Shown: positions 1 through 64,000 of the stretch, piece after piece | How positions within the stretch are numbered: position 1 is the stretch's first letter | Layout of the letters: each line of letters opens with the position of its first letter | Made by a program: the position numbers and the translations under genes | Assembly (NCBI GenBank): GCA_903889245.1 | Contig: CAISWQ010000028.1 | Location: 70,677 to 134,676, forward strand | Reading direction: 5' to 3' | Length of the DNA: 64,000 bases | Source: an uncultured Lentisphaerota bacterium | GTDB taxonomy: Bacteria; Verrucomicrobiota; Kiritimatiellia; CAIQIC01 | The notes under the pieces: model-generated | Seen by the model: the letters and a program-made list of their open reading frames with translations, nothing else | Told to the model about the DNA's origin: nothing | Database searches by the model: none

Positions 1-671
1 GCCGCTACGAGGACGAGACCAACCTGCGCGTCTATCTGATCATGGACCGCAGCGCCTCGATGGGCTACGCGCCGATCAACATCAGCAAGTACCAGTATGC
101 CTGCCGCCTCGCCGCCGCCATCGGCTACGTGGTGGTCAAGGTGCGCGACTCGATCGGCCTCTACCTCTTCTCCAACCAGATTGACGTGCAGATGGGCGCG
201 CGCAACTCGACCCAGCACCTGAACACGGTGCTGCGCGTGCTCGGCCAGCACAAGCCGGCCAACACCACCAACACGGCGCAGACGCTGCACCAGATCGCCG
301 ACTCGATCCAGAAGCGCGCGCTGATCGTCCTGCTCTCCGACCTGTTCGATGACCCCGACGCCATCATGAAGGCGCTGGCGCACTTCCGCAAACAGCACCA
401 CGACGTGATCCTCTTCCACATCCTCGACCAGACCGAGCTCGACCTCTCGTTCAACCGCCCGGCCGAGTTCATTGACCTGGAGACGAACGAGAAGCTGCTC
501 GTGGACCCGCGCGGCATCGCGCCCAGCTACCGCGAGACGATGAAGGAGTTCCTCGATAAGTACCAGGGCGCGTGCAACCAGATGAAGATTGACTACCGGC
601 TGATCAACACCAAGCAGGAGCCGGAGACGTTTCTCAAGGCCTACCTCGAGGAGCGCAAGCGATGTTCGTAG
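1..671 (+). CDS. DUF58 family protein (vWA-like), 5'-partial; reading frame enters from upstream of the window
   Basis: Frame is open from base 1 (RYEDETNLRVYLIMDRSASM...). The LIMDRSASM/ALIVLLSDLF pattern is typical of DUF58 vWA-like proteins of MoxR-DUF58-BatA operons. It overlaps the next gene by 10 nt (translational coupling). Confidence 0.75.
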   Translation, partial: RYEDETNLRVYLIMDRSASMGYAPINISKYQYACRLAAAIGYVVVKVRDSIGLYLFSNQIDVQMGARNSTQHLNTVLRVLGQHKPANTTNTAQTLHQIADSIQKRALIVLLSDLFDDPDAIMKALAHFRKQHHDVILFHILDQTELDLSFNRPAEFIDLETNEKLLVDPRGIAPSYRETMKEFLDKYQGACNQMKIDYRLINTKQEPETFLKAYLEERKRCS

Positions 672-2890
672 CCCCGCAATTCCTCTGGGCCACCGGCGCC
701 GCGGTCGTCCCGCTGCTGCTCCACCTGTTGAGCCGGCGCAAGACGGTCCGCATCTACTTCAGCACGCTCCGCTTCCTCAAGCTCGCGCAAAAACAATCCT
801 CGCGGCGCATCCGCCTGGAAAATTTCCTGCTCTGGCTGCTGCGCACGCTCCTGCTCCTGCTGATCGCCTTCGCCTTCGCGCAGCCGTTCATCCGCAGCCA
901 CTCCGGCGGCGGCTTCCTCAAGCGCACCAAGCGCGATGTCGCCATCGTCTGGGACGAATCGTTCTCGATGGGCTACGAGTCCAGCCGCGCGAACGTCTGG
1001 GAGGAATCGCGGCAGGCGATCCTCTCGCTCTTCGCCAAGCTCGAACCCGGCGACCGCGTCAGCCTCTACATGGCCGGCGAGGAACCGTTCCCGCTGATCG
1101 CCAAGCCCTCGGCCGAGCTCGATAAGATCACCACGCTCGTCAAGAACCGCCGCCCCTCCAACGGTTCCTCGCAGTTGCAACCCGCGATCCTCAAGGCCGT
1201 CGAGAGCCTGCGCGACTCCGGCCTGCGCGAGCGCGAGCTGTTCATCATCACCGATGGCCAGGCCGTGCCGTGGAGCCGCCTGGCGGTGGCCACACCCGTC
1301 GGCCAGACCAACGTGCCCGCCGCCGGCGCAGCCGCCACCAATGCGCCCGCCGCGACCACCAACGCGCCGGCCGCCGCCGGCAAGGACTGGCCGCCGCAGG
1401 AGTTGGTGGACAAAAAAATCCCCGTCTTCCTCACGCTCGTCGGCGTCAGCGCGCCGGAGAACGCCGCGCCGGTCCAGGTGGATGTCTATCCCGCGCTGCT
1501 CCGCTCCGATATCCCCGCACAGGTCTGGGTCCGCGTCGTCGCCAGCGGCCCGGAGCGCGATAGCTCCGTCACGCTCTACGTGGACGATAAGAAGATCGGC
1601 CAGCAGAACATCAAGCTCGGCAACAACCGCGTGGACGAGACCGCCATCGCGCTGCCGCCGCAGACGGTCGGCACGCACTTCGCCCGCCTCGAGACGCCGC
1701 GCGACGGCCTGCCGCTTGACGACGTCTTCAACTTCCTCGTCCGCGTGAAGGAAAAATTCCGCGTCCTCTCGGTCGGCACGCCGCAGGACCTGTTCTTCCT
1801 CGAACGCGCGCTCAACCCCGGCGGCCGCGCGGGCGGCTCGCTGGAAAACAAGACCGTCACCGCCGACGGCATGTTGCTGGAAAAACTCGACGATTTCTCC
1901 GCGATCTTCCTCTGCAACTGCGTCCCGCTCCCCGGCCAGGCGCTGCTGCAACTCGAACGCTACGTCCGCGACGGCGGCCTGCTGATCTTCGTCCCTGGCG
2001 ACCGCGGCCAGGCCGCCGACTACGCCAACATCATCAGCCTCCCTGCCAAGCCGCTCAAGCTCGAGGACTTCGCCACCAAGGACCAGCGCAAGACCATCCG
2101 CCTCGTCAAACCGCGCGACCCGATCTTCAGCTCCCTGCGGCTCCCGGCCGGCGCGGTCCCCGCCATCGCCATCCAGCGCGCGTTGCGCTGCGAGCCGGTG
2201 GATAAGAAGACCGAGGTCCTCCTCTCCGCCGATGCCGATCTGCCGTTCCTCTACAGCCGCAACTTCGGCCGCGGCCGCGTCCTGCTGCTGACCGTCAGCG
2301 CCGACCGCTCGTGGAGCACGCTGCCGCTCTCCTCGTTCTTCCTGCCGCTGATGCACCAGATGGTCCTCGCCGGCGCCGGCCAGGGCGAGCCGCCGCTCTC
2401 CACCTGGATCAGCAGCGACCTCGACCTCGGCCCGTTCCTCTCCGAGGCGCCGGAGGGCTCCAGCCTGCTCGGCCCCGACCGCGCCACGCTCCCCATCCGC
2501 CGCTTCATCAACAACAGCGTCACCACCCTCCACGCCGAGAACGTCGCGCAACCCGGCCTCTACCGCCTCGCCAAGCCCGGCGCCGAGACGACGCCCCTGC
2601 TCGCCATCAACGTCCCGCGCACCGAGTCTGACCTCGCGATGCTCCGGCCCGACGAGTTCCGCGCGCGCATGGGCCTGACCGACCTGTATGTGGCGCAGGG
2701 CAAGGAAGAACTCGCGCGCATCGTCGAGGAACACCGCGTCGGCAAGCCGCTGGGCGAGCAACTCCTCTGGGCCGCGCTGCTCATCGGCCTGCTCGAATGG
2801 CTGCTCGCCAACCGCGTCAACCGCAAGACGGCCAGCCTGACCTCGCGCCTGCTCGTCGAGGCCTCTGGCCGCGTCCACGCCCATACCTGA
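662..2890 (+). CDS. BatA-like aerotolerance-operon protein: N-terminal double-TM domain + vWA domain
   Basis: N-terminus AVVPLLLHLLSRRK... followed by hydrophobic LLWLLRTLLLLLIAF (BatA N-terminal domain signature), then vWA-like VAIVWDESFSMGY. Co-oriented and overlapping with the DUF58 gene. Confidence 0.75.
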   Translation: MFVAPQFLWATGAAVVPLLLHLLSRRKTVRIYFSTLRFLKLAQKQSSRRIRLENFLLWLLRTLLLLLIAFAFAQPFIRSHSGGGFLKRTKRDVAIVWDESFSMGYESSRANVWEESRQAILSLFAKLEPGDRVSLYMAGEEPFPLIAKPSAELDKITTLVKNRRPSNGSSQLQPAILKAVESLRDSGLRERELFIITDGQAVPWSRLAVATPVGQTNVPAAGAAATNAPAATTNAPAAAGKDWPPQELVDKKIPVFLTLVGVSAPENAAPVQVDVYPALLRSDIPAQVWVRVVASGPERDSSVTLYVDDKKIGQQNIKLGNNRVDETAIALPPQTVGTHFARLETPRDGLPLDDVFNFLVRVKEKFRVLSVGTPQDLFFLERALNPGGRAGGSLENKTVTADGMLLEKLDDFSAIFLCNCVPLPGQALLQLERYVRDGGLLIFVPGDRGQAADYANIISLPAKPLKLEDFATKDQRKTIRLVKPRDPIFSSLRLPAGAVPAIAIQRALRCEPVDKKTEVLLSADADLPFLYSRNFGRGRVLLLTVSADRSWSTLPLSSFFLPLMHQMVLAGAGQGEPPLSTWISSDLDLGPFLSEAPEGSSLLGPDRATLPIRRFINNSVTTLHAENVAQPGLYRLAKPGAETTPLLAINVPRTESDLAMLRPDEFRARMGLTDLYVAQGKEELARIVEEHRVGKPLGEQLLWAALLIGLLEWLLANRVNRKTASLTSRLLVEASGRVHAHT

Positions 2891-3049
2891 CCCCGCGTCC
2901 CAACCCGGACCGTTTTGCCCGCGCCCTCAGGTACGCAATAAACAATCACCTTTGGGGCAACACGCCGTGGAGACGCGACCCTAGGCCCCTGGTTCTCATC
3001 GCGGTACCCCGGACGGCGGACTCGCCCCACGCACGCCCGCCGTCCTTTT

Positions 3050-3092
3050 TCCGGGGCTTGGAAAATACAACGGGAAAATTTCCAAGGTTTGG
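3050..3092. repeat. TTCCAAG-n-CTTGGAA palindrome pair upstream of kinase 3226
   Basis: ggcttggaaaatac...aaaatttccaaggtttggaaaaa. Confidence 0.6.
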
Positions 3093-3225
3093 AAAAACAA
3101 GACCGGCACGGGCAGCCTGCGGGTTGAGGGTCGGGCGTAAAAAGGATAGCCAACCCCCAAGGGGGAAGATATTCTGCGCGCCAAGTTGGTCATGATGTAC
3201 GGTGACAGGTGAAGGGAGCGGCAGG

Positions 3226-5709
3226 ATGAGTGATGAGCGATCCTTGAGTTCGATGCCCACGCAGCCGCGCGGGAACAAGCCGTCCAAGCCGGGCGCGAAC
3301 CTGATGCCCGGCGAGGAAGACCTTAGCGCCGCCCCGACCAGCCCCAAACCGGACGCCCTCTCACGCCGCTTCAAAAAAGGCGAGGTCCTGCTGCGGCGTT
3401 ATCGCGTGGAGGGCGAACTGGGCCAGGGCGGCATGGGGGTGGTCTATCGGTGCTACGACGAAACGGGCGGCATCGAGGTGGCGCTCAAGGCGCTGCCCCC
3501 GGATCTCTCGCACAACAGCAACGAGATGGAGGAGGTCCGCGAAAATTTCCAGCTCGTGGAGAAGTTGCACCAGCGCAATATCGCGGCGATCAAGACCCTG
3601 GAGCGCGACGACGAAGGCAACTACTACCTCGTGATGGAATGCGTGGCCGGCATGAACCTGCGCCAGTGGCGCCGGGCCGAGCTGAAAAACCTGGCCCTGG
3701 TCGCCGGCCCCAAGCCGCCCCAGGTGCTGGACATCAAAACCGTGCTGCCGCTCGTGCGCCAGATCGCGGTGGCGCTCGATTATGCGCACGAGCAGCGGAT
3801 CATCCACCGGGATATCAAGCCTTCCAACATCATGGTGGCCGCCGACGGCGGGGTGAAGGTGCTGGACTTCGGGCTGGCCGCCCAGATGCATTCCTCGCGT
3901 TCGCGCATCAGCCAGGTACACTTCGGCACGAGCGGCACCGGCCCCTACATGGCCCCCGAACAGTGGGAGGGGCAATACCAGGACGCGGCGACCGATCAAT
4001 ATGCCCTGGCCGCCACGACCTATGAACTGCTGGCGGGGAACGCGCCCTTCGAGGGCCACGAAATTTCCATCCTGCGCGAGGCCGTGCTCCGCACGGCGCC
4101 GGCGCGGATTCCCGGCCTTGCGGAGGTCGTATGGGCCGCGTTGCAGAAGGGACTGGCCAAACGGCGCGAGGAGCGCTTTGCCTCCTGTGCGGATTTCGTG
4201 GACGCGTTGGCAGGGCAGAAGCCGCAGCAGATGCCCGCCGCGCCGCCACCGCCGCCACTACCTCCGCCCCGCCCAATGCCGCAGGCGCGGAAGGGCGTGC
4301 CGGCCTGGGCTGTGGCCGCGGCGATCCTCGTCGCGGGCGGACTGGCCGCCTATTGGCTGCTGCCCGGTCAGCAAGCCACCGCGCCGGCGAAGGTCACCCA
4401 ACAAGCCGGTGGCGCCAGCACGGAATCCACTGCCGCGCCAGCGGTCACGTTGGCCGAGGTTGCGTCCGTGCGCAGCGCGGCCGAGCTCAAATGGTCGCGG
4501 GTCCAAACACTGGAACGGAACTCGATCCTGGGCGCGCGGATGGATGGCGCCGAAGTCATGCGTGGCGCCGCGCAAATCTTCTTCGACAACAAGGAGTATG
4601 CGCTGGCGTTGGAGAAATACCGGCAGTTCAGCGCGGCATGCGATGCCCTGCTGGCCACGGCCGAGCCGCGGTCCTCGGTGAAAACCAAACGCGGCACCAC
4701 GACCGCCTCGCGCTATGGCATGGGGACACAACAGCCGGTCCGTCCGGTCGAGCCAACCAAAGATCCGCAGGCGACGCTGGTGGAGGATGTGCTACGCAAA
4801 CAAAAATCTGCCGCAGCGGCGCGCGAGAAGCTGGTCACGCTCAACCGGGAATACGGCTTTGGCGCCAGTCTGGAGCGGGCGGAACTGCTCTGGCAGGCGG
4901 CGGAGACCGCGCGCAACGCGCAGCAGTGGAGCGAGGCCGGCGGCGGCTATGAAAAATATGTGGCGGAAAGCCAGCGGTTGCAGGAACTCGATGGCCAGCG
5001 GCAACAGGCGCTGACCGCCGCGCATCAGGCCAGCGCCGCCAAACAGTCGGCCGCGCTGGCGGGCGCGGCGGAATGTGTGGCGGAGCAATGGGCGCCCATC
5101 GTCGAGGCCCTGCGCAGCGCCGATAAACTGCTCGAACAGGGTCTGTTTGCCGACGCGGAGCGCAGCTATCAAACCACCGCGCGCAACCTGGCCGCGCTGG
5201 AGCAGACCGCCAGACAGCACAGGGCCTATCGTCAGGCCAGGAGCGACTACGAGGCGGCACTGGCTCAAGCCAACATCAGCCGGCTGAATGAATATGGCGG
5301 CGAAGCGTGGGCGGCGGCCCGGTTGCAGGCGCAACTCGGAGCCAGCCGCAGCAATGATCCCGCCGGCGGCCTGACCTATTATCAGCAAGCCTTGGCCAAG
5401 CTGCCCACCGCCATCGCCGCGGCGGAAGCCGGGCCGAGGAAGACGGTGGGAACGCCCTCCCTTGCGCCCGCCGGCACCATGCCGGCCGTGGCCGGCAAAC
5501 GCGTCTGCCCGACCTGCCAAGGCGCCAAGACGGTGGAGAACTTCAACAAGCAGAATTGCAGCGCGTGTGGCGGCCGCGGCGTCTATGCGACGCAGGTGGG
5601 CGCGCGGCGCGGTGCGGCGGTTTCCAACTGCCCGTTCTGTAGCGGGACCGGGAAAGGCAAGTCGGTGCGCGTCACCTGCGGAACCTGTGGCGGCACGGGT
5701 TCCCTTTGA
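3226..5709 (+). CDS. Ser/Thr protein kinase (Hanks-type) with TM segment, coiled-coil region and C-terminal DnaJ-type CxxCxGxG zinc-finger repeats
   Basis: GxGxxG (LGQGGMGVVY), VAIK-like EVALKAL, HRDIKPSN, DFG and MAPEQ motifs are all present. C-terminus has CPTCQGAKTV...CSACGGRGV...CPFCSGTGKG...CGTCGGTG. A GGAG ribosome-binding site lies upstream of the ATG at 3226; the ORF also allows a start at 3202. Confidence 0.85.
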   Translation: MSDERSLSSMPTQPRGNKPSKPGANLMPGEEDLSAAPTSPKPDALSRRFKKGEVLLRRYRVEGELGQGGMGVVYRCYDETGGIEVALKALPPDLSHNSNEMEEVRENFQLVEKLHQRNIAAIKTLERDDEGNYYLVMECVAGMNLRQWRRAELKNLALVAGPKPPQVLDIKTVLPLVRQIAVALDYAHEQRIIHRDIKPSNIMVAADGGVKVLDFGLAAQMHSSRSRISQVHFGTSGTGPYMAPEQWEGQYQDAATDQYALAATTYELLAGNAPFEGHEISILREAVLRTAPARIPGLAEVVWAALQKGLAKRREERFASCADFVDALAGQKPQQMPAAPPPPPLPPPRPMPQARKGVPAWAVAAAILVAGGLAAYWLLPGQQATAPAKVTQQAGGASTESTAAPAVTLAEVASVRSAAELKWSRVQTLERNSILGARMDGAEVMRGAAQIFFDNKEYALALEKYRQFSAACDALLATAEPRSSVKTKRGTTTASRYGMGTQQPVRPVEPTKDPQATLVEDVLRKQKSAAAAREKLVTLNREYGFGASLERAELLWQAAETARNAQQWSEAGGGYEKYVAESQRLQELDGQRQQALTAAHQASAAKQSAALAGAAECVAEQWAPIVEALRSADKLLEQGLFADAERSYQTTARNLAALEQTARQHRAYRQARSDYEAALAQANISRLNEYGGEAWAAARLQAQLGASRSNDPAGGLTYYQQALAKLPTAIAAAEAGPRKTVGTPSLAPAGTMPAVAGKRVCPTCQGAKTVENFNKQNCSACGGRGVYATQVGARRGAAVSNCPFCSGTGKGKSVRVTCGTCGGTGSL

Positions 5710-5814
5710 GGGTCGAGGCGGGCGGGTCCGGGTGTTGTGCCGGCGGCTGGGTGCCACGGCGGGTCAAATCCAAGGGGGGAACGAGGCTTATTCTGTGATT
5801 TATTTTGTTTATAT

Positions 5815-5850
5815 TTGTTATTGCATATTGTTTTCTTGTGTGTAGAATGG
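5815..5850 (+). promoter_or_regulatory. Sigma70-like promoter in a ~60-bp AT-rich island upstream of gene 5873
   Basis: TTGCAT (5818..5823), an 18-bp spacer, then TAGAAT (5842..5847). It sits in an AT-rich island (5790..5850) within a ~65%-GC background, and AAGGA lies 8 nt before the ATG. Confidence 0.55.
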
Positions 5851-5872
5851 CGCCGCAACAAAGGACCGGACC

Positions 5873-6706
5873 ATGAAAGGATTGCTGGGTTTGTTCTCGC
5901 TGAAGACGCTGGCGCTCGTGATGGGCGTCTTCCTCGGCTGGCAGGCGCTCGTCTTTTTCCGCGCCCGCCCGCCCGCCTACACAGAGGCCCAGCAGCAGGC
6001 GCTGGCCGCGACGTGCCAGGACTTCGCCCGCCAGTTGGCCGGCAAGCTGAACGCGGCGCCCGTGCGCGTCGGCGTCGCCCACCTCTTCGGCGACGATCGC
6101 GATACCGCCACCACGCTGCTGCGCGCGGCCGTGGCGAGCCTCCCCGGCTGCCGGATCGAGGAACAGTCGGTCATCCAGAAATTTCTCGCCGATATCAGCC
6201 GCGCCGTGGCCGAGGCCACCAGCCTCGACGAAATTTTCACCGCCGGCCGCAAGGTGGAGTTGGACGTGGTGATCGCCGGGCGCGTGGCGTCGGTGGTGGC
6301 CGCGCCGGAGGGCGGCGCGCGCGCGACGCTCGCGCTCTATGCCTATGACGTGCGGCATGGCGGCTGGCTGGTGAAGGATTCCTTTTCCGCGCAGTGGCAG
6401 CCGGGCGTGATGGAGCGCATTCGCGCGCTGCCGCTCTGGCTCCGGCTGGGTTTCTGGGCGCTGCTCGCCGGCCTGCTGCCGTGGCTGACCGCCTTCGCCA
6501 CGCGCTGGGCGTTGGAGAAGAAGGACAACCTCTCCAGTATCATCATCATCACCTGCTACACGCTGGCCGATGTCCTGCTCGCGCTCGCTTTTTCCGTCAT
6601 CCGGCTGGGCCACGGCTGGCTCGCGCCCGCGCTGGTGCTGCTGCTTTGCGTGGCCTGGAACTATCGTGCTTGTGAGCGCCTGGCCAAACAGGAAGGAGCA
6701 GTCTGA
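5873..6706 (+). CDS. Membrane protein with N-terminal TM anchor and a C-terminal 3-TM module ending in YNxxACExLA (shared with kinase 28790..30262)
   Basis: Hydrophobic N-terminus. C-terminal DVLLALAFSV...LLLCVAWNYRACERLAK is homologous to DVLLALPFGL...LLAGCLGYNIWACETLAARK of the minus-strand kinase. A sigma70-like promoter sits in an AT-rich island upstream, and the stop codon abuts the ATG of the next kinase. Confidence 0.7.
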   Translation: MKGLLGLFSLKTLALVMGVFLGWQALVFFRARPPAYTEAQQQALAATCQDFARQLAGKLNAAPVRVGVAHLFGDDRDTATTLLRAAVASLPGCRIEEQSVIQKFLADISRAVAEATSLDEIFTAGRKVELDVVIAGRVASVVAAPEGGARATLALYAYDVRHGGWLVKDSFSAQWQPGVMERIRALPLWLRLGFWALLAGLLPWLTAFATRWALEKKDNLSSIIIITCYTLADVLLALAFSVIRLGHGWLAPALVLLLCVAWNYRACERLAKQEGAV

Positions 6707-9700
6707 ATGAAATCCTTTGAAGAAAGCCTGGGGAGCAGTCCAACGCTGACCGGCGCGCCGACCAAGGCCACCGCGACGCTGGAGGCTGACGCGGTGCTGG
6801 GCAGCTACCGGATCGTGCGGCTGCTCGGCGCGGGCGGGATGGGCGCGGTCTATCTGGCCGAGCACATCCAGTTCAAGACGCGGCACGCGCTCAAGACCAT
6901 CCGGCCGGAATTCGCCAAGCAGCAGAACTTCGCCGAGCGCTTCCAGCGCGAAGCCAAGCTGGCGACGCGGCTCAAGCATCCGCATATCGTCGCCTGCACG
7001 GAGACTGGTGTTGCGGAAGGCACACCCTATCTGGTGATGGACTATGTCGAAGGCCCGGCCGGCGAACCGCTGAACCTGCGCCAGTTGCTCGATCAGCGCC
7101 GCGAGCGCGGCGATCTGCTCGGCGAGGACGAGGCCGCCGCCGTCGGCTTGGAAATCTGCAAGGCGCTGGATTATGCCCACAGCTATCGCGACGCCGAGAT
7201 CCCCAACGGCATCATCCATCGCGACCTGAAGCCCGCCAACATCCTTCTCGATAAGGACACCAAGCTCTACATCGCCGACTTCGGTTTGGCGCGGATGCTC
7301 GGCGAGAAGTACGAGGAGAGCATCGTGCAGGCCCACTCGCTCTCGCTCGGAGAACAGGCGACGCTCGGCAAGCCGGTCTCGGTCAGCGCCGACACCGTCG
7401 GGACCTTTGACTACATGAGCCCGGAGCAGCGCGAGGGTCGCACCGCTGACGCGCGCAGCGATGTGTATGCGATGGGCGTGATTCTCTATGAACTGCTGAC
7501 CGGCCGCAAAGTGATCGGGGTTCCCAAACCGCCCAGCCAAGTGCGCCCCGGCCTGGACCCGATATGGGACGACATTATCCTGTCACGCTGTTTAGCCTAC
7601 GAGCCGGAGGAACGCTATGCCACGGCGGGCATGATGTGCCGCGCGATCGAGGGAGTCCGCTCCAAGTCGAACCTTGCGCAACAGACCGCCACCGGTTTCC
7701 AAGCCTTGGAAAAACCAGCGCCAACGTTTTCCAACCATGGGAAACCAATGGCCATTAAAGGTCTGGCCCTCGCCGCTGTTTTGGTCGGAGCGGGCTTGGC
7801 CGCGTGGTGGTTGAGGGAGCTGCTTCCGCAGACCTCCTCGCCGGTTACAAACGCGGTTCAGGCCGCAGCGCTCCTGCCGCCCGCGCCGACGACGAACCCG
7901 GTTGTGACATCAACAGTTAAAACACCGGCTACGGCCCCCGCGCCTGCGGTGAAGATGGAATTTGCAGCTATCTCCATTACCTGTTCGGAACCCGCGCGCA
8001 TTCTGCCCTTGGAGGTTGGCCAACCGACGGTATACGATTTACCACACCACAAACTGCAAGTCGTGAGCCCGGGATTGTCCGGCTGTCAGCTTCTGGCAGT
8101 TCCACTCCAAAAGGTCATCACCTTTGAGATACGCGTAAACCAAGACGGGGTTCTCTATGTCATTGGGAGTGGTAAGAAATCGCTGCGTTCCCTCGGCAAC
8201 GAAGAAAGCGCAAAGTGGGAGGATGCTACCGGCATGATTAGCGGTGCGGCGGTCAACCTCTGCCTCCGTCGCAAGGCTGTCCGCGGCGAAATTATCCAGT
8301 TGCAAGGGACCGATCTGCGTTTTGTGGCCAAAAGCATCGAGGTTGTGTCTGACGAGAAACCGGAATCCCTCACGAAGCCAGCTGCGCCGTCACCCGCAGT
8401 CGTGCCGCAGCCCGCTGTGCAACCCGGCCAACAATGGACCAACAGCCTCGGCATGGTTTTCGTGCCGGTGCCGGGGACGAAGGTGCAGTTCTCAATCTGG
8501 GATACGCGCGTTCAGGACTACCAAGCCTTCGTCACCGCCACGGGCCGCACGTGGGAAAAACCTAACTTCGGGCAAGGTCCGATGCACCCGGCAGTCAACG
8601 TCAGTTGGGATGATGCCAAGGCTTTCTGTGCATGGCTAACGGAGAAAGAGCGACGCTCTGGCACGTTGGTCGCTCCCCGGCGATACCGTTTACCGACGGA
8701 TCTTGAGTGGAGTGTTGCTGTAGGTTTGGGGAACGAATCCGGGGCCACACCACAAGAGAGGGATGGCAAAATCCGCGGCGTTTACCCGTGGGGTACGCAA
8801 TGGCCTCCACCATCTAGCGCTGGCAACTTTTTTGTGAAGAAATCCAAGGCTGGCAAGGTTGATGACTTCTATAATACCAGCCCTGTGGATAGCTTCGCTG
8901 CCAACCGCTTCGGTCTCTATGATATGGGTGGGAATGTCTGGCAGTGGTGCGAGGATTTCTATGATGGGCAGAACGGTGCGCGTGTGTTGCGTGGCGGGGC
9001 ATGGAAGAGTTTAGGTGGCGGCGGAAATGAACCCGACCTTTTCTTGTCTTCTCGTCGCACCCACTCGCCCCCCATGAAGGGCAACAGCTATCGTGGGTTT
9101 CGTTGTGTGCTGGCAGATGAGGGGATGACTGCGTCGCAAACTCCGTCAGGCGCAACCAACACGGTGGTCAGTTTGCCAGCGCCAACACCCGCTGTAGTTT
9201 CATCGCCCTCCATTGTGCAGTCCGGCCAGCGATGGACCAATAGCCTTGGCATGGTCTTCGTGCCGGTGCCGGGGACGAAGGTACTGTTTAGTATCTGGGA
9301 GACGCGTATGAGGGACTACGCCGCCTATGCGCGTGCAAACCACAACGTGGATAATAATTGGCAACAGGCCTCGTACTATGGGGTGAAGGTAAGCGATGGT
9401 CCCGAGTATCCAGTTAGCGACGTTAGCTGGGCTCATGCAAAAGTGTTTTGTCTGTGGTTGAGAGAGAAGGAACAGAAGGAGGGCGTGCTTGGGCCTAATC
9501 AAAAATATCGCTTGCCGACCGATTTGGAATGGAGCACAGCGGTTGGTTTGGAAGTTGAAGTAGGGCGCACTCCAAGGGAGCGCCATAGGCGCACCGGCAA
9601 TGAATACCCATGGGGCACGCAATGGCCACCGCCACGAAGTGTCGGTAACTACGCGGATCAAACCGCCAAGGTCGGACTGTTGTATCCAAGCGACAAGTCT

Positions 9701-9994
9701 AAGAAATTGGTCAGCATCGAAGGTTACGAGGATGGCTTTGCGACTACGGCCCCAGTGGGTAGTTTCCCCGCCAATCGCTATGGCTTGTTCGATATGGGGG
9801 GTAATGTTGCAGAGTGGTGCGAAGATTGGTTCGACTACAGTCAAGACCGCCGGGTGTGCCGTGGTGGTTCCTGGTTCAGTTCAAGCCGCGACTCTATACT
9901 GTCCGCATTCCGCGAGCTAAGCAATCCTCTTGGGGCGGACCGCTTTACTGGTTTTCGGGTGGTATTGGAGGGTGCGTTTGCGCTCCAGAAGTAG
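6707..9994 (+). CDS. Ser/Thr protein kinase - TM - two FGE-sulfatase (formylglycine-generating-enzyme-like, PF03781-type) domains
   Basis: Kinase motifs GAGGMGAVY, ALKTI, HRDLKPANILL, DFGLAR and MSPEQ. There are two repeats of WTNSLGMVFVPVPGTKV...YRLPTDLEWS...GNVWQWCEDFY...RVLRGG. Neither FGE domain has the catalytic Cys pair. Confidence 0.9.
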   Translation: MKSFEESLGSSPTLTGAPTKATATLEADAVLGSYRIVRLLGAGGMGAVYLAEHIQFKTRHALKTIRPEFAKQQNFAERFQREAKLATRLKHPHIVACTETGVAEGTPYLVMDYVEGPAGEPLNLRQLLDQRRERGDLLGEDEAAAVGLEICKALDYAHSYRDAEIPNGIIHRDLKPANILLDKDTKLYIADFGLARMLGEKYEESIVQAHSLSLGEQATLGKPVSVSADTVGTFDYMSPEQREGRTADARSDVYAMGVILYELLTGRKVIGVPKPPSQVRPGLDPIWDDIILSRCLAYEPEERYATAGMMCRAIEGVRSKSNLAQQTATGFQALEKPAPTFSNHGKPMAIKGLALAAVLVGAGLAAWWLRELLPQTSSPVTNAVQAAALLPPAPTTNPVVTSTVKTPATAPAPAVKMEFAAISITCSEPARILPLEVGQPTVYDLPHHKLQVVSPGLSGCQLLAVPLQKVITFEIRVNQDGVLYVIGSGKKSLRSLGNEESAKWEDATGMISGAAVNLCLRRKAVRGEIIQLQGTDLRFVAKSIEVVSDEKPESLTKPAAPSPAVVPQPAVQPGQQWTNSLGMVFVPVPGTKVQFSIWDTRVQDYQAFVTATGRTWEKPNFGQGPMHPAVNVSWDDAKAFCAWLTEKERRSGTLVAPRRYRLPTDLEWSVAVGLGNESGATPQERDGKIRGVYPWGTQWPPPSSAGNFFVKKSKAGKVDDFYNTSPVDSFAANRFGLYDMGGNVWQWCEDFYDGQNGARVLRGGAWKSLGGGGNEPDLFLSSRRTHSPPMKGNSYRGFRCVLADEGMTASQTPSGATNTVVSLPAPTPAVVSSPSIVQSGQRWTNSLGMVFVPVPGTKVLFSIWETRMRDYAAYARANHNVDNNWQQASYYGVKVSDGPEYPVSDVSWAHAKVFCLWLREKEQKEGVLGPNQKYRLPTDLEWSTAVGLEVEVGRTPRERHRRTGNEYPWGTQWPPPRSVGNYADQTAKVGLLYPSDKSKKLVSIEGYEDGFATTAPVGSFPANRYGLFDMGGNVAEWCEDWFDYSQDRRVCRGGSWFSSSRDSILSAFRELSNPLGADRFTGFRVVLEGAFALQK

Positions 9995-10173
9995 AAAGGG
10001 CCAGGCCTTGAATGGTGAATAGGTGGCGGATGCGGTGGGAGTTGACGATGAAAAGCTGGCAGAAAAATAGTGGATGGGAGCAGGCGAAGGCGGGTGGGTT
10101 GCTTTTCTCTCGGCTTCCGGGGCCGGGCGGGGCCTGGGCGGTTGGCGGGGCGGCAACAAACGGGCGAGGGAAC

Positions 10174-11983
10174 CATGAATAACGTGGACGACGAAGGCTC
10201 AACCATCATCAAGCCGTTGAGCAAGAAACCGCGCGAGGTCCTGGAGGCCGGCGCGCACCTGGGCCAATATCACATCATCCGCCTGCTTGGCCGCGGGGGC
10301 ATGGGCGAGGTCTATGAGGCCGAGCACACCACGCTCGGTCTGCGCTTTGCCCTCAAGCTACTGCCGCCGGAGATGCTGGCGACGACCACCGCGCTGGAAC
10401 GCTTCCGGCGCGAGGCGCGCGTGATGGCGCAACTGCGGCATCCGCACATCCTGCACGTGGATGAATTCGGCGAGACCGAGGGCCGTTTCTGGTTCCGCAT
10501 GGAACTGGCCAACGGCGCGACGCTGGGCGGCAGGCATATCGTCACGCTGGCGGAACTGGCCGAGGTCTCCGGCGGGCGGATCGAGCAGCGGGTGTTGCTG
10601 GGTATCTTGCAGCAATTGCTGGCCGGTCTGGCCCACGCCCACGCCAAGGGTGTGGTGCATCGCGACCTCAAGCCCTCCAACGTCCTGATCTGCACCGACG
10701 CCGAGGGTAGTGTGTTCAAGATCGCCGACTTCGGGCTCGTGCGCCTTGTCGGCATGGACTGGCTGCAATCGCGCGTGGAGAACTCGGTGCGCCTCACTGG
10801 GCAGATGACGGATTCGCTGTCCGAGGGGCCGACCAAGGTCGGGGCGCTCGGCGAGGGTTCCTCGACCCGCTCGCTGCTGGGCACCTACGAATATATGAGC
10901 CCGGAGCAGAAGCGCGGCGAGGAGGTGGACGCGCGCAGCGACATTTATTCCTTCGGCCTGATGATCTTCCGCCTGCTGACCGGCGACCGCGAGTGGGACC
11001 TCGATGAGGTGCCCAGCCAGATGGTCGAGGGTCTGGTCCCGGCTTGGGACGAGCTGGTGAAGGCCACGCTGCGGACGCGCAAGGAAAAGCGCGCGGCGGA
11101 TTGCGCGGCGCTGCTGCCGCTGCTCGACGCCGTTTCCCAAGCCCTGGAAAACACCGGCGCTAAAATTCCCAAGCTTCGGAAAACGGAAGCGACCCAACCT
11201 GATTTGCGGGCGCCGTGGACCAACTCGCTGGGGATGGAATTCGTGCCGGTGCTTGGCACGCAGACGCTGTTCTGCAAGTGGATGACGCGCGTACAGGACT
11301 TCACGGCGTTCGTGAAAGCGACCGGCCACGACGCCACCGAGGCGATGCACTCCCTGCGCGCCGAGGGTTGGCAGCAGCTTGGCGCTTCCTGGGAGAGTCC
11401 CGGCTTTGAGCAAGGCCCGACGCATCCGGTCTGTGGCGTGAACTGGGACGACGCCCAGGCCTTCTGCCTCTGGCTGACCGAGCGGGAGCGGCAGGCCAAA
11501 CGCCTCAAGCCCGACCAAGCCTACCGCCTGCCCAAGGATTGGGAGTGGAGCGTCGCGGTCGGCCTGACGGAGCCGCGCGCGGGCACGCCCCGCGAGAAGA
11601 GCGAGAAAGTTCCCGGCGTTTATCCATGGGGCCGCCAGTGGCCGCCGCCGGCGGGCGCGGGCAACTTCGCGGGCGCGGAAGCGCAGGACGCGGACTGGCC
11701 CGCCAGCATGGAGGTGATCGCCGGCTATGACGATGGCTATCCGCGCACCGCGCCGGTGGGCAGCTTCGCCGCCAATCCGTTCGGCCTGTTCGACATGGCG
11801 GGCAACCTCTGGGAATGGTGCGAGGACTGGTCCGATGGCCAGAAGAAAACCCGCGTACTGCGGAGCGGCTCGTGGCTCAACTTTGCAGCCGTCCGGCTGC
11901 TCTCCTCCTTCCGCTTGAGTTTCCAGCAAGCCTACCGCGTCAGCTCGGTCGGCTTCCGCGTGGTGCTGGCCTCCGCGACGTGA
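10174..11983 (+). CDS. Ser/Thr protein kinase - one FGE-sulfatase-like domain
   Basis: Motifs GRGGMGEVY, ALKLL, HRDLKPSNVLI, DFGLVR and MSPEQKRG; C-terminal WTNSLGMEFVPV...YRLPKDWEWS...GNLWEWCEDW...RVLRSGSW. The start was chosen at MNNVDD because of the upstream GAGGGAA; the ORF is open from 10070. Confidence 0.85.
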
Positions 11984-11987
11984 GGGG

Positions 11988-12180
11988 AATGTGGACAGAA
12001 AAATGGAAGACAGTAGTCAGAAGTCAGCAGTCAGCCATCAGAGGGCGGCCGATGCGGCCGTTTCTTCTTTCTGCCCGCCATTTATCGGCCAGCCTCTGCT
12101 CTGGCGGACGCGACGGAGCGCGTCCCTCCACGCACAGCATGCATTCCGGGTTGGAGGGCCACGCTCCGTCGTGGCCGGCT
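11988..12180. repeat. Composite MITE-like intergenic repeat (gtggacagaaaaatgga... module + hairpin A GGACGCG-ACGGAG-CGCGTCC + hairpin B GGCCACG-CTCCGT-CGTGGCC)
   Basis: Hairpin A at 12106..12125 and hairpin B at 12157..12176. The same architecture recurs at the sites listed below. Confidence 0.8.
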
Positions 12181-12212
12181 CCGTTCCGGTCTTCCGGCGT
12201 TCCTCAAGCACG

Positions 12213-12268
12213 CAGGCTTTCCAAGGCCCGGGAAAAAACGCCGGAATTTTTCCAAGGCTCGGACAACT
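12213..12268. repeat. Two degenerate TTTTCCAAGnCTTGGAAAA units upstream of kinase 12383
   Basis: ctttccaaggcccgggaaaaaa ... tttttccaaggctcggac. Confidence 0.6.
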
Positions 12269-12299
12269 TTCACCGCCAAGACGCCAAGAGTGCCAAGGA

Positions 12300-12385
12300 T
12301 CGGAAGAACGCGTCCACTTGGCGACCTTGGCGTCTTGGCGGTTTCTTTTGGGGCGAAGCAATAGCAAGGCAAAGGTGGCACGATG
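12300..12385 (+). promoter_or_regulatory. Conserved 5' leader of the kinase paralogs (...ggcgtcttggcggtt...cgatagSaatgcaaNggtgNcaccATGaaaccatttgag) with GGTG-n-CACC inverted repeat abutting the start codon
   Basis: The same ~85-bp leader precedes the kinases at 23065, 37255 and 40462 (copies at 22985..23067, 37185..37257 and 40385..40464). Confidence 0.6.
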
Positions 12386-15300
12386 AAACCATTTGAGCAA
12401 AGTCTGGGCAGCAGCCCGACGATCACAGGAACGCGCATCAGCGCTGCCGAGACGCTGGGCGCAGGAACAGTGCTGGGCAACTATCGGATCGTGCGGTTGC
12501 TCGGCGCGGGCGGGATGGGCGCGGTCTATCTGGCCGAGCACACCCAGCTCAAGACGCGTCACGCGCTCAAAACCATCCGGCCGGAATTCGCCAAGCAGCA
12601 GAACTTCGCCGAGCGCTTCCAGCGCGAAGCCAAGCTGGCGACGCGACTCAAGCATCCGCACATCGTTGCCTGCACGGAGACCGGCGTTGCGGAAGGCACG
12701 CCCTATCTGGTGATGGACTACATCGAAGGTCCGGCGGGTGAACCACTGAACCTGCGCCAGTTGCTCGATCAGCGCCGCGAGCACGGCGATCTGCTCGGCG
12801 AGGACGAGGCCGCCGCCGTCGGCTTGGAAATCTGCAAGGCGCTGGACTACGCGCACAGCTATCGCGACGCCGAAATCCCGAACGGCATCATTCATCGCGA
12901 CCTGAAGCCCGCCAACATCCTGCTAGATAAGGACACCAAGCTCTACATCGCCGACTTCGGCCTGGCCCGGCTGCTCGGCGAGAAATTCGAGGAGAGCGTG
13001 GTCCAGGCTTATGCGCTCTCGCGTTCGCTGGGCGAACAGGCGACGCTCGGCAAGCAGGTCTCGGTCAGCGCCGACACGGTCGGCACGTTCGACTACATGA
13101 GCCCGGAGCAGCGCGAGGGGCGCACCGCCGATGCGCGCAGCGACGTCTTTGCTCTGGGGGCGATTCTTTATGAGTTGTTCACTGGTCGCAAGGTGGTGGG
13201 TGTGCCCTCGCCGCCGAGCATGGTGCAACCCGGTTTGAATCCGGTGTGGGACGAGATCATCCTGGAACGCGCCTTGGCCTATGAGCCGGAAGAGCGTTAT
13301 GCCTCCGCGGGTGAACTAGCCCTCGCGATTGAACATACTCGTATCTCCGCAGATCTTGCCAAGCAGGTAACCTCGGCAGATCAGACCTCGGGAATGCGCA
13401 CGCCTTCGGTGGGCCAACCGACCCCATCGGTTCCAAACCCTAATAAATCCAAGGGGCCCCAATCCAAGGTTTTAGTAAACAGCCTAGCCTTTACCGTTGT
13501 TTTGGTGGTGGTAGGTTTCATCATGTGGTTACTCCAAAAGCCAGAGTCAACCTCCTCATCGAGTAAGGCAAATATACAACCTGATGCGCAGACAACGAAC
13601 TTCCAGTCCTCATTTCAAGTGCTGTTGGCCGGAGCCGAGGGGGGCGATACGAACAAGATGTTTACCTTGGGCTACAAATACGAAAAGGGTGAAGAAATCA
13701 GCAAAGATGAAAGGGAGGCGGTGCGGTGGTATCGCAGGGCGGCCGAGTTAGGTCATGCGCTCGCCATGAACAATCTGGGCCTCATGTATACTGGTGGCAA
13801 AGGTGTTTCTAAGGATGAGATCGAGGCGGTCAAGTGGTTTCGCAAAGCTGCCGATGCGGGAGAGAAGCAAGGTATGTGTAATCTAGGGGTCATGTGCTCC
13901 GAAGGCAGAGGTATCCCCAAGGATGAGGCTCTAGCGGTCGCGTGGTATCGCAAGGCGGCCGAGCTGGGTCATGCACCCGCCATGTGTGCTTTTGGTTCAA
14001 TGAGCGTCACAGGCAGAGGCGTACCCAAGGACGAGACAGCGGCGGTCAGGTGGTATCGTAAAGCGGCCGATTTGGGTAATGCTGATGCTATGCATGCGCT
14101 CGGCGTCATGTGTGAGGGGGGGCGAGGCATTCCCAAGGATGATGTGGAAGCAGTGAGGTGGCTGCGGAAGGCAGCCGAGCTGGATCATACGCCCGCCATG
14201 TGTGCCCTTGGTTTACTGAGCCTCGTCGGCAGAGGCGTATCCAAGGACGAGGCAGAAGCGGTCAAATGGTATCGTAAAGCGGCCGATTTGGGTAATGCGG
14301 ACGCCATGAATGAACTCGGTGTTATGTATGAAGCTGGTCGAGGTATACCCAAGGACGAGGCAGAGGCGGTCAAATGGTACCGCAAAGCAGCCGAGCTCAG
14401 TTCTGTTTTCGCCATGAAAAATATGGCGCGCATGTATACCACGGGTAAAGGCGTTCCTCTTAACGAAGCAGAAGCGATCAAGTGGCATCGCAAAGCAGCC
14501 GAACTTGGTTATGCGCTCGCCATTAAATATTTGGGTAGTATGCAAAACGATAGCGCACCTAAAGATGAGGCGGAGGCGGTTCAATGGTATCGCAAAGCAG
14601 CCGAGCTTGAAGGGAAGTTGGGTATTTTTAATCTGGGCAATATGTACGCCACCGGTAGAGGGGTTCCCCGGGACGAGGCAGAAGCGGTCAAGTGGTATCG
14701 TAAAGCGGCCGACTTGGGTAATGCGATAGCCATGAATGACCTGGGTTTTATGTGCGATCAAGGTAAGGGGGTGCCCAAGGACGAGGTGGAAGCGGTCAAG
14801 TGGTTCCACAGATCAGCTGGGTTAAACTATGCGCTAGCCATGAAAAATCTAGGTGGTATGTATGCTTTCGGTAGAGGGGTTCCCCGGGACGAGGCAGAAG
14901 CGGTCAAGTGGTATCGCAAAGCGGCCGATTTGGGTAATGCGGACGCAATGACTGAACTAGGTTTCAGGTATGAAAAAGGCCGGGGCGTACTCACTGATGA
15001 TGCGGAAGCGGTCAGGTGGTATCGCAAAGCGGCCGATTTGGGTAATGCGGACGCAATGACTGAACTAGGTTTCAGGTATGAAAAAGGCCGGGGTGTACTC
15101 ACTGATGATGTGGAAGCAGTCAGGTGGTATCGCAAAGCAGCCGAGTTAGGCCATGCGCTCGCCATGAACAATCTGGGCTGGATGTATGAGAATGGTTTTG
15201 GTGTGCCCAAAGACAGGAATACCGCGATTCGATGGTATGATAAAGCGGCAGCGTTGGGGGACAGCCATGCACATGCTAATCTTCAAAGAATAGGCGGCAC

Positions 15301-15673
15301 TGCCGGTTCCGTGGTGACGTCATCGCCACTATCTGCAAAAGCTGCTGCCTTACCCGTTTTGGATGGACAGGGCGACGCGGCGCTTCTACGTCAGAAACTT
15401 CAAAAACTGATCATTCCGCGGATAGAGATTCAAGAGGCGAACATCGTGGATGTGCTGAATTTCCTCCGTGAAACAAGTGCCAGCATGGATACAGAAGGGA
15501 AAACCGGTGTGAATTTCATACTGGCTGCCAACGTTACCGCGGTACCGCCCCTCTCCCTGCGTCTACGCAATGTCAGCCTGCTCGACACCCTCAAGTATAT
15601 CACTGACATTGCGAACCTTTCGTATCGCATTGATAATAATGCGGTGATCATTATGCCTCGAGGAAGCAAATAG
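12383..15673 (+). CDS. Ser/Thr protein kinase - TM - ~14 Sel1 (TPR-like) repeats - C-terminal secretin-N/STN-like domain
   Basis: Kinase head is near-identical to 6707 and 40462. The 36-aa repeats AVRWYRKAAELGHALAMNNLG..GxGVxKD are Sel1 repeats. The C-terminus IIPRIEIQEANIVDVLNFL...LSLRLRNVSLLDTLKYITDIANLSYRIDNNAVIIM is STN/secretin-N-like. Confidence 0.9.
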   Translation: MKPFEQSLGSSPTITGTRISAAETLGAGTVLGNYRIVRLLGAGGMGAVYLAEHTQLKTRHALKTIRPEFAKQQNFAERFQREAKLATRLKHPHIVACTETGVAEGTPYLVMDYIEGPAGEPLNLRQLLDQRREHGDLLGEDEAAAVGLEICKALDYAHSYRDAEIPNGIIHRDLKPANILLDKDTKLYIADFGLARLLGEKFEESVVQAYALSRSLGEQATLGKQVSVSADTVGTFDYMSPEQREGRTADARSDVFALGAILYELFTGRKVVGVPSPPSMVQPGLNPVWDEIILERALAYEPEERYASAGELALAIEHTRISADLAKQVTSADQTSGMRTPSVGQPTPSVPNPNKSKGPQSKVLVNSLAFTVVLVVVGFIMWLLQKPESTSSSSKANIQPDAQTTNFQSSFQVLLAGAEGGDTNKMFTLGYKYEKGEEISKDEREAVRWYRRAAELGHALAMNNLGLMYTGGKGVSKDEIEAVKWFRKAADAGEKQGMCNLGVMCSEGRGIPKDEALAVAWYRKAAELGHAPAMCAFGSMSVTGRGVPKDETAAVRWYRKAADLGNADAMHALGVMCEGGRGIPKDDVEAVRWLRKAAELDHTPAMCALGLLSLVGRGVSKDEAEAVKWYRKAADLGNADAMNELGVMYEAGRGIPKDEAEAVKWYRKAAELSSVFAMKNMARMYTTGKGVPLNEAEAIKWHRKAAELGYALAIKYLGSMQNDSAPKDEAEAVQWYRKAAELEGKLGIFNLGNMYATGRGVPRDEAEAVKWYRKAADLGNAIAMNDLGFMCDQGKGVPKDEVEAVKWFHRSAGLNYALAMKNLGGMYAFGRGVPRDEAEAVKWYRKAADLGNADAMTELGFRYEKGRGVLTDDAEAVRWYRKAADLGNADAMTELGFRYEKGRGVLTDDVEAVRWYRKAAELGHALAMNNLGWMYENGFGVPKDRNTAIRWYDKAAALGDSHAHANLQRIGGTAGSVVTSSPLSAKAAALPVLDGQGDAALLRQKLQKLIIPRIEIQEANIVDVLNFLRETSASMDTEGKTGVNFILAANVTAVPPLSLRLRNVSLLDTLKYITDIANLSYRIDNNAVIIMPRGSK

Positions 15674-15728
15674 CAGGCGCATTAGGGCGGGGAGTGAATG
15701 TGACCAGGACTGATCAGGAGAAAGAAAG

Positions 15729-18700
15729 ATGAGATCAGGCGAGGAAAGTTTAAGCGATAGTCCCTCCATCGTGGGGGCGCTGGTCAGCGGGAACCTGGAG
15801 ACGTTGAGCGCGGGGGCCGAGCTGGGCAACTACCGCGTCATCCGGTTCCTGGGCGCGGGCGGGATGGGCGCGGTCTATCTGGCCGAGCACATCCATCTCT
15901 CGACGCGGCACGCGCTCAAGACGATCCGCCCGGAGGTGGCGCGGCTGAAGGAGTTCAAGGAGCGCTTCCTGCGCGAGGCGAAGCTGATGGCGCGGCTGAA
16001 GCACCCGCACATCGTCACCTGCACCGATGCCGGCGTGGTCAACGACACGCCGTATCTGGTCATGGACTACATCGAGGGGCCGGGCGGCGAGCCGATGAAC
16101 CTGCGCGAGCTGCTGGATCAGCGCAAGGCGCGCGGGCAGTTGATGGACGAGGCCGAGGCCGTCGCGGTCGGGCTGGATATCTGCCGGGCGTTGGAATACG
16201 CGCACAGCTTCCGCGATGCCGGGATTCCGCACGGGATCATTCATCGCGACCTGAAGCCGGCCAACATCCTGTTGGACAAGGAGACGAAGCTCTACATCAC
16301 CGACTTCGGGCTGGCGCGGCTGATTGGCGAGAATTTCGAGGCGAGCGTGGTGCAGGCGCACGCGCTTTCGATGTCGCTGGGGTCGGCGCCCACGATGCGC
16401 AAGGGGCAGACCTCGACGAGTTCCGATGCGGTCGGCACCTTCGATTACATGAGCCCCGAGCAGCGCGAGGGACGCGTGGCCGATACGCGTTGCGATGTGT
16501 ACGCGCTGGGCGCGATCCTCTATGAACTGCTTACCGGACGTAAAGTCGTGGGTGTGCCGACGCCGCCCAGTGTGGTGCGGCCGGGGCTGTCCCCGATTTG
16601 GGACGACATCATTTTGGAGCGGGCCCTGGCCTATGAGCCGGATGAGCGCTATGCCTCCGCCGGCGAGTTATGCCGGGCGATTGAGCAGGCGTACTTCAAC
16701 CGGTCGGCGGAACCGGCGGTGACGCCGGTCCCGCCGCCGATCGCGCCGCCGCCACCGCCGCCGGCCGCGGCAGAACCGCCGGCCAGCGAGGCGGCGCCGG
16801 TGGCAGCGCCACGTCCCAAGAAACGCAAGGCGCCTTGGGTGGCTGGTGGGCTGATCGCCACAGTCGCGGTGGCGGGTTTGCTGCTCTGGGGGCCGTGGAA
16901 CACGAACGGGGCCAAGACCAAAGCGAGGAAGACAGCGGGGCGACAAACCACAACGCAACCCAGCGCGACGCCGGCCACGCCGGCACCTGCGCCAGCCGCA
17001 ACGACAACGACCAGGCCCGCTGTCCCGCTGCGCACGCCTGTACCCTCGCAGCCGTCTTCGCCGGTGAGATCAACTAGATCATCAGAGACTCCGACCACCA
17101 CCACCTCGGCGTTGGCCGCGCTGCAAAATGCGGAGGCGGCCTTCACCAATGGTCTCGGGATGCGGTTCCAGCCGGTGCCGGGGACCGAGGTGCTGTTCTC
17201 CATCTGGGATACACGCGTGCAGGACTATGCGGAATTTGTCCGGGAGACCGGCCAAACGTGGGAGAAACCCGAGTTCGCGCAGGGACCGACGCATCCGGTG
17301 GTCAAGGTGAGTTGGAACGATGCCACGGCCTTCTGTGTGTGGCTGACCGCGAAGGAACGCCGCGCGGGGCGGATCAGCCCGCAACAAGGTTACCGCTTGC
17401 CGCAAGATTGGGAGTGGAGTGTGGCGGTGGGCCTAAACGAAGCGAAAGCTGGCGCGCCAAGCGAGAAGAAGTCGAAGGAAGAAATTTATCCCTGGGACAT
17501 GGGCCAGGGCCGCATGCCTGCGCCTGTGGGCGCGGGGAATTATGAACCCTCGGCAAAAGTGGATACGTTTCCCAATACTTCGCCAGTGGGCAGCTTTGTG
17601 CCCAATCAGTTTGGCCTGTTCGACATGGGTGGCAACGTCCGGCAATGGTGCGAGGACTTCTATGACGGCCGCAGCGGCGCGCGGGTCTTGCGTGGCGGCA
17701 CGTGGTCGGATGAAGACGACACGATTGATGACCTGATGTCATCACATCGGGCTCGGGCCACCGTCTCTTCGCGTCAGGAAGATTATGGCTTCCGCGTGGT
17801 TTTATATGCATCGGTGCCGGGCGGGTTGAGAAATTTGATGCCGGCCGAGAAACCGCTTCCGCCCGGCCTGGTTCGGCCGACCTTGAATGCGCCGCATGAA
17901 AACGGGCTGGGGATGAAGTTCGTGCCTGTGGCAGGGACCAAGGTCCTGTTCTCCATCTGGGACACGCGGGTGCAGGACTACAAAGCTTTTCTGGAGGCCA
18001 CCGGCCACAGTGCGGTGAGGACGGACTTCGTTCAAGGCCCGACGCATCCAGCGGTGAACGTGAGCTGGTATGACGCCGACAACTTCTGCCGTTGGCTGAC
18101 ACGGAAGGAACAGCGCGAGGGGCGGCTCGGTCCCGATCAGTTCTACCGCCTACCCAAGGATTGGGAGTGGAGCGTGGCTGCGTGCTTGCCGGAAGTGAAG
18201 CGCGGCACGCCAAGCGACAAGGATGGCGAGATAGATAACGTGTATCCGTGGGCCAATGGCGAAGGCACCTGGCCACCGCCATCCGGCGCGGGAAATTATG
18301 CACCCGAAGTGGGAGTGGATTCTTTCGACAAGACTTCGCCTGTCGGTACGTTTGCCGCGAATCCGCATGGCTTGTTCGATATGGGCGGGGACGTCTGGCA
18401 ATGGTGCGAGGATCCTTATGATACGGCTGACGAGGAGTATCGCGCCTTGCGTGGCGGTTCCTGGGCCAGTAGCCGCTCTCACATGCTCTCCTCAAGTCGC
18501 AAAGGCGAAGAGGCTGAAGACAGGCATAACGATATTGGCTTCCGGTGTGCATTGGAGGTGGGTGCCAACCAAACGGCCACCCAATCTGCGGTGGCAAGCC
18601 CAGCAGTGAGCGTGAAGATACCCAATGACCATCCCGAACTGGACGCGGGTTTGATCGCGCATTATCAGTTGGCTGGTGACGCGCGCGACCGGTCGCCCAA

Positions 18701-20282
18701 CGCGCTGCACGGAATCAACGAGGGCGCGACGGCCGAGCAAGATCACAAGGGGCGCTCCAACGGCGCGCTGTATTTCGATGGCAAGGCGCAGGTGCGCGTG
18801 CCCCACGATCGCCGGCTGGATTTCACGGCGGGGAATAAATACACAGTCGCCTGCTGGGTGAAGCGGACGGGCGGCGCCAGCCCTCAACACATCATCGGCA
18901 AACGCGGGCTGGATGCCGGCTGGTGGCAGATCGCGTGGGAGAACCGGGCGGGCGTCGCCAATCTGCAAGCTGGCACCCTGCCGGAGGGCGTCTGGAAACA
19001 TGTGGCCGAGGTGCGCGATTGCCGCCCGACCACCTGTATCAGCGACACCTATGTGGATGGGGAGATGTACAAGCGGAATCTCGATCACGGCTTCCCGGCC
19101 GGACCGACCTCGGCCGAGCTCATCATTGGCGGGAGTTCTGTTTTCTCCAAGTTCACGGGCATGATCTGCGACGTGCGCATCTATGACCGCGCGCTCTCGG
19201 CGGCGGAGATCGCCACGCTGGCGGGGAAAGCGGCGGTCCCGGCCGCCTTCGTCCCCACGCCGGCCGTGGCGCCGAACGTCACTGGCGGAAGCGCCGCGCG
19301 CCCACAGGCCATCACCCAGGCGAAGTTCTTCAAGGGCACGATCTACGGCAGCCAGTGGGACGTGGGCGCGTGCCTGGCGCGCGCGGGCGGAACGGCCCGC
19401 GTCTGGAGCTTGAGCAGCTCCGAGTTTCCGGCCGATGGCTACGTGGGTTTCTCCTATAACAATCTGGAGGCCGCCAATCCGTTCACGATGACCCTGTTCA
19501 AGGCCGATGGAACCGTGAACCGCGAGATCGTCCAGCGTGGCAAGTTCGTCGCCATGGGCGACGGCAAGTGCATGTTCGTCGCCAATAACGACTGGACCGG
19601 CTACACCCTCTCCGCCACGCCCATCAAGGAGGGCGGCAGCGCCGACTGGCCGCACACGGGCTTCGCCACGCCCGCCGATTACGCCCGCGTCGCGGCGATG
19701 GGCAGGAATGTTCAGGACACAATGACAGGCGGGTTCCAGACTCTTTTCAACGCCCGCGACCTCACCGGCTGGATGTTTCGAGCTTCAGGGGTCAGCAGGG
19801 AGAGCTGGAGTGTCAAGAACGGGGTCCTTGTCAATTCGTTCACCGATAGTGATCACAGCAGTGATTTGGTGACGAAGGAATATTTCAAGGATTTCTCCTT
19901 GAGCTTTGAATATCAGCTTCCACGGCGCTCCAACAGTGGTGTCTATCTACGCGGGTGCTATGAAATTCAACTCTGCGACAATGACGCCTTCCCCAACATC
20001 ACGGCTGCCCAGAGAAACGGCGCCATCTATAAGATTTCCGCTCCCATAAAAGAACTCGCGTGTGCTCCAGAGCGGTGGCACAGGATGGAGGCAACCCTCA
20101 AGGGGCAGCGCCTGACGGTCAGTCTTGATGGCGTTATCATCCATGATGACATCGTGTTGGGGGTGCCCTATTCCCAACACGGTGGCATCCACGGCATGTC
20201 AACTGATTCAGGCCCCATCATATTGCAGGGAACTCATGGGGGCGTCAGTTTCCGCAACATACAAGTCAAACGTCTTGACTGA
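15729..20282 (+). CDS. Ser/Thr protein kinase - two FGE-sulfatase-like domains - LamG/concanavalin-like domain - C-terminal DUF1080 (3-keto-disaccharide-hydrolase-like) domain
   Basis: Kinase motifs are present. Two FGE-like units (FTNGLGMRFQPV...; NGLGMKFVPV...) are followed by a LamG-like block (ALYFDGKAQVRVPHDRRLDFTAGNKYTVACWVKRTG). The C-terminal FQTLFNARDLTGW...KNGVLVNS...GVYLRGCYEIQLCDN is typical of DUF1080. Confidence 0.85.
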   Translation: MRSGEESLSDSPSIVGALVSGNLETLSAGAELGNYRVIRFLGAGGMGAVYLAEHIHLSTRHALKTIRPEVARLKEFKERFLREAKLMARLKHPHIVTCTDAGVVNDTPYLVMDYIEGPGGEPMNLRELLDQRKARGQLMDEAEAVAVGLDICRALEYAHSFRDAGIPHGIIHRDLKPANILLDKETKLYITDFGLARLIGENFEASVVQAHALSMSLGSAPTMRKGQTSTSSDAVGTFDYMSPEQREGRVADTRCDVYALGAILYELLTGRKVVGVPTPPSVVRPGLSPIWDDIILERALAYEPDERYASAGELCRAIEQAYFNRSAEPAVTPVPPPIAPPPPPPAAAEPPASEAAPVAAPRPKKRKAPWVAGGLIATVAVAGLLLWGPWNTNGAKTKARKTAGRQTTTQPSATPATPAPAPAATTTTRPAVPLRTPVPSQPSSPVRSTRSSETPTTTTSALAALQNAEAAFTNGLGMRFQPVPGTEVLFSIWDTRVQDYAEFVRETGQTWEKPEFAQGPTHPVVKVSWNDATAFCVWLTAKERRAGRISPQQGYRLPQDWEWSVAVGLNEAKAGAPSEKKSKEEIYPWDMGQGRMPAPVGAGNYEPSAKVDTFPNTSPVGSFVPNQFGLFDMGGNVRQWCEDFYDGRSGARVLRGGTWSDEDDTIDDLMSSHRARATVSSRQEDYGFRVVLYASVPGGLRNLMPAEKPLPPGLVRPTLNAPHENGLGMKFVPVAGTKVLFSIWDTRVQDYKAFLEATGHSAVRTDFVQGPTHPAVNVSWYDADNFCRWLTRKEQREGRLGPDQFYRLPKDWEWSVAACLPEVKRGTPSDKDGEIDNVYPWANGEGTWPPPSGAGNYAPEVGVDSFDKTSPVGTFAANPHGLFDMGGDVWQWCEDPYDTADEEYRALRGGSWASSRSHMLSSSRKGEEAEDRHNDIGFRCALEVGANQTATQSAVASPAVSVKIPNDHPELDAGLIAHYQLAGDARDRSPNALHGINEGATAEQDHKGRSNGALYFDGKAQVRVPHDRRLDFTAGNKYTVACWVKRTGGASPQHIIGKRGLDAGWWQIAWENRAGVANLQAGTLPEGVWKHVAEVRDCRPTTCISDTYVDGEMYKRNLDHGFPAGPTSAELIIGGSSVFSKFTGMICDVRIYDRALSAAEIATLAGKAAVPAAFVPTPAVAPNVTGGSAARPQAITQAKFFKGTIYGSQWDVGACLARAGGTARVWSLSSSEFPADGYVGFSYNNLEAANPFTMTLFKADGTVNREIVQRGKFVAMGDGKCMFVANNDWTGYTLSATPIKEGGSADWPHTGFATPADYARVAAMGRNVQDTMTGGFQTLFNARDLTGWMFRASGVSRESWSVKNGVLVNSFTDSDHSSDLVTKEYFKDFSLSFEYQLPRRSNSGVYLRGCYEIQLCDNDAFPNITAAQRNGAIYKISAPIKELACAPERWHRMEATLKGQRLTVSLDGVIIHDDIVLGVPYSQHGGIHGMSTDSGPIILQGTHGGVSFRNIQVKRLD

Positions 20283-20343
20283 ATAAATAACCAGTGACTT
20301 TACGGAAGAACAGGTGTGAAACATAGCCTTGAGAGGAAACAAC

Positions 20344-22578
20344 ATGACACCGTTTGATCAAAGCGTGGGCAGCAGTCCGACGATGATCGGCAAGCCGAAG
20401 GGGCCGCCGGTGGATACGCTGGGCGCGGGCGCGGTGCTGGGCAACTATCGCATCGTGCGCTTCCTCGGCGCGGGCGGGATGGGCGCGGTCTATGTGGCCG
20501 ACCACATCCACCTCAAGAGCCGCCACGCGCTCAAGACCATCCGGCCGGAGCTGGCGCGGCGGGCGGGCTTCGAGGAGCGCTTCCTGCGTGAGGCGCGGCT
20601 GACCTCGCGCCTCAAGCATCCGCATATCGTCCCCTGCACCGATGCCGGCGTGGCCGAGGGCGTCCCCTATCTGGTGATGGACTTTATCGAGGGCCCCAAC
20701 GGCGAGCCGATGAATCTCCGGCAGTTGATGGATGACCGCAAGGCCGGCGGCAAGGAGCTCGGCGAAGACGAGGCCGCCGCCGTCGGCCTGGAGATTTGCC
20801 GGGCGCTGGAGTACGCGCACAACTATCACGATGCGGAAATTCCCAGCGGCCTCATCCATCGCGACCTGAAGCCGGGTAACATCCTGCTCGACAAGGACAC
20901 CCGGCTTTATATCACCGACTTCGGCCTGGCGCGGCTGATCGGCGCGCCGACCGAGGGTGAAGTGGAGCAGGACCTCGCGCTCTCGCGCTCGGTGGGCGAA
21001 CTGGCCACGCGGGCGGGCGAGGTCTCGACCAGCTCCGATGCGGTCGGCACCTTCGACTATATGAGCCCGGAGCAGCGCGAGGGCCGCGTGGCCGATGCGC
21101 GCAGCGACATGTATGCGATGGGCGCGATCCTCTATGAACTGCTCACCGGCCGCAAGGTGGTGGGCATGGTCAAGAAGCCGAGCAAGGTGCGCCCGGGACT
21201 GGACCCGGTGTGGGACAAGATCATCCTCGAACGCTGCCTCGCCTATGATCCCGCCCTGCGCTATCCCTCGGCCGGCGATTTGTGCCGGGCGATCGAGCAG
21301 CGTCACGTCGGGGCCGGCGAGAAAACCGCGCCCGTCCCACCGCCGCTGAAACTCGCAGCCGTTCCAGCGCCGCCGCTGCCGGCCCCGCCGTTGCCGGCGC
21401 CGGCCGCCACCGTGGTCGTGCCGGCGCCGGCCGCGCCGCCGAAACCCGCCGCGCCCCGAAAAAAAACCGCGCTGTGGATTGCCGGCGGCGCGCTGGCGGG
21501 GGTGGTGCTGGCAGGCGGGCTGGCGTGGTGGATCATCAGCAACCTCGAAGGCAACCCCTTCACGCTGTTCACCGACAAGGACAAGCCGGGCACCAGCAGC
21601 GTCACCGCACCCGCCCCCAAGGGACCGGAGCTATCCGCCGCCGAGAACATGCAGCGGTATAACGCCGCCATGCAGGCGCGGGAGAAGCTGGCCACGGTGG
21701 GCCGGGGCCATGGCTTCGGCGAGAAGCTCGATCAGGTGGATCTCCTCTGGCGGGCCGGCGAAACCGCGCGCCACGCCCAGGATTGGCCGGAGGCGCTGCG
21801 GAACTACGACAAGGTGCTGATGGAGAGCCAGCGGTTGCAGGACCTCGACAGCCAGCGCAAGCAGGCGCTCGCCGGCGCGCAGCAAGCGACCGTGGCCAAG
21901 CAGACGGCCGCCAACGCGGGCGCGGCGGAACTGGCGGCGGAAGCGTGGACGCAACTGACGCAGCAGTTGCGCGAGGCGGACCGGCTGCTGGAACAGGGCC
22001 TCTTTGGCGAGGCCGACCGCGCCTATCAGGTGGTGAGCCGCTCGGCCTCCACCGCGGAACAGTTGGCGGGACAGCACAAGGTCTATCGCCAGGCCAAGAC
22101 CGATTATGAAACGGCCCTCGCCCGCGCCAATGTGAGCCAGCTCAACGAATATGGCGGCGAGACGTGGGAGTCCGTCAGGCTCCAGGCGCTGCAAGGCGCC
22201 AACCGGAGCGCGGACCCGGTCAGCGGCCTCACCTATTATCAGCAGGCGCTCAACCGGCTGCCGGCGGCGATCGCGGCAGCCGAGGCGGCGCAACGAGCCG
22301 GGACACGGATGCCGGTGCAATATGTGGCGGAACCGCAACCCTCGGCCCCCACACCGGTCAGCCGGATGGTCTGCCCGACCTGCCGGGGCGCCAAAACAAC
22401 CGACTCCTCCTCCGGCCAGACCTGTAACGTCTGCCAAGGAAAGGGTGTTTATACCTCGCAACTCAAGGGCAGCCAGAGCCGTGGTGTGGGTGCCTGTCCG
22501 TTCTGCCGTGGCTCGGGCAGGGTCACCACACGCACGTCCTGTTATACCTGCGGCGGCAGCGGCACCATCATGCGGTGA
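20344..22578 (+). CDS. Ser/Thr protein kinase - TM - coiled coil - C-terminal DnaJ-type zinc-finger repeats (paralog of 3226..5709)
   Basis: Kinase motifs are present, and the C-terminus is CPTCRGAKTT...CNVCQGKGVY...CPFCRGSGRV...CYTCGGSGT. Its internal coiled-coil segment is homologous to that of the 3226 kinase (NREYGFGASLERAELLWQAAETARNAQQWSEA... versus GRGHGFGEKLDQVDLLWRAGETARHAQDWPEA...). Confidence 0.85.
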   Translation: MTPFDQSVGSSPTMIGKPKGPPVDTLGAGAVLGNYRIVRFLGAGGMGAVYVADHIHLKSRHALKTIRPELARRAGFEERFLREARLTSRLKHPHIVPCTDAGVAEGVPYLVMDFIEGPNGEPMNLRQLMDDRKAGGKELGEDEAAAVGLEICRALEYAHNYHDAEIPSGLIHRDLKPGNILLDKDTRLYITDFGLARLIGAPTEGEVEQDLALSRSVGELATRAGEVSTSSDAVGTFDYMSPEQREGRVADARSDMYAMGAILYELLTGRKVVGMVKKPSKVRPGLDPVWDKIILERCLAYDPALRYPSAGDLCRAIEQRHVGAGEKTAPVPPPLKLAAVPAPPLPAPPLPAPAATVVVPAPAAPPKPAAPRKKTALWIAGGALAGVVLAGGLAWWIISNLEGNPFTLFTDKDKPGTSSVTAPAPKGPELSAAENMQRYNAAMQAREKLATVGRGHGFGEKLDQVDLLWRAGETARHAQDWPEALRNYDKVLMESQRLQDLDSQRKQALAGAQQATVAKQTAANAGAAELAAEAWTQLTQQLREADRLLEQGLFGEADRAYQVVSRSASTAEQLAGQHKVYRQAKTDYETALARANVSQLNEYGGETWESVRLQALQGANRSADPVSGLTYYQQALNRLPAAIAAAEAAQRAGTRMPVQYVAEPQPSAPTPVSRMVCPTCRGAKTTDSSSGQTCNVCQGKGVYTSQLKGSQSRGVGACPFCRGSGRVTTRTSCYTCGGSGTIMR

Positions 22579-22587
22579 TGATGACGA

Positions 22588-22725
22588 GAGGTGGACAAAA
22601 AAATGGAAGACAGAAACATGGGCAGCAGAGGTCAGCGATCAGAGGGCGGGCGTTTTTCCACTTTTTTGCACGCCATTTTTCTGCCAGCCTCCGGCTTGGC
22701 GGGCCACGCTCCGTCGTGGCCGCTC
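22588..22725. repeat. MITE-like repeat copy (gtggacaaaaaaatggaagacag module + hairpin B 22702..22721)
   Basis: Sequence identity to the other copies. Confidence 0.75.
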
Positions 22726-22842
22726 TGTTCCTGCCTTCCTGCTTTCCTCATTCAGACAGGTAATCCAAGCCTTGGAAAATTGTTTACCGCCAAGACGCCG
22801 AGGACGCCAAGAACGGAGAAGGCGGACCTTGCATGGCAGAAA

Positions 22843-22980
22843 AATCGTGGACAAAAAAATGGAAGACAGAAAAAGAAGAGGGGATGAACAGCGAAGGCGG
22901 GAAGACGCGAAGAAAAACCGACTCGACTTCGCTTCTTCCCGTCTTCCCTGTTCAATCAGGCCACGCTCCGTCGTGGCCGG
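22843..22980. repeat. MITE-like repeat copy (hairpin B 22959..22978)
   Basis: gtggacaaaaaaatggaagacagaaaaagaagagg...gaacagcgaaggcgggaag...caggccacgctccgtcgtggccgg. Confidence 0.75.
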
Positions 22981-23064
22981 CTCTGGCCCTCCACCCTTGG
23001 CGGGCTTGGCGTCTTGGCGGTTTTCTTTTGCGGTTGGGGACGATAGGAATGCAAGGGTGACACC

Positions 23065-26000
23065 ATGAAACCATTTGAGGAAAGTCTGGGCAGCAGCCCG
23101 ACGTTGACCGGCGCGCGGAGCGAGGCCGGCGAGACGTTGAGCGCGGGCGTGGTGCTGGGCAACTACCGCATCGTGCGGCTGCTGGGCGCGGGCGGAATGG
23201 GCGCCGTCTATCTGGTGGAGCACATCCAACTCAAGACTCGGCACGCGCTAAAGATCATCCGGCCAGAGTTCGCCAAGCAACAGAATTTTGCCGAGCGCTT
23301 CCAGCGCGAGGCCAAGCTGGCCGCACGGCTCAAGCATCCGCATATCGTCGCCTGCACGGATACCGGCGTCGCCGAGGGCATTCCGTTTCTGGTGATGGAC
23401 TATATCGAAGGTCCGGCTGGCGAGCCATTGAACCTGCGGCAATTGTTGGATCAACGCCGCGAGCGGGGCGAATTATTCGATGAGGATGAAGCCACGGCCG
23501 TCGGGCTGGATATCTGCAAGGCGCTGGAGTATGCGCATAACTATCGCGATGCCGAGATCTTGAGCGGCATCATCCACCGCGACCTGAAACCCGCGAACAT
23601 CCTGCTCGACAAGGACACCAAGCTCTACATCGCCGATTTTGGCCTGGCGCGTGTGATTGGAACGCAGTTCGAAGCGAGTGTGATCAGTTCTTACGCGCTT
23701 TCGCGCTCATTGGGTGAGTTGCCAACCCGGAAGGGTCAAGTCTCCGTCAGTAACGATGCCGTTGGCACATTTGAATACATGAGCCCGGAGCAACGTGATG
23801 GCCGCGTTGCCGATGCGCGCAGCGACGTGTATGCGATGGGGGTGATCCTCTACGAGCTGCTGACTGGTCGCAAGGTCGCGGGCGTACCTGCGCCGCCCAG
23901 TTCGGTTCGCCAGGAACTGTCACCCAAGTGGGATGAGATTCTGGAGCGTGCTTTGGACTACGAGCCCAAGGAGCGGTACGACTCGGCCGGCGATTTGCGC
24001 CGCGCCATCGAGGGTGTGCGTACCCAGGCTGTAGAGCCGTCCGCCCCACCTCCTTCTGCTCCAGAGAAATCCGACGCGGGCAAGCCGAGGGCTTCCCCCA
24101 GAAAAACGAAGATGGTTGGGCTGGTTGTCGCCGGTATCGCGGGCTTGTTGGTCCTAGGAGGTGTGGTGAAGTGGCTCACTGGCCCCGAACAAAAGCCAAT
24201 CCCACCCGAGCAGAAGGCCGTGAAGGAGCCGCCAACGAAATTGTCGGTGGCTGCGGTGACGCCACCACCCGCCACTAACATGCCGGTGACTCAAATTGTA
24301 CCGTCACCGTCATCTGTTTCCACAGCCGCTGTTGTTCCGACAACAACCATATTGCCAAAGCCATTCGCTCCAGCAATGGTGGCACCCTCTCTCGATGCGC
24401 CTTATACAAACAGCTTGGGAATGCAACTTGTGCCAGTGCCGGGGGCGAAGGTGTTGTTCTGCAAATGGGAGACACGGGTGCAGGATTTCGAGGCATTTGT
24501 GAAGGCGACCGGTTATAACGCGACTAATGTCATGTTCTCCTGGCGCGTTGGTGGTTGGAGATGCCGTGGCGATACTTGGCAGAGTCCAGGCTTTGTTCAA
24601 GGCCCGACGCATCCAGTTTGCGGTGTGAGTTGGGATGATGCGCAAGCGTTCTGCAAGTGGCTGACGCAAAAGGAAAGGGAGGAAGGACGACTAAATCCCG
24701 AGCGAGCCTACCGGTTGCCGCAGGATTGGGAGTGGAGTGTGGCGGTGGGTCTGAACGAGGCGCGCCATTGCGCACCGAAGGACAACGACAGAAAAAGAGA
24801 AAATGTCTTTCCGTGGGGCCACCAGTGGCCTCCGCCACGCGGCGCGGGGAATTTCGCGGGAGTAGAAGTGATGGATGAAGCTTGGCCAAAAGCGTATCCA
24901 GTGATTGCCGCCAACGATGGCTTCCCGCGCACAGCGCCTGTGGGGAGTTTTCTAGCCAACCAATTTGGCTTGTTCGACATGACGGGCAACCTCTGGGAAC
25001 TTTGCGAGGATTGGTATGAAGGCGAGCAAAAGTCACGGGTTCTGCGTGGCGGAGCGTGGAACAGTTTTGATTCTGGCAGTCTGCTTTCATCGGCCCGCGA
25101 CAATATTGACCCTGCCACCCGCTATTCCGTCAATGGATTCCGGGTTGTGTTGGCGTCGTGCTCTGCTGTCACTGTCATTAAAGTTCAAACTAGTCCGGAA
25201 ATTATAAACGGTGCAATTGAACACAAAGTTGGTGACCCATTAATGGTAGATTTCGGCGATGGTGTAAAAATGGATTTTGTGTGGATTCCACCCGGTGAAT
25301 TTTTGATGGGAAGCCCGGAAGGTGAGATGGGGCGGGGCAGTAACGAAACGCCACATCGCGTAACGATTTCAAAAGGTTTCTGGATGGGTAAAACAGAGGT
25401 GACGCAGACGCAGTGGAGGCGGGTCATGAGTATCAACCCCTCCCGAAATACCACGGGTGCCGCCCAGCCGGTACAGTGCGTAAGTTGGTATGACTGCCAA
25501 GAGTTCATCAACGTACTTAACCAGAAACGTGATATTAGTAACTTGCGGTTCAGTTTACCGACGGAGGCGCAGTGGGAATATGCCTGCCGGGCGGGGACAA
25601 AGACATGTTTCTACAATGGCAACACAGAGCCCGACTTGGCGCGCGTGGGGTGGTATAAAGCTAATAGTGACAGCGACACACACGCGGTGGGAGAAAAAGA
25701 GGCGAACATGTGGGGCTTGTTGGATATGCATGGGAATGTCTGGGAATGGTGCCAGGATTGGTTTGGAAATTATGAAACTGGCATGGCGCGCGATCCCACA
25801 GGGCCGAGTTCTGGGGATGAACGGGTTTTACGAGGTGGTTCGGAGGACGATAATTCAAAAAACTGCCGGGCGGCGAGCCGTCTTAGTACGACTCCTAGAT
25901 CTTCTGGCACCGACATCGGCTTGCGGTTGGCGTTGGTGCCGCCCTCCGATGCAACTGACAAGAGGGTTCAAGCTAGTCCAGCATCTTCCAGCGTTGTGGT

Positions 26001-26802
26001 TGAACACAAGGCTGGCAATCCATTGACGACGGTGGATTTAGGAAGTGGTGTGAAAATGGAGTTTGTTTGGATCCCTCCCGGGAAATTTCTGATGGGAAGT
26101 CCGTCAAGCGAGCAGGGGCACACTGATCATGAAGGTCCTCAGCACCTCGTGACGATCTCCAAAGGTTTCTGGATGGGTAAGACAGAGGTGAGCCAGCGGC
26201 AATACAAGCAACTCATCGGCGTCAATCCCAGCAGCAATAGGGGCGCTGATCTGCCGGTGGAGAAGGTGGACTGGAATCAGGCGAAGGCGTTTTGCGAGGA
26301 GTTACAAACATGGCTGCCTCCCGAGTTGCGCGGAAAAACGGTACGTCTGCCGACCGAGGCGGAGTGGGAATGTGCATGCAGGGCCGGCAGCAAAGATCCC
26401 TACGCTGGCGAGTTGAATATGATGGGTTGGTATGATCAGAATAGTGGCAACGCGACGCATCCAGTCGGGCAGAAACAGCCGAACGCCTGGGGTCTCCATG
26501 ATATGCACGGGAATGTGATGGAATGGTGCGGGGATGGGTCAAGAAAATATACGGCGAACGAGGTTGTCGATCCCGAAGGTAAAGGGGCGCTTCATGGGAT
26601 GCGCGGCGGAAGTTACGAAGAGAACGCAGGAGATTGTCGTTCCGCAGACCGTGGCTTCAACTATCCCATCCATCGGTTCGACAACCTTGGTTTTCGGGTA
26701 GTGGTGGCGTTGGTTTCAAATTCAGCTTCAAAGGCGGCTACAGATCGGGCGGTGACATCCACAAGTAATGATATAGACAAAGGGTCAAGTAGGGTCAGAT
26801 AG
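23065..26802 (+). CDS. Ser/Thr protein kinase - TM - three FGE-sulfatase-like domains
   Basis: The kinase head resembles the others. One N-type FGE unit is followed by two classic FGE units (VTISKGFWMGKTEV..., RLPTEAQWEYACRAG, GNVWEWC). None retains the C-x4-C catalytic pair. Confidence 0.9.
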   Translation: MKPFEESLGSSPTLTGARSEAGETLSAGVVLGNYRIVRLLGAGGMGAVYLVEHIQLKTRHALKIIRPEFAKQQNFAERFQREAKLAARLKHPHIVACTDTGVAEGIPFLVMDYIEGPAGEPLNLRQLLDQRRERGELFDEDEATAVGLDICKALEYAHNYRDAEILSGIIHRDLKPANILLDKDTKLYIADFGLARVIGTQFEASVISSYALSRSLGELPTRKGQVSVSNDAVGTFEYMSPEQRDGRVADARSDVYAMGVILYELLTGRKVAGVPAPPSSVRQELSPKWDEILERALDYEPKERYDSAGDLRRAIEGVRTQAVEPSAPPPSAPEKSDAGKPRASPRKTKMVGLVVAGIAGLLVLGGVVKWLTGPEQKPIPPEQKAVKEPPTKLSVAAVTPPPATNMPVTQIVPSPSSVSTAAVVPTTTILPKPFAPAMVAPSLDAPYTNSLGMQLVPVPGAKVLFCKWETRVQDFEAFVKATGYNATNVMFSWRVGGWRCRGDTWQSPGFVQGPTHPVCGVSWDDAQAFCKWLTQKEREEGRLNPERAYRLPQDWEWSVAVGLNEARHCAPKDNDRKRENVFPWGHQWPPPRGAGNFAGVEVMDEAWPKAYPVIAANDGFPRTAPVGSFLANQFGLFDMTGNLWELCEDWYEGEQKSRVLRGGAWNSFDSGSLLSSARDNIDPATRYSVNGFRVVLASCSAVTVIKVQTSPEIINGAIEHKVGDPLMVDFGDGVKMDFVWIPPGEFLMGSPEGEMGRGSNETPHRVTISKGFWMGKTEVTQTQWRRVMSINPSRNTTGAAQPVQCVSWYDCQEFINVLNQKRDISNLRFSLPTEAQWEYACRAGTKTCFYNGNTEPDLARVGWYKANSDSDTHAVGEKEANMWGLLDMHGNVWEWCQDWFGNYETGMARDPTGPSSGDERVLRGGSEDDNSKNCRAASRLSTTPRSSGTDIGLRLALVPPSDATDKRVQASPASSSVVVEHKAGNPLTTVDLGSGVKMEFVWIPPGKFLMGSPSSEQGHTDHEGPQHLVTISKGFWMGKTEVSQRQYKQLIGVNPSSNRGADLPVEKVDWNQAKAFCEELQTWLPPELRGKTVRLPTEAEWECACRAGSKDPYAGELNMMGWYDQNSGNATHPVGQKQPNAWGLHDMHGNVMEWCGDGSRKYTANEVVDPEGKGALHGMRGGSYEENAGDCRSADRGFNYPIHRFDNLGFRVVVALVSNSASKAATDRAVTSTSNDIDKGSSRVR

Positions 26803-26885
26803 CCGTGCATGGTGAATAGCGGGTTAAGTTGGTTTATGTGGCCGCTGCGATTGCGCGAATGGTTGGGTGTTTAGATGACAATCTC

Positions 26886-27012
26886 CTCGGCTATAGTTGG
26901 GTATCACTTGCGGGCGGCGTTGGTTTCGCAGGCCTAGATGTTGTAGGCGATGCAGACAGCTAGCAGGAGGGCGGTGAGGAGTGTGGCGTTGAGCTTGTGG
27001 GGATTTCCATTC
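26886..27012 (-). pseudogene. Remnant duplicate of the 3' end (C-terminal TM module) of kinase 28790..30262
   Basis: About 85% nt identity over ~100 bp with 28786..28890. It translates to PHKLNATLLTALLLAVCIAYNI*, a premature stop in the middle of the YNIWACETLA motif. Confidence 0.7.
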
Positions 27013-27060
27013 TGAAAGCCGGGGGTTGACATGTTGAATATCGGTAGATAGGGTGCCGAT

Positions 27061-28248
27061 ATGCAACATACGGAAATCAGCCGCAAGAGCCTGATGGAGG
27101 CGCTGGCGCTGCGCTGCGCGGAGTCGCCGGTCACAGTCCTGTTGGGGGCGCGTCAGGTGGGCAAGACGACGCTGGCCCGACTGTTCACGCAAGGTCGCGC
27201 CGATCTAACGTGGTTTGACCTCGAGACCACGGCGGGCATGGAGGCGTTGCGCGCCATGCCGGAAAAAACCTTGGCCGACAAGCGCGGGTTGGTGGTTTTG
27301 GATGAGATCCAGCGCATGCCGGAGTTGTTCCGCATCTTGCGTCCGCTGTGCGACCGCGCGGGTTGTCCGGCCCGGTTCTTGTTGCTGGGCAGCGCCTCGC
27401 CGGAGTTGGTGCGCGGCGTCTCGGAATCGCTGGCCGGTCGCGCACAGTTTTTACAGGTGCCGGGTTTGACCATGGAGGAGGTCGGCGGTCAACATCAGGA
27501 CCGGCTCTGGATGCGCGGCGGGCTGCCCTTGGCCTATCTGGCCAAGGACAACACAGCAGCGGCGCGTTGGCATGAGGGTTTTGTGCAGACCTTTCTGGAA
27601 CGCGACATACCTCAACTGGGCCTGCGCGTGGCGGCCGCCACGCTCCGTCGCTTTTGGTCCATGGCCGCGCACTACCACGCCCAGATTCTGAATCTGGCCG
27701 AGTTGGGTCGTGTGTTGGGGGTTTCGCCCGGCGCGGCCCGCCATCATCTGGACATACTCTGTGGGTCCTATGTGTTGCGGCAACTGCCGCCTTGGTTCGA
27801 GAACCTCGGCAAGCGGCAGGTCAAAACACCCAAGCTCTTCTTCCGCGACACCGGCTTGTTACACTTCTTCCTTGGGATAGAGGACCTGGAAAGCCTGCTG
27901 GCCCATCCGCGCCTTGGCGCCTCGTGGGAGGGCTTCGCCTTGGAGCAGATTTTGGCACAGGTGGGCGACCGGGATGCTTATTTCTGGGCCACGCAACGGG
28001 GTGCGGAACTGGACCTTTTGCTGGTGCGGCGAGGCCGGCGTTTTGGTTTTGAATTCAAGGTCAGCGACGCACCCAAATTGACAGCCTCCATGCGGATTGC
28101 GCTGGCGGATCTGAAACTCGACCAGCTCTGGGTCTTACATCCGGGCGAGGCGGAGACCTATGCCTTGCACGAACGCATCGAGGCTTGCTCCTTGCGGCAT
28201 TGGCGACCTGCTTTCTTGGAGGCGCGCAGAGGGCGGTCCGTGAGATAA
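27061..28248 (+). CDS. AAA+ ATPase of the AAA_14/DUF4143 family (ATP-binding protein)
   Basis: Walker A LLGARQVGKTTLARLF. Overall architecture and length are typical of DUF4143 ATPases. Confidence 0.75.
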   Translation: MQHTEISRKSLMEALALRCAESPVTVLLGARQVGKTTLARLFTQGRADLTWFDLETTAGMEALRAMPEKTLADKRGLVVLDEIQRMPELFRILRPLCDRAGCPARFLLLGSASPELVRGVSESLAGRAQFLQVPGLTMEEVGGQHQDRLWMRGGLPLAYLAKDNTAAARWHEGFVQTFLERDIPQLGLRVAAATLRRFWSMAAHYHAQILNLAELGRVLGVSPGAARHHLDILCGSYVLRQLPPWFENLGKRQVKTPKLFFRDTGLLHFFLGIEDLESLLAHPRLGASWEGFALEQILAQVGDRDAYFWATQRGAELDLLLVRRGRRFGFEFKVSDAPKLTASMRIALADLKLDQLWVLHPGEAETYALHERIEACSLRHWRPAFLEARRGRSVR

Positions 28249-28249
28249 A

Positions 28250-28790
28250 ATGCGGAATATGTCCGTTTGCAAATCCTCGGCCCTTGTTCCTGCGTTCCGA
28301 CCTTCCAGATTTTTTGAATGAGGAAATCAGGAAGCCAGGAAAAGAGGCGAGACAAGGGAGTGGAGACAAAGGAATGAGCCATGCTCCGCATACCTCTGTC
28401 TCCATTTCTTTGTCCACCGAGGCTTCTTCGCGTCCTCCCGTCTTCGCTGTTTTCCTGCGGACGCGACAGAGCGCGTCCCTCCACGCGGGATTATTTTTCC
28501 GGTCTGCATTTTTCTGCCCACAATTTTTCTGCCAGTCCATCTGTAGCGGCCCAAGAAATGGAGGGCCACGCTCCGTCGTGGCCGCTGCAGGGCGGGAGGG
28601 ATATGTTTTTCTGTCTGCGGTTTTTCTGTCCACTGCTGGTCCCGCTTTCCGGCCTTCCAAATTGGTTTCTGAATTTGGAAATCAGGAAGCCAGGAAAAGA
28701 GGCGAGACAAGGGAGTGGAGACAAAGGAATGAGCCATGCTCCGCATACCTCTGTCTCCATTCCTTTGTCGGAGCTCAATCCGCAGGGCAT
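28250..28790. repeat. Repeat-rich 540-bp intergenic block: nested, partly inverted copies of the MITE-like modules (hairpin A 28459..28478, hairpin B 28564..28583; two copies of gggagtggagacaaaggaatgagccatgctccgcatacctctgtctccatt)
   Basis: Internal direct repeat 28352..28410 versus 28700..28760. Inverted copy of the gtggacagaaaaa module at 28600..28640. ctgtagcggc motif shared with 30350..30410. Confidence 0.7.
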
Positions 28791-30262
28791 CACTTGCGGG
28801 CGGCGAGGGTTTCGCAGGCCCAGATGTTGTAGCCGAGGCAGCCGGCGAGCAGGAGCGCGGCGAGGAGCGTGGCGTTGAGCGTGTGCGGGAAGAGGCCAAA
28901 GGGCAGGGCGAGCAGGACATCGCTCACGACGTAGCCCGCGAGCAGGCCGGCGCTGGCGACGTTGGAGCGTTGCGCCCGGACGCGCACGGTCAGGTTTGCG
29001 GAGAGCCACGGCAACGCCGCCACGATAAGCAGCCACGGGCCCATGCGCCAGCCCAGCGGCCAGTCCCACACCACCGCCAGCAGCTTCCCGCCTCCGGCGA
29101 CGTACACGAGGCCCACAACCAGCAGCACACCGGCGATGATCATGACCGGCAACGCGTCGCGGAAGGAAAGCGCCGGACGTTCGGCATGCCGCGCGCGCTG
29201 GCGCGAGGTCCGGGCCTTTTCTTCGCCGGAATTTTTCGCGCGCGCCGTTTCCAGGTAAGCGTTGAGCTCGCGGGCGAGGTCCAGCGCGGTGTGCGGCCGG
29301 TGGTGCGGCTTGAGCGCGAGGGCCTTGTATATGATGTCCGCCAGCCGCGGGTCCAGATCGGCCTTGCGCTGGCGGGGCGGGATGATGTCGCCTGCGCTGA
29401 TCCGCTTGAGCACGACCATCGGGCCGCCGGTTTCGTCATAGGGCATGGCGCCGGTGAGCAGGCGGTAGAGGATGACGCCCAGCGCATAGACATCGGAGGC
29501 GGGCGAGAGTTCCTTCTTGTGGCCGTCCACCAATTCGGGCGAGATGAAGCCGACCGTGCCCGTCACCACGTTGCCGGTGGCGCTGGGGCGGGTCTCGGTT
29601 TCTTCCAGGCATTTGGCCAGGCCGAAGTCCACTAGGAACGGCGTACCGTCGCCGGTCACGAGGATGTTGGAGGGTTTCAGGTCGCGGTGGACGATGCCGT
29701 GTTGGTGGGCGAAGCCGACCGCCTCGCAGATGCGGACCATGAGCCGGAGAATATCCTCCGTCGTCCTGGCGCACTTGAGGACGTAGCGGTCGAGGTGGAC
29801 GCCTTCCACGAGCTGCATGGAGTAAAACCACTTGCCGTCCACCGAGCCGGCGTCATAGACGCGGGCAATGTACGGATGTTCGAGGGTGGCGGCCAGCCGG
29901 ATTTCGCGTTTGAAGAGATGTTCGCCGAGCGCGGCCCAGTTCGTGCCCACGGTCATGACCTTCAGCGCCACCTCGCGGCCCGTGCTCTCTTGCACGGCGC
30001 GGTACACCGAGCCCATCCCGCCGGCGCCGAGCGAGCCACGGAACTGGTAGCCGGGGATGGTCAAGGCGCGGGCAGGCGCGTCGGGGAACAGGGCGGTGGT
30101 TTTTTCCACCACCTTGGTCTCCGCTGTTGGTAATTCGTCGCTCACGCCCGCCTCGTCGTCCGGTTGCGCTTGGGTGTGCGTAAGATGATTGGCCCGCCCG
30201 CATCCGTCAAGCGGGGATTGCGCCGCGGCCGAGGCGGGGGACGAGGGGCGGGTGGCGAACAT
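28790..30262 (-). CDS. Ser/Thr protein kinase with C-terminal multi-TM module ending in YNIWACETLA
   Basis: Motifs LGAGGMGSVY, EVALKVM, HRDLKPSNILV, DFGLAK and ISPEL, then TM helices. It is the only kinase on the minus strand and is divergent from the HTH-led operon. Confidence 0.85.
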   Translation of the reverse strand: MFATRPSSPASAAAQSPLDGCGRANHLTHTQAQPDDEAGVSDELPTAETKVVEKTTALFPDAPARALTIPGYQFRGSLGAGGMGSVYRAVQESTGREVALKVMTVGTNWAALGEHLFKREIRLAATLEHPYIARVYDAGSVDGKWFYSMQLVEGVHLDRYVLKCARTTEDILRLMVRICEAVGFAHQHGIVHRDLKPSNILVTGDGTPFLVDFGLAKCLEETETRPSATGNVVTGTVGFISPELVDGHKKELSPASDVYALGVILYRLLTGAMPYDETGGPMVVLKRISAGDIIPPRQRKADLDPRLADIIYKALALKPHHRPHTALDLARELNAYLETARAKNSGEEKARTSRQRARHAERPALSFRDALPVMIIAGVLLVVGLVYVAGGGKLLAVVWDWPLGWRMGPWLLIVAALPWLSANLTVRVRAQRSNVASAGLLAGYVVSDVLLALPFGLFPHTLNATLLAALLLAGCLGYNIWACETLAARK

Positions 30263-30445
30263 CGGAACGTGGACAGAAAAATGGGAGACAGAAAAAGCAG
30301 AGGGGCTGAACAGGGCAGGCGGGAAGAAAACCCTGCCCGCCTTCGCTGTTCCACTGTAGCGGCGCGCTATGCGCGCCGATGGCGACCGCAGGTCGCCGCT
30401 ACAGATTCAGAAACTGCTGGAGGGCCACGCTCCGTCGTGGCCGGT
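30258..30445. repeat. MITE-like repeat copy with 11-bp perfect inverted repeat CTGTAGCGGCG...CGCCGCTACAG and hairpin B (30422..30441)
   Basis: gtggacagaaaaatgggagacagaaaaagcagaggggctgaacag...ggagggccacgctccgtcgtggccgg. Confidence 0.8.
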
Positions 30446-30504
30446 GCCGCGCGGGTGGGTTTTGTTTTCTGTCCGTTTCTGTTCCGGCGCTCCTCATGCA
30501 CGGG

Positions 30505-30630
30505 CCGTCCAAGCATTGGAAGCAGGCGGGGGCTGTTTTTCCAAGGGTTGGAAAAAATCAGCGCGGTTTTTCCAAGGCTTGGAACGGTAAAAAAGAAGGT
30601 TCCCAAGACGTGGAAAACCAAGGGTTTGGG
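30505..30630. repeat. Array of four to five TTTTCCAAGnCTTGGAAAA palindromes, centre-to-centre spacing 31-32 bp
   Basis: Palindrome centres at ~30514, 30546, 30577 and 30608. Confidence 0.8.
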
Positions 30631-30725
30631 GTGGCGGCAAAAAATAATAAAAAAAAGCTATTGACAACAAACATAAACAGGAATAAATAAACGCCAACGA
30701 TGAACGCGATGTCCAGAGGTGCCAT

Positions 30726-31064
30726 ATGAGTCCAGAAAAAGAGTTCTTGTCGTTGGAAGAAACCGCCGACCTGCTGGGGGTCAACTACCAACTGATCTAC
30801 AAGCTGGTCCGGTCGGGCGAGCTGCCGTCGGCGCGGGTGGGCAAGGTCTATCGGGTGATCCGCCGGGACCTGGATGCCTACCTGGAAAAAAGCAAGAGCG
30901 CGGTCGGCGGCGGGACGTGCGCGGCGTGCGGCACGACCTATGGCAGCAAGGAGTCGCTGACGCAGGCGTGCAAGGAGTGCGGCGCGGCGATGTGCTTCGA
31001 CTGCTGGACGCGCCGGCGGCTCCGGTACTGCAAGGAGCATCAGGAGGCAGGGAAGAAGAAATGA
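30726..31064 (+). CDS. Excisionase/MerR-family HTH DNA-binding protein fused to a C-terminal zinc ribbon
   Basis: LSLEETADLLGVNYQLIYKLVRSGELPSARVGKVYRV is an excisionase-type HTH; the C-terminus is CAACG...CKECG...CFDCW..C. An AT-rich promoter region with TTGACA lies upstream. Confidence 0.75.
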   Translation: MSPEKEFLSLEETADLLGVNYQLIYKLVRSGELPSARVGKVYRVIRRDLDAYLEKSKSAVGGGTCAACGTTYGSKESLTQACKECGAAMCFDCWTRRRLRYCKEHQEAGKKK

Positions 31065-31202
31065 GGGACGAGGGTCGAGTGGCGAGGGTGGAAGCGAATT
31101 TATGATTTTGGATTTACGATTGATGATGGGTGGCAAGGGAATGTTTGAAGATACGAGACTGGAAACGGAGAAATAAACAGCGGCAACCGACAGGAGGAAG
31201 TT

Positions 31203-32798
31203 ATGGGTCTGTTCAGCAATAAATGCCCGAAGTGCGGATATGACGTGAGCAAGAAGGCGCGGATCTGCAGCCAGTGCGGCGCGCCGGCGCCGGGCGGCTG
31301 GTGGCGCTGCCCGAACCAGAAATGCAACCAGTGGATCGGCAACGAGTCGAACTTCTGCCCCTACTGCAAGACGCCGACGCATGTGGCGTCGCGCGAGTCG
31401 GTGGCGGGCGGCCGCTGGCAAAAGTCGCCGGACACGTTCGCGGAGCGCTTCGAGGTCAACGACATCAAGCGGCTCATCGAGCAGGGCCTGATCATCGAGC
31501 AGGGCACGGCGGCCATCTTGCTGGATGGCGGGGCGTTCAAGGACGTGCTCGGTCCGGGCACGCACAATCTCGACAGCCTCGCGCACAAGATCAACAACTG
31601 GGGCTCGCCGCCGCCGCGGACGGTGGTGCTGGTGGATGCGGGCGATGTGGTGCTGCCGCTGCACGTGGAGGGCCTGCGGTCGGCCGAGCAATATCCGCTG
31701 GAGCTGTTCGCCGAGATGCGGCTGCGCTTTGCCGAGAAGGGCGCGGCGATGTTCCTGGAGAACATGCTCAAGAACAAGCCGCGGTTCACCTATGAGGAAC
31801 TCGCGACGCAGATGAAGGGCGAGATCTGGTCGCTGGCGCAGGACTTCTGCACCAAGGCCACGGTGGCCGATTTGGTCAAGGACCCGGAGCGCCGGCTGCG
31901 GCTGGAAGACACGATGCAGAGGGAATTGCAGAAGGTGCTGGAGCGGTGCGGCCTCGAGATCATCCGCGTCGGCGCGGTGGAGTTCGTCGGCAAGGAATAT
32001 GAGGCGGAGCGCGCGCGGACCGGCGAGCTGGAACACAAGCGGCGGATGTTCGAGTTCGATCAGCGCCTGCGCGAGCTGGCGGCGTCGGACCGGATGGGGC
32101 AGCTCAAGACCGAGGACGAGCTGGCGACCTATGTCCGGCAGATGGCGCAGGAGCGGCAGATCAGCACGGCCAAGTGCGAGCAGGAAGTGGCGCTGCTCAA
32201 GATGGTGCAGAGCCAGGAGCTCGAAGCCAAGGATGTGGCCTTCCGGCTGCAGCAGCAGATGCAGCAGACCGCCCACGAGATCAACCTCAAGGTCAAGTGG
32301 GATGACTACAGCTTCGACAAGCTGGTGAAGGAAGCGCGGGCGCAAGCGGAGGCGCGCCGGATCGCGTTCGGGCAGGAAACGGCCGAGGTGGATCAGGCCC
32401 TGAAGTGGCGCGAGACGAAAAACCGCGAGAACGAGCGCAACCTGCGCGAGCGGCGCGAGGCCCTGCGCGGCGCCAGCCTGCTGGAGTTGATCGCGCTCGA
32501 GGATGACCCCGAGAAGCGCAAGGCGCTGCTGGCCCTGAACGAGCAGGAGGCGCGGCGTGGCCTGACGCCCGACCAGATCCTGGCGCTGGCGGCCGAGAAG
32601 TCGCCGGCGATTGCCGAGGCGCTGGCGCGGCAGATGGGCCGCAGCCAGGAGGAGATCCGCAAGGCGCAGGAGGAGGCCGCGCGGGCTCAACGGGAGAGCG
32701 CCGAGCGTTCCGAGCGGATGGGCAAGGAAGGCCTGGAGGCCGCCAAGGAGATCGGCAAACACATCACGCCGACGAGCAACCAGCAGATCATCAAATAG
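31203..32798 (+). CDS. Double zinc ribbon - SPFH/band-7 (flotillin-like) domain - long coiled coil
   Basis: N-terminus has CPKCG...CSQCG and CPNQKC...CPYC. IIEQGTAAILLDGGAFKDVLGPGTHNL and ...GLEIIRVGAVEF fit SPFH topology, and a charged coiled coil follows. Confidence 0.65.
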   Translation: MGLFSNKCPKCGYDVSKKARICSQCGAPAPGGWWRCPNQKCNQWIGNESNFCPYCKTPTHVASRESVAGGRWQKSPDTFAERFEVNDIKRLIEQGLIIEQGTAAILLDGGAFKDVLGPGTHNLDSLAHKINNWGSPPPRTVVLVDAGDVVLPLHVEGLRSAEQYPLELFAEMRLRFAEKGAAMFLENMLKNKPRFTYEELATQMKGEIWSLAQDFCTKATVADLVKDPERRLRLEDTMQRELQKVLERCGLEIIRVGAVEFVGKEYEAERARTGELEHKRRMFEFDQRLRELAASDRMGQLKTEDELATYVRQMAQERQISTAKCEQEVALLKMVQSQELEAKDVAFRLQQQMQQTAHEINLKVKWDDYSFDKLVKEARAQAEARRIAFGQETAEVDQALKWRETKNRENERNLRERREALRGASLLELIALEDDPEKRKALLALNEQEARRGLTPDQILALAAEKSPAIAEALARQMGRSQEEIRKAQEEAARAQRESAERSERMGKEGLEAAKEIGKHITPTSNQQIIK

Positions 32799-32828
32799 GA
32801 AGCAGCCGAAACGAGAGCGGGGGATGGT

Positions 32829-34457
32829 ATGCCTGATGGCGCAATATGGTTCGAGTGTCCGAACGCGGCCTGCAAATATAAGTTGAACCGGGCTGAAGTA
32901 GCGAAGCTGTGCCCGCAATGCGGGACAGATTTGACGGCGCTGCTGGCGGCGCTGGATGCGGGCGCGCCCGTCGAGTCGGCGGGCGTGCCACAGCCTCCGC
33001 CGCCACCCCCACCCCAGCCGGAGCGCGCGCCGCCTCCGGCGGGGCAGGAGGCGAAGCCCGTAGTTCGCGAGGGGCCAGCGGGCAGCTTCACCATACCCAC
33101 CATCCCCACCCCGGCGACACCTGTCCCCGTTACGGAGCGCGATGCGCCCGCCACGGTGGAGTCGCGGCCGCCCCCGATACCGGCCACGCTACGGGTGGAA
33201 AATCCACGGGCCGCGGCGGGCGCCGCCAGTGATCATGGCTGCGCCGAGCTGCTGGTGGAATATAACAACGCGCTGATCTTCATCGTGGGCTGCAAGCTGA
33301 ATTTTGAATTCCAGGTGACGCCGCAGGTCGAGGGTATCTCCAACGTGCGGATCGAGATCAAGGACGCCGACAAGCAGGCGGTGATCGCGACCCAGCATCT
33401 GGACCACCGCCTGGAGATGGGGCAGCGCGAAAAGTTGCCGATGGCCTTCCGGCCGGACGCGCAGCACGAAGGCGAGATGAATTGCGACATCACACTCTCC
33501 TTCGCCTGGCAAGGCTCGCGGCACGTTTATCGCGCGCGCCGGAAGACGCACTTTGTACTTCGCGCCACTGAATCAGCCGACAAGGTGCTCGACACCTTGA
33601 ACATCACCCTGAACCAGAATCTGGACAAGGCGCATGCCAATGATATCCGTGTGTACATGGATGACGTGATGGGGAAGCTGCCCCAGCGCAGCCAGTATCG
33701 GATCAACTTCGAGCAGGTCAAACTGCCGCCGCAGTGGGAGCCGTTGCGCTTGACGGCGCTCGCGCCGCGGCCGACGGCGGCGCGCGCGCTGACACTGTGC
33801 TTCCCGATGCAGCGCATCCACCTGCTGCCCGATTCCCAGGTCCGGGTGGGGCGCAGCCGGGAGAACGAACTGGTGGCACGGATACCGACCGGGAGCCGGG
33901 AAGACAATCAGCGCATCCACAATTTCCACTGCCAGATTTTGCGGGTGGAGAACGAGGTGTTCATCAAGGATGGCGGCGCCTATCCCGAGGGTTTCCGCGC
34001 CAGCTCCAACGGTACGTTTGTCAATGGCGAGCAGCTTGCGCCGGAGGGTGAGTGCAAGGTGCAGCCCAACAAGACGGTCGTGCTGTCCTTGAGCGATCAG
34101 AACTCCGACGACCGGCGCATCTTCGCCCTGAAGATGCGGCTGTGGCGGCGGATGGATATCCAGGAGGGGATCAGCCCGGCCTGCGGCAAGGGCGCGCCCG
34201 AGGACCTCGTGGCGTTGACCATGCAGGCACTGCGCGATCCGCAGCACTGGTTTGTGTTGCTGTGGCGGCAGTTCCCCCTGGAGAAGATTTGCGGGCGTGA
34301 TTATAGCGGGCTTTGCCTGTGCAAAGAGCCGCTGGGCTTCCTGGTGCAACACGCGGGGCTTTGCGATCCGCTGGAGCCCGGCCGCGAGTTGGAGATCGGT
34401 GGGCAGATCATCCAGGTCGCGCGCTATGAGAAGCCGTGGGTTTCAACTGTGCGGTAG
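32829..34457 (+). CDS. Zinc ribbon - Pro-rich linker - FHA-domain protein
   Basis: N-terminus has CPNAACKY...CPQCG. The FHA core is GRSRENELVARIP...HNFHCQILRVENEVFIKDGGAYPEGFRASSNGTFVNGEQL. FHA binds phospho-Thr, which is consistent with partnering the neighbouring kinases. Confidence 0.75.
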   Translation: MPDGAIWFECPNAACKYKLNRAEVAKLCPQCGTDLTALLAALDAGAPVESAGVPQPPPPPPPQPERAPPPAGQEAKPVVREGPAGSFTIPTIPTPATPVPVTERDAPATVESRPPPIPATLRVENPRAAAGAASDHGCAELLVEYNNALIFIVGCKLNFEFQVTPQVEGISNVRIEIKDADKQAVIATQHLDHRLEMGQREKLPMAFRPDAQHEGEMNCDITLSFAWQGSRHVYRARRKTHFVLRATESADKVLDTLNITLNQNLDKAHANDIRVYMDDVMGKLPQRSQYRINFEQVKLPPQWEPLRLTALAPRPTAARALTLCFPMQRIHLLPDSQVRVGRSRENELVARIPTGSREDNQRIHNFHCQILRVENEVFIKDGGAYPEGFRASSNGTFVNGEQLAPEGECKVQPNKTVVLSLSDQNSDDRRIFALKMRLWRRMDIQEGISPACGKGAPEDLVALTMQALRDPQHWFVLLWRQFPLEKICGRDYSGLCLCKEPLGFLVQHAGLCDPLEPGRELEIGGQIIQVARYEKPWVSTVR

Positions 34458-34484
34458 GAAAAAATCAAACAGCAGGAGGCAGTC

Positions 34485-35252
34485 ATGCAAAAGCAGATGA
34501 AGGGATATGTTGGACTGATGGCCATCGCCGCCCTGGCGTGGCTCAACACGGGCTGCGCGACGCGGCTGGGCGTAGGCGCGCCCGCCACGCCGGCGACCCA
34601 GGATCACGTCGCGGCGCAACAGGACAACCAACTGTTGAACGTGATGGTGAAGTGCTCCACCACGAGCCAGAACGCGGCCGCCGTGGTCGCCGGCCGGGTA
34701 CGCGACGCCGTCGAGGGCGCGCTGGCGCCGAGCGTGAAGATCAACCCGCAGATGACCGACATCCTCGTGGACCTACAGGTCAACGCCACACTCTTCGACA
34801 AGTCCGGCGACTTCAGCCTCTATCGCGGCGAGGTACAGGCGGTGGTCACGCGCATGTTCGATGGCAAGGTGCTGGGCCGAAATACGTGGGTGGAAAAAGG
34901 CGCCCGGCAACTCGGCGATGCCGAGGCCTGCCGCGCCGTAGCCGATGTGCTCGCCAAGCAGGCCGCGCCGTGGGTGGCCAGGACCATCGAGCCGGCGTCG
35001 CAAGGGCTGGCTGCGGCCGACGTGCGGCTGGCCGCGCCGTTCTACCGGCGCACGCAGACGCAGGCCGCCTATGCCGCCCAGTTCGTGGAGACGGTCAAGA
35101 AGCTCGATGGCATCGTCTCCTGCGTGCTGGTGCAGCAGGACCTGGCCGCCAACCAGATGACGTTCCGGGTGGTCTACTTCAAGGAGAAGTTCCCGGAGGG
35201 TCTGTTGAACCGGCTGACCCTGCAGCAGGACTTGGATCTCAAACCGCGGTAA
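34485..35252 (+). CDS. Lipoprotein (signal peptide with lipobox LNTGC)
   Basis: MQKQMKGYVGLMAIAALAWLNTGC. No recognisable catalytic motifs. Confidence 0.7.
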   Translation: MQKQMKGYVGLMAIAALAWLNTGCATRLGVGAPATPATQDHVAAQQDNQLLNVMVKCSTTSQNAAAVVAGRVRDAVEGALAPSVKINPQMTDILVDLQVNATLFDKSGDFSLYRGEVQAVVTRMFDGKVLGRNTWVEKGARQLGDAEACRAVADVLAKQAAPWVARTIEPASQGLAAADVRLAAPFYRRTQTQAAYAAQFVETVKKLDGIVSCVLVQQDLAANQMTFRVVYFKEKFPEGLLNRLTLQQDLDLKPR

Positions 35253-35275
35253 AAAAGAAACCAAAGGAGCTGACC

Positions 35276-36364
35276 ATGAAACGCATGATGTGGCTGATGA
35301 TTCTCGCGGCGGGCCTGTTGGCCTCCCGTAGCCCGGCGGCCTTCAACGATGACGTGCGCCAGGCATTCCAAGGCGCGGTGGCCGATGCCCAACAGGACTT
35401 GAAAGGCAGCGGCTTGCCGGCCGGCGAGCCGATCGCGCTGCTGCCGATTGCCGGCGACCAGGGCGACTACGTCTATGGCCTGCTGAAGAACGCCGTCACG
35501 GCGGCGGGCCTGACCTGCGTGGAAGGCAAGAGCGACCCGTTCTGGAACGAGGTCATGGAGGAGGTCAAATTCGACACGCTGAAGGGCGACATCCTCGACG
35601 CCAAGACGCTCGTCGCCTTCGGCAAGCTGAAGGCTACCCGCATCCTGCTCTATGGCACGGTGCGCGACTTCTCCGCGGAAGGCTCGAAGGTGTACGTCGA
35701 GCTGGAGCTGCACGCCAGCTCCGTGGCGACCAAGCAACACCTCTGGGGCCGCTGCTTCGGCAAACGCCATTACTTGGCCAAGGATGTCGTGGGCCTGATC
35801 CAGTTGGACGACAAGGTCAAGGAAGTGCTGGCCAAGGCCTTCGACCGCGGCACCGAGTCGCTCAAGGCTGCGCCCAAGGTCAAGAACGTCCGCACCGTGG
35901 CCATGGTGCCGCTGGCGGGTGACATTGACCGCTATGCCAGCGGCCTGGCCGAGGCCATGGTGAGCAAGACTGCCGCGCTCTTCCCGAAGAACCTCGACAT
36001 CAAGACGCTGGCCGAGGCGCGCTCCCTCCTGCGCGACCAGCCACAGCAGGCCGACGCCGTCCTCTACGGCGCCGTCCGCGACCTCTCCCGCAAGCAGGAG
36101 ACGCCCGGCATCTTCTCCAATACCGACCGCCTGCAGGCGGTGATCCAGGTGAAGATCGAGAGCGCCAAGGATCACGAAGTGCTGTGGAGCGAGCAGCTCT
36201 ACGTCTCGGAACTCTATCAGCAGACCATCCCGACCGAATCCAAGGTCATCATGATCTGGCAGTGGCTGCGCGCGCATCCCCTCGTGCCGCTCGGCATCCT
36301 CGGCGGCATCATCATCCTGATCGTGTTGCGGATGCTGATCAAGGCCGGTACCCGCGTGCGGTGA
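35276..36364 (+). CDS. Secreted protein with tandem-duplicated internal domain and C-terminal TM anchor
   Basis: Signal peptide MKRMMWLMILAAGLLASRSPAA and C-terminal ILGGIIILIVLRMLIK. The internal repeat is ALLPIAGDQGDYVYGLLKN...LYGTVRDF versus AMVPLAGDIDRYASGLAEA...LYGAVRDL. The six-frame ORF 34436..36364 is a read-through artefact. Confidence 0.7.
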   Translation: MKRMMWLMILAAGLLASRSPAAFNDDVRQAFQGAVADAQQDLKGSGLPAGEPIALLPIAGDQGDYVYGLLKNAVTAAGLTCVEGKSDPFWNEVMEEVKFDTLKGDILDAKTLVAFGKLKATRILLYGTVRDFSAEGSKVYVELELHASSVATKQHLWGRCFGKRHYLAKDVVGLIQLDDKVKEVLAKAFDRGTESLKAAPKVKNVRTVAMVPLAGDIDRYASGLAEAMVSKTAALFPKNLDIKTLAEARSLLRDQPQQADAVLYGAVRDLSRKQETPGIFSNTDRLQAVIQVKIESAKDHEVLWSEQLYVSELYQQTIPTESKVIMIWQWLRAHPLVPLGILGGIIILIVLRMLIKAGTRVR

Positions 36365-36381
36365 AGCACGGAGGTGTTGTC

Positions 36382-36771
36382 ATGAAGAACAAGAAAATCA
36401 TCATCGGGGCCGTCATCGCCCTGCTGGCGGTGGCCGGCCTCGGCTGGCTGCACAGCCACTACGTCATCCATACCGACCGCGGCTACATCGTCATCCACAA
36501 ACAGTATCTCTCGTTCAGCGACTCGTGGGTGGACGCCCGCGCGTGGGGTACGACGGACTTCAACCAGCGCCCCCTGCTCAAGGAGGCCATGGTCCAGCAA
36601 GGCTACGGCGACTACCTCGCCGACCTACGCTGGCAAGAGTGGCGTCAAACGGCGGCGAACGCCCGCGACAGCGTCCGCGCCTGGTGGCAGCGGCAGGTAC
36701 AGGGCGTTCAGAACTTTTGGACGCGTCTGACCGCCTGCCACCACGACCGGGAAAAGCAACCGCAGACATAA
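36382..36771 (+). CDS. Small N-terminally anchored membrane protein
   Basis: MKNKKIIIGAVIALLAVAGLGWL, then a soluble Trp-rich domain. It is the last gene of the co-oriented block. Confidence 0.55.
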   Translation: MKNKKIIIGAVIALLAVAGLGWLHSHYVIHTDRGYIVIHKQYLSFSDSWVDARAWGTTDFNQRPLLKEAMVQQGYGDYLADLRWQEWRQTAANARDSVRAWWQRQVQGVQNFWTRLTACHHDREKQPQT

Positions 36772-36939
36772 AGCCCGGCCCAGGGTGCGGCGGCTGGCTG
36801 ACGGGGTGAAAGGCAGCGAGGGATGGCGCGTTCCGCACAGGCAAAGTTGGTAACAGAAAAGCCGGCCGTTTTCTGCCCGCCTCCGCGTTGGAGGGCCACG
36901 CTCCGTCGTGGCCGCTCTGTGCCTGCTTTCCTCATGCAG

Positions 36940-37058
36940 ACAGGTTTTCCAAGCATTGGAAACTTTCAGGTCCGGTTTTCCAGGGATTGGAAAATCTCAC
37001 GGAAATTTTTCCGAGCCTTGGAAAAAAGCGCCGGATTTTTTCCAAGCCTCGGAAAAGA
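36940..37058. repeat. Array of four TTTTCCAAGnCTTGGAAAA palindromes, spacing 31 bp
   Basis: Palindrome centres at ~36954, 36985, 37016 and 37047. Confidence 0.85.
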
Positions 37059-37084
37059 GGCGGGCGGACCTTGCACGGCAGAAA

Positions 37085-37185
37085 GATGGTGGACAGAAAA
37101 ATGGGAGACAGAAAAAGCAGAGGACGCGACGGAGCGCGTCCCTCCACGCGCGTCTTTGGGAGGGCCACGCTCCGTCGTGGCCGCG
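37085..37185. repeat. MITE-like repeat copy (short form: module + hairpin A 37122..37141 + hairpin B 37163..37182)
   Basis: Sequence identity; a further solo hairpin B lies at 36894..36913. Confidence 0.8.
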
Positions 37186-37254
37186 CTGGCTTTCCGTCTG
37201 GCGTCTTGGCGGTTGTCCTGCGGTCGGGGGCGATAGAAATGCAAAGGTGGCACC

Positions 37255-40143
37255 ATGAAACCAAGTGACGAAAGTCTGGGCAGCAGTCCAACGCTGACGG
37301 GCAAGCGCGACCATGCCGCGGTTGAGGCGCTGGCGGCAGGCACGGTGCTGGGTAACTATCGCATCGTGCGCTTCCTCGGCGCAGGCGGAATGGGCGCGGT
37401 CTATGTGGCCGAACACATCCACCTGAAGACCCGTCACGCCCTCAAGACGATTCGCCCCGAGTTCGCCCGACGGCCGGGCTTCGAGGAGCGCTTCCTGCGC
37501 GAGGCGCGGTTGACGGCGCACCTCAAGCATCCGCATATCGTGCCTTGCTCCGACGCCGGAGTGGCCAACGGCACGCCTTATCTGGTGATGGACTACATCG
37601 AGGGCCCGGCCGGCGAGCCGCTGAACCTGCGCCAGTTGCTCGATCAGCGCCGCGAGCGCGGCGAGCTGCTCGACGAAGACGAGGCCGTGGCCGTCGGCTT
37701 GGAAATCTGCAAGGCGCTGGACTATGCCCACAGCTTCCGCGACGCCGAGATTCCCCACGGCATCATCCATCGCGACCTGAAGCCGGGCAACATCCTCCTC
37801 GACAAAGACACCAAGCTCTACATCGCCGACTTCGGGCTGGCGCGGCTGGTGGGCGAGAAGTTCGAGGAGAACGTGGTGCAGGCGCATGCGCTCTCGCGTT
37901 CGCTGGGCGAGGAGCCCACGCTGCGCGGCGGTACATCCTCGACCAGTTCCGATGCGGTCGGCACCTTCGACTACATGAGCCCGGAGCAGCGCGAAGGCCG
38001 CACCGCCGACGCGCGCAGCGATGTCTATGCGCTCGGCGCGATCCTCTATGAACTGTTGACGGGGCGTAAAGTGGTGGGCGCGCCCGCGCCGCCCAGCCGG
38101 GTGCGACTTGGCTTGAATCCCGTGTGGGACGACATCATTCTTGGTAGATGCCTCGCCTACGAACCAAATGACCGCTACCCCACCGCCGGCGAACTCGCCC
38201 GCGCCATTGAGCGCACCTGTTTCCAACCCTTGGAAAAACCGCCCCAGGCGCGCTCCCCCTCGGCTTCGCTCGGGGCAGGCAATCCTTGGGAAACCGGTAA
38301 GAAAGCGAAAATAATCGGGGCCATCGCTGCCGGCATCGCAGGTGTGCTGGTTGTGGGGAGCATGGTGAAGTGGCTTGCCAGCTCCGAACAAAAGCCAGTT
38401 CCGCCTGAACAGAAGTTGGCGAAGGAAGTGACAACAAACACATCCGCAAGCGTAGGGACACCACAATCCAAGCCGTTTGCGGACATTTTGGATAGCCCGA
38501 CGCACCCGCCCACAGTCATGGTGATGCCGTCACCCGCCAAAGAGAAGACGCCGGAGAGAAAAACCCCGCCTGTTCACCCCTCTTTGGATATGCCTTTCGA
38601 GAACAGCTTGGGCATGCAGTTTGTGCCTGTTACCGGGACGAAGGTGCTGTTTTGTAAATGGGAGACGCGGGTGCAGGACTTCGAAGCGTTTGTGAAGGCG
38701 ACTGGCTATGACGCGACCGAGGACATGTATTCACTTCGCAATGCTGTTTTTGAGAGACACGGAGACATGTGGAAAACCCCGGGCTTTGACCAAAGTCCGC
38801 TGCATCCTGTCTGTGGGGTTAATTGGGATGATGCGCAAGCATTTTGCAATTGGTTGACAGAAAAGGAAAGGAACGATGGAAGAATTCTATCGAACCAAAT
38901 CTATCGGTTACCGACAGATTTGGAATGGAGTGCAGCGGTGGGGTTACCTTCTGAAAACGGGGCCTCTCCAAAATATAGGAATGGGATGATTAAAGATGTG
39001 TATCCATGGGGTGATACATGGCCGCCGCCACACGGAGCCGGAAATCTAGCGGGAGAAGAATTGCGTGGCAATGATTGGTTTCCAGACCTTGGATTGATCG
39101 CGGGTTATAATGATGGATATCAACGAACCGCACCGGTAGGTAGTTTCAAAGCTAATCAATATGGATTGTTCGATATGTCGGGCAACTTGTGGGAGTGGTG
39201 CGAGGATTGGCTTGATGATGGGCAGACGAATCGGGTCTTACGCGGCGGTTCTGCGCTCGTTAATACCCCCAAGTTTCTCATGTCATCATTCCGCTATGAT
39301 ATAGGTCAGCCCCAGTTCCGGATTGCCGAAATAGGTTTCCGGGTGGTGTTGGGGCTGTCCTTCCAAGCTGAAGTTGACTTGGCCCAAACCAAACCTGTAA
39401 CTACCCGTTTTATAGTTGAGCGTACAGTTGGCGAAGTGTTCACGGTGGATTTGGGCGGCGGTGTGAAGATGGAGTTCGCCTGGATTCCGCCGGGCGAATT
39501 CCTGATGGGCAGCCTAGGAAGTGAAACCAGTCGGAGCGATGATGAGACACAACATCGCGTGACACTTAGCAAAGGCTTCTGGATGGGAAAGACGGAGGTG
39601 ACGCAAGCGCAATGGGAACGAGTGATGGGCAGCAATCCCTCTTATTTCAAAGGTGCCAACCTGCCGGTGGAGACCGTGAGGTGGAACGACTGCCAGGAGT
39701 TTATTGGGAAGATAAATGTGAAATGTGAAATAGGAAATTGGAAAGCGAGTCTGCCGACGGAGGCGCAATGGGAATATGCCTGCCGGGCGGGGACAAAGAC
39801 GCGTTTCAACACGGGCGACACAGAGGCCGACTTGACGCGCGCGGGTTGGTATGGCAGCAACAGTGACCATAAAACACACTCGGTGGGCGAGAAGGAGGCG
39901 AACACATGGGGCTTGTTGGATATGCACGGAAATGTCTGGGAATGGTGCCAAGACTGGTTCGGGAAGTATGAGAGTGGCATGGCGCGCGATCCCACCGGGC
40001 CAAGTTCTGGGTCGAACCGGGTTTTGCGGGGCGGTTCGTGGTACTGCAGTTCCGGGTACTGCCGGTCAGCGTACCGCTACAGGTTCGAGCCCGGCGATCG
40101 GGACAACGACATCGGCCTGCGGGTGGTGTTGCTGCCGCGCTGA
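37255..40143 (+). CDS. Ser/Thr protein kinase - TM - two FGE-sulfatase domains; the C-terminal unit retains the FGE catalytic Cys pair
   Basis: Kinase motifs are present. The C-terminal RVLRGGSWYCSSGYCRSAYRYRF matches the FGE active-site C-x4-C...YRYR signature (human FGE CHRSYCYRYR). Confidence 0.9.
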   Translation: MKPSDESLGSSPTLTGKRDHAAVEALAAGTVLGNYRIVRFLGAGGMGAVYVAEHIHLKTRHALKTIRPEFARRPGFEERFLREARLTAHLKHPHIVPCSDAGVANGTPYLVMDYIEGPAGEPLNLRQLLDQRRERGELLDEDEAVAVGLEICKALDYAHSFRDAEIPHGIIHRDLKPGNILLDKDTKLYIADFGLARLVGEKFEENVVQAHALSRSLGEEPTLRGGTSSTSSDAVGTFDYMSPEQREGRTADARSDVYALGAILYELLTGRKVVGAPAPPSRVRLGLNPVWDDIILGRCLAYEPNDRYPTAGELARAIERTCFQPLEKPPQARSPSASLGAGNPWETGKKAKIIGAIAAGIAGVLVVGSMVKWLASSEQKPVPPEQKLAKEVTTNTSASVGTPQSKPFADILDSPTHPPTVMVMPSPAKEKTPERKTPPVHPSLDMPFENSLGMQFVPVTGTKVLFCKWETRVQDFEAFVKATGYDATEDMYSLRNAVFERHGDMWKTPGFDQSPLHPVCGVNWDDAQAFCNWLTEKERNDGRILSNQIYRLPTDLEWSAAVGLPSENGASPKYRNGMIKDVYPWGDTWPPPHGAGNLAGEELRGNDWFPDLGLIAGYNDGYQRTAPVGSFKANQYGLFDMSGNLWEWCEDWLDDGQTNRVLRGGSALVNTPKFLMSSFRYDIGQPQFRIAEIGFRVVLGLSFQAEVDLAQTKPVTTRFIVERTVGEVFTVDLGGGVKMEFAWIPPGEFLMGSLGSETSRSDDETQHRVTLSKGFWMGKTEVTQAQWERVMGSNPSYFKGANLPVETVRWNDCQEFIGKINVKCEIGNWKASLPTEAQWEYACRAGTKTRFNTGDTEADLTRAGWYGSNSDHKTHSVGEKEANTWGLLDMHGNVWEWCQDWFGKYESGMARDPTGPSSGSNRVLRGGSWYCSSGYCRSAYRYRFEPGDRDNDIGLRVVLLPR

Positions 40144-40214
40144 GGGCTTTGTTTACTCTTTTCCCTTTTACCCGCCGCGCGGAGCGCGGCGGCTGCGGCC
40201 AGAAAATGAAGGGC

Positions 40215-40380
40215 AGAAAGATGGTGGACAGAAAAAGCAGAAGAAACGAACAGCGAAGGCGGGAAGGCGCGAAGCCATTCCTTTCTTCGCTTCCTCCCGT
40301 CTTCGCTGTTTTCCGGCGGACGCGACGGAGCGCGTCCCTCCACGCGCGCCTTTGGGAGGGCCACGCTCCGTCGTGGCCGC
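40215..40380. repeat. MITE-like repeat copy (long form: module + hairpin A 40318..40337 + hairpin B 40359..40378)
   Basis: Sequence identity. Confidence 0.8.
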
Positions 40381-40384
40381 TCTG

Positions 40385-40464
40385 GCTTTCCGTCCTTGGC
40401 GCGCTTGGCGTCTTGGCGGTTGTCCTTCGGTCGGGAACGATAGGAATGCAATGGTGGCGCCATG
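40385..40464 (+). promoter_or_regulatory. Conserved kinase 5' leader copy (GGTGGCGCCATG start-codon palindrome)
   Basis: See 12300..12385; cgataggaatgcaatggtggcgccatgaaaccatttgag. Confidence 0.6.
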
Positions 40465-43275
40465 AAACCATTTGAGGACAGCCTGGGCAGCAGCCCGACG
40501 CTGACGGGCGCGCTGGCCAAAGCCACCGCGACGCTGGTGGCAGGCACGGTGCTGGGCAATTACCGGATTGTGCGGCTGCTGGGCGCGGGCGGGATGGGCG
40601 CGGTCTATCTGGCCGAGCACATCCAGCTCCAGACGCGGCACGCGCTCAAGACCATCCGGCCGGAGTTTGCCAAGCAGCAGAATTTCGCCGAGCGCTTCCA
40701 GCGCGAGGCCAAGCTGGCGACGCGGCTCAAGCATCCGCACATCGTCGCCTGCACGGAGACCGGCGTCGCCAATGGCACGCCCTATCTGGTGATGGATTAC
40801 ATCGAAGGTCCGGCCGGCGAGCCGTTGAACCTGCGCCAGTTGCTCGACCAGCGTCGCGAGCGTGGTGAACTGCTCGACGAGGACGAGGCCGCCGCCGTCG
40901 GCTTGGAAATCTGCAAAGCGCTGGACTATGCCCACAGCTACCGCGACGCCGAGATCCCCAATGGCATCATCCACCGCGACCTGAAGCCCGCCAACATCCT
41001 GCTCGACAAGGACACGAAGCTCTACATCGCCGACTTCGGGCTGGCCCGCTTGCTCGGCGAGAAATTCGAGGAGAGCGTGCAGGCCTATGCGCTCTCCAAG
41101 TCGCTGGGCGAACAGGCGACGCTCGGCAAGCAGGTCTCGGTCAGCGCCGACACGGTCGGCACCTTCGACTACATGAGCCCGGAGCAGCGCGAAGGCCGCA
41201 CCGCCGACGCGCGCAGTGACGTCTTCGCAATGGGCGTGATCCTCTACGAACTGCTGACCGGGCGCAAAGTGGTGGGCGTGCCTGCACCTCCTGGCGTGGT
41301 ACGGCCGGGGCTCTCCTCGAAGTGGGAAGAGATAATACTGGAGCGGGCGCTCGCCTATGAACCCGGTGAGCGTTTTGCCACGGCCGGAGATTTCTGCCGC
41401 GCCATCGAGGGCGTCCCGCTCAAGCCGGTGGCAACACCTCCACCGCTGGAGGCAAAACCAGTCCCTCCACCGCCCCCTCAACCGCCAGCACCAAAGCAGG
41501 AGGAACCCGTCGCCCCGCCCCCACCTCCCGAAACACCTCCGCAACCCGATTCAGAACAGGCCCAGGAGTCTGTTGTTGAAAAATTCGGGGAACCAGACCC
41601 GCGGACCACAGCCAAAGTCATGGCTGTTATTACTGTTTTGGTGGTCGCTGGCCTGGCATGGGTGATATCAAAGTGGCCATCTTCACCCACCGGCGCACAG
41701 CCAAACTGGGCAACGAGAATGGCCACATCATCTATTCCGGTAAGCGTGAACACCCCGACGCCGCAACCATTGGTAACAAATCCCGTGATCGCGCCACCTG
41801 TGACGTCAACTGCGCCCGACTTGGAGAGTCTGCGGCGCGGTTTGGTCTTGTACTTCAGCTTCGACAACATCCAAGGGGATCAGGTTCTTGACGACAGCGG
41901 CCTCGGCAGCCACGGCACCCGCAAGAGTACTACCGTGACATCCGGCATCGCCGGAAGCGCCCTTGACTTCTTCAACGATGACGCCGTCGTCACGGTTCCC
42001 AATCACCCTTCGCTGAACCTGGAGAAAGCTTTGACTCTGTCTGCATGGGTTCGGGGCGGGCCCAATCAATCAAAGGGTTATCCGCGTATCATTGATAAAT
42101 TCATCTGGACGGGTCAACAAGGTTACGCGTTGAAGATCTTGACCGAGAGCGGCAGAGGTAGATTGGCTCTGTTCCCAACGGGTGACCAGTCCTACCGGGT
42201 CTTTAACGCGGATAGCCTGAACGAGGCCCTACTGGACGACCAGTGGCGCCATCTCACCGGTACATTCGATGGCTCGGAACTTCGATGCTATGTAGACGGT
42301 GTTTTAAGCGGAACGACCTACTGTGAGAGTCAGATTGTGACCGCCGACAAGGAATTGACTATCGGGAATGGCTTTGATGGTGCTGCATGGCTTCCATTCA
42401 AGGGTTCGATTGACGAGGTGGCCATCTTCAACCGCGCGCTTTCGGGCGATGAGGTTAAGCAGCTTCATGACCTCGGCAAGCGCGGACAGAGCTTGAGCAA
42501 GCCGGGCGCGCCGCCGACCCGTGATCCGGCTACCTCATTACAACCGGCTGTGCCGTCATCACCGGCGGTTACGATGCCGCCGGAAATTCAGGACTTGTTC
42601 ACACCGGCCGTTACATCTTTACCGGCAGATGAGCGACTAACCCGCGTCCTGGCCAAAATGAGGGAATTAAATCCTGCGTTCCGAGGCAACGTTAAATCCA
42701 ATCAAGTTAAATCCGGGTTGAAGAAAATAGCGTTTGAGAAGGGCGCGGTCATCACCAACCTTTGGCCCTTGCGTTCCTTGGCGGCCACCCTGACGGAACT
42801 ACACTGCCGAAGCAAAAGCCTCGAAGACCTCACGCCACTCAAGGGTATGCAGCTGACTCACTTGGATTGCGCCGATAGTCAGGTAAGCGATCTCTCCCCT
42901 CTGCGGAGTATGAAGAGCCTGCGTACCATCAATTGTTGCGGCACACGCATCCATGATCTGTCTCCACTGGAGGGGTTACCCTTGCGATGGCTGGGGATGA
43001 ACGGGACCAGGGTTGCTGATCTCACTCCGCTTACTGGGATGCCATTGGAATTTCTTGGGTTCCCTCGAACGGCAGTTACCGATTTGTCTGTGCTGAAAAC
43101 TCTGCCCAAGCTGCGCAAAGTGAAGTGTGACTTCAAGGCTGATCGCGATGCAGGCATCCTGCGCTCAATCAAGACGCTGGAAGAAATCAACGGTATGCCA
43201 GTCAAGGAGTTCTGGACGCATGTTAATGCCGGTGAATCGCCACAGGCCAAACCAGATGAAGATGATAGAATCTAA
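40462..43275 (+). CDS. Ser/Thr protein kinase - TM - LamG/concanavalin-like domain - C-terminal leucine-rich repeats
   Basis: The kinase head is near-identical to 6707 and 12383. The LamG-like block is LVLYFSFDN...ALTLSAWVRGG...LTIGNGFDG. LRR units LxxLxxLxxLxL occur in LTELHCRSKSLEDLTPLKGMQLTHLDCADSQVSDLSPL.... Confidence 0.85.
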   Translation: MKPFEDSLGSSPTLTGALAKATATLVAGTVLGNYRIVRLLGAGGMGAVYLAEHIQLQTRHALKTIRPEFAKQQNFAERFQREAKLATRLKHPHIVACTETGVANGTPYLVMDYIEGPAGEPLNLRQLLDQRRERGELLDEDEAAAVGLEICKALDYAHSYRDAEIPNGIIHRDLKPANILLDKDTKLYIADFGLARLLGEKFEESVQAYALSKSLGEQATLGKQVSVSADTVGTFDYMSPEQREGRTADARSDVFAMGVILYELLTGRKVVGVPAPPGVVRPGLSSKWEEIILERALAYEPGERFATAGDFCRAIEGVPLKPVATPPPLEAKPVPPPPPQPPAPKQEEPVAPPPPPETPPQPDSEQAQESVVEKFGEPDPRTTAKVMAVITVLVVAGLAWVISKWPSSPTGAQPNWATRMATSSIPVSVNTPTPQPLVTNPVIAPPVTSTAPDLESLRRGLVLYFSFDNIQGDQVLDDSGLGSHGTRKSTTVTSGIAGSALDFFNDDAVVTVPNHPSLNLEKALTLSAWVRGGPNQSKGYPRIIDKFIWTGQQGYALKILTESGRGRLALFPTGDQSYRVFNADSLNEALLDDQWRHLTGTFDGSELRCYVDGVLSGTTYCESQIVTADKELTIGNGFDGAAWLPFKGSIDEVAIFNRALSGDEVKQLHDLGKRGQSLSKPGAPPTRDPATSLQPAVPSSPAVTMPPEIQDLFTPAVTSLPADERLTRVLAKMRELNPAFRGNVKSNQVKSGLKKIAFEKGAVITNLWPLRSLAATLTELHCRSKSLEDLTPLKGMQLTHLDCADSQVSDLSPLRSMKSLRTINCCGTRIHDLSPLEGLPLRWLGMNGTRVADLTPLTGMPLEFLGFPRTAVTDLSVLKTLPKLRKVKCDFKADRDAGILRSIKTLEEINGMPVKEFWTHVNAGESPQAKPDEDDRI

Positions 43276-43308
43276 AGCGAGATCAACGACTGATGTTGCG
43301 ACAGGAAC

Positions 43309-44211
43309 ATGACCATGAAAACCGATGACGCCATGTGTTGCATCTGCGGGCGGGAGCTGCCGAACCGGTATGCGGCGGGGCCGTTGCAGCGGTGTGGCGC
43401 GCCGGACTGCGAGGCGCGGTTCTGCGACCTGCATTGGCAGCGGAGTAATCAGCGCTGTCCACGGCATGGCTATCAAGCGAAGGAGCCGACGAGCGCAAAG
43501 CCGGCATTTGCCTCGGCCACCAAGTTCGGCAACACGGAGCAAGCGGCGCGTGTGAATCCACAGCCGGAGCAGCCCAAGATTTCGCTGCTGCGCGCGGCTC
43601 TGGCCAGGTTATGGCCGGCGTTGGTGGCGCTGTTCCGCAAGGTGAAGAAGGATCGCTCGCCGGAAGGAATGCTGCGCACCGTGGAGGCCGCGCTGGCGGC
43701 CAACACCGCGCGCCGCGAGCCGCTGGGCGCAGAGTTGGAAAAGCAATTCCACGAGATCGCCGCCAAAAAGAAACTCTACGAAGCCGCGCCCGCCGCCCGC
43801 AAGGCGGCGTTGGAGGGCGAACTCAAGTTGCTGCTCGCCGGCTATCGCGCCAGGGAGAACGAGTTCCAGCGCCTGCTCGAAAACGAAGTCACGCTGACGC
43901 AGGTCAAGGGGAGGCTCAACGAGCTCATCGCGCAGAAACTCGCCGGCGTGACCGAGGGCGACCTGGACAAGCTGACGGACGAAGTCACCGAGGCTGTGGC
44001 CTTGGCCGAAGAGCGGCAGGATGCCGCGCGCGATCTGGAGCAGGCCGGTCGCCGCCGTGAGCAGGAGAGCGCCCGCGAAGCCTTCGCCGAGGAACTCCAA
44101 GCCTTTGCCGAGTCCGCTCCATCTACCCCCACTGCCCCAGCCGCCGAACCGCCCGCCCCCGCCGTGGAGCAACCTCCGCCAACCAAAGAACCAGAACCGC
44201 CGGAGGGGTGA
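43309..44211 (+). CDS. Zinc-finger + coiled-coil protein (paralog of 49472..50164)
   Basis: N-terminus has CCICG...CGAPDCEARFCDLHW..CPRHG. The coiled coil LAANTARREPLGAELEKQFHEIAAKKKLYEAAPAARK...VTEGDLDKLTDEV aligns with the ESCRT-operon protein LAANTTKREALAAALEKQFATIAAKKKAYETAPPARK...VTEAAIDQLIDEV. Confidence 0.7.
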   Translation: MTMKTDDAMCCICGRELPNRYAAGPLQRCGAPDCEARFCDLHWQRSNQRCPRHGYQAKEPTSAKPAFASATKFGNTEQAARVNPQPEQPKISLLRAALARLWPALVALFRKVKKDRSPEGMLRTVEAALAANTARREPLGAELEKQFHEIAAKKKLYEAAPAARKAALEGELKLLLAGYRARENEFQRLLENEVTLTQVKGRLNELIAQKLAGVTEGDLDKLTDEVTEAVALAEERQDAARDLEQAGRRREQESAREAFAEELQAFAESAPSTPTAPAAEPPAPAVEQPPPTKEPEPPEG

Positions 44212-44261
44212 CACATGGAGAGCTTGAAACCAAACTCCATCCCAGACAGGAGCTATGCAAC

Positions 44262-46451
44262 ATGAATGACATCTATTTCCTCTGTCCTCATTGCCGGCAA
44301 CGCTTGGAAGCCCCGGCGGATTTGGCAGGCATGAGCATCAACTGCCCCTCGTGTGACAAGAGGATCAAAATACCCGACATGCCTGTGCAGCCATCACAGG
44401 TTTCCAATTTGAGTGGCGCCAAGACCTTGGTGGGCGCCATGCCATCGGAGCAAACCAATCTGGTCGGCCGGCTGTTCGGCAAGGACCTGGTGAAATCCAA
44501 GATTGCCGAGGGCGGGATGGGCTCGGTCTGGCTGACCGAGCACACAGAACTGAAGGTGGCCCGCGCCCTCAAGACCATGCCGGAAGGATTTGGTTCCCAG
44601 CCGGAACTGGTGCAACGCTTTCAGCAAGAGGCCAAGATTCTGGCCCATCTGCATCACGCCAACATCGCCCAGATCTATGACTTCGGTTGCGAGGAAGGCG
44701 TCTATTACTTCATCATGGAATATCTGCCCAATGGCAGCTTACGCTCCCGGCTGCGTCCCGCCGGGACACGGTTGCCTTGGAGAAATGCCCTGAAGATTTT
44801 GGACGAAGTCTGCGCCGGCTTGGAGTACGCCCACGGCAAAGGCATTGTCCATCGCGACATCAAACCCGAGAACATCCTGCTTGATGAGCAAGGCCATCCG
44901 AAGATTGCCGATTTTGGTCTGGGGAAGATCTTGCACGACGTTGTGCGGAGCCAATCCGGCTCACTCATCATGGGCCAGCAGGCCGTGGTCAAAGATGTGA
45001 ATTTGAGTGCGCTGCCCACCCTGCGCCCGGGCTCGCCGCCACCGCTCAAGCCGGGAGGTTCATCCGCTCCCGCCAACATGACCATGATGGGACAGGTCGT
45101 CGGCACAATGGACTACATGAGTCCCGAACAACGCCGGGGTGCGGAAGTTACACCGCAGAGCGACATCTATTCGCTGGGTGTCACTTTCTACGAGATGTTG
45201 ACGGGCGAGTTGCCGTCGGGGATGGACATGCCCAGCGAACGCGGCTGTGACTGCCCGCCGGGCGTGGACGCGCTCGTCAAACGGATGCTCGCACCACCAG
45301 ACAGACGCTTCCGTTCGGCACATGAGGTCCGCGAGGCCATCGCTTTGGCAGATCGTCAGCCAGCCGCACCGCCACTCCCGAAGGAATCCGGGAGTGGGTG
45401 GAAGATTCTTGCAGGATTTCTGATTGGTTTTCTCATCGTGGCTCTTATCGGGATTGGTTTTGCCCTCTATCAACGTTCAGTGCGGAAAGGCTCGACTACG
45501 GGGCCAGAAGCAGATGCCGCTAGCAAGGGAAGCTCAAGGGCGATAGCGGGGCGCGACAGCGTTAAGCGAGAACGTTACACGGCACTCCTCTCCCAAGCCA
45601 AACTCGCAGAGGCCGACCGGCAATGGCAAACCGCGGTGAATGCCTACGAGGCGGCGATCGCACTGTTCGACGAACCGGAAGCTCGTTCCGGCCTCTCCCG
45701 CGTCGCGAACACGCGGGACATGGAACAGGTGGCCGCCCGCAAGAGTGCGGATTATAGCCGTCTTCTCGCGGATGCAGAGCAGGCGGAAAGGAATGGCGAC
45801 CTCTTGACTGCACAGAAAGCATACGAGCGTGCCGCCGCAGCCGCGCCTACGGAACAAGATCGTTTGCAAGCAGAGACAAAGGCCCGGAAAGCTAGCGACA
45901 GCATTGCTAATCAGAAAAAGAAGGCCGTCTTTGATAGCCTCGTACAACAAGCCAGAGACGCCGAGAGCAAGAAAGACTGGCAGGGGGCCGTGGACATCTA
46001 CATGAAGGCCGCGGCGGCGGCACCCGACGAAACCTTGGCGACACAGGTACGTGCCCGCGAAAGCCAACTTGTGGCCTTCATAACAAGCCAAGCCCAGATA
46101 AAGAAGCAGGTGAATCAAACCATGACACTTTGTTATATTATCTGGTCTAGCAAAATTGAAAGGCGCTATCCAGCATCTGATCAGCTTGTTGACGGTACGG
46201 GGAATGTACTTGGGGATATAAGTTTCGAGCTATATCAAGATGATAATTCGGATTGGCACGTAGGTTTATTTTTGAAAAAAGGAAAAAACAAAACAAGGAT
46301 ATGTGATTTTGAACCCGGCGATGTAATTGGACAAACTAGAACGGGCCAAGTAGAAGGGGTATCCTTTTCTTGTAGGGTGATTGAGATTAATCGTATGGGA
46401 TCCTCAACACTCATTGAGAAGCTAACTGTTCAGGTTACGATTAGGCGGTGA
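44262..46451 (+). CDS. Ser/Thr protein kinase with N-terminal zinc ribbon, TM segment, TPR-like region and novel C-terminal domain
   Basis: N-terminus has CPHCRQ...CPSCDKR. Kinase motifs AEGGMGSVW, ARALKTM, HRDIKPENILL, DFGLGK and MSPEQRRG. An AGGAG ribosome-binding site lies upstream of the ATG at 44262; the track ORF uses a GTG at 44208. Confidence 0.85.
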   Translation: MNDIYFLCPHCRQRLEAPADLAGMSINCPSCDKRIKIPDMPVQPSQVSNLSGAKTLVGAMPSEQTNLVGRLFGKDLVKSKIAEGGMGSVWLTEHTELKVARALKTMPEGFGSQPELVQRFQQEAKILAHLHHANIAQIYDFGCEEGVYYFIMEYLPNGSLRSRLRPAGTRLPWRNALKILDEVCAGLEYAHGKGIVHRDIKPENILLDEQGHPKIADFGLGKILHDVVRSQSGSLIMGQQAVVKDVNLSALPTLRPGSPPPLKPGGSSAPANMTMMGQVVGTMDYMSPEQRRGAEVTPQSDIYSLGVTFYEMLTGELPSGMDMPSERGCDCPPGVDALVKRMLAPPDRRFRSAHEVREAIALADRQPAAPPLPKESGSGWKILAGFLIGFLIVALIGIGFALYQRSVRKGSTTGPEADAASKGSSRAIAGRDSVKRERYTALLSQAKLAEADRQWQTAVNAYEAAIALFDEPEARSGLSRVANTRDMEQVAARKSADYSRLLADAEQAERNGDLLTAQKAYERAAAAAPTEQDRLQAETKARKASDSIANQKKKAVFDSLVQQARDAESKKDWQGAVDIYMKAAAAAPDETLATQVRARESQLVAFITSQAQIKKQVNQTMTLCYIIWSSKIERRYPASDQLVDGTGNVLGDISFELYQDDNSDWHVGLFLKKGKNKTRICDFEPGDVIGQTRTGQVEGVSFSCRVIEINRMGSSTLIEKLTVQVTIRR

Positions 46452-46624
46452 ATTTCGATTGGTAGCACAAGGGGAGACTGGGTCAGGGCGGCGGCAGGGT
46501 CAGACCGTGAATGGTGAATAGCCGCTGAAGGCGCAGAAAGGTTGGAGTTGGGGTGAGCGGTGGGCCGCGTTCTGACGAACGCGGCTACCAATCCTTTTCT
46601 TGGCTTCCTGATTTCTCATTCAAA

Positions 46625-46742
46625 AAGTTTCCAAGGGTTGGAAAGTGGAACCCATGCATTTTCCAAGCATTGGAAAATTTTGCGTCGTTCGTTCCAAGCC
46701 CTGGAAAATTCTCCGCCGTTTTTTCCAAACCTCGGAAAACTG
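46625..46742. repeat. Array of four TTTTCCAAGnCTTGGAAAA palindromes, spacing ~31 bp
   Basis: Palindrome centres at ~46636, 46668, 46699.5 and 46730. Confidence 0.8.
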
Positions 46743-46766
46743 CACCTGCGGCAGTGGTGTAGCCCT

Positions 46767-46860
46767 CAACCGAAGCGGAGTTGGCGGAAGGTTTCGTACT
46801 GCTGCAGGAGTTTGTCGGTGCAGGAGGGAGGTTGCGGCCGAGCGCGGCGCGGGCGTCAGC
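46767..46860 (-). repeat. Degenerate direct repeat of the 3' end of the Vps4-like ATPase gene (copy of 47457..47612 with ~70-bp internal deletion)
   Basis: cagccgaagcggagttggcggaaggtttcgta(c/t)tgctg(c/g)aggagtttgtcggtgcaggagg...gcggccgagcgcggcgcg is present at both sites, flanking the relE-phd cassette. Confidence 0.75.
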
Positions 46861-47116
46861 GATACACTTCGCGGCGATGCGCGATCTTGACCACCGTGAC
46901 AAGCAACAGGCGGTCGGCAATGTTGTAGAGAATGCGCCAGTCGCCGACGCGGACGCGCCACAAGTCCACTGGTCCGCGCAGGCGTTTGACGCCCGCCGGC
47001 CGGGGGTTCACGGTCAGGGCGACCATAGCCGTGTAGAGACGGCGGCGCATAACGGAGTCGGCGGCGGCGAGTTCCTTCTCTGCACGGGGATCGAGCTTGA
47101 CGGTGTAGGGCATCAA
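46856..47116 (-). CDS. Type II toxin, RelE/ParE family
   Basis: WRVRVGDWRILYNI...LLVTVVKIAHRREVY is the RelE/ParE consensus. It overlaps the upstream antitoxin by 4 nt. Confidence 0.85.
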   Translation of the reverse strand: MMPYTVKLDPRAEKELAAADSVMRRRLYTAMVALTVNPRPAGVKRLRGPVDLWRVRVGDWRILYNIADRLLLVTVVKIAHRREVYR

Positions 47117-47364
47117 CCCAACCCAAGACGGCGCGCGACGGTTTCCAAGCTAACGGGTTTGACCTTGCCGGCTTGCAGTTCGCGCAGCCGTGCGGTGGCT
47201 TCGCGTACATCCTCGGCATCCTCGACCGCGCGCATCAGCGCGGCGGGAATTAAATAGGCGACCGCCGCGCGGCCCTTGCGGACAGCGACGGGTTCACCTT
47301 TCTCGGCGCGCGCGAGGGCCGCGCCGGGGTGTGTTGTGAACTGTGTCATGGTCAAAGCAGTCAT
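47113..47364 (-). CDS. Type II antitoxin, Phd/YefM family
   Basis: An 83-aa protein MTQFTTHPGAALARAEKGEPVAVRKGRAAVAYLIPAAL, coupled by ATGA overlap to the RelE gene. A perfect 8-bp inverted repeat lies in its promoter. Confidence 0.8.
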   Translation of the reverse strand: MTALTMTQFTTHPGAALARAEKGEPVAVRKGRAAVAYLIPAALMRAVEDAEDVREATARLRELQAGKVKPVSLETVARRLGLG

Positions 47365-47400
47365 GGCGGCGGGACTATGCGACCCGTCCGCTGATGTGTC

Positions 47401-47440
47401 AAGTGAACTGCCTGGGCCAGCGCGAACAGTTCACAAACTT
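47401..47440. promoter_or_regulatory. Putative Phd/RelE autoregulatory operator: perfect 8-bp inverted repeat GTGAACTG-n16-CAGTTCAC
   Basis: Arms at 47403..47410 and 47427..47434, 40-60 bp upstream of the phd start codon. Confidence 0.5.
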
Positions 47441-47459
47441 GCCAGGGGAACACTCCCGA

Positions 47460-48584
47460 TCAGCCGAAGCGGAGTTGGCGGAAGGTTTCGTATTGCTGGA
47501 GGAGTTTGTCGGTGCAGGAGGAGGGGATGTTGCGGAAGGCGCTTTCGAGGTCGCCCATGGTCAGCAGCGGGTCGGCGTTGTCGCGGATGCTGCGGCCGAG
47601 CGCGGCGCGCTTGGCGGCGTTGACGACGCCGACGATGTCGCTGCCGGTATAGCCGTTCAGTTTGCCCACCCACGCGGCGGTGTCGAAGCCTTCCTGTAGC
47701 GGCAAACCCTTGAGGTGCATTTGCAGAATGCCGCGCCGCGCGGGTTCATCGGGCAAGCCGATGAAGATTTTCTCGTCGAAGCGCCCGGTGCGGAAGACGG
47801 CCTCATCAATGTCCCATGGTTTGTTGGTGGCGCCGAGGATCAGCAAAACGTTCTGGCTTTCCTCGAAGCCGCCGACATCGGAGAGGAACTGGACGACGAT
47901 GCGGTTATCCACGACGGATTGCCCGCTGCGCTTGGGCAGGAGGCCATCCACGTCGTCGAGGAAGAGCACGGCGACGGGCTGGGACTTGGCGGTCTGGATC
48001 AGGCTGCGCAGGCGTTGCTCGGACTCGCCGTGCCACTTGGAGCGGATTTGCGCGCCGGAGGCGTAGTAGAACGGGGCCTGCAATTCGTGGGCGATGGCCT
48101 TGCCGAGCGTGGTCTTGCCGTTGCCGGGCGGGCCGTAGAGCAGGACGCCGCCGCCGGCCTTGAGGCCGAGCTTCTTCGCCTTCTCGATGTTCTGGAGGGG
48201 ATAGACGACCATCTCGAAGATGGTCTTCTTGGCCTCGGTCATGCCGGCGATCATGTCGAAGGTGACGCTGGGGATTTCGGTGACGAGCCAGTCGGCGTCG
48301 GCACTGCTTGGGCTATCGGCCGGTTCCGCGCCGGGCTTGCCGCCGGATGTTCCGCCCTGACCGCCCTTGAGCGGCTGGCGTTTGAGTTTCTCGGCGATTT
48401 CCAGCCAACCCTCGGCATCCTCGGTGTAACGGGTGGCAATGTGGCCGGCGGTCTGCGCGGCCAGCGCGTAAGCGAATTCAGCGGCCTTGGCGGCGTGGAA
48501 GATGGCGTTGGCGGTGTTGCTATCGCGAATCGCGGCTTCGCACTGTTTCTCGTGTTCCAGTTTTTTATCGAGGAGGAAGCTCAT
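47460..48584 (-). CDS. Vps4-like AAA+ ATPase: N-terminal MIT-like three-helix domain + meiotic-clade AAA domain
   Basis: Walker A LLYGPPGNGKTT, Walker B LFLDDVD, the clade-diagnostic SKWHGESE (Vps4 SKWLGESE), and LILGATNKPWDIDEAVFRTGRFDEKIFIGLPDE (Vps4 [29 protein letters not shown]). The N-terminal 70 aa are helical and end in WLEIAEKLKRQ, which is MIT-like. Confidence 0.85.
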   Translation of the reverse strand: MSFLLDKKLEHEKQCEAAIRDSNTANAIFHAAKAAEFAYALAAQTAGHIATRYTEDAEGWLEIAEKLKRQPLKGGQGGTSGGKPGAEPADSPSSADADWLVTEIPSVTFDMIAGMTEAKKTIFEMVVYPLQNIEKAKKLGLKAGGGVLLYGPPGNGKTTLGKAIAHELQAPFYYASGAQIRSKWHGESEQRLRSLIQTAKSQPVAVLFLDDVDGLLPKRSGQSVVDNRIVVQFLSDVGGFEESQNVLLILGATNKPWDIDEAVFRTGRFDEKIFIGLPDEPARRGILQMHLKGLPLQEGFDTAAWVGKLNGYTGSDIVGVVNAAKRAALGRSIRDNADPLLTMGDLESAFRNIPSSCTDKLLQQYETFRQLRFG

Positions 48585-48598
48585 GGGATCTCCGCGGT

Positions 48599-49093
48599 TC
48601 AGCCATGCTCCGCCAGCATCTCGGCTTCCAAGGTCGCCAGGTTGAGCGGCAGCGTGCCGGAATGGCGACGGACGGAGAACAGGTTACGGCGGCGGCTACA
48701 TAAAAAATGGAGCGTGGCTTTGCGCGGGTCGTATTCCTCGACGACGATGCGCGTCACCCGCACAACAGTACCGGGGTGTTCGGGGCATTGCCACGGTCTG
48801 CGGCGGGCATAGGAGAGCAGACGGATCAGGCGGCTCTCGGAGAAGACTTCGCAGCGGTCGCCTTCGCAGACAAGCAGCGCGCGCTTGCCGCAGGCGGAGC
48901 ATTCGTAGCTGGCCAGCTTCTGGCCGGTGGTGAGCAGGAAGGTGCTGCCACTGCATTCCGGGCAGGCAAATTCGCGTACAGCGCCACTCATCAGGCGGGT
49001 CAGGATGGCTTGCCGCTCAGCCGGTGTATAGCGCTGCTCAAAATCATTCCACGCGGCATTGGGCATGGGCTCAAGCATGGACCTGCTCCTCAA
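48599..49093 (-). CDS. Zinc-ribbon protein of unknown function (ESCRT-like operon member)
   Basis: CPECSGS...YECSACGKR and a further Cys/His cluster CPEHPG. It is co-oriented and overlaps the upstream gene; the start is uncertain (49093 or 49078). Confidence 0.55.
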   Translation of the reverse strand: MRSRSMLEPMPNAAWNDFEQRYTPAERQAILTRLMSGAVREFACPECSGSTFLLTTGQKLASYECSACGKRALLVCEGDRCEVFSESRLIRLLSYARRRPWQCPEHPGTVVRVTRIVVEEYDPRKATLHFLCSRRRNLFSVRRHSGTLPLNLATLEAEMLAEHG

Positions 49094-49466
49094 GCGTGGC
49101 GCTCTGTTTCCGGCTGGTCATGCGCAGCACCAATTGGCCCGCCGCATCCCAGCGCCATGTTGCGGAGGCGGCCTCTGTCGCCGGCATAGTGGGCGGTGGG
49201 GGTAGGTGCGTCGGCGCAACCATCAAGGCCGCGCGCACCGCCGCCGCGCCCTTCGCCTGTTCCTGAATTTCGCGCCGGGCCTTCTCCCGTTTTTCCCGCA
49301 CCTCGGCGAGGATCAGCACGACAATGACCAGCACCACGACGCCCAGCATGATGGTCGGCAGATGATTGCCTGCGACCAGATTGATGACGCTGCCCACGGC
49401 GCTGAAGACCAGCACGATGGTGCTCAAGGCGGTACGCAGCATCTCGGCTGGCTTGGTGGCTTCCAT
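49071..49466 (-). CDS. Small two-TM membrane protein (ESCRT-like operon member)
   Basis: Two hydrophobic helices (LSTIVLVFSAVGSVINLVAG; IMLGVVVLVIVVLILA) followed by a charged helix REKREKARREIQEQAKG. Confidence 0.55.
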   Translation of the reverse strand: MEATKPAEMLRTALSTIVLVFSAVGSVINLVAGNHLPTIMLGVVVLVIVVLILAEVREKREKARREIQEQAKGAAAVRAALMVAPTHLPPPPTMPATEAASATWRWDAAGQLVLRMTSRKQSATLEEQVHA

Positions 49467-49471
49467 GACCT

Positions 49472-50164
49472 TTAAGGTTCCTGGTTACGCTCGCGGATGG
49501 GAGCGGCGGGTGTCTTCTGGGCTGGCGCGCTTTCCGGGGCGCGCGGTGTTTCTTCCGTGGCAGCGGCCAGCTCCTCGAAGCCGGCCAGTTGCTCGGTGAA
49601 CGATTCGCGGTCGGACTCGCGCTCGCGCCGGCGCCCCGCTTTTTCCAGGTCAGCCACCGCGCTGACGCGGCCCTCGGCCTCCTCGGCGCGCTCATCCACT
49701 TCGTCAATCAACTGGTCAATCGCGGCCTCGGTAACGCCGGCCATACCGTAGGCGGTGACCTCGCGCATCCGGCCGAGCACCTGGGTCAGCACCTGCTCGT
49801 TCTCGACCAGAACCTTGAACTCGCCCTCGGCGGAGCGATAGGCGGCGAGCAGGCCCTTCAACTCCGCTTCGAGCACACGCTTGCGGGCGGGCGGCGCGGT
49901 TTCGTAGGCCTTCTTCTTGGCGGCGATGGTCGCGAATTGTTTTTCCAGCGCCGCGGCGAGCGCCTCGCGTTTCGTGGTGTTGGCCGCGAGGGTGCCGGCG
50001 ATGGACTGCTGAATCGCCTCGGGCGATTTGTTCTTCCGCCATTGGCGATAGAGTTGGACGGCGTTGCCACCGAGTTTCCTGACGGCCGTCAAGGTGGCTT
50101 GCAAGGCCTTTCTGGTTGTCTCTTGCGCGGCTTTTTGTTCGGGTGCGGGTTGGTTCTCGCTCAT
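49472..50164 (-). CDS. Coiled-coil protein (paralog of 43309..44211 without the zinc finger)
   Basis: MSENQPAPEQ... with a GGGAG ribosome-binding site 6 nt upstream of the ATG at 50164. Paralogous over ~150 aa to the zinc-finger coiled-coil protein. The track ORF extends to 50473, but that region lacks coding character. Confidence 0.7.
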   Translation of the reverse strand: MSENQPAPEQKAAQETTRKALQATLTAVRKLGGNAVQLYRQWRKNKSPEAIQQSIAGTLAANTTKREALAAALEKQFATIAAKKKAYETAPPARKRVLEAELKGLLAAYRSAEGEFKVLVENEQVLTQVLGRMREVTAYGMAGVTEAAIDQLIDEVDERAEEAEGRVSAVADLEKAGRRRERESDRESFTEQLAGFEELAAATEETPRAPESAPAQKTPAAPIRERNQEP

Positions 50165-50192
50165 GTCGTCTCCCTGCGGGCTGGCCCGCCGT

Positions 50193-50819
50193 TCACTTGC
50201 CGTCCAGCAGATTGCGCACGCGTTCCTGTCCGGCCTTGATGCGGGCATCCACCTCGGCGCCGGCTTGGGCCGTGTTGCCACCGACCTCCGCGGCGGCCTC
50301 CTGCTCCAGTTGTTTGCCAAGATCATCCAGCGAAGGAATGTGATCCTCCAGGCCGGCGCTGGCGCCCTCGGTTTCCTTGGTATAGAGCTTGTCCCAGAAG
50401 CGGTCGGCATCCACCTGCTCGCCGAGCAGATCTTGCGCCTCATCGAAGACATCCGCCACGCGCTCGGGGTCAATGCGGACCACTTTGTTCATGGCGGAGA
50501 GCGCGTCGGCGAACTGCTGGTCCGACTTCGCCGCCTGCATCTTGGTAAAATACTGCTCGAAGACCCAGCGCTTCTGTTCCAGCTTGGTCATCAGCACCTG
50601 GCTCGCGCGGTAGCTGATGAGCGACCGCTGCGCCGCGGCCTTCTGCCCAGCCTTCATGTAGTCGCGCGCCTGTGCCCAGATCTTGGAGGAGTCCTTCTCC
50701 ATCTGTTTGATCCGGTCCTTCACGTCCTCAATGGCGTTCTCCGCCTGTCGGAAGGCATGCCGCTGGTCGCGCCGCGCTTCCCGTTCCCGTTCTTTTTTGC
50801 TCTTAAACAAGAGGCCCAT
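50193..50819 (-). CDS. ESCRT-III / Snf7-CHMP-like protein (PspA/Vipp1 superfamily)
   Basis: N-terminus MGLLFKSKKE versus CHMP2A MDLLFGRRKT and CHMP3 MGLFGKTQEK. The alpha1-alpha2 hairpin DYMKAGQKAAAQRSLISYRASQVLMTKL aligns with DAAKKGQKDVCIVLAKEMIRSRKAVSKL. ADALSAMNKVVRIDPERVADVFDEAQDLL aligns with AKAMKAAHDNMDIDKVDELMQDIADQ of CHMP4. The acidic C-terminus ends in a helix that may be a MIM. Confidence 0.75.
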   Translation of the reverse strand: MGLLFKSKKEREREARRDQRHAFRQAENAIEDVKDRIKQMEKDSSKIWAQARDYMKAGQKAAAQRSLISYRASQVLMTKLEQKRWVFEQYFTKMQAAKSDQQFADALSAMNKVVRIDPERVADVFDEAQDLLGEQVDADRFWDKLYTKETEGASAGLEDHIPSLDDLGKQLEQEAAAEVGGNTAQAGAEVDARIKAGQERVRNLLDGK

Positions 50820-50879
50820 GGTTCCTCCGAATTTGAAATTCCTATAGCAACAAAACCGGTGGGAAGCCAGCTTCTAATG

Positions 50880-51898
50880 AACACTCCTGCGTGATTGAAC
50901 GGCAGCCGGTGCGAAGACGATCTCCGGCAACATGGCGACCGCGACACGTTTCTGGTCGAAGTCGGCGTGACTGCAAAGCGCGGTCAGCGTCGGGTTGCCG
51001 TAGCCAACCTGGTCTTGGATGGCACCAGCGGCCCGCGGCTGACCGTACAGCGGTTGAGGAAGGAATGTCGCAGGCTATGAAAGCCTTTGCGGCGGGCTTT
51101 GCGCGGCGTCAGTTCGATCCGACCGGGCTTGAGGGCAGACCAGCGCAGCGTGCGCACGTCGCCCAGGCACAGACCGGTGTAGAGACCGATGGCGAGCATA
51201 TAGCGCATGGTCCCGCGCGCCTTGCGGCAGCGCGTCGTCAACTCGTCGGGCGTGAAGTTCAGGCGCCCTTGCGTTTCCTTTTCCAGTTTGCGGATGTGCA
51301 ACCAGGGATTGTCCAAGAGACCTGCTTTCACGCGCAGCGTGGTGAACACCGAGCGCAGGAACTGAAGGTGACCGTTGAACGAGCGTGGCGAGAATTTGCC
51401 TCGCCAGAGATTCCGCGCGTAGTCGTCGGCATGCGCGTCACTGACATCGTGCAAGCGTTGGACGTGAGGGGCCTTCCCCCAACCGACAAAGCGCTGCCAT
51501 GCGGCGCGGTAGCCGGCGATGGTGGTCGCGCAGGGTTTGCCCTTCTGCGGCGAGGCGAGCCATTCTTTCCAGGTGTCATCGAGCGTGATGGGCGTCAACG
51601 CCATCGCGCTAAGCTGGCGCGACAAGCGCAGGCGCATCTCAATCTGTGCCTGGGTGGGCAGGCGGCCGATGCACTCCTGCAACACGATGAACTGTTTGAT
51701 GATCGTGCCTTCACCGCGCGCTGCGGCCTTGGCCGCGTTGGCGATGTCCGATGCGGAGTTGCGATCCGTTTCGCCCGTGCTGACCCAGGCTTGCTGGAAA
51801 AACGGTTGCTCGCCGCGGGCGGGGCGGGCCGCTACACTCACGCGCCTGATGCGGATTTTTTTCCAGAGCCTCGTGTGGGCCGTGGCCGTGCTGGCCAC
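50880..51898 (-). pseudogene. Tyrosine recombinase/integrase remnant (frameshifted; catalytic Tyr region displaced into the +1 frame and possibly mutated)
   Basis: The SAM-like N-domain and catalytic-domain motifs (R box in GLCLGDVRTLRWS; HSLRHSF) sit in one frame that stops at 50984. The expected C-terminal I..LGH...T..Y.H region (IQDQVGYGNPTLTALCSHA) is readable only in the +1 frame, which ends near 50880. The N-terminus is uncertain: the ORF reaches 51898 via GTG, but an ATG start at 51637 would avoid the overlap with the lipoprotein gene. Confidence 0.6.
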
Positions 51899-52574
51899 CG
51901 GTTGTGTCCAGCTCGAGCAGGACCTGACACTGAAGGCCGACGGCAGCGGCAGCGTCCGGTTCGCCTACGCCGTGCCGGAGGCGGAGCAGACCCTGACGCA
52001 ACAGGCGGCGCGCGAGCTGCTCAAGCAGACGCTGGCACTCGGCAACCACACGCGCCTGCCGCAGGACATGAGCGACGCCGAACTGAAAAAACAGTTCGAG
52101 GGGTTCGCCCAGCAGGGCGTGAAGCTGGAACAACTGGCCACCGAGCGCAAGCCCGGCTGCACCATCCGGCGCGGCGTCATCAGTTTCAAAACACTCGCAG
52201 GGCTGGCGCGGACGTTGCTGACGGAGCGGACGGTGGCGCTGACCCGTGACGCGCGCGGTAATTTCCAGTTGCTCGAGCAACCGGGCGGAGGACAGACGGT
52301 CGCCAGCCGGCTGGTAACCGTGGCCGGCGAGGACGCGAATCCGCTGGTCGCCGATCTGTTCAAGGGTTTCCGCGCCACGCTGCGTGTGACCGCGCCCGGC
52401 CGCATCCTCGAAAGCAACGCGACGCAGGTCGAAGGCGCGTCCGCCCTCTGGCGCTTTGATGGCGACCGCGACGCGCGGGCGGTGGCCCGGCTGCTCCAGC
52501 AACCCATACGCCTATCGTTTGAAGGGCGCGGGCTGGCCCTGACACCCTTCGTACAGCGCGGTGGCGCACCCTAG
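51848..52574 (+). CDS. Lipoprotein of unknown function
   Basis: Signal peptide with lipobox MRIFFQSLVWAVAVLATGC. Confidence 0.65.
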
Positions 52575-52645
52575 CCCGCGCCGTTGCAAAGCGGGCCGTT
52601 GATGCTAGAATGGGGCGCGCCTTGACAGCAAAAAACAAGGAACCT

Positions 52646-54643
52646 ATGGCCCCCGAAAAACCAACTCGCAAGGAACCGACCGAAGCGCAGCCGCCGATGC
52701 GCTGGATGATCGTCTGGCTGGTGATGATGGGCGTGTTCCTCGTCGTCTATCAGTTCATGTCCACCGGCCAGGAGAAATACAAGACGGTCCCCTTCCGGCC
52801 CGATTTCATCACGCTGGTCAACGAGGGCAAGGTCAAGAGTTGCGTCGTCATGGTGGGCGCGGACGGGCGGCAGTATATCCGCGGCGAAATGCTGGAGGTG
52901 GATCCGCAGACCAAGAAGGCCGGCCGCTTCGAGGTCAATGTGCCCATCACCGAGTACCTGCAAAAAATCCTCGACGAGAAAAAGATCAACTATAAGTTCG
53001 AGTATCCGAACACGCTGTTCTGGCAGATTCTGACCGGGCCGATCTCCGTGCTGATCGTGATGCTTCTGCTCTCGTTGTTGTTCTGGCGGCAGATCCGCAT
53101 GGCGGGCCGCGGCGCGATGAGTTTCGGCAAGAGCCGCGCGCGGCTGATGACCCGCGAGAAGAACAAGACCACCTTCAAGGACGTCGCCGGCGTGGATGAG
53201 GCGCGCGAGGAGGTCCAGGAGATCATCGAGTTCCTGCGCGACCCGAAGAAGTTTCAGAAGCTCGGCGGCCGCATCCCGAAGGGCGTGTTGCTCGTCGGAC
53301 CGCCGGGCACCGGCAAGACGCTGCTCGCCAAGGCCATCGCCGGCGAGGCCGAGGTGCCCTTCTTCTCGATCAGCGGCTCCGACTTCGTCGAGATGTTCGT
53401 CGGTGTCGGCGCCAGTCGCGTCCGCGATATGTTCGAGCAGGGCAAGAAGAACGCGCCGTGCATCATCTTCATTGACGAGATTGATGCCGTCGGCCGGAGC
53501 CGCTTCAGCGGCATCGGCGGCGGTCACGATGAGCGCGAGCAGACGCTGAATGCGCTGCTGGTGGAGATGGATGGCTTCGATACACAGGAAGGCGTCATCA
53601 TCATCGCCGCGACCAACCGGCCCGACGTGCTGGATCAGGCCCTGCTGCGGCCCGGCCGCTTCGACCGCCAGATCGTCATTGACCTGCCCACGCTCGACGG
53701 GCGCGAGGCGATCCTGAAGATTCACGCGCACCGCATCAAGCTGGCGACAACCGTGGACCTGCGGCGCGTGGCGCGCGGCACGCCGGGCTTCTCCGGCGCC
53801 GACCTCGCCAACCTGATCAACGAGGCCGCGCTGCTCGCCGCGCGCCGCGGCATGGAGGCCGTCCAGCAACAGGACATGGAGGAGGCGCGCGACAAGGTGC
53901 GCTGGGGGCGCGAGCGCCGCAGCCGCGTGCTCGACGAGAAGGAAAAGAAGTTGACCGCCTACCACGAGGCCGGCCACGCCATCGTGCTCAACTGTGTCGA
54001 AGAGGCCGAGCCGCTACATAAGGTCACGATCATCCCGCGCGGGCAGGCGCTGGGCGCGACGATGCAACTGCCGGAGAAAGACCGCTACACCGAGGGCCGC
54101 AAGAAACTCGAAGGCATGCTGACCGGCCTGATGGGCGGACGCGTCGCCGAGGAGCTCATCTTTGGCGACATCACCACCGGCGCGCAGAGCGATATCAAGC
54201 AGGCGACGCGCATCGCGCGCCTGATGGTCTGCGAGTGGGGCATGAGCCCCACGCTCGGTCCGCAGAATTTCTCCACGCGCGAGGAGTTGCTGTTTCTCGG
54301 CCGCGAGGTCAGCCGCAGCCAGGAGATCAGCGAGGAAACCGCGCGCAAGATTGACGAGGAAGTGCACCGCCTGCTGTCCGAGGCCTATGAACGCGCCAAG
54401 CTGATCCTGCAGCAGCACCGCGACAAGCTCGACATCCTCACCCAACTGCTGATCGAGCGCGAGACGCTCGACGGTGCCGAGGTGGCCGCCATCGTCAAGA
54501 ACGGCCGCCTGCCGACGCCAGCAGAGCTGGCCGAATTGGAAGCGGTGCAGAAACCGGCGGTGACGCCCGCGGCGGAGCCACCACCCATGCCGGGCAGTCC
54601 ACCCCCGCCAACGCCGACGTCCCATGGCCACGAGGCCGTCTAG
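52646..54643 (+). CDS. ftsH: ATP-dependent zinc metalloprotease FtsH
   Basis: TM-periplasmic-TM N-terminus, AAA module [21 protein letters not shown], second region of homology, and the zinc-binding HEAGHAI motif. An AAGGA ribosome-binding site lies upstream of 52646. Confidence 0.95.
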
Positions 54644-54650
54644 GTCCCGC

Positions 54651-55505
54651 ATGGAACTGCCCTCCACCAGTTGGCGTTGCCGCGAACGCACCCTGCGGTG
54701 CGAGCGCACGCTGCTCATGGGCATCCTCAACATCACGCCCGACTCGTTCTCCGACGGCGGCAATTATTTTGACCTTGCGCAGGCGGTAGTGCGCGGCCTG
54801 AAACTGGCCGATGAAGGCGCCGACATCATTGATGTCGGCGGTGAATCCACCCGGCCAGGCTCCGCGCCGGTGGACGAAGCCGAGGAGTTACGCCGCGTGG
54901 TGCCGGTCGTCCGCACGCTGGCCGAGCGCACCAACTGCGCGATCTCCGTGGACACGACCAAGTCCGTCGTCGCCCGCGCCGCGTTGCAGGCCGGCGCGCA
55001 CATCATCAATGACATCTCCGCCGCCACCCGCGACGAGGACATGGCCGCCGTCGTGGCCGACTATCAAGCCGGCCTCATCCTAATGCACTGCCAGGGCACG
55101 CCGGACACCATGCAGGAGCACCCGCAGTACGCCGATGTCGTGGGCGAGGTACGCGACTACCTCGGCGCGCGGGTCGAGGCGCTGAGCGCCGCCGGGCTGC
55201 CGCGCGAGAATACCGTGGTGGATCCCGGATTCGGCTTCGGCAAAACCCTGGAGCACAACCTGACCTTGCTCCGCCAGCTCGACCAGTTCACGCGGCTCGG
55301 CCGGCCGATCATGGTCGGCCTCTCGCGCAAGTCCATGCTGGGCGCGCTGACCGGCCAGAAGAAACCGGAGTATCGCGTCCCCGGGGGCCTCGCCGCGCTC
55401 ACCGCCGCCATCCTGCGCGGCGCGCGCCTAATCCGCACCCACGATGTCGCCGCCTCCCGTGACGCCGCGCGTGTCGCCGACGAACTGCGTGTTTATCAGA
55501 CCTGA
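54651..55505 (+). CDS. folP: Dihydropteroate synthase
   Basis: MGILNITPDSFSDGG, IIDVGGESTRPG and GFGFGKT motifs. The start is uncertain; the ORF is open from 54624. Confidence 0.9.
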   Translation: MELPSTSWRCRERTLRCERTLLMGILNITPDSFSDGGNYFDLAQAVVRGLKLADEGADIIDVGGESTRPGSAPVDEAEELRRVVPVVRTLAERTNCAISVDTTKSVVARAALQAGAHIINDISAATRDEDMAAVVADYQAGLILMHCQGTPDTMQEHPQYADVVGEVRDYLGARVEALSAAGLPRENTVVDPGFGFGKTLEHNLTLLRQLDQFTRLGRPIMVGLSRKSMLGALTGQKKPEYRVPGGLAALTAAILRGARLIRTHDVAASRDAARVADELRVYQT

Positions 55506-55702
55506 TGCTGTGGTTCTGGATACGGGGTTGAGGATGCGCGCCGGATCCATGCGCCGCTTGGACTTTTCCGGCGCAGCGACGCTGCCCCCCCCCCCCACCA
55601 CCCTCGCTAGCCGCCGCCCACCGGGGCACAATGACCGCACACAGTGGCAGAGGTGCGTACCCACGCTCGCTGGCTCAAGGGTGCGCTATGACCGGGAGGC
55701 AC

Positions 55703-57013
55703 TCATAGCCAGGGGCGCAACAGTTTGGCCAGCCCTTGCAAGAGCGCATCGAGCCAAGGCCGGCGCCGCCAGTTGGCCAGCGTGATACGCCTGGAGAAGC
55801 GGACATCATGCTCGTACAGCGTCTGCAACTGCCGGGCCAACTCTGATGAACGGACAGCCACAGAAAGCTCACAGTTGCTCTCAAAGCTCCGATAGTCCAA
55901 GTTGGCCGAGCCGATGACGGAGACCGTCCCATCGAGGCACAGTGTCTTGGCGTGCAACATCCGTCCGCGCCGCTCGAAAATCTCGACACCCGCCGCCAGC
56001 AGCCGCGCATAGAATGCACGCGCCGCCAGCCGCAGCAGCGGTACATCGCTGACGCCCGGCAGCATCAGCCGCACCGCGACGCCACGGCGCGCGGCGGCGC
56101 ACAGCGCGTCAATGATCGCATCGGTGGGCGCAAAGTAGGCGACGGTAATCCACACGGACTGCCGCGCGGAGGCGACCAGTTCCCGCAGGCTGGCCGCCAC
56201 CAGCGAACGGCGCGCGGGCGCAGCGGCCAGCACTCCCAGGGCCCCCTCGGGCGTGAGCGGTACCACATGCTCTGCCGCCGCCGGGTCGGTGCCGCGGCGC
56301 GCATAACGCCAGATACGCGCGAACGCGGCCACCAGATGCCGCACCTGTGGCCCGCCCAGCACGAGCCCGGTGTCGCGCCACGGCCGGCCGCGGTAACGGC
56401 GGCGGCGATGGACAATCCACGGCCCGGCGTACTCCGCGCCGACATTCAAGCCGCCCACCTGCGCCATCTGATCATCCACCAACACCAGTTTGCGATGATC
56501 ACGCTGCGTAATGCGCCAGCGGCCGCGGTAGCGCCACGGCGCGAGCGGATGAAATTCGCACAGCCGTACACCGCAGGCGCGCATCTGCGAGAACAATTCA
56601 GGATCGGTGTCGTGGCAACCGAAGGCGTCATAGAGTACGAAGACCCGGACGCCCGAGCGCGCCTTACGGCAGAGCAAGGCGACAAATTCGCGCCCGGCCT
56701 CGTCGCTGCTGAAGATATACATCTCGACGCAGATGCGATGGCGTGCCAACAGGATGGCGTCATAGGCAGCGCGCAGCGCCTGGCCATCCTTGAGCAGTTG
56801 CACAGTGGTGCCATCGTTCAGCATCACGGGATCGGGCGTAACCCAATCCTCGAAGGTGCCGGTGATGGCGGCGCCGTCCATGCCCGCCGCGTCGGGGTGG
56901 TCATGGGGTTGTTGCCGCCAAGGCCGCCAACGTTGTTGAGAGAGCTGCCGCAACAAACTGCGTGAAGCCGCGGTTGCTGCCTGCTTGACACTCTTGAGGC
57001 GCCGGAAACTCAC
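55703..57013 (-). CDS. cls: Cardiolipin synthase (PLD superfamily, two HKD motifs)
   Basis: HAKTLCLDGTVSVIGSANLDYRSF plus a second HxK..D motif (HRKLVLVDDQMAQVGGLNV). Confidence 0.85.
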   Translation of the reverse strand: MSFRRLKSVKQAATAASRSLLRQLSQQRWRPWRQQPHDHPDAAGMDGAAITGTFEDWVTPDPVMLNDGTTVQLLKDGQALRAAYDAILLARHRICVEMYIFSSDEAGREFVALLCRKARSGVRVFVLYDAFGCHDTDPELFSQMRACGVRLCEFHPLAPWRYRGRWRITQRDHRKLVLVDDQMAQVGGLNVGAEYAGPWIVHRRRRYRGRPWRDTGLVLGGPQVRHLVAAFARIWRYARRGTDPAAAEHVVPLTPEGALGVLAAAPARRSLVAASLRELVASARQSVWITVAYFAPTDAIIDALCAAARRGVAVRLMLPGVSDVPLLRLAARAFYARLLAAGVEIFERRGRMLHAKTLCLDGTVSVIGSANLDYRSFESNCELSVAVRSSELARQLQTLYEHDVRFSRRITLANWRRRPWLDALLQGLAKLLRPWL

Positions 57014-57184
57014 GGCGCCACTTTAGGCGACCCCGCGCTGTTTTCCAAGGGGTTTAGTCGCCGCTGCGCCCCTCCCAGCTAGTCCGCCCCCTTCCCCAGC
57101 CGTCTTCTGCTGCCGCCATCTTGTCCGCTTGCGGGGTGCGGTTTTTTGCTGGCATCGGGCGGGCAATCGTTTATCTTCTGCCCC

Positions 57185-57259
57185 CGCCAACCGTGGCGCG
57201 GTAGCCAAGTGGTAAGGCGGAGGTCTGCAAAACCTCTATGCATCGGTTCGAATCCGATC
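57185..57259 (+). tRNA. tRNA-Cys (GCA)
   Basis: Cloverleaf folded by hand: acceptor stem GGCGCGG/CCGCGCC, D arm GCC..GGC, anticodon stem GAGGT/ACCTC with loop CTGCAAA (anticodon GCA), T arm ATCGG-TTCGAAT-CCGAT, discriminator T, encoded CCA. Confidence 0.85.
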
Positions 57260-57358
57260 CGCGCCTCCAGCCGCACTCTCGTCCCCGTTATTTCTTTATC
57301 CATCAGCGGATCACTGCGGCTCATCGGCAAACGAACGCGTCATGGTATGGCTGGCGGA

Positions 57359-58294
57359 TTAAGGTTTGTAGTCCCGCCACAGCCAACGCATTACCTCTGG
57401 AAAGATTTGTGTGCCGTGATTGCTGCTGTGCACGCCCTCGCCGAAGACGAACTTGTGGTCATAACCCTTTTCGTCGAGCGCAGCGGCCATGGCCTTGTTT
57501 GCGTCTGGCCAACTGCCAAACTGGTTGACGATGTCGTTGGCGCCATCCTGCTGGAAGATGCGGATCGGCTTTTTCGCGGAGGCACGGATGAGTTCGGGAT
57601 ATTTGTTGCCGCCGCGGATGTTAGTGAAGCTGCCTACAGTGGTGAAACATTTACGGAACTCGTCGGGCCGTTCCCAGCACACCGTCCAAGCGCAGATGCC
57701 GCCGCTACTGCTGCCGGCGATGCAACGACCAGCCGGATTCTTGGTCAGGTTATACTTTTTGCCGACTTCTGGCAGGATTTCCTCCATCAGGAAGCGCACA
57801 TAGTCGGCGCTAAGGGTGTCATATTCCTTGCTACGGTTGGCGCGCGGAGCGGGGCGCCCATCGGCACGCTTGCGCGGTTTTTCGCCGGGTTTGAGGGGAA
57901 AGTCACCCGGCTGGATGAAGATGCCGATCGTCACCGGCATCTCCCGCTTGGCGATGAGATTATCGAAGACGGTTGGCGCTTTATACATGACACCGTCCTG
58001 GCACACAAAAACACACGCCGGTTTGGTGGCGTCATATTGTTTGGGGATATAGACCCAATATTTCCGCACGGTGCCGGGAAACACCTTGCTGTTGTTCCAT
58101 TCATATTCCGTGACCGACCCCTTCGGTACACCGGGTTGCTCCTCCGAGTCCAGCGTCAGCTTTTTATATTGATCATCGGGTGACACCTTCTGTGGCCCGG
58201 CAGCCTGCAACGGTGTCAGCAACAGAGCGGCGGGGACGAACATTAACGTACCGATCAAGCGCCGAGTGATGTTTTGCTTCATGTATATCTCCAA
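57359..58294 (-). CDS. Secreted alpha/beta-hydrolase fold esterase (enterochelin/feruloyl esterase-like)
   Basis: Signal peptide, then the GSSSGG nucleophile-elbow region (GCIAGSSSGGICAW), with overall length and pattern typical of putative esterases. Confidence 0.7.
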   Translation of the reverse strand: MEIYMKQNITRRLIGTLMFVPAALLLTPLQAAGPQKVSPDDQYKKLTLDSEEQPGVPKGSVTEYEWNNSKVFPGTVRKYWVYIPKQYDATKPACVFVCQDGVMYKAPTVFDNLIAKREMPVTIGIFIQPGDFPLKPGEKPRKRADGRPAPRANRSKEYDTLSADYVRFLMEEILPEVGKKYNLTKNPAGRCIAGSSSGGICAWTVCWERPDEFRKCFTTVGSFTNIRGGNKYPELIRASAKKPIRIFQQDGANDIVNQFGSWPDANKAMAAALDEKGYDHKFVFGEGVHSSNHGTQIFPEVMRWLWRDYKP

Positions 58295-58473
58295 TGGTGA
58301 CGCGTTAGGCCAGCAGCGTGCGGGTGGCTTTTTGCATGACGGATGCTATCGCCACGCCCGATCTTTGTCCATGCCCGTGTAATAGGCTTGTCCGCTCTCT
58401 GTGCACTAACCATACTGCAAGGCGCGAGCCGGTGCGCATCAAGCCGGATCTCAATCCGGCGGGCCTTGGCGTG

Positions 58474-60930
58474 GGACTAAGAATGAAAAAACTTTTGTTT
58501 GTGTTTGGATCCATAGTGACAGCCATCCTGTCCGATGTGCATGCCGACCTTTTAGATGAAGCGCTCGCCGGTCCGCTCAACACGACGACTGACCTCGTCT
58601 TCTGCATCCGTTCCCCATATAACGATGGACATTGGTACGCCAACATCGGTTACTATTGCGATGACACCGGCAAGAAAGCCTACGCCGGCAACGGCCAACC
58701 CGACAAAGGCGTCCTCTATCGCTACAACCTGCGCACACACACGAAGACGGTCCTGCTTGACGCCAAGGGCGGCAGCGTCCGCGATCCCCACGTGGACTAT
58801 GATGGACACACCCTGCTGTTCTCCTATCGTCCGGCCGGCACCGATTATTATCATCTCTATGAAATGCAGGCGGATGGGACGGGTCTGCGGCAACTCACCG
58901 AGGGACCGTGGGACGACTTCGAGCCCTGCCGCCTGCCCGATGGTGATATCGTTTTTGTTTCCACTCGTTGCAAACGCTGGGTGAGTTGCTGGTACACGCA
59001 GGTCGGCACGCTGCATCGCTGCAAACCGGATGGTACCGGGATCACCGTGCTCTCCGCCAATATCGAACATGACAATACGCCTGCCGTCATGCCCGATGGC
59101 CGCATCCTCTATATGCGTTGGGAATACATTGATCGCTCCCAGGTCGAATACCACCACCTTTGGACCATGAATCCCGACGGCACGGGCGTCAACGTCTTCT
59201 TCGGCAATATGCATTCGTGGACGGTGATGATTGACGCGCAGCCCGTACCCGGGTCGCACGAGGTCATTGCCAGTTTCTCACCCGGTCACGGTATGAACGA
59301 ACATGCCGGGTTCGCCACCCTCGTTTCGCCGCGCGCCGGTCCGGACCATGAACCTTCCGCGCGTCGCCTGAGCGACAAGGGCAACATCCGTGATCCCCAA
59401 GCGCTCTCCAAGGATCTGTTCCTGATGGCGCGTGGAAAACAGATCATCCTCATGAATCGCGCCGGCAAAGAGCAGGTGCTCTATACTAATGCCGAGGTGG
59501 CCGTTCATGAACCGCGGGTGTTGCGCCCCCGACCGCGCGAGCCGATCATCTCGAACCGGCGAAAAGCGGAAACCGCCACGGGCCAGTTCGTACTTGTGGA
59601 TGTTTACGCGGGCCGCAACATGGCGGGTGTCAAACGGGGCGATGTGAAAAAGCTACTCGTGCTCGAACCGCTTCCCAAACCTGTTAACTTCAGTGGTGGC
59701 ATGGATCTGACGACCTTCACCGGTTCGTTCAATCTTGAACGGGTGCTCGGAACCGTGCCAGTCGAGGCCGATGGCAGCGCCTCATTCATCGCGCCTGCTG
59801 GCCGCCCGCTCTTTTTCGTCTCGCTCGACGCGAACGACATGTCCGTGAAACGCATGCAGAGCTTCGCCAACCTCATGCCCGGCGAGACCTTCACCTGCGT
59901 CGGTTGCCACGAGGAACGCGCCAGCGCCGCAGGAACCGATCGCCGCGAAGGCACGCTCCTGGCCTTGCAGCGTCCGCCGTCGGTCATACAACCGTTTACG
60001 GGATTTCCAGACGTCTTCGATTTCAAGCGCGACATACAACCCATTCTCAACCGTCATTGCATTGCCTGCCACAACCCGGAGAAACGCGCGGGCAACCTCA
60101 ATCTCATCGCTGCCCAGTCACCCACCTTCTGCAACACCTACATGGCGCTCATCCTCCGGCGCGAGTTCATGGATGGCCGCAACGGCCTCGGCAACCAGCC
60201 GCCGCGCAGTATCGGCAGCGCAGCCAGCCCCCTGCTCGGCCGCCTCTCCGGCGGCCACAAGGGTGTCAAGGTCTCGCCCGAGGAATGGCGCACCGTCTGG
60301 CTCTGGATCGAGGCCGCTGCACCCTACGGCGGCAGCTATGCCGCACTGCGCAACACCGAGGAACAGAATTACTACGGCCACGCTGGCCATAAATTTTTTG
60401 GCGAGTGCCGCGATGTCTTCAAACGCCGCTGCTTCGAGTGCCACAAAAACACCGCTGATCGCAATATCGCAGGTATTCCTTTCAACTGGGATATACGCCA
60501 CAAAAAGGAGCGGAACCTGGCAGGTCACCCGACGGCACACTTCGAGAGGACCGTCATCCCGAACGATCCTGCGCGCCTCTTCGATGCCAGTGTGGTGCTG
60601 AACTACACCCAGCCTGAAGCGTCCAGCATCCTGCTCGCCCCGCTCGCCAAGGAGGCGGGCGGCTACGGACGCTGCGGCAAGGCGATCTTTACGAGCAAGA
60701 ACGATCCCGATTACATGAAGTTGCTGGCCTCCATCCGAAGCGGCAAGGCGCTCATTGATGCGCGCCCGCCGTGGGGCGCGCCCGGCTGGAAACCCAACCT
60801 GCAATACGTGCGCGAGATGAAACGCTTCGGCCTGTTGCCCGCGTCGTTCGACCCCGCCAACGAAAAACTCGATCCCTTTGCCATGGACCAGGCCTACTGG
60901 CGTTCACTCTGGCCGCAAACGACTCCCTGA
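58474..60930 (+). CDS. Secreted beta-propeller (TolB/PD40-like) protein with C-terminal Planctomycete-type cytochrome c domain (three CxxCH)
   Basis: Signal peptide MKKLLFVFGSIVTAIL. WD/PD40-like repeats (DPHVDYDGHTLLFSY; PDGDIVFVSTR; PDGRILYMRWEY). Heme motifs CVGCH, CIACH and CFECH. The track ORF starts at 58318; an ATG at 58474 gives the signal peptide. Confidence 0.75.
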   Translation, partial: GLRMKKLLFVFGSIVTAILSDVHADLLDEALAGPLNTTTDLVFCIRSPYNDGHWYANIGYYCDDTGKKAYAGNGQPDKGVLYRYNLRTHTKTVLLDAKGGSVRDPHVDYDGHTLLFSYRPAGTDYYHLYEMQADGTGLRQLTEGPWDDFEPCRLPDGDIVFVSTRCKRWVSCWYTQVGTLHRCKPDGTGITVLSANIEHDNTPAVMPDGRILYMRWEYIDRSQVEYHHLWTMNPDGTGVNVFFGNMHSWTVMIDAQPVPGSHEVIASFSPGHGMNEHAGFATLVSPRAGPDHEPSARRLSDKGNIRDPQALSKDLFLMARGKQIILMNRAGKEQVLYTNAEVAVHEPRVLRPRPREPIISNRRKAETATGQFVLVDVYAGRNMAGVKRGDVKKLLVLEPLPKPVNFSGGMDLTTFTGSFNLERVLGTVPVEADGSASFIAPAGRPLFFVSLDANDMSVKRMQSFANLMPGETFTCVGCHEERASAAGTDRREGTLLALQRPPSVIQPFTGFPDVFDFKRDIQPILNRHCIACHNPEKRAGNLNLIAAQSPTFCNTYMALILRREFMDGRNGLGNQPPRSIGSAASPLLGRLSGGHKGVKVSPEEWRTVWLWIEAAAPYGGSYAALRNTEEQNYYGHAGHKFFGECRDVFKRRCFECHKNTADRNIAGIPFNWDIRHKKERNLAGHPTAHFERTVIPNDPARLFDASVVLNYTQPEASSILLAPLAKEAGGYGRCGKAIFTSKNDPDYMKLLASIRSGKALIDARPPWGAPGWKPNLQYVREMKRFGLLPASFDPANEKLDPFAMDQAYWRSLWPQTTP

Positions 60931-60939
60931 TCTTCCTGC

Positions 60940-61028
60940 AACACCGCTGTTTCCAAACCTTGGAAAAAATTCCGTGAGATTTTCCAATGCCTGGATAAAC
61001 CGATGGGGTCCGTTTCCAATCCTTGGGA
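60940..61028. repeat. Array of three TTTCCAAnCnTTGGAAA-type palindromes between convergent genes
   Basis: gtttccaaaccttggaaaaaa / ttttccaatgcctggataaa / gtttccaatccttgggaaaca. Confidence 0.7.
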
Positions 61029-61033
61029 AACAT

Positions 61034-63340
61034 TTACTTGATCACGCGGGCTTCGGTGTTGGCGATCTCGCGGTTGGCGAACTCGTCGGTGAGATACCAC
61101 TCTTGATAGAGGCGCTCGATTTGCCGAAACCACCACTCGACCGAGGACCGCGTCAGCGTGGGCTTCACATCCTTCGGGCGTTGGTCGTCGCGGATCGGCG
61201 GGCGAATGCGGTCGGCGGGCGGTTGGTAGGCGGGATCGAAGACCAGCAACGGCAGGGTGTCCGCGGGCAACAACTGACGCCAGAGGAAGGCCTGCATTTT
61301 GTCCTCGGCCGGCACGGCTTCGCGGACGACTTCCTTGTCGCCAACTTTCGTGGCGCCCACGACGGTCAGGTTGACCGGCTTCTCCATCTCCGTCAGCGTG
61401 GTCTTGATCGCGAGGCCCACGGACTCCTGTTTGGCGGCCAGCGTAGCGCCGCCCGATTCAAAACCCGCAGGAAGATCCTTGAACTTCAGCGTAATTGGCC
61501 CATCGAAGCCGTCCTTGCGCATGGCAAAGACGGTCACAGCCGCCGAGCCCTTGGCGGGCATGACGAGGCGGGAAGGAATCATACGGAGCACAAAGTCGGG
61601 CTGCGGTTGGCTGATCCGCAGGCGGTAGGCAAATTCCTTGCCGCCCTGCCGCCGGGTGTCGCCGAGGTGGATGAAATATTTTCCGTCGGCGGGCAGCTTC
61701 ACCATGAGATAGGCATCGGCGTGATCGGTGTTCAGGCCCGTGCCGGCATCATAATGATCATCGTTCAGTGCGATGATCTTGCCATCCGCGCCGGTAACCT
61801 TGAGGAAGGAATCCAGCGGCGAGCCGAGGCGGCGCGCGGTCACTTCCGCGACGAGAACCTCGCCGGCCTTGCCTTCCACCTCGAAGACATCCCAGTCGCC
61901 GGGCTGATCCATGCGTCCGTTGATGATGATGGGCAGCGTCACCTTCTGCGCGTTGGTCGTGCTGTGGTTGGGCTCCGTGTCCCGGCCTTCGGGCAGCGTG
62001 TCCAGCGCGAACGGCACATAATTGGAGACGAGTTTCCCGTGGGTGGCGGCCAGCAAATGGTGGCCCGGTTTGGCATCCTTGGGCGGCGGCGCGAGCGTGG
62101 CCTTCTCCAGGTTCCAGCCGTTCATCTCGATCTGGACCGGCTCGCCCGCGCGGCCGCCCAGCGGGAAGATGCTGGTGATGTAAGGCAGTTCGCCGATGGT
62201 GATCCGGTACACAAAACTCTCGCGGCCGCGGAAGAGCGCCTCGTTGATGGAGAGCAGATACTCGCCGTCTTCGGGGACCTCGAAATAGAGCAGCGGATCG
62301 GGATGGGAGCGGAAGTCATCGTTGTAGGCCAGTTCCTTGCCGCTGGCGTCGCGCAGCTTCAGCACGGCCTGGCACCAGCCGGGGACGCCATCGGGCACGT
62401 AGGGGATCAGGTCGCGGGCGCGGGCGGAAATGACCAGCCGCTGTCCCTTGCCGGCCTGGAAGCGATAGCGGTTCACCTCGCCCGCCGCGATCTGGCCGTT
62501 CATCGTGCAGGGCACCGTGACGCGCAGTTCCTCCTCCTCGCGCGGCCGTTTGCGTTGCGACTGGAACTCCTTGCCGAGCACCGGGAGCCGCATGGTCTTC
62601 ATCGGCTTGCGGGCCACTTCCGGCACCTGACCCACGAAGAAGGAGAGCGGATTGGAGACGCCCTTCTTGGTGATCACGCGGATTTCCCGCCGGCCCGGCT
62701 TGGCGTCCGGCGCAATCGTGAGCTCCGCAAAGACCAGCTCGGTCTGGGAGCGGACGGCGGGGTCGCGCTCGTCTTCTGCGAACATCCGCTGAATTCGTTC
62801 AATCAGCTTCTCCTTGGCCACGTCCTTCTCGGACTTGGGCGCGGCGCTCTTGGCGTCCTTCTCGCCGGGTTTTGTGACCTTGGGTTTCTCCAGCTTCGTG
62901 TTGCACTTGATGCAGACCGTGGCGTCGGGCGCGTTGGCGGTGGCGCAGACCGGGCACATCAGGGATGGCGCGGCGTTGGGGCCGGTATCCGGGCCGATGG
63001 GCGCGGGAAATTCAAATGACGCCATCTTCGCGGCCATCGCATCATCCACCACCGTTTCCTTCTTCCGCAATTCGTTCAGTTGCTGGTTGACCAGCCCCAT
63101 CTCCTGGTTGTCCAGAATCCGGTAGTAATCCACGAGCCGGGCGGAAACGCCCTCGCCGGTCACGATGACATCGGAGGCATGAACCAAGCCCTGCCCACCC
63201 AGCCGGATCGGGAAGGTGGTGTCCTGCTGGCCGCCGGCGGGATAGACGAATCCGATGTACTGGTTCTGCGCCCACGTTGACGCTGCCGCCGACACGAGGA
63301 GGCCCAGCACCAAGAGTTGAAGCCTGTTGAATCTATTCAT
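61034..63340 (-). CDS. Secreted protein with pre-peptidase C-terminal (PPC)-type beta-sandwich domains and a zinc-ribbon insert
   Basis: Signal peptide MNRFNRLQLLVLGLLVSAAASTWAQ. PPC-like signatures (DVFEVEGKAGEVLVAEVTARRLGSPLDSFLKVTGADGKIIALNDD; RYRFQAGKGQRLVISARARDL...AYNDD). CPVCATANAPDATVCIKC. The track uses a TTG start at 63379. Confidence 0.7.
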   Translation of the reverse strand: MNRFNRLQLLVLGLLVSAAASTWAQNQYIGFVYPAGGQQDTTFPIRLGGQGLVHASDVIVTGEGVSARLVDYYRILDNQEMGLVNQQLNELRKKETVVDDAMAAKMASFEFPAPIGPDTGPNAAPSLMCPVCATANAPDATVCIKCNTKLEKPKVTKPGEKDAKSAAPKSEKDVAKEKLIERIQRMFAEDERDPAVRSQTELVFAELTIAPDAKPGRREIRVITKKGVSNPLSFFVGQVPEVARKPMKTMRLPVLGKEFQSQRKRPREEEELRVTVPCTMNGQIAAGEVNRYRFQAGKGQRLVISARARDLIPYVPDGVPGWCQAVLKLRDASGKELAYNDDFRSHPDPLLYFEVPEDGEYLLSINEALFRGRESFVYRITIGELPYITSIFPLGGRAGEPVQIEMNGWNLEKATLAPPPKDAKPGHHLLAATHGKLVSNYVPFALDTLPEGRDTEPNHSTTNAQKVTLPIIINGRMDQPGDWDVFEVEGKAGEVLVAEVTARRLGSPLDSFLKVTGADGKIIALNDDHYDAGTGLNTDHADAYLMVKLPADGKYFIHLGDTRRQGGKEFAYRLRISQPQPDFVLRMIPSRLVMPAKGSAAVTVFAMRKDGFDGPITLKFKDLPAGFESGGATLAAKQESVGLAIKTTLTEMEKPVNLTVVGATKVGDKEVVREAVPAEDKMQAFLWRQLLPADTLPLLVFDPAYQPPADRIRPPIRDDQRPKDVKPTLTRSSVEWWFRQIERLYQEWYLTDEFANREIANTEARVIK

Positions 63341-63364
63341 GTGAGTAACGCTGACTTTGGCTGC

Positions 63365-63440
63365 GCCGGAAAGTTCCAAGCCTTGGAAAAAAGTCCTGCG
63401 CGAACTTCCAAGCCTTGGAAATTTTCCAGACGGAAAAATG
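63365..63440. repeat. Two to three TTCCAAGCCTTGGAA palindromes upstream of the PPC-protein gene
   Basis: gttccaagccttggaaaaaa, cttccaagccttggaaatt, ttttccagacggaaaaa. Confidence 0.75.
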
Positions 63441-63447
63441 TTGCTGG

Positions 63448-64000
63448 TTACGGCTCATGTTCGAGCTCCAGCGTAAGCGACAGCGGGGCCCGGCCGGCCG
63501 TATTCTCCTTGGCGAAAAACTTGAAGTCGCACTCCATCCCCGATACAGCCTGGGTGCGCCCCGGTCCCAAGGCGAGGGTGATGATCCGCGGCCCCGTTGG
63601 GCTGATCTGGCTGCGCACGAAGGCGCTCAACTTCCCAGCGTGATCCGGAAACTGCAGCAGACTGCCAGCGGGTGTCGCGCCCGTGCTGAAGCGCAAAACC
63701 TCCAGTGACTGCGCCAGACTGCCGAACGTGAAGTTGATACTGCCCGAGGCTGTGTAGTCGGTGATCACGCCCCGGCCCGTGGCATCCTGCACGGCCTGAT
63801 AAGTCACCGCAGTCAGATCGGGATTCATACCGAGGCCAAGCAGTTCCAGCTCGATCGGCCTGGCCGGCGCCCAACCGGGCATACCGTATAACTTATGGTT
63901 TTGGGCAACCACGCCCGCCAGCCGCGCGCGGGTCACCTTCCACCCGGCCGGCAACGGTGGCAGGGCAAACTGCACCAAGCCCAGATGCCCCGCGTCCACG
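63448..64000 (-). CDS. Hypothetical protein, 3'-terminal part (gene continues beyond window end on minus strand)
   Basis: Open frame to the window edge, with coding-like composition and no recognised motif. Confidence 0.4.
   Translation of the reverse strand, partial: VDAGHLGLVQFALPPLPAGWKVTRARLAGVVAQNHKLYGMPGWAPARPIELELLGLGMNPDLTAVTYQAVQDATGRGVITDYTASGSINFTFGSLAQSLEVLRFSTGATPAGSLLQFPDHAGKLSAFVRSQISPTGPRIITLALGPGRTQAVSGMECDFKFFAKENTAGRAPLSLTLELEHEP

Follow-up and report, generated by a model that had tools for sequence, protein, structure and literature searches.

Kinase genes of the array

Within the window (the whole stretch of 64,000 nucleotides from an uncultured Lentisphaerota bacterium that was analysed here), 43 kb between positions 3202 and 46451 carry eleven open reading frames that match the Pkinase family (E 1e-35 to 1e-46; Pfam, HMM scan). 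All eleven score 123-157 bits against PF00069, for which the cut-off is 31.7. Ten of the genes lie on the plus strand and one, K11, on the minus strand; the original prediction had likewise counted eleven kinases in 43 kb, without mentioning that one of them lies on the minus strand. The beta3 Lys, alphaC Glu, HRD Asp, DFG Asp and (A/S)PE motif are kept in every one of them, in agreement with the catalytic motifs that had been predicted, the APE motif reading SPE in 10/11 and the G-loop of K10 lacking its first Gly. Hydropathy (Kyte-Doolittle, 19-aa window >1.6) predicts one TM helix past the kinase domain for nine of the eleven, several for K11 and none for K3.

Seven of the kinases (K2 and K4 to K9) constitute a narrow family, defined by an M(K/T)PFEESLGSSPT-like start and a head of ~320 aa. 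At all seven positions that had been named as common starts (6707, 12383, 15729, 20344, 23065, 37255 and 40462), an ATG is indeed followed by the common peptide, although the K5 version is degenerate (MRSGEESLSDSPSIVG). All seven lie on the plus strand and continue from the head into a predicted TM helix and a tail of one kind or another. In K2 (6707..9994), the tail comprises a beta domain and two FGE-sulfatase-like domains without the FGE Cys pair. K4 (12383..15673) carries 14 Sel1 repeats (E 7.5e-157) in a tail built of tandem repeats of 108/216 nt, some copies of which are 96% alike, and closes with a weak STN-like end that stays under the Pfam cut-off (24.7 against 28.4 bits). K5 (15729..20282) has two FGE-like domains followed by Laminin_G_3 and 3keto-disac_hyd (DUF1080), and K7 (23065..26802) has three FGE-like domains (FGE-sulfatase E 4e-119, 3 stretches). 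K8 (37255..40143) has two, the last of which keeps the CxxxxC pair YCSSGYCRSAYR as in a true FGE. The tail of K6 (20344..22578) is helical and ends in a CXXCXGXG zinc finger, and that of K9 (40462..43275) consists of Laminin_G_3 and LRR_4. The sets of FGE, LamG, DUF1080, Sel1 and LRR domains proposed for these tails are thus borne out by the domain searches, the STN domain being the exception.

The four remaining kinases are divergent. K1 (3226..5709, plus strand; Pkinase E 3e-41) has a predicted TM helix at aa 365-387, followed by a helical tail whose C-terminus forms a zinc finger of the DnaJ-type CXXCXGXG pattern, scoring under the cut-off (DnaJ_CXXCXGXG E 1e-4). K3 (10175..11983, plus strand), called as 602 aa, joins a kinase that is 34-37% identical to the family heads to one FGE-like domain. 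K11 (28790..30262, minus strand; Pkinase E 1.1e-45) has hydrophobic C-terminal segments and no large tail. Finally, K10 (44208..46451, plus strand) has a zinc-ribbon-like CxxC pair at its N-terminus and an activation loop of 70 aa, and past a predicted TM helix it carries a tail of helical and beta parts. The activation loop is unusually long in the family (47-50 aa; up to 57 aa when K3 is included) and measures 29 aa in K1 and K11.

The conserved family unit consists of a Ser/Thr-rich N-terminal peptide and the kinase domain, preceded in four genes by a leader of ~70 nt that abuts the ATG (40395..40461 on the plus strand for K9, 12317-12382 for K4, 22996-23064 for K7 and 37190-37254 for K8). 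The leader contains CTTGGCG direct repeats and an AGGTGG ahead of the ATG, and its conservation exceeds that of the first 90 nt of coding sequence. An Rfam scan returned one tRNA only; neither leaders nor repeats matched a known RNA family.

Close relatives of the array are poorly sampled, and the nearest heads outside it, 50-60% identical, mostly carry short membrane tails (MamF_MmsF, RDD, DUF805, GYF_2). A profile search of genome contigs with the head alignment gave, among the matches listed, generic kinases of at most 41% identity only, and a motif scan of metagenomes for the family gave two contigs only. Small tandem arrays of family kinases are present on L087 and L088. FtsH homologues place the genome among the Verrucomicrobiota. 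Two related contigs whose FtsH is 88-89% identical lack the array beside that gene, so that local synteny offers no means of dating it.

Conversion of the head core and age of the family

The family heads were expected to be near-invariant, which they are not: they share 67-86% of their amino acids, with 143/330 head positions invariant, and 75-86% of their nucleotides over ~930-1000 nt (BLAST). Overall head dS is 0.5-1.1 and dN/dS 0.12-0.38, and the cytoplasmic unit is hence under purifying selection. Heads are nonetheless much more alike than tails, as had been proposed. The further claim of ~95% nucleotide identity among the kinase domains of K2, K4 and K9 fits the core of the head (nt 91-585, 91-94% identical) and fails for whole heads at 75-86%. 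Similarly, the segment at 6790-6990 is 94% identical to K4, where the matching stretch is 12466-12666 and not 12480-12680.

Divergence is distributed very unevenly along these heads. Among K2, K4 and K9, pairwise dS is 0.24-0.41 in nt 91-585 and runs from 1.8 to saturated in nt 766-966, an eight-fold heterogeneity inside the heads, while identity at third positions is 79-83% in the core vs 36-45% at the head 3' end (Fisher p ~1e-9). The tract of high similarity in K2 covers head nt 91-765 (6797..7471, plus strand), with counterparts at ~12473-13150 in K4 and ~40552-41226 in K9. K7 and K8 form a reciprocal mosaic with a break at ~nt 315, such that K7 is nearer to K2/K4/K9 in nt 1-315 and K8 is nearer in nt 316-765; bootstrap support is 1.0 in both directions, also at third codon positions, and the MaxChi permutation p is <= 0.001. 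Together, the mosaic and the drop at third positions support the view, already part of the original prediction, that the head core (nt ~91-765) has been homogenised among the paralogues by gene conversion. A note of caution concerns composition: under the null, four-fold sites would be identical at 0.45 in heads vs 0.29 in tails, and the high GC3 of heads lowers their apparent dS, so that the synonymous contrast between head and tail is partly compositional.

It could be argued that selection on kinase function, with no conversion between copies, suffices to keep the heads alike. The low dN/dS and the many invariant positions would fit such a reading, as would the inflation of synonymous identity by high head GC3. 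However, selection at the protein level cannot produce a switch of nearest relative between K7 and K8 at ~nt 315 that is also seen at third positions, nor a fall in third-position identity from ~80% to ~40% within one gene pair, and we therefore regard purifying selection alone as very unlikely.

The first option of the original prediction was recent duplication, in which case the heads would be alike as the copies are young and the tails would have been replaced soon after. The genes are adjacent and on the same strand, K4, K7, K8 and K9 remain homologous for 66-240 nt ahead of the ATG, and the cores of K2, K4 and K9 are 91-94% identical. Against this, head dS amounts to 0.5-1.1 overall and to at least 1.2 in head nt 766-966, synonymous sites have reached saturation at the head 3' end, and so have the four-fold sites of the homologous tails. 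Moreover, the kinase segment of K8 is 84% identical to P0018, a protein from another metagenome, vs 68-79% to its own paralogues, which implies that the paralogues are older than that species split. Recent duplication is accordingly highly improbable, and the old family with a converted core remains the reading that we prefer.

Tails, junctions and palindromes

The PF03781 domain is found in K2, K3, K5, K7 and K8 (E 1.7e-31 to 4.4e-119). Among the domains captured by motif search, which are part of the total, the FGE Cys pair (CxxxxC after RGGS(W/F)) is absent from those found in K2 (both), K3, K5 and K7, K8 alone keeping it, as YCSSGYC in its last domain; most FGE-like domains would then be without catalytic cysteines. 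By sequence, the K3 domain has its closest PDB relatives in PorK/GldK, which are not enzymes.

Contrary to the expectation that everything after the TM helix differs between the kinases, several tails are related. K7 and K8 are collinear, with 62.6% identity over 967 aa and tails that are 59% identical, and are by their sequences whole-gene paralogues. K5 has its first ~940 aa in common with both and is collinear with them over ~960-1030 aa at 45%, and its tail is 45-47% identical to that of K2. K1 and K6 are likewise collinear (35% over 849 aa), and here the tail is more conserved than the head (50% vs 38%). The FGE domain of K3 is 59% identical to FGE1 of K7/K8, though the kinases are as distant as noted above. 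Family tails include FGE/C-type-lectin-like, Sel1, LamG plus LRR, and coiled-coil plus zinc finger types, and two tail types have no homology to the remaining tails.

Some tails match proteins outside the array. The K2 ectodomain (aa 405-811) is 57% identical to a TIR-TM-FGE protein (P0352), above its identity to any local tail. In the K9 tail, each half has its own matches among other proteins (LamG+FGE, TIR+LamG+FGE and Pkinase+LRR), no match spanning more than 57% of the tail, and the pairing of LamG with LRR was not found in other proteins matched. The possibility that the K2 tail was formerly a separate signal-anchored gene found no support, given that the kinase-free P0364 (469 aa) is without an N-terminal TM helix. 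Composition also changes along the genes: in K2, K4, K7, K8 and K9, GC3 is 0.74-0.87 in heads vs 0.55-0.62 in tails, and the change sits near aa 280-360, at the same position in six genes; in K10 it is lower on both sides (0.71 vs 0.52). Because there are non-homologous tail types, a GC3 break at the junction and the same TM and ectodomain on a TIR head, the cassette-like swapping put forward earlier is supported, and the TM helix with its tail behaves as an exchangeable cassette, bounded on the kinase side directly past the final helix of that domain.

Chimeras and mosaics of this kind could in principle arise if similar kinase genes were joined or collapsed during assembly, the contig being metagenome-assembled and repeated heads a classic cause of mis-joins. 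Nevertheless, the exact K2, K4 and K9 proteins occur on 7-9 contigs of up to 163 kb (NCBI, ENA), all 11 open reading frames are intact with a coherent domain order, the heads differ by 14-25% and are too divergent for collapse, and the GC3 shift recurs at one position in six genes. An assembly artefact is hence hardly credible.

The junctions themselves hold a short palindrome. In K2, two REP-like palindromes lie at 7694..7746 on the plus strand (TTTCCAAGCCTTGGAAA and a second copy 32 nt on; PWM 33.6 and 20.2 bits), in frame between the kinase domain and the TM helix and coding FQALEK...FSNHGK, and the homology of the head to its paralogues stops at 7629-7662. Two more occupy the K3 linker (11132..11184, plus strand; aa 355-371; PWM 23.5 and 22.4 bits; spacing 32 nt), again in frame, between the kinase and the FGE-like domain. 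A single one in K8 (38218..38238, plus strand; PWM 32.6 bits) codes FQPLEK in frame, 3 aa past the last kinase helix. Head homology of K8 to its paralogues stops at 38210-38214, 4-8 nt ahead of the palindrome (BLAST), and P0018 has this palindrome at the identical CDS position.

Outside the genes, an array of four 17-nt palindromes with a 31-nt period and variable spacers lies upstream of K8 (36944..37057), and similar arrays are found at 3046-3097, 12216-12267, 30536-30618, 46626-46740, 60948-61031 and 63371-63423. A PWM scan gave 26 matches of at least 14 bits vs 0.05 expected, 20 of them intergenic; one more, at 63371, falls on the first part of a long ORF that in truth probably begins further downstream. 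Palindrome pairs also occur in seven intergenic spacers of related Verrucomicrobia contigs (one in L081, six in L082). The palindrome is thus a REP-like element, mainly intergenic and lineage-wide and often in pairs 31-32 nt apart; the ORFs annotated in the window include no RAYT-type transposase.

The presence of this element, in frame, at the head/tail junctions of K2, K3 and K8 is new here. All five in-CDS copies lie at such junctions and always in one reading frame, and the codons TTC CAA nnn TTG GAA AAA have a probability of ~0.006 given the peptide; the palindrome is found at only 3/11 kinase/tail junctions. These copies might go back to a single old event, in which the element entered a linker that tolerated it and was then passed on to some of the paralogues; this is to our minds just as likely as a role in fusion. 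If the palindrome marks the joining of cassettes, it would show in concrete terms how bacterial receptors come to shuffle their domains.

Partners, possible functions and known systems

Several neighbouring genes could form an output module. A zinc-ribbon and SPFH/Band7 protein (31203..32798, plus strand; Pfam Band_7 E 2.8e-10) is 47% identical to a product of L086 (6614-8275), where the adjacent FHA-domain protein (32829..34457, plus strand; Pfam FHA E 1.7e-8) also has a homologue. On the minus strand lie a single-domain classical AAA ATPase of the CDC48 D2 / PAN / CdvC-like kind (47460..48584; 62% identical to L084 6174-7304) and a 208-aa helical protein (50193..50819; 63-74% identical to its orthologues in L084 and L086). 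The latter is a possible member of the ESCRT-III/Snf7 superfamily: it matches Pfam Snf7 with E 4.5e-6 at 26.9 bits vs a cut-off of 27.3, and its best PDB sequence match, in register, is SNF7 (E 0.053). Its single-sequence model (pLDDT 64) gave Foldseek matches that are not significant (E ~1), with ESCRT-III at the top probabilities of 0.57-0.69. The partner genes co-occur with family kinases in L084, L085 and L086, and by its neighbourhood the FHA protein is a candidate phospho-threonine reader for the kinases.

Taken together, we consider it probable that the array represents a tandem family of Hanks Ser/Thr kinases of the receptor type, old and specific to its lineage, with a converted head core and exchanged TM and tail cassettes. 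New pairings of head and tail would arise by fusion or recombination via repeat-bearing spacer DNA. The tails would lie outside the cytoplasmic membrane and meet different ligands, probably glycan- or protein-like, and all heads may signal to common partners, the best candidates being the FHA protein together with the membrane module of SPFH, AAA and ESCRT-III-like proteins. Such common partners would account for the heads having to stay alike, and the FHA, SPFH, AAA and possible ESCRT-III neighbours offer a testable output pathway. A bolder proposal takes the palindrome as the joint, kept at the nucleotide level, for exon-shuffling-like swaps of TM and ectodomain between Hanks and TIR heads, and has the repertoire act through phospho-threonine and FHA on SPFH/AAA/ESCRT-III-like membrane remodelling or repair. 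We think this quite unlikely to hold as a whole; if true, it would describe a bacterial surface-surveillance system with an output at the level of the membrane.

The kinases might alternatively serve as pattern-recognition-like receptors for invaders or competitors, in a sensor repertoire of the conflict or immune type, comparable to the FGE/C-type-lectin sensors linked to TIR, caspase and STAND. The TIR heads on the nearest relatives of the K2 tail, the match of the LamG half of K9 to a TIR+LamG+FGE protein and an AAA_14/DUF4143 ATPase gene inside the array are consistent with such a role. In predicted conflict systems, domains of the FGE type always occupy the C-terminal side of an effector head, which itself varies (PMC7159879), and Pkinase-TM-CLec proteins are retroelement targets in Thiohalocapsa (PMC10907252). 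On the other hand, the tails are predicted to be outside the membrane whereas phage components are met in the cytoplasm, housekeeping genes flank the locus, and PADLOC and NCBIfam gave no defence system or named family for the partner genes, the PADLOC matches being generic AAA and HTH only. Neither a reverse transcriptase nor an adenine-specific template/variable repeat was found in the window or in L088. As targets of a diversity-generating retroelement, the genes were rejected: the main ORFs scanned contain no RT domain (Pfam), and the only A-biased repeat pair of the window is intergenic and 60 nt long with 6 mismatches. L088 was dismissed as a retroelement locus as well (RVT_1 weak at 24.8 vs 29.6 bits; no template/variable pair). 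A conflict role is, in our estimate, unlikely.

Large kinase families are well established in PVC bacteria and myxobacteria. Their Hanks receptor kinases have the order that is predicted for the array as well, an N-terminal cytoplasmic kinase, one TM helix and a C-terminal ectodomain, and many Planctomycetota and Verrucomicrobiota proteins in databases carry Pkinase with LRR_4 or Pkinase with FGE-sulfatase. Unlike those families, the array clusters seven paralogues of one narrow subfamily, and conversion in the core has been measured. PVC bacteria have Hanks kinases with large ectodomains in abundance, and to our knowledge a ligand or output is known for almost none.

The PknB/PASTA kinases resemble the layout predicted for the array: a Hanks kinase is joined by one TM helix to repeats that bind ligands outside the cytoplasm, and control through the activation loop is expected in the array too. 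PknB-type kinases are as a rule encoded by one conserved gene, whereas the array has many paralogues with unrelated ectodomains, an activation loop of 47-57 aa in the family and K3, and no Pfam match to PASTA repeats in any of the 11 kinases. Clusters of plant LRR-RLK and lectin-RLK genes provide an analogy, with clustered paralogues, a conserved kinase and diverse ectodomains, and there unequal exchange or gene conversion takes place inside the clusters. Yet the lineages are unrelated, the domain order is reversed, the kinase of the array being N-terminal, and an immune role is unlikely for the array.

As to the palindromes, the element of the array recalls REP/BIME and Rickettsia palindromic elements in that it is short, occupies most intergenic spacers of its lineage and has some copies within genes; in Rickettsia, too, copies in frame within coding sequence are reported. 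The in-gene copies of the array differ in being seen only at the kinase/tail boundary, in one frame and with one of them conserved across species.

Lastly, FGE-sulfatase/C-type-lectin-fold sensors are fused to TIR, caspase, STAND or kinase heads, and some are retroelement targets (PMC7159879, PMC10907252, PMC3501461). As in the array, the FGE-like domain is C-terminal to a variable signalling head; what makes the array diverse is instead its paralogues and their exchanged cassettes, and not hypermutation of chosen targets. Overall, the array is no new system and offers a clear case of a receptor-kinase family of a kind already known from bacteria. It overturns no current view, and its worth lies in being such a case and a source of hypotheses: a compact natural experiment in which one conserved head meets at least four unrelated sensor types, with a measurable conversion tract and a sharp swap point.

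Kinase array and its setting

The window consists of chromosomal DNA of about 62% G+C, with a DUF58/BatA/VWA operon to the left of the kinase array and genes for FtsH, FolP, a PLD-type enzyme and a tRNA to its right. This FtsH shares 88% of its residues with the protein of an NCBI 'Verrucomicrobia bacterium' MAG and about 70% with its counterparts in Kiritimatiellae and Lentisphaerae, which makes the source an uncultured member of the Verrucomicrobiota (PVC). Pfam together with a locally built kinase HMM finds exactly 11 Pkinase genes between 3202 and 46451, the number originally predicted. Ten are on the plus strand (K1, 3226-5709; K2, 6707-9994; K3, 10175-11983; K4, 12383-15673; K5, 15729-20282; K6, 20344-22578; K7, 23065-26802; K8, 37255-40143; K9, 40462-43275; K10, 44208-46451), and K11 (28790-30262) alone is on the minus strand. 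As had been claimed, all 11 keep the catalytic Lys and the HRD, DFG and (A/S)PE motifs; the alphaC Glu is retained in all of them as well. Seven of them (K2 and K4 to K9) constitute a family whose predicted starts proved correct, each being an ATG followed by a MKPFEESLGSSPTLTG-like peptide, most degenerate in K5. The common head of the family, whose activation loop is unusually long (47-50 aa), ends near aa 320; after it come a Pro-rich linker and a single strongly hydrophobic helix.

The spacers of the array hold several repeated elements. An exact 20-nt hairpin, GGCCACGCTCCGTCGTGGCC, occurs in eight copies with zero mismatches (starting at 12157, 22702, 22959, 28564, 30423, 36894, 37163 and 40359), all intergenic, all on the plus strand and in most cases ahead of a kinase gene. 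A second hairpin, GGACGCGACGGAGCGCGTCC, has four copies (12106, 28459, 37122 and 40318), and no T-run is found downstream of either. Leaders of about 70 nt precede K4 (12317-12382), K7 (22996-23064), K8 (37190-37254) and K9 (40395-40461), with CTTGGCG direct repeats of period 8 and AGGTGG just ahead of the ATG; these leaders show stronger conservation than the opening 90 nt of the genes themselves, and this hints at a shared promoter or a shared site for a regulator. An AAA_14/DUF4143 ATPase gene (27061-28248) lies between K7 and the oppositely oriented K11, flanked by repeats of 104-133 nt that are 86-91% identical (26899-27002 with 28785-28888, and 28285-28414 with 28637-28769), one of which overlaps the 3' end of K11; this segment may have been inserted or rearranged. 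Outside the array, a large protein (58318-60930) has a match to the middle domain of hydrazine synthase alpha (E 2e-18) and a weak cytochrome c motif, and is adjoined by a 781-aa ORF (61034-63379) with PPC and zinc-ribbon matches; both genes have low G+C at third codon positions (GC3), as in the kinase tails.

Age of the heads and exchange between them

The kinase domains of at least K2, K4 and K9 were originally described as about 95% identical in nucleotide sequence, and the heads as products of recent duplication or gene conversion. Measured over about 950 nt, head identity is 75-86%, and 91-94% is reached only within head nt 91-585 of K2, K4 and K9. The 200-nt stretch of K2 and K4 offered as an example is indeed 94% identical, albeit only after a 14-nt shift of the K4 coordinates. 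Synonymous divergence between heads is substantial (dS 0.5-1.1, dN/dS 0.12-0.38, Nei-Gojobori), and homologous tails, with the exception of the K7-K8 pair, are no more alike at four-fold sites than random expectation (0.28-0.38, null 0.29). Moreover, the kinase segment of K8 is 84% identical to that of P0018, a partial protein from a JGI metagenome, but reaches only 68-79% when compared with its paralogues. The paralogues had thus diverged before that species split, which refutes a recent duplication.

Gene conversion among the heads, on the contrary, is upheld. Sliding windows reveal a crossing pattern in which K7 is close to K2, K4 and K9 over nt 1-315 and K8 is close to them over nt 316-765; this reciprocal switch has bootstrap values of 1.0 both ways and is also seen at third codon positions. 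MaxChi with permutation places a recombination break at head nt 313-357 (p <= 0.001). Within the heads of K2, K4 and K9 themselves, dS is 0.24-0.41 in nt 91-585 versus 1.8 to saturated in nt 766-966, and identity at third codon positions is 79-83% in the former stretch and 36-45% in the latter (Fisher p about 1e-9). High GC3 raises chance identity in the heads, for which the null is 0.45, but it can account neither for the reciprocal switch nor for the within-gene contrast. The heads are thus old, and their kinase cores have been swapped among copies.

Tails and the head-tail junction

The domains predicted for the tails were borne out by Pfam searches, save that the STN match of K4 falls under the Pfam cut-off. 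The further claim that everything after the TM helix differs holds for K4 (Sel1) and K9 (LamG+LRR), whose tails are unlike the others and have no homologue within the window, but several of the other tails are homologous. K7 and K8 are collinear throughout (62.6% over 967 aa), the first ~940 aa of K5 are common to both, the tails of K2 and K5 are 45-47% identical, and K1 and K6 have a common helical tail ending in a CXXCXGXG zinc finger. Residues 405-811 of K2 share 57% identity over 432 aa with P0352, an outside protein of zinc-ribbon-TIR-TM-beta-FGE architecture, which is above any tail in the window. For the LamG half of the K9 tail, the best matches are LamG+FGE and TIR+LamG+FGE proteins; the LRR half has many matches, among both stand-alone LRR proteins and Pkinase+LRR proteins, and no one match covers more than 57% of the tail. 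In K4, the Sel1 repeats (13908-15168) are 108/216-nt tandem DNA repeats, and the 96% identity of the copies at 14897-15144 suggests a recent expansion in repeat number.

The FGE-sulfatase-like (FGE) domains have PorK/GldK and FGE as their closest solved relatives by sequence; most are devoid of the FGE cysteine pair, CxxxxC being present only in the last K8 domain, and they are best read as putative binding modules. The kinase of K3 is only 34-37% identical to the family, while its FGE-like domain is 59% identical to FGE1 of K7/K8. Unlike other FGE-tailed kinases, K3 has no predicted TM helix, the position being occupied by a linker bearing two palindromes, so that its FGE-like domain would be cytoplasmic.

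The junction is also marked by a compositional break. In K2, K4, K7, K8 and K9, GC3 is 0.74-0.87 in the head but only 0.55-0.62 in the tail (low-GC3 spans at, for example, 8000-9994, 13600-15673, 24300-26802, 38500-40143 and 41700-43275, respectively); the corresponding values for K10 are 0.71 and 0.52. The shift is located near aa 280-360. Surrounding genes mostly have GC3 of 0.76-0.93, with 0.63-0.72 in three neighbours (34436, the hydrazine-synthase-like gene and 60878). Foreign origin, less biased gene conversion and relaxed codon selection are all possibilities for the drop.

Further, a 17-nt palindrome, TTTCCAAGSCTTGGAAA, is found in intergenic DNA (3046-3097, 12216-12267, 22760, 30536-30618, 36944-37057, 46626-46740, 60948-61031 and 63371-63423), usually as 2-4 copies with a 31-32-nt period and variable spacers. 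Scanning the window with a weight matrix built from intergenic copies yields 26 matches of at least 14 bits against 0.05 expected. The palindrome occupies the majority of intergenic spacers in this genome and in the related Verrucomicrobia contigs L081 and L082, where the same pairs occupy seven spacers (L081 7148/7180; L082 1264/1296, 5267/5299, 12798/12830, 17422/17454, 18816/18848 and 20484/20516). It has no match in Rfam and resembles a REP-like element specific to the lineage, or else an array of protein-binding sites. Five palindromes are inside well-supported genes, every one of them where kinase and tail meet (K2 aa 330 and 340, K3 aa 355 and 365, K8 aa 322); a sixth in-ORF copy (63371) coincides with the start annotated for a long ORF on the minus strand, which probably begins further downstream.

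The in-gene copies have one common reading frame, F-Q-x-L-E-K, and given this peptide the exact codons have a probability of ~0.006 per gene under local codon usage, so that the nucleotides are either under constraint or of recent repeat origin. The junction palindromes can be read in two ways, as head-tail fusion through repeat-bearing spacer DNA or as one old insertion into a permissive linker. Homology of the K8 head to its paralogues stops 4-8 nt ahead of the palindrome, P0018 retains the palindrome at the same coding position, and a family kinase on the outside contig L088 has a 31-nt-spaced pair downstream of its TM helix.

Relatives, neighbours and known systems

Outside homologues of the heads are 50-60% identical and have the activation-loop insert and an N-terminal S-x-G-D-E-K-T-like peptide in common, most of them with short membrane tails. 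On three outside contigs (L084, L085 and L086), family kinases occur among conserved neighbours, though not all neighbours are on each contig. In the window, this module spans 30687-36364, 43309-44211 and 47460-50819 and comprises an excisionase-type HTH protein (30687-31061), a zinc-ribbon + SPFH/Band7 protein (31203-32798), an FHA protein (32829-34457), a 300-aa zinc-ribbon protein (43309-44211; paralogue 49472-50473), a classical AAA ATPase (47460-48584), a 208-aa helical protein (50193-50819) and small zinc-ribbon proteins. L084 and L085 share the 300-aa protein, the 208-aa protein and the AAA ATPase, and L086 additionally has the HTH, SPFH and FHA genes.

The 208-aa protein is possibly ESCRT-III/Snf7-like: it scores 26.9 bits against Pfam Snf7 (cut-off 27.3), and its sole notable PDB sequence match is SNF7, in register (E 0.053). 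Its structure model is poor, and Foldseek gives no significant hit, with ESCRT-III proteins at the top probabilities. The HTH/SPFH/FHA/AAA module has no match to known systems. Since bacterial PspA/Snf7-family proteins linked to AAA ATPases have been described (PMC11237479), the module with its possibly Snf7-like protein and its AAA ATPase is a plausible candidate for a shared output of the kinases.

In another organism, L088 (JGI Ga0194125_10014076) carries two tandem family kinases with FGE tails at 1396-10239, adjoining an FHA-Pkinase fusion, a Cas_NE0113-family protein and an ORF with a weak reverse-transcriptase match (24.8 bits). A template/variable repeat pair was not found in L088, nor a retroelement signature in it or in the window.

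Overall, the age of the family and a bounded conversion tract, the intragenic GC3 break, the junction palindrome, the TIR-headed sister cassette of the K2 ectodomain and the conserved partner module are added here to the original prediction. The architectures themselves are familiar: Pkinase-TM-FGE and Pkinase-TM-LRR proteins are common among database matches in PVC bacteria, and the combination of varied heads with FGE/C-type-lectin domains on their C-terminal side has been described before (PMC7159879, PMC10907252, PMC3501461).

Follow-up and report, generated by a model that had tools for sequence, protein, structure and literature searches.

A 19-bp palindrome phased at three helical turns looks like a genome-wide protein recognition signal in Kiritimatiellia-like PVC bacteria

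Introduction

Several described systems resemble, in one respect or another, the palindrome analyzed here. Pairs of NrdR boxes are spaced 31–32 bp. Dimers of the Lrp type read 13–17-bp inverted repeats placed two or three turns apart on one face of the DNA (PMC2995911), REPs are found mostly between unidirectional and convergent genes, just after the coding regions (PMC3733652), and the USS/DUS copies of coding regions fall on poorly conserved residues (PMC2817400). HIP1 (GCGATCGC), a lineage-wide, hyper-abundant palindrome of cyanobacteria, occurs in both coding and non-coding DNA with evidence of selection, its function being unsettled (PMC5861425, PMC4390886). REP, USS/DUS, HIP1 and Chi have in common that each of these iterated motifs revealed a genome-wide machinery.

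Here we describe a palindrome iterated in a 64-kb stretch of DNA (hereafter the window), whose sequence was not found in the literature searched. It has the appearance of a protein recognition signal that serves the whole genome, of a kind not described before, and not of a local gene switch.

Results

The palindrome and its arrays in the window

Allowing up to 2 mismatches, a search of the window found the 15-mer 23 times (0.15 expected; none of 100 shuffles reached 23), and allowing up to 3, 31 times (1.96 expected). The palindrome occupies 11 loci of 1–4 units each, one array per 5.8 kb, and in every multi-copy array the centers are spaced 31–32 bp, as a first-pass annotation of the window had reported:

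3049..3094, two units (starts 3049, 3080), 108 bp upstream of the kinase gene 3202–5709
7697..7743, two units (starts 7697, 7729), inside the kinase gene 6707–9994, exactly at the end of the kinase domain; the unit at 7697 reads TTC CAA GCC TTG GAA (FQALE)
11135..11181, two degenerate units (starts 11135, 11167), inside the kinase gene 10070–11983, between the kinase and FGE-sulfatase domains (SQALEN)
12219..12264, two degenerate units (starts 12219, 12250), upstream of the Sel1-repeat kinase gene 12383–15673 and preceded by a GGCCACGCTCCGTCGTGGCC hairpin at 12157
22763..22777, single unit, upstream of the kinase gene 23065–26802, in the same composite module as the array at 36947 (hairpin, palindrome, GGACA motif, hairpin)
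30507..30615, four units (starts 30507, 30539, 30570, 30601), in the divergent region that separates the kinase gene 28790–30262 (−) from the HTH_17 operon (30726, +); a conserved sigma-70-like promoter (TTGACA 30661–30666, TAAATA 30684–30689) follows about 45 bp downstream
36947..37054, four units (starts 36947, 36978, 37009, 37040), TTCCAAGnCTTGGAA with 1–2 mismatches each at an exact 31-bp period, with T-runs and A-runs beside the units; the array is preceded by the operon that ends at 36771 and followed by the Ser/Thr kinase gene 37255–40143
38221..38235, single unit, inside the kinase gene 37255–40143, at the end of the kinase domain (FQPLEK)
46629..46737, four units (starts 46629, 46661, 46692, 46723), between the convergent genes 44208–46451 (+) and 46856–47113 (−)
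60951..61028, three units (starts 60951, 60982, 61014), between the convergent genes 58318–60930 (+) and 61034–63340 (−), filling the whole 103-bp gap between two stop codons
63374..63420, two perfect units (starts 63374, 63406), between the co-directional minus-strand genes 61034–63340 and 63448–63999

The eight loci named in the first-pass annotation all proved real, but the 2–5 copies given for them did not hold, since the window arrays have 1–4 units; five-unit arrays do occur in metagenome contigs. The remaining three loci (7697, 11135 and 38221) had been missed because they lie inside kinase ORFs; all three sit exactly where the conserved kinase domain ends.

A logo of 245 units gave the consensus tTTTCCAAG[G/C]CTTGGAAAa, a perfect 19-bp dyad with 8–9-bp arms and about 29 bits per unit, with A/T tracts about one helical turn from the dyad. 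Positions beyond the 19-mer carry less than 0.2 bit each, which excludes a longer conserved repeat around the motif, a possibility that the first-pass annotation had named as its own refutation. The center base is either G or C, with no orientation rule and independently of spacing and of transcription direction. Constraint is weakest at the three central base pairs, where mismatches concentrate; the "loop" bases G7 and C9 are 86–92% conserved and the loop length is constant, TTCCAA-N3-TTGGAA occurring 398 times in 802 kb and its N0–2 and N4–7 variants not once. Neighboring units are 31 or 32 bp apart in 269 of 276 pairs (mean about 31.7 bp, three turns), whatever the spacer sequence. No tetranucleotide of the GTAG or CGTC type is conserved beside the core in the 245 units, only the T-run and the A-run, and all six reading frames of the palindrome are free of stop codons.

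Two extended pairing schemes were rejected. Left and right flanks show no complementarity beyond the A/T runs, which excludes a 31-bp palindrome with diverged outer arms, and the center bases of neighboring units are complementary no more often than by chance (GG+CC 56 vs. GC+CG 44), which excludes pairing between units. In agreement with the first-pass annotation, the units are not intrinsic terminators either: on both strands the hairpin has U4 before it and A4 after it, with no U-tract. A terminator scan was not enriched (6 found vs. 6.9 in shuffles), and no Rfam family matched the palindrome, the sole Rfam match of the window being a tRNA gene at 57195–57266 (+).

Genes and other repeats of the window

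Eleven Ser/Thr kinase genes lie in the window:

3202–5709
6707–9994
10070–11983
12383–15673
15729–20282
20344–22578
23065–26802
28790–30262 (−)
37255–40143
40462–43275
44208–46451

Over the kinase domain seven of them are 77–91% identical at the nucleotide level; past it the similarity stops abruptly and the C-terminal modules differ (FGE-sulfatase domains, 14 Sel1 repeats, LamG plus LRR, a DnaJ-type zinc finger). By this arrangement the kinases look like a cassette family with shuffled sensor domains. In the contig L074 a diversity-generating retroelement (bAvd plus reverse transcriptase, 20355–21662) directly follows an FGE-sulfatase kinase gene, for which reason the FGE-sulfatase sensor domains may be candidate targets of such elements.

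The operon at 30726–36771, which encodes an HTH_17 protein, an SPFH/Band_7 protein with a zinc ribbon, an FHA protein and three unknown proteins, is conserved in contigs L073, L074 and L077. In L074 it runs on into a Snf7 (ESCRT-III-like) gene; in the window a Snf7-like gene and an AAA ATPase gene (47460–48584 (−), 50193–50819 (−)) are found about 11–14 kb downstream of the operon, on the opposite strand. The 870-aa product of the gene at 58318–60930 (+) contains a middle domain of hydrazine synthase alpha (PF18582, E = 2e-18), together with a weak cytochrome c motif, in a bacterium outside the anammox organisms.

A second repeat family, GGCCACGCTCCGTCGTGGCC (7-bp stem, 6-nt loop), is present in eight perfect copies of the same orientation, against 0.01 expected:

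12157 (+), 20 nt
22702 (+), 20 nt
22959 (+), 20 nt
28564 (+), 20 nt
30423 (+), 20 nt
36894 (+), 20 nt
37163 (+), 20 nt
40359 (+), 20 nt

Most copies are located in the 5′ regions of kinase genes, adjoining palindrome arrays, and, as GGCCACGCTCCGTCGTGGCC contains CGTC, it may be a REP of the CGTC type. A third repeat, GGACAGAAAAATGGGAGACAGAAAAAG, occurs at 22849–22875, 30271–30297 and 37091–37117; on the minus strand the last copy comes just after a different hairpin (37121–37142), as a terminator-like hairpin with a T-tail. GGACAGAAAAATGGGAGACAGAAAAAG and the GGCCACGCTCCGTCGTGGCC hairpin make up a segment of about 170 bp (window ~30268–30440) that is missing at the orthologous place in L073 and therefore looks like an insertion in the window. 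The window arrays upstream of kinase genes lie in a duplicated 5′ module that carries two other repeats.

Occurrence in other genomes

When one genome per species was scanned for pairs of perfect units 21–51 bp apart, at least 70 loci were returned. Among the matches listed, two are chance matches in Prevotella and the others belong to MAGs labeled Lentisphaerae, Verrucomicrobia, Kiritimatiellae or Kiritimatiellales, with 58–74% G+C. In the 68 listed loci, from about nine MAGs, the neighbor distances are 31 bp (38 times), 32 bp (84 times) or other (7 times), so that 122 of 129 agree with the window, and the peak near 31 bp that the first-pass annotation had made its decisive check is found in the other genomes among the matches listed. 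In metagenomes, a search for three perfect units in a row found 41 loci, chiefly from bog-lake hypolimnion, with arrays of up to five units and distances of 31 bp (37) and 32 bp (110) and nothing else (147/147). A ceiling of four units, as for a disc of four dimers, was considered, since none of the listed genome loci exceeds four, but was dropped in view of seven five-unit metagenome arrays.

Chance matches apart, the motif is restricted to one lineage among the matches listed. The proteins of the window, which is a metagenome scaffold, resemble MAG proteins of Kiritimatiellia, Verrucomicrobia and Lentisphaerae, and L074 and L077, whose orthologous operon is about 50% identical, have neither a copy of the motif nor any other iterated palindrome in 21 kb, by which motif variants in relatives were rejected. 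The exact palindrome pair is absent from 2.9 million viral contigs, and a viral origin was rejected on this ground; nine single 17-mers in these contigs are at about chance level by an uncomputed estimate. Carriers differ more than 20-fold in array density, from about one per 4 kb in SCQF01 to less than one per 37–96 kb in two other genomes (1 per 4 kb to <1 per 96 kb), and array positions are kept between close genomes and turned over between distant ones.

Palindromes are kept while spacers drift

The contig L073, whose SPFH protein is 91% identical to that of the window, has four-unit arrays at both orthologous places:

L073 10640–10748, ortholog of the window array at 36947
L073 4438–4545, ortholog of the window array at 30507

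Aligned in register, the cores are identical at 103 of 120 positions (86%) and the inner spacers at 21 of 60 (35%, near random), whereas the sigma-70-like promoter of the HTH operon (30639–30689; an A-rich tract, TTGACA at 30661–30666, 17 nt and TAAATA at 30684–30689) is about 98% identical in L073 next to randomized array spacers. Palindromes and phase are therefore maintained while the spacers drift, and in this alignment selection appears to act on the palindrome and not on the spacers.

Spacers are nonetheless not wholly random, since the flanks form three weak classes. Arrays share spacer 9-mers above shuffles (23 vs. 9.4 and 66 vs. 9.6), the first spacer of the array at 60951 is the reverse complement of the 36978 spacer at 15 of 16 bases, and four-unit arrays are often dyad-symmetric (P-X-P-Y-P-X′-P). 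From the shared 9-mers and this layout it follows that some arrays are copies of an element. In L120, two near-identical four-unit arrays with identical flanks (4541–4651 and 5025–5135) lie 484 bp apart, a local duplication that carried the array.

Pairs inside conserved genes

Arrays were also found inside ThiD, HisC, MurC, NamZ and PabBC. True in-gene pairs were confirmed by Pfam and PDB alignments, many "coding" calls being over-extended ORFs. The ThiD pair encodes KTFQGLEVYG and PNVPELGKLLGPDFQALEN, both ungapped against solved ThiD structures (32-bp spacing), the HisC pair encodes VFQGLEFFERELPRLGIE, ungapped against a solved homolog (31-bp spacing), and the MurC pair lies in an interdomain segment that differs by four residues from a motif-free ortholog (32-bp spacing). 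In these three genes the spacer is native coding sequence and the 31/32-bp distance is still held. Since the spacers are native, the distance is kept and indels are absent or of four residues, the pairs must have been built in place by substitution; what is selected or driven must be the reading of two dyads set a constant distance apart. The NamZ arrays occupy the same position in two genomes that are only 45% identical, with two and four units, respectively. In-gene copies encode recurrent peptides, FQ(A/G)LE, P(R/S)LGK and SK(A/P)WK, at poorly conserved residues.

Because the motif has no stop codon, arrays silently extend ORF calls upstream or fuse neighbors, as in ORFs that run through arrays at L015 1186–2727, L064 793–2622 and L029 3113–5227. 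Automatic annotation of these MAGs is likely affected, and gene starts and "fusion" proteins there call for checking.

Arrays are not a regulon

Genes were called by a crude method based on GC3, which assigns 87.5% of the DNA to coding sequence; 81 of the 122 arrays nevertheless fall between genes. They occupy every one of the four intergenic orientation classes, roughly as DNA is available, with convergent gaps somewhat over-represented and divergent ones not, and many arrays start 2–20 nt past a stop codon and fill the whole gap (e.g., 60951–61028). The genes flanked by arrays on both sides are unrelated to one another (DnaJ-like, MurJ, O-antigen ligase, hybrid histidine kinases, an FGE-sulfatase protein); the nine examined are housekeeping or sensory genes, with no transposase among them. 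Given that all intergenic classes and gene interiors are used and that the neighbors are unrelated, the arrays are not a regulon. The promoter regions and convergent gaps in which the first-pass annotation had placed the palindromes are indeed both occupied, but membership of promoter regions does not define the set.

Clustering of small ORFs revealed no recurrent family downstream of the arrays, and an autoregulated binder encoded beside them was rejected. The HTH_17 protein next to the array at 30507 (30726–31064), which had been put forward as a candidate binder, is very unlikely to be the binder, because a relative without the motif in 21 kb has an ortholog of it (65% identity, HTH almost unchanged).

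Discussion

Dimer sites on duplex DNA

We tentatively favor, at a little short of an even chance, the reading in which a dimeric protein with a genome-wide role recognizes the arrays as modules and binds them cooperatively on duplex DNA. Each 19-bp palindrome would be the site for one dimer of a putative sequence-specific DNA-binding protein, and 2–5 dimers, three turns apart on the same face of the duplex, would be bound cooperatively. The module would be used chromosome-wide and not as an operator of neighboring genes, and would probably serve to structure the nucleoid, to form domain barriers or to mark DNA as "self". Upkeep might be due to purifying selection or to recognition-dependent drive, with a pressure that would be strong enough for point substitutions to build pairs inside conserved genes, and arrays would to some extent spread by duplication as well.

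The same-face geometry of cooperative dimers, already proposed in the first-pass annotation, fits the perfect dyad, the invariant gap between half-sites and the three-turn spacing of 31–32 bp. Reading on duplex DNA is favored by this phase and gap, by the conserved "loop" bases, by the lack of complementarity between units and by the number of compensatory symmetric changes, which does not exceed expectation (6 vs. 8.5 expected, 1 of them complementary). The protein reader on duplex DNA, its cooperative binding and its cellular role are inferred. The more than 20-fold spread in density is odd for an essential architectural system, and, to our knowledge, no nucleoid protein has a site of about 29 bits that recurs on the order of a thousand times.

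Possible, but to be held with more reserve, is the proposal of a "phased palindrome pair" code in Kiritimatiellia-like PVC bacteria, in which a lineage-specific protein would read at least two dyads three turns apart. If so, selection or drive on this code would suffice to change residues in conserved enzymes, and the code would be a system of a new kind, unlike REP, USS/DUS and HIP1, that structures the chromosome or serves self-recognition by biasing uptake or recombination. The long perfect dyad and the obligatory three-turn phase make the putative reader experimentally tractable, and it could be a first handle on the chromosome biology of Kiritimatiellota-like PVC bacteria, in which genetics is almost absent.

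Alternative explanations

The strongest competitor, which we nevertheless consider unlikely, is a REP/BIME-like interspersed palindrome that acts as a hairpin, either in the sense transcript (3′-end protection, processing or termination) or in single-stranded DNA, that would be multiplied by a putative hairpin-recognizing enzyme, such as a RAYT-like Y1 transposase, and whose 31–32-bp period would be the length of the element unit. The first-pass annotation had dismissed this class too quickly, as distribution, repeat mosaics, shared spacers and a sense-strand wobble bias are all REP-like. In degenerate units between co-directional genes, counted over the window, L001–L070, L073 and L089–L129, sense-strand arm transitions are A>G in 16 cases and T>C in 3 (p = 0.004; 6:0, 6:2 and 4:1 by subset; 19:7 and 26:12 with relaxed criteria), with no composition skew in the surrounding DNA. 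This is the pattern expected for a sense-strand hairpin of RNA or single-stranded DNA, not for duplex reading, and it is unexplained under a pure duplex-binding model; units inside ORFs, on the other hand, have no strand bias (5:5). Variation is focused on the three central bases, as in a triloop, yet G7 and C9 are conserved and the loop length never varies, and compensatory changes were not found, although the RNA fold of the array is more stable than that of shuffles (z = −3.4). The position of the arrays, chiefly between unidirectional or convergent genes and often 2–20 nt past stop codons, is that of REPs (PMC3733652), and mosaics with other repeats (GGCCACGCTCCGTCGTGGCC and GGACAGAAAAATGGG), spacers common to different arrays (as between 36978 and 60951 in the window) and the changed unit number at the NamZ site also agree with a multiplying element. 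Neither a GTAG nor a CGTC tag is present, however, and none of the nine array-bracketed genes is a transposase. The ThiD and HisC pairs are free of insertions and keep the 31/32-bp distance around native spacers, and in old orthologous copies the palindrome persists next to decayed spacers, as would not be the case for a purely selfish, immobile copy.

Improbable, in our view, is an uptake-signal-like or "self-recognition" motif, whose accumulation would be driven by a machinery preferring the phased pair, so that copies need no local function. Dense genomes do hold one array per 4–6 kb, enrichment peaks where constraint is lowest, in convergent gaps, positions are conserved in close genomes and turned over in distant ones, exact pairs number zero in the 2.9 million viral contigs, and in-gene copies sit at poorly conserved residues without indels, as described for USS/DUS (PMC2817400). 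Against it, competence is undocumented in these uncultured bacteria, the density varies more than 20-fold among carriers and the sense-strand wobble bias is left unaccounted for. Moreover, known uptake sequences are asymmetric 9–12-mers without phased pairing.

Conventional transcription-factor operators for the Ser/Thr kinase genes and the HTH-led operon, possibly bound by the HTH_17 protein, are very improbable and already contradicted by the distribution: 5 of the 11 window loci (3049, 12219, 22763, 36947 and 30507) do lie upstream of kinase genes or of this operon, with a spacing like that of phased operator pairs, but the arrays upstream of kinases are parts of duplicated 5′ modules, other arrays occupy convergent gaps, the interiors of ThiD, HisC, MurC, NamZ and PabBC and places beside unrelated genes, and the HTH_17 ortholog (65% identity, same HTH) is present with the whole operon in L074/L077, with no motif in 21 kb.

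Comparison with known systems

The reading as dimer sites on duplex DNA finds its closest geometric parallel in the sites of Lrp/AsnC- and NrdR-type regulators, which share the 15–19-bp dyads, the three-turn center spacing and arrays of two to several sites. Those sites, however, form small regulons and are promoter-bound and degenerate, whereas the palindromes described here are near-perfect, number hundreds to thousands, are indifferent to gene function and orientation and also occur in genes.

With REP/BIME elements the palindromes share short palindromic units in high copy number and in regular clusters, mosaics with other repeats and a mostly extragenic location downstream of unidirectional or convergent ORFs (81 of 122 arrays intergenic, a verified minority in genes). 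Against a stem-loop unit of 20–40 bp in many copies, 19 bp is at the lower edge of size; the copy number is 23 in 64 kb and in the hundreds over related loci. The unpaired GTAG/CGTC tag is lacking, and REP/BIME elements match neither the invariant center length, nor the strict 31/32-bp phase with unrelated spacers, nor the pairs created in situ inside conserved genes. MITEs have a conserved interior between terminal inverted repeats, which is not found here, spacers and flanks carrying less than 0.2 bit per position and forming weak classes only.

CRISPR arrays likewise alternate a palindromic repeat with variable spacers at a fixed period, but their repeats measure 21 bp or more and their spacers 26 bp or more, in long arrays accompanied by cas genes. 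Here the repeat is 19 bp and the spacer 12–13 bp, with at most five units, in hundreds of dispersed mini-arrays, some in ORFs, without a leader, and a Pfam scan of the window found no cas domains, which bears out the earlier view that this is not CRISPR.

USS of Pasteurellaceae and DUS of Neisseriaceae are similar in being lineage-specific and genome-wide, with copies in the hundreds to thousands both inside and outside coding regions, often right after genes, and with coding copies that entail no change in length and encode recurrent peptides; here, too, coding copies were accommodated by substitution (ThiD and HisC ungapped, MurC with a 4-aa difference). Unlike USS/DUS, the present motif is palindromic, occurs in phased pairs to fives, is much longer (about 29 bits per unit) and varies more than 20-fold in density. 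HIP1 is an 8-mer tied to methyltransferase sites with no fixed pair spacing, against 19 bp with an obligatory three-turn phase here. Overall, we place the motif with the highly iterated genomic motifs, among which its phased-pair architecture is unusually strict.

Follow-up and report, generated by a model that had tools for sequence, protein, structure and literature searches.

The question raised by this locus is whether a bacterium can encode a Snf7-type ESCRT-III protein together with a dedicated AAA ATPase, a kind of system stated to be absent from bacteria by both Makarova 2024 (PMC10936438) and a 2025 review (PMC7619361). The window (the whole stretch of 64,000 nucleotides that was analyzed) contains five co-oriented open reading frames on the minus strand, A to E, all of them present at the coordinates given in the original prediction:

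50193..50819, minus strand: gene A, 208 aa, assigned to the Snf7/CHMP4/CHMP6-type (B-type) ESCRT-III proteins
49472..50164, minus strand: gene B, 230 aa from ATG, coiled-coil protein, probably a divergent second ESCRT-III-like subunit
49071..49466, minus strand: gene C, 131 aa, small protein with two hydrophobic segments, lineage-restricted accessory
48599..49078, minus strand: gene D, 159 aa from ATG, zinc-ribbon protein, lineage-restricted accessory
47460..48584, minus strand: gene E, 374 aa, single-domain classical AAA ATPase

These genes form a tight operon, with intergenic distances of 28 nt (A-B), 5 nt (B-C), and 14 nt (D-E), and a C-D distance of −8 nt if D starts from the ATG at 49078 or −23 nt if it starts from the TTG at 49093, to which its reading frame extends (164 aa; public gene calls give 159 aa). 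No promoter-like site was found on the minus strand within the block and one terminator-like site was (49068-49049), the count of such sites in the region being no higher than the shuffle expectation. The same five proteins are called in identical order on independent public contigs. The predicted order and spacing are borne out as well, whereas the five-gene layout as a conserved unit is not: among 25 related loci, all from metagenome-assembled genomes (MAGs) of Verrucomicrobiota sensu lato (Kiritimatiellia and Lentisphaeria), C and D recur in just two or three, C having homologs only in L007, L008, and L031 and D only in L007 and L031. Gene C shows Kyte-Doolittle windows above 1.6 from about residues 9-12 and 40-42, and gene D has the zinc-ribbon cysteines CPEC...CSAC with weak Pfam zinc-ribbon matches.

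Gene A begins with MGLLFKSKKE, a basic MGxLF motif, and has a basic N-terminal half (residues 1-100, net charge +10, pI 10.1), an acidic middle (residues 101-185, net charge −13, pI 4.1), and a conserved C-terminal helix (...RIKAGQERVRNLLDGK); the CHMP-like start and charge polarity that had been proposed for it are thus both seen. It matches Pfam Snf7 with E = 4.5e-6 (26.9 bits, cut-off 27.3), and a PDB profile search ranks yeast Snf7 (E = 0.005, in register over 20-178) and Heimdall ESCRT-IIIB highest. When the family profile was compared by hhalign, the Snf7/CHMP4B/CHMP6 set gave 92.9% (residues 1-137 on 1-144, at about 18% identity) and CHMP2A/1B 9.7%. More than 345 homologs were found, some of which NCBI names 'Snf7 family protein'. 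From these profile matches we assign gene A to the Snf7/CHMP4/CHMP6 type, as anticipated. PspA was also considered as its identity and ruled out, since Pfam PspA_IM30 gives no match and hhalign against E. coli PspA gives 0.9% vs 92.9% for the Snf7 set. As read from the sequence, the C-terminal helix does not match canonical MIM1 spacing.

Gene E (Pfam AAA, 1.3e-35) opens with a three-helix TPR/MIT-like N-domain (residues 2-69); a variable, disordered linker (75-100) then leads to the AAA domain, and the protein closes with a C-terminal helix (359-373). Its AlphaFold2 model has a pLDDT of 78.5, with 83-93 for the N-domain and below 50 for the linker, and a comparison of 23 homologs shows the N-domain to be conserved and the linker to be variable. 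The modeled domain architecture is Vps4-like, with the Vps4/CdvC domain order and a KW pore loop in the AAA domain. The AAA domain itself, in both sequence and predicted structure, is nearest to the D2 domain of Cdc48/p97: phmmer domain scores are 161 bits for p97 D2 and 149 for D1 vs 122-136 for Vps4, katanin, and CdvC, NCBIfam gives 197 bits for CDC48 vs 171 for CdvC, and the best foldseek match of the predicted structure is p97/Cdc48 D2. The second region of homology, FRTGRFDEK, is of Cdc48 type, without the two-residue deletion typical of Vps4, CdvC, and katanin. The earlier placement of gene E in the meiotic/Vps4 clade is not supported, nor is the Vps4-like second region claimed with it; the pore-loop signature on which that placement drew is present as SKWHGESE, but a motif comparison finds SKWxGESE in Cdc48-like D2 domains too. 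What gene E has in common with Vps4 is limited to the NxPW motif, common to Vps4, CdvC, and katanin, and a weak Vps4_C signal (14.6 bits, and 22.7 bits in the relative P0222; cut-off 21.3). A neighbor-joining tree, a crude distance method in which one reference sequence was a reconstruction, groups gene E with Vps4/CdvC at a support of about 52%. Gene E may be either a true Vps4 ortholog or an independently recruited Cdc48-like ATPase.

The N-domain had been described as MIT-like. A three-helix domain is indeed confidently predicted, but neither Pfam nor the PDB profile search gives an MIT match in the gene E family. Remote signals are weak (hhalign vs MIT 3-26%; in sister ATPases Pfam MIT is the best match of the N-domain, at E = 0.001 over its full length), and homology to MIT is not significant. 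The tandem-AAA relative P0312 shares this N-domain; the gene before it ends in ...INAGRDALKKLMEGNK, which resembles the C-terminal motif of gene A and is possibly a docking motif.

Further members of the locus lie around the operon:

31203..32798, plus strand: SPFH/Band_7 protein with N-terminal double zinc ribbon (Band_7 2.8e-10, Zn_Ribbon_1, DZR)
32829..34457, plus strand: FHA-domain protein (FHA 1.7e-8) with N-terminal zinc ribbon CPNAAC...CPQC
35276..36364, plus strand: X, about 362 aa, signal-peptide-like N-terminus and C-terminal TM anchor, no Pfam match
37255-40143, plus strand: Ser/Thr kinase with FGE-sulfatase domain
40462-43275, plus strand: Ser/Thr kinase with LamG and LRR domains
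43309..44211, plus strand: zfB, 300 aa, fusion of a Cys/His zinc finger with an ESCRT-III-like coiled coil of the gene B type
44262..46451, plus strand: membrane Ser/Thr kinase with N-terminal zinc ribbon, one TM, and extracytoplasmic TPR-like repeats
50984-51898, adjoining gene A: putative integrase-like remnant, no Pfam match

Gene B is 55% identical to residues 97-270 of zfB and is its paralog without the zinc finger. It has no sequence matches in Pfam or PDB and fold searches returned non-specific results, while hhalign against Snf7/CHMP4B/CHMP6 gives 52.6% (E = 1.4e-4, colinear across 151 columns) vs 0.35% against PspA. Its AlphaFold2 model (pLDDT 76.5) places helices at residues 48-89, 92-142, 146-181, and 185-194, a predicted layout that is ESCRT-III-like, and gene B is probably a divergent second ESCRT-III-like protein. 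In other genomes zfB is the gene that normally precedes the Snf7-like gene; it occurs in 15 of the 25 loci, immediately upstream of the Snf7-like gene in 11.

The pairing of Snf7-like and AAA genes is conserved, being linked on the same strand in 19/25 loci with gaps often of 6-20 nt; contig ends cut two of the six loci without an adjacent AAA gene. Members recur in the order SPFH-Znr, FHA-Znr, X, zfB, Snf7-like, AAA, and a Ser/Thr kinase often comes next; the neighbors lie on one strand in fixed order (besides zfB, SPFH in 11/25, upstream, FHA in 9/25, and X in 7/25). X recurs between the FHA gene and zfB. Kinases adjoining the module in L001 and L031 have the same FGE-sulfatase domain as the one listed above, and the kinase at 44262..46451 (Pkinase 1.3e-44; TM at about residue 397; 729 aa in the public call) has its ortholog immediately 3′ of the AAA gene in L015 (54% identity across residues 13-651). 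Every recurring member is found in the window, where the Snf7-like to AAA block is inverted with an inserted toxin-antitoxin cassette. Across loci, the identity of the Snf7-like protein to its counterpart in the window varies together with that of the AAA protein (r = 0.77, n = 19), which fits joint inheritance. Since the GC of the block is ordinary and the synteny is family-wide, it is not a recently acquired accessory island, in contrast to the possible horizontal acquisition suggested earlier; only the local layout is rearranged.

Archaeal ESCRT-III/Vps4 systems (CdvABC; euryarchaeal 'Main', Halo_FHA, and Meth_adaptin; PMC10936438) likewise pair Snf7-family genes with a single-domain AAA protein with a small helical N-domain, and the euryarchaeal loci have accessories of the same types, namely membrane Ser/Thr kinases, FHA proteins, and SPFH proteins with coiled coil and zinc ribbon. 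The module differs in its bacterial hosts, in having no recognized CdvA, winged-helix (ESCRT-II-like), or adaptin-like protein, in the Cdc48-type second region of homology of gene E and the lack of a significant MIT match, and in its signature partner zfB. Gene E is linked to an ESCRT-III gene, which is the second criterion for calling Vps4 in PMC10936438. Compared with eukaryotic Snf7/CHMP4, Vps20/CHMP6, and VPS4, gene A aligns from residue 1 (MxxLF) through the core and has the charge polarity of B-type ESCRT-III, and gene E shares the KW pore loop, NxPW motif, and C-terminal helix; however, identity of gene A is about 18% with no canonical MIM1/MIM2, gene E is without the β-domain insert, and ESCRT-0, -I, and -II components were not recognized here. 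Bacterial PspA/Vipp1 (IM30) systems, some of whose PspA loci have an SPFH partner (PMC10936438), differ from the module in that genes A and B give no PspA_IM30 signal and in that PspF, the ATPase that partners PspA, is a sigma-54 activator and not a classical AAA unfoldase (PMC7619361). From Cdc48/p97/VAT, with which it shares the RxGRFD second region, gene E is set apart by its single AAA domain, a helical rather than double-psi-barrel N-domain, NKPW instead of NRPD in the sensor-1 region, and linkage to an ESCRT-III gene. Ravi et al. 2024 (PMC11237479) described Vps4-like AAA ATPases in Verrucomicrobia and further phyla, and in candidate phyla PspA with a tandem-AAA protein ('MIT+Vps4-AAA') and a membrane-anchored divergent Snf7, suggesting ATP-dependent remodeling. 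Their Verrucomicrobia example (Opitutus ACB74714.1), however, has a TPR-6TM protein instead of snf7, their Snf7 setting involves tandem AAA and PspA, and the cluster of soluble Snf7-type protein, zfB, single AAA, and SPFH/FHA/kinase is not in that work.

We consider it fairly probable that the locus encodes a bacterial ESCRT-III-type membrane-remodeling module, so far known only from Verrucomicrobiota sensu lato (Kiritimatiellia, Lentisphaeria) MAGs, in which gene A, one or two divergent coiled-coil proteins of ESCRT-III-like type (B, zfB), and a dedicated AAA ATPase with a single AAA domain are encoded together. The MGxLF/basic N-terminus of gene A would insert into the inner membrane from the cytoplasmic side, and A would co-polymerize with B/zfB into a composite filament. 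A gene E hexamer would use its N-domain to dock on the conserved helix at the C-terminus of A, possibly also on ELAGFD-type tails of B/zfB, and thread subunits through its pore; the filament would thereby turn over and the membrane be deformed, repaired, or severed. A recruitment and phospho-regulatory layer may be provided by the SPFH scaffold and the FHA protein, both with zinc ribbons, together with several membrane Ser/Thr kinases whose sensor domains are extracytoplasmic.

A PspA-like envelope-stress scaffold is an unlikely alternative reading, in which the Snf7-like protein and B would only coat or stabilize damaged membrane, the AAA protein would be a general unfoldase, quality-control enzyme, or regulator rather than a filament remodeler, and the kinases would sense envelope stress. 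The Cdc48/p97 D2 affinity of gene E, the extracytoplasmic sensor domains on many kinases, and the SPFH partners found at some bacterial PspA loci (PMC10936438) all fit it, but gene A is without PspA signal, and gene E has neither the N-terminal barrel nor the second AAA domain of Cdc48, its family-specific small helical N-domain being kept along with the Snf7-like partner.

A conflict or anti-phage role, with the kinases as infection sensors and the Snf7-like/AAA pair as an abortive-infection effector that disrupts membranes and travels on mobile DNA, we regard as quite improbable. The block is flanked by the toxin-antitoxin pair and the integrase remnant, an intact integrase adjoins the AAA gene in L031, and PADLOC returns matches to IetA (E = 2.6e-29) and PD-T4-6 kinases; these PADLOC/NCBIfam matches, however, are generic to the domain (IteA 100.9 bits vs a cut-off of 510), and an IetS-type protease partner is not seen among annotated neighbors. 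Also against it are the kept synteny, with identities of 58-78% over two classes that co-vary between both genes, the ordinary GC, the lack of relatives in viral contigs, and L003, where the pair stands alone in a housekeeping setting beside frr and an amino-acid-kinase-family gene. Coincidental adjacency of two genes serving unrelated processes is hardly credible: it agrees with the six loci without an adjacent AAA gene and the two kinases between both genes in L031, but not with the same-strand linkage in the other 19 loci across Kiritimatiellia and Lentisphaeria.

No published description of a bacterial Snf7-like/AAA module was found in the literature searched, in agreement with the original prediction. 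On the membrane-remodeling reading, PVC-group bacteria would carry the pairing of a filament with a dismantling-type ATPase that recent reviews deny to bacteria.

The locus is built around five open reading frames on the minus strand, all of which are present where the original prediction had placed them and as it described them, with intergenic distances of 28, 5, -8 and 14 nt in the order A-B-C-D-E.

50193-50819, minus strand: ORF, gene A, Snf7-type protein
49472-50164, minus strand: ORF, gene B, coiled-coil protein and paralog of the zinc-finger gene zfB
49071-49466, minus strand: ORF, gene C, protein with two hydrophobic segments
48599-49078, minus strand: ORF, gene D, zinc-ribbon protein; the open frame reaches 49093
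47460-48584, minus strand: ORF, gene E, AAA ATPase

The same five proteins are called in identical order in independent public contigs. No promoter-like site was found within the block on the minus strand, and there is one weak terminator-like site on that strand, the regional count of such sites not exceeding the shuffle expectation.

The protein encoded by gene A is, as judged from its sequence, of the Snf7 type and not a PspA, in agreement with the original prediction. Its only meaningful Pfam match is to Snf7 PF03357 (E 4.5e-6, 26.9 bits, just below the gathering score of 27.3 bits), a match that many A homologs carry as precomputed annotation, and PspA_IM30 gave no match in either A or B (Pfam, E<=1). 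Profile alignment of the A family by hhalign, using reference sequences whose exactness was verified by look-up, gave 92.9% (E 3.6e-7) against Snf7/CHMP4B/CHMP6 with the alignment starting at residue 1, 9.7% against CHMP2A/CHMP1B, and 0.9% against E. coli PspA. In the PDB, the family profile matches yeast Snf7 (E 0.005, in register over 20-178) and Heimdallarchaeal ESCRT-IIIB, with neither PspA nor Vipp1 among the matches. The predicted basic N-terminal half and acidic C-terminal part, a polarity associated with autoinhibition, and the hydrophobic/basic N-terminal motif, a candidate for membrane insertion, are likewise borne out: the net charge is +10 over residues 1-100 and -13 over residues 101-185, and M1, L and F of the MGxLF start align with the invariant M1/L5/F6 of Snf7/CHMP4B/CHMP6. 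The C-terminus is a strongly conserved helix, D.RI.AGQERVKKLLDGK, whose spacing, read from the sequence, does not fit the canonical MIM1. The family counts >345 proteins in the collection searched. Those listed (120) are ~60-100% identical to the window protein, and several, from Kiritimatiellae and Verrucomicrobia MAGs, are named "Snf7 family protein" by NCBI.

The protein encoded by gene B shares 55% identity with the C-terminal two-thirds of the zfB product (43309-44211), which has an extra N-terminal Cys/His zinc finger. We detected 52 members of this family, in two length classes and without Pfam annotation. In the AF2 model of B (pLDDT 76.5), helices 48-89 and 92-142 pair into a long hairpin, past which lie helices 146-181 and 185-194; this predicted layout is that of an open ESCRT-III subunit. 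The B family showed no link to the A family or to PDB sequences, and B scored 0.35% against PspA by hhalign. The N-terminus of zfB (43309-43480; family alignments A4 and A5) conserves the pattern C-x2-C-x12-14-C-x4-5-C-x3-C-x2-H-x7-C-x2-H, the eight ligands of which suggest a binuclear cross-brace zinc finger; its Pfam match is limited to a weak one to zf-CRD. We also noticed repeated ELAGFD-like motifs in the tails of B and zfB.

Scanning a single genome for each GTDB species yielded 24 loci, all of them in MAGs of Verrucomicrobiota sensu lato (Kiritimatiellia, Lentisphaeria/Victivallales and "Verrucomicrobia"), and together with the loci from protein look-up these make 25 non-redundant loci, in which homologs were counted by tblastn. 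The AAA gene has a homolog in 19/25 loci, zfB in 15/25, the zinc-ribbon SPFH gene in 11/25, the zinc-ribbon FHA gene in 9/25 and X, which encodes a signal-peptide-like/TM-anchored protein, in 7/25. The AAA gene mostly lies directly downstream of the Snf7-like gene, and contig ends cut two of the six loci without it; in 11 loci zfB is the gene that immediately precedes the Snf7-like one. The order of the cluster, on a single strand, is SPFH-FHA-X-zfB-Snf7-AAA, then often a Ser/Thr kinase. Even a bare Snf7/AAA pair occurs, between frr, an amino-acid-kinase-family gene and a peroxidase gene (locus L003). Identities of the Snf7-like and AAA proteins to those of the window co-vary (r = 0.77, n = 19), and chance adjacency of the two genes is a less well supported explanation of their pairing.

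The whole conserved set is present in the window, accompanied by kinase genes.

28790-30262, minus strand: Ser/Thr kinase
31203-32798: SPFH protein with zinc ribbon
32829-34457: FHA protein
35276-36364: X, signal-peptide-like/TM-anchored protein
37255-40143: kinase with FGE-sulfatase domain
40462-43275: kinase with LamG and LRR
43309-44211: zfB, zinc-finger paralog of B
44262-46451: kinase with zinc ribbon, one TM and three extracytoplasmic TPR-like repeats

Compared with this conserved order, the Snf7-to-AAA block of the window runs in the opposite orientation to zfB and its kinase, and it holds an extra B copy as well as C and D, from which it follows that the five genes stand in an arrangement specific to their lineage, derived by rearrangement from a larger conserved cluster. 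The expectation that the five genes themselves form a conserved unit thus fails, with C found in 2/25 and D in 1/25 loci, both being additionally found in L031, and it is the larger SPFH-FHA-X-zfB-Snf7-AAA cluster that recurs. GC content at 48-52 kb (0.63-0.65) lies inside the range of the window; this ordinary composition, together with the family-wide synteny, leads us to reject a recent horizontal acquisition of the block.

Several further features of the loci were recorded. The stretch 28790-46451 is an unusually dense series of four Ser/Thr kinases with the FHA protein among them, and the kinase at 44262-46451 has weak MIT/TPR Pfam matches at residues 459-496. In locus L015, from one Lentisphaeraceae MAG, a gene for a 384-aa ATP-binding protein (8907-10061, P-loop GPRQCGKT) lies between the Snf7-like and AAA genes. 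In L031 (2.7-Mb contig, MAG GCA_963852765.1) zfB and the Snf7-like gene are each apparently split by a frameshift (3515-5092), which could be assembly error or decay, and past the split genes come C, D, two kinases and an intact AAA gene. In the window, the 3′ end of the AAA gene is duplicated over the last ~20 codons and the stop, in a 62-nt direct repeat (46766-46827 and 47460-47521, 95% identical) and a 25-nt repeat (46827-46851 and 47585-47609). A Phd/ParE toxin-antitoxin pair (46856-47364), which has a promoter-like site to itself (47402-47374), is flanked by the repeat copies; the AAA gene therefore seems to have received this cassette at its 3′ end and to have had that end restored. Directly upstream of the Snf7-like gene, ORF 50984-51898 (minus strand) appears by eye to be truncated and tyrosine recombinase-like, with no Pfam match, and in L031 an intact Phage_integrase gene lies ~0.8 kb past the AAA gene; taken together, the two suggest repeated recombinase activity at this locus. 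Two tandem 31-nt units (46661-46722, 77% identical) are intergenic, downstream of a kinase gene. The sole tRNA of the window, tRNA-Cys (GCA) at 57195-57269 (plus strand), does not adjoin the integrase remnant.

The ATPase E has 374 aa, with one AAA domain and a helical N-domain. Its homologs, from Kiritimatiellia, Lentisphaerae and Verrucomicrobia MAGs, are full length and 58-100% identical, and in their alignment the 70-residue N-domain is conserved, as is the AAA domain, which terminates in ...IPSSvT..ml.qYe.F...RFG, and the low-complexity linker between them is variable. The AF2 model (pLDDT 78.5) has N-terminal helices at 2-20, 24-44 and 48-69 (pLDDT 83-93), a disordered segment at 75-100, and an AAA fold with a terminal helix (359-373) and no beta-domain insert. 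This is the layout of Vps4/CdvC, in which a flexible linker leads into one classical AAA domain whose pore loop 1 is of the K-W-x-G type. One relative, P0306 (696 aa), has in place of the three-helix domain an N-terminal extension of ~400 residues, the first ~110 of which are hydrophobic and look membrane-embedded.

Raw similarity of the AAA domain favours p97. PDB sequence and Foldseek searches with E have p97/Cdc48 on top, mainly D2, the Foldseek outcome for the full model being dominated by the AAA domain. An exhaustive representative search with the ATPase profile yielded no clean nearest-neighbour list, and per-domain rescoring was needed because multi-AAA proteins with summed scores dominate the best 150 matches. 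The per-domain phmmer bits for E are 161 for p97 D2, 149 for p97 D1, 136 for katanin, 134 for yeast Vps4, 131 for PAN, 129 for CdvC, ~124 for VPS4A and VPS4B and 119 for FtsH; with the E family profile, CdvC (199 bits) is about level with p97 D2 (195 bits). The AAA references are exact by look-up except CdvC, whose reference sequence is not an exact database entry and was retained because it passed the NCBIfam CdvC cut-off (692.6 vs 650).

Motifs and tree give a mixed picture. The SKWHGESE motif of E is as in Vps4, which agrees with the signature claimed for it, but some Cdc48-like D2 domains have SKW[YF]GESE too. After sensor 1, E has GATNKPW, with the NxPW common to Vps4, CdvC and katanin, whereas Cdc48/p97, PAN and FtsH have NRPD. 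A Vps4-like second region of homology had been predicted too; it reads FRTGRFDEK, of the Cdc48 type, without the two-residue deletion that CdvC, Vps4 and katanin carry in the same alignment (RR--RF.KR vs RPGRFD). In a bootstrapped NJ tree the E family is monophyletic (98%) and groups with CdvC, Vps4+katanin and uncharacterised NxPW tandem-AAA proteins, outside p97 D1 and D2, at a support of 52-53% and with crude distances. Pfam Vps4_C scores 14.6 bits (E 0.034) on E against a cut-off of 21.3, and 14.5-22.7 bits in its relatives, one of which exceeds the cut-off. NCBIfam CDC48 scores 197 bits against a cut-off of 803; assignment of E to Cdc48/p97 itself was rejected, as it has one AAA domain and a helical N-domain in place of a double-psi barrel and tandem D1-D2.

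The MIT domain proposed for the N-domain is not recognised by Pfam (no match in the E family at E<=10), nor is there a PDB match to MIT; the N-domain profile (A2) matched shikimate dehydrogenase alone in the PDB, which is spurious. Against a small MIT alignment, hhalign gave 3.4%, colinear across all three helices, and 26% (E 7e-4) with a broadened profile. In the PDB the broadened profile finds TPR motifs; two MIT-domain proteins, calpain-7 (E 0.53) and Atg38 (E 0.44), are weak matches. Tandem-AAA relatives align with the E family profile over N-domain and AAA domain from position 2-3, and the best Pfam match of their N-domains is MIT (E 0.001 over positions 1-64 of 66, and E 0.013), below cut-off. 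P0312 is a divergent tandem-AAA protein that shares the N-domain of E; the gene preceding it ends in ...INAGRDALKKLMEGNK, resembling the terminus of A, which as a lead would count in favour of ATPase docking on C-terminal tails. No ESCRT-III signal is detectable in the small proteins upstream of a distant ATPase (P0422, locus L030). The architecture of E is thus Vps4-like and its N-domain TPR/MIT-like, any MIT homology or Vps4 orthology being tentative.

An ESCRT-III-type remodelling module is the best-supported reading. With its gene content, architecture and linkage documented here, we infer its polymerisation, docking, disassembly and cellular role as follows: A, perhaps with B/zfB, would polymerise on the inner membrane, a hexamer of the AAA protein would use its N-domain to dock on the C-terminal tails and would turn the filament over, and the SPFH, FHA and kinase proteins would provide localisation and phospho-control. 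A PspA-like scaffold next to an unrelated unfoldase is less well supported, given the hhalign values of A and B against PspA/IM30 and the lack of any Pfam match to that family. A defence system is also less well supported: the PADLOC matches (IetA, PD-T4-6) concern generic AAA or kinase domains only, IteA of IetAS scores 100.9 bits on E against a cut-off of 510, no IetS protease partner was seen among the neighbours, and a scan of viral contigs returned no relatives. The original prediction was right in what it observed and is supported in part in its interpretation, the Snf7 type of A standing, the Vps4-like second region not, and the MIT-like domain having no Pfam match. What the remodelling module represents is a bacterial variant of ESCRT-III plus AAA remodeller, of clear interest for ESCRT evolution.

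We found no description of this cluster in the literature searched, which upholds the view that the system was not previously described in bacteria. Makarova et al. 2024 (PMC10936438) define Vps4 by a MIT domain or by linkage to ESCRT genes, and E shows genomic linkage to ESCRT-III genes. Euryarchaeal ESCRT loci (PMC10936438) contain membrane Ser/Thr kinases and phosphatases, FHA proteins, and SPFH proteins with coiled coil and zinc ribbon, the same accessory types as in the bacterial cluster. A Vps4-like ATPase "appears absent in bacteria" according to a 2025 review (PMC7619361). Ravi et al. 2024 (PMC11237479) report Vps4-like ATPases transferred to bacteria including Verrucomicrobia, with a TPR-6TM gene replacing snf7, and a context of PspA, tandem-AAA and membrane-anchored divergent Snf7, both of which differ from the present cluster.

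A conserved bacterial cluster that joins a Snf7-type protein, a dedicated AAA ATPase with Vps4-like architecture and accessory genes of euryarchaeal type opens three questions to direct tests: when ATP-driven ESCRT-III remodelling originated, how Vps4 emerged from Cdc48-like ancestors, since E mixes Vps4 and Cdc48 features, and whether ESCRT-type scission occurs in PVC bacteria. Eukaryote-like membrane traits have long been discussed in PVC bacteria. If the ATPase was independently recruited, the module would still be a notable case of convergence. We think it unlikely that it is vertically inherited, bona fide ESCRT machinery of the PVC lineage sharing ancestry with that of archaea, with composite ESCRT-III filaments, a Vps4-lineage ATPase whose second region of homology would still be of the ancestral Cdc48 type, and control by the same SPFH/FHA/kinase layer. 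Were this true, ESCRT-III/Vps4-type coupling would extend beyond archaea and eukaryotes and would either predate the split or have moved by ancient inter-domain transfer, and the module may drive vesicle/endomembrane formation or division in these bacteria.
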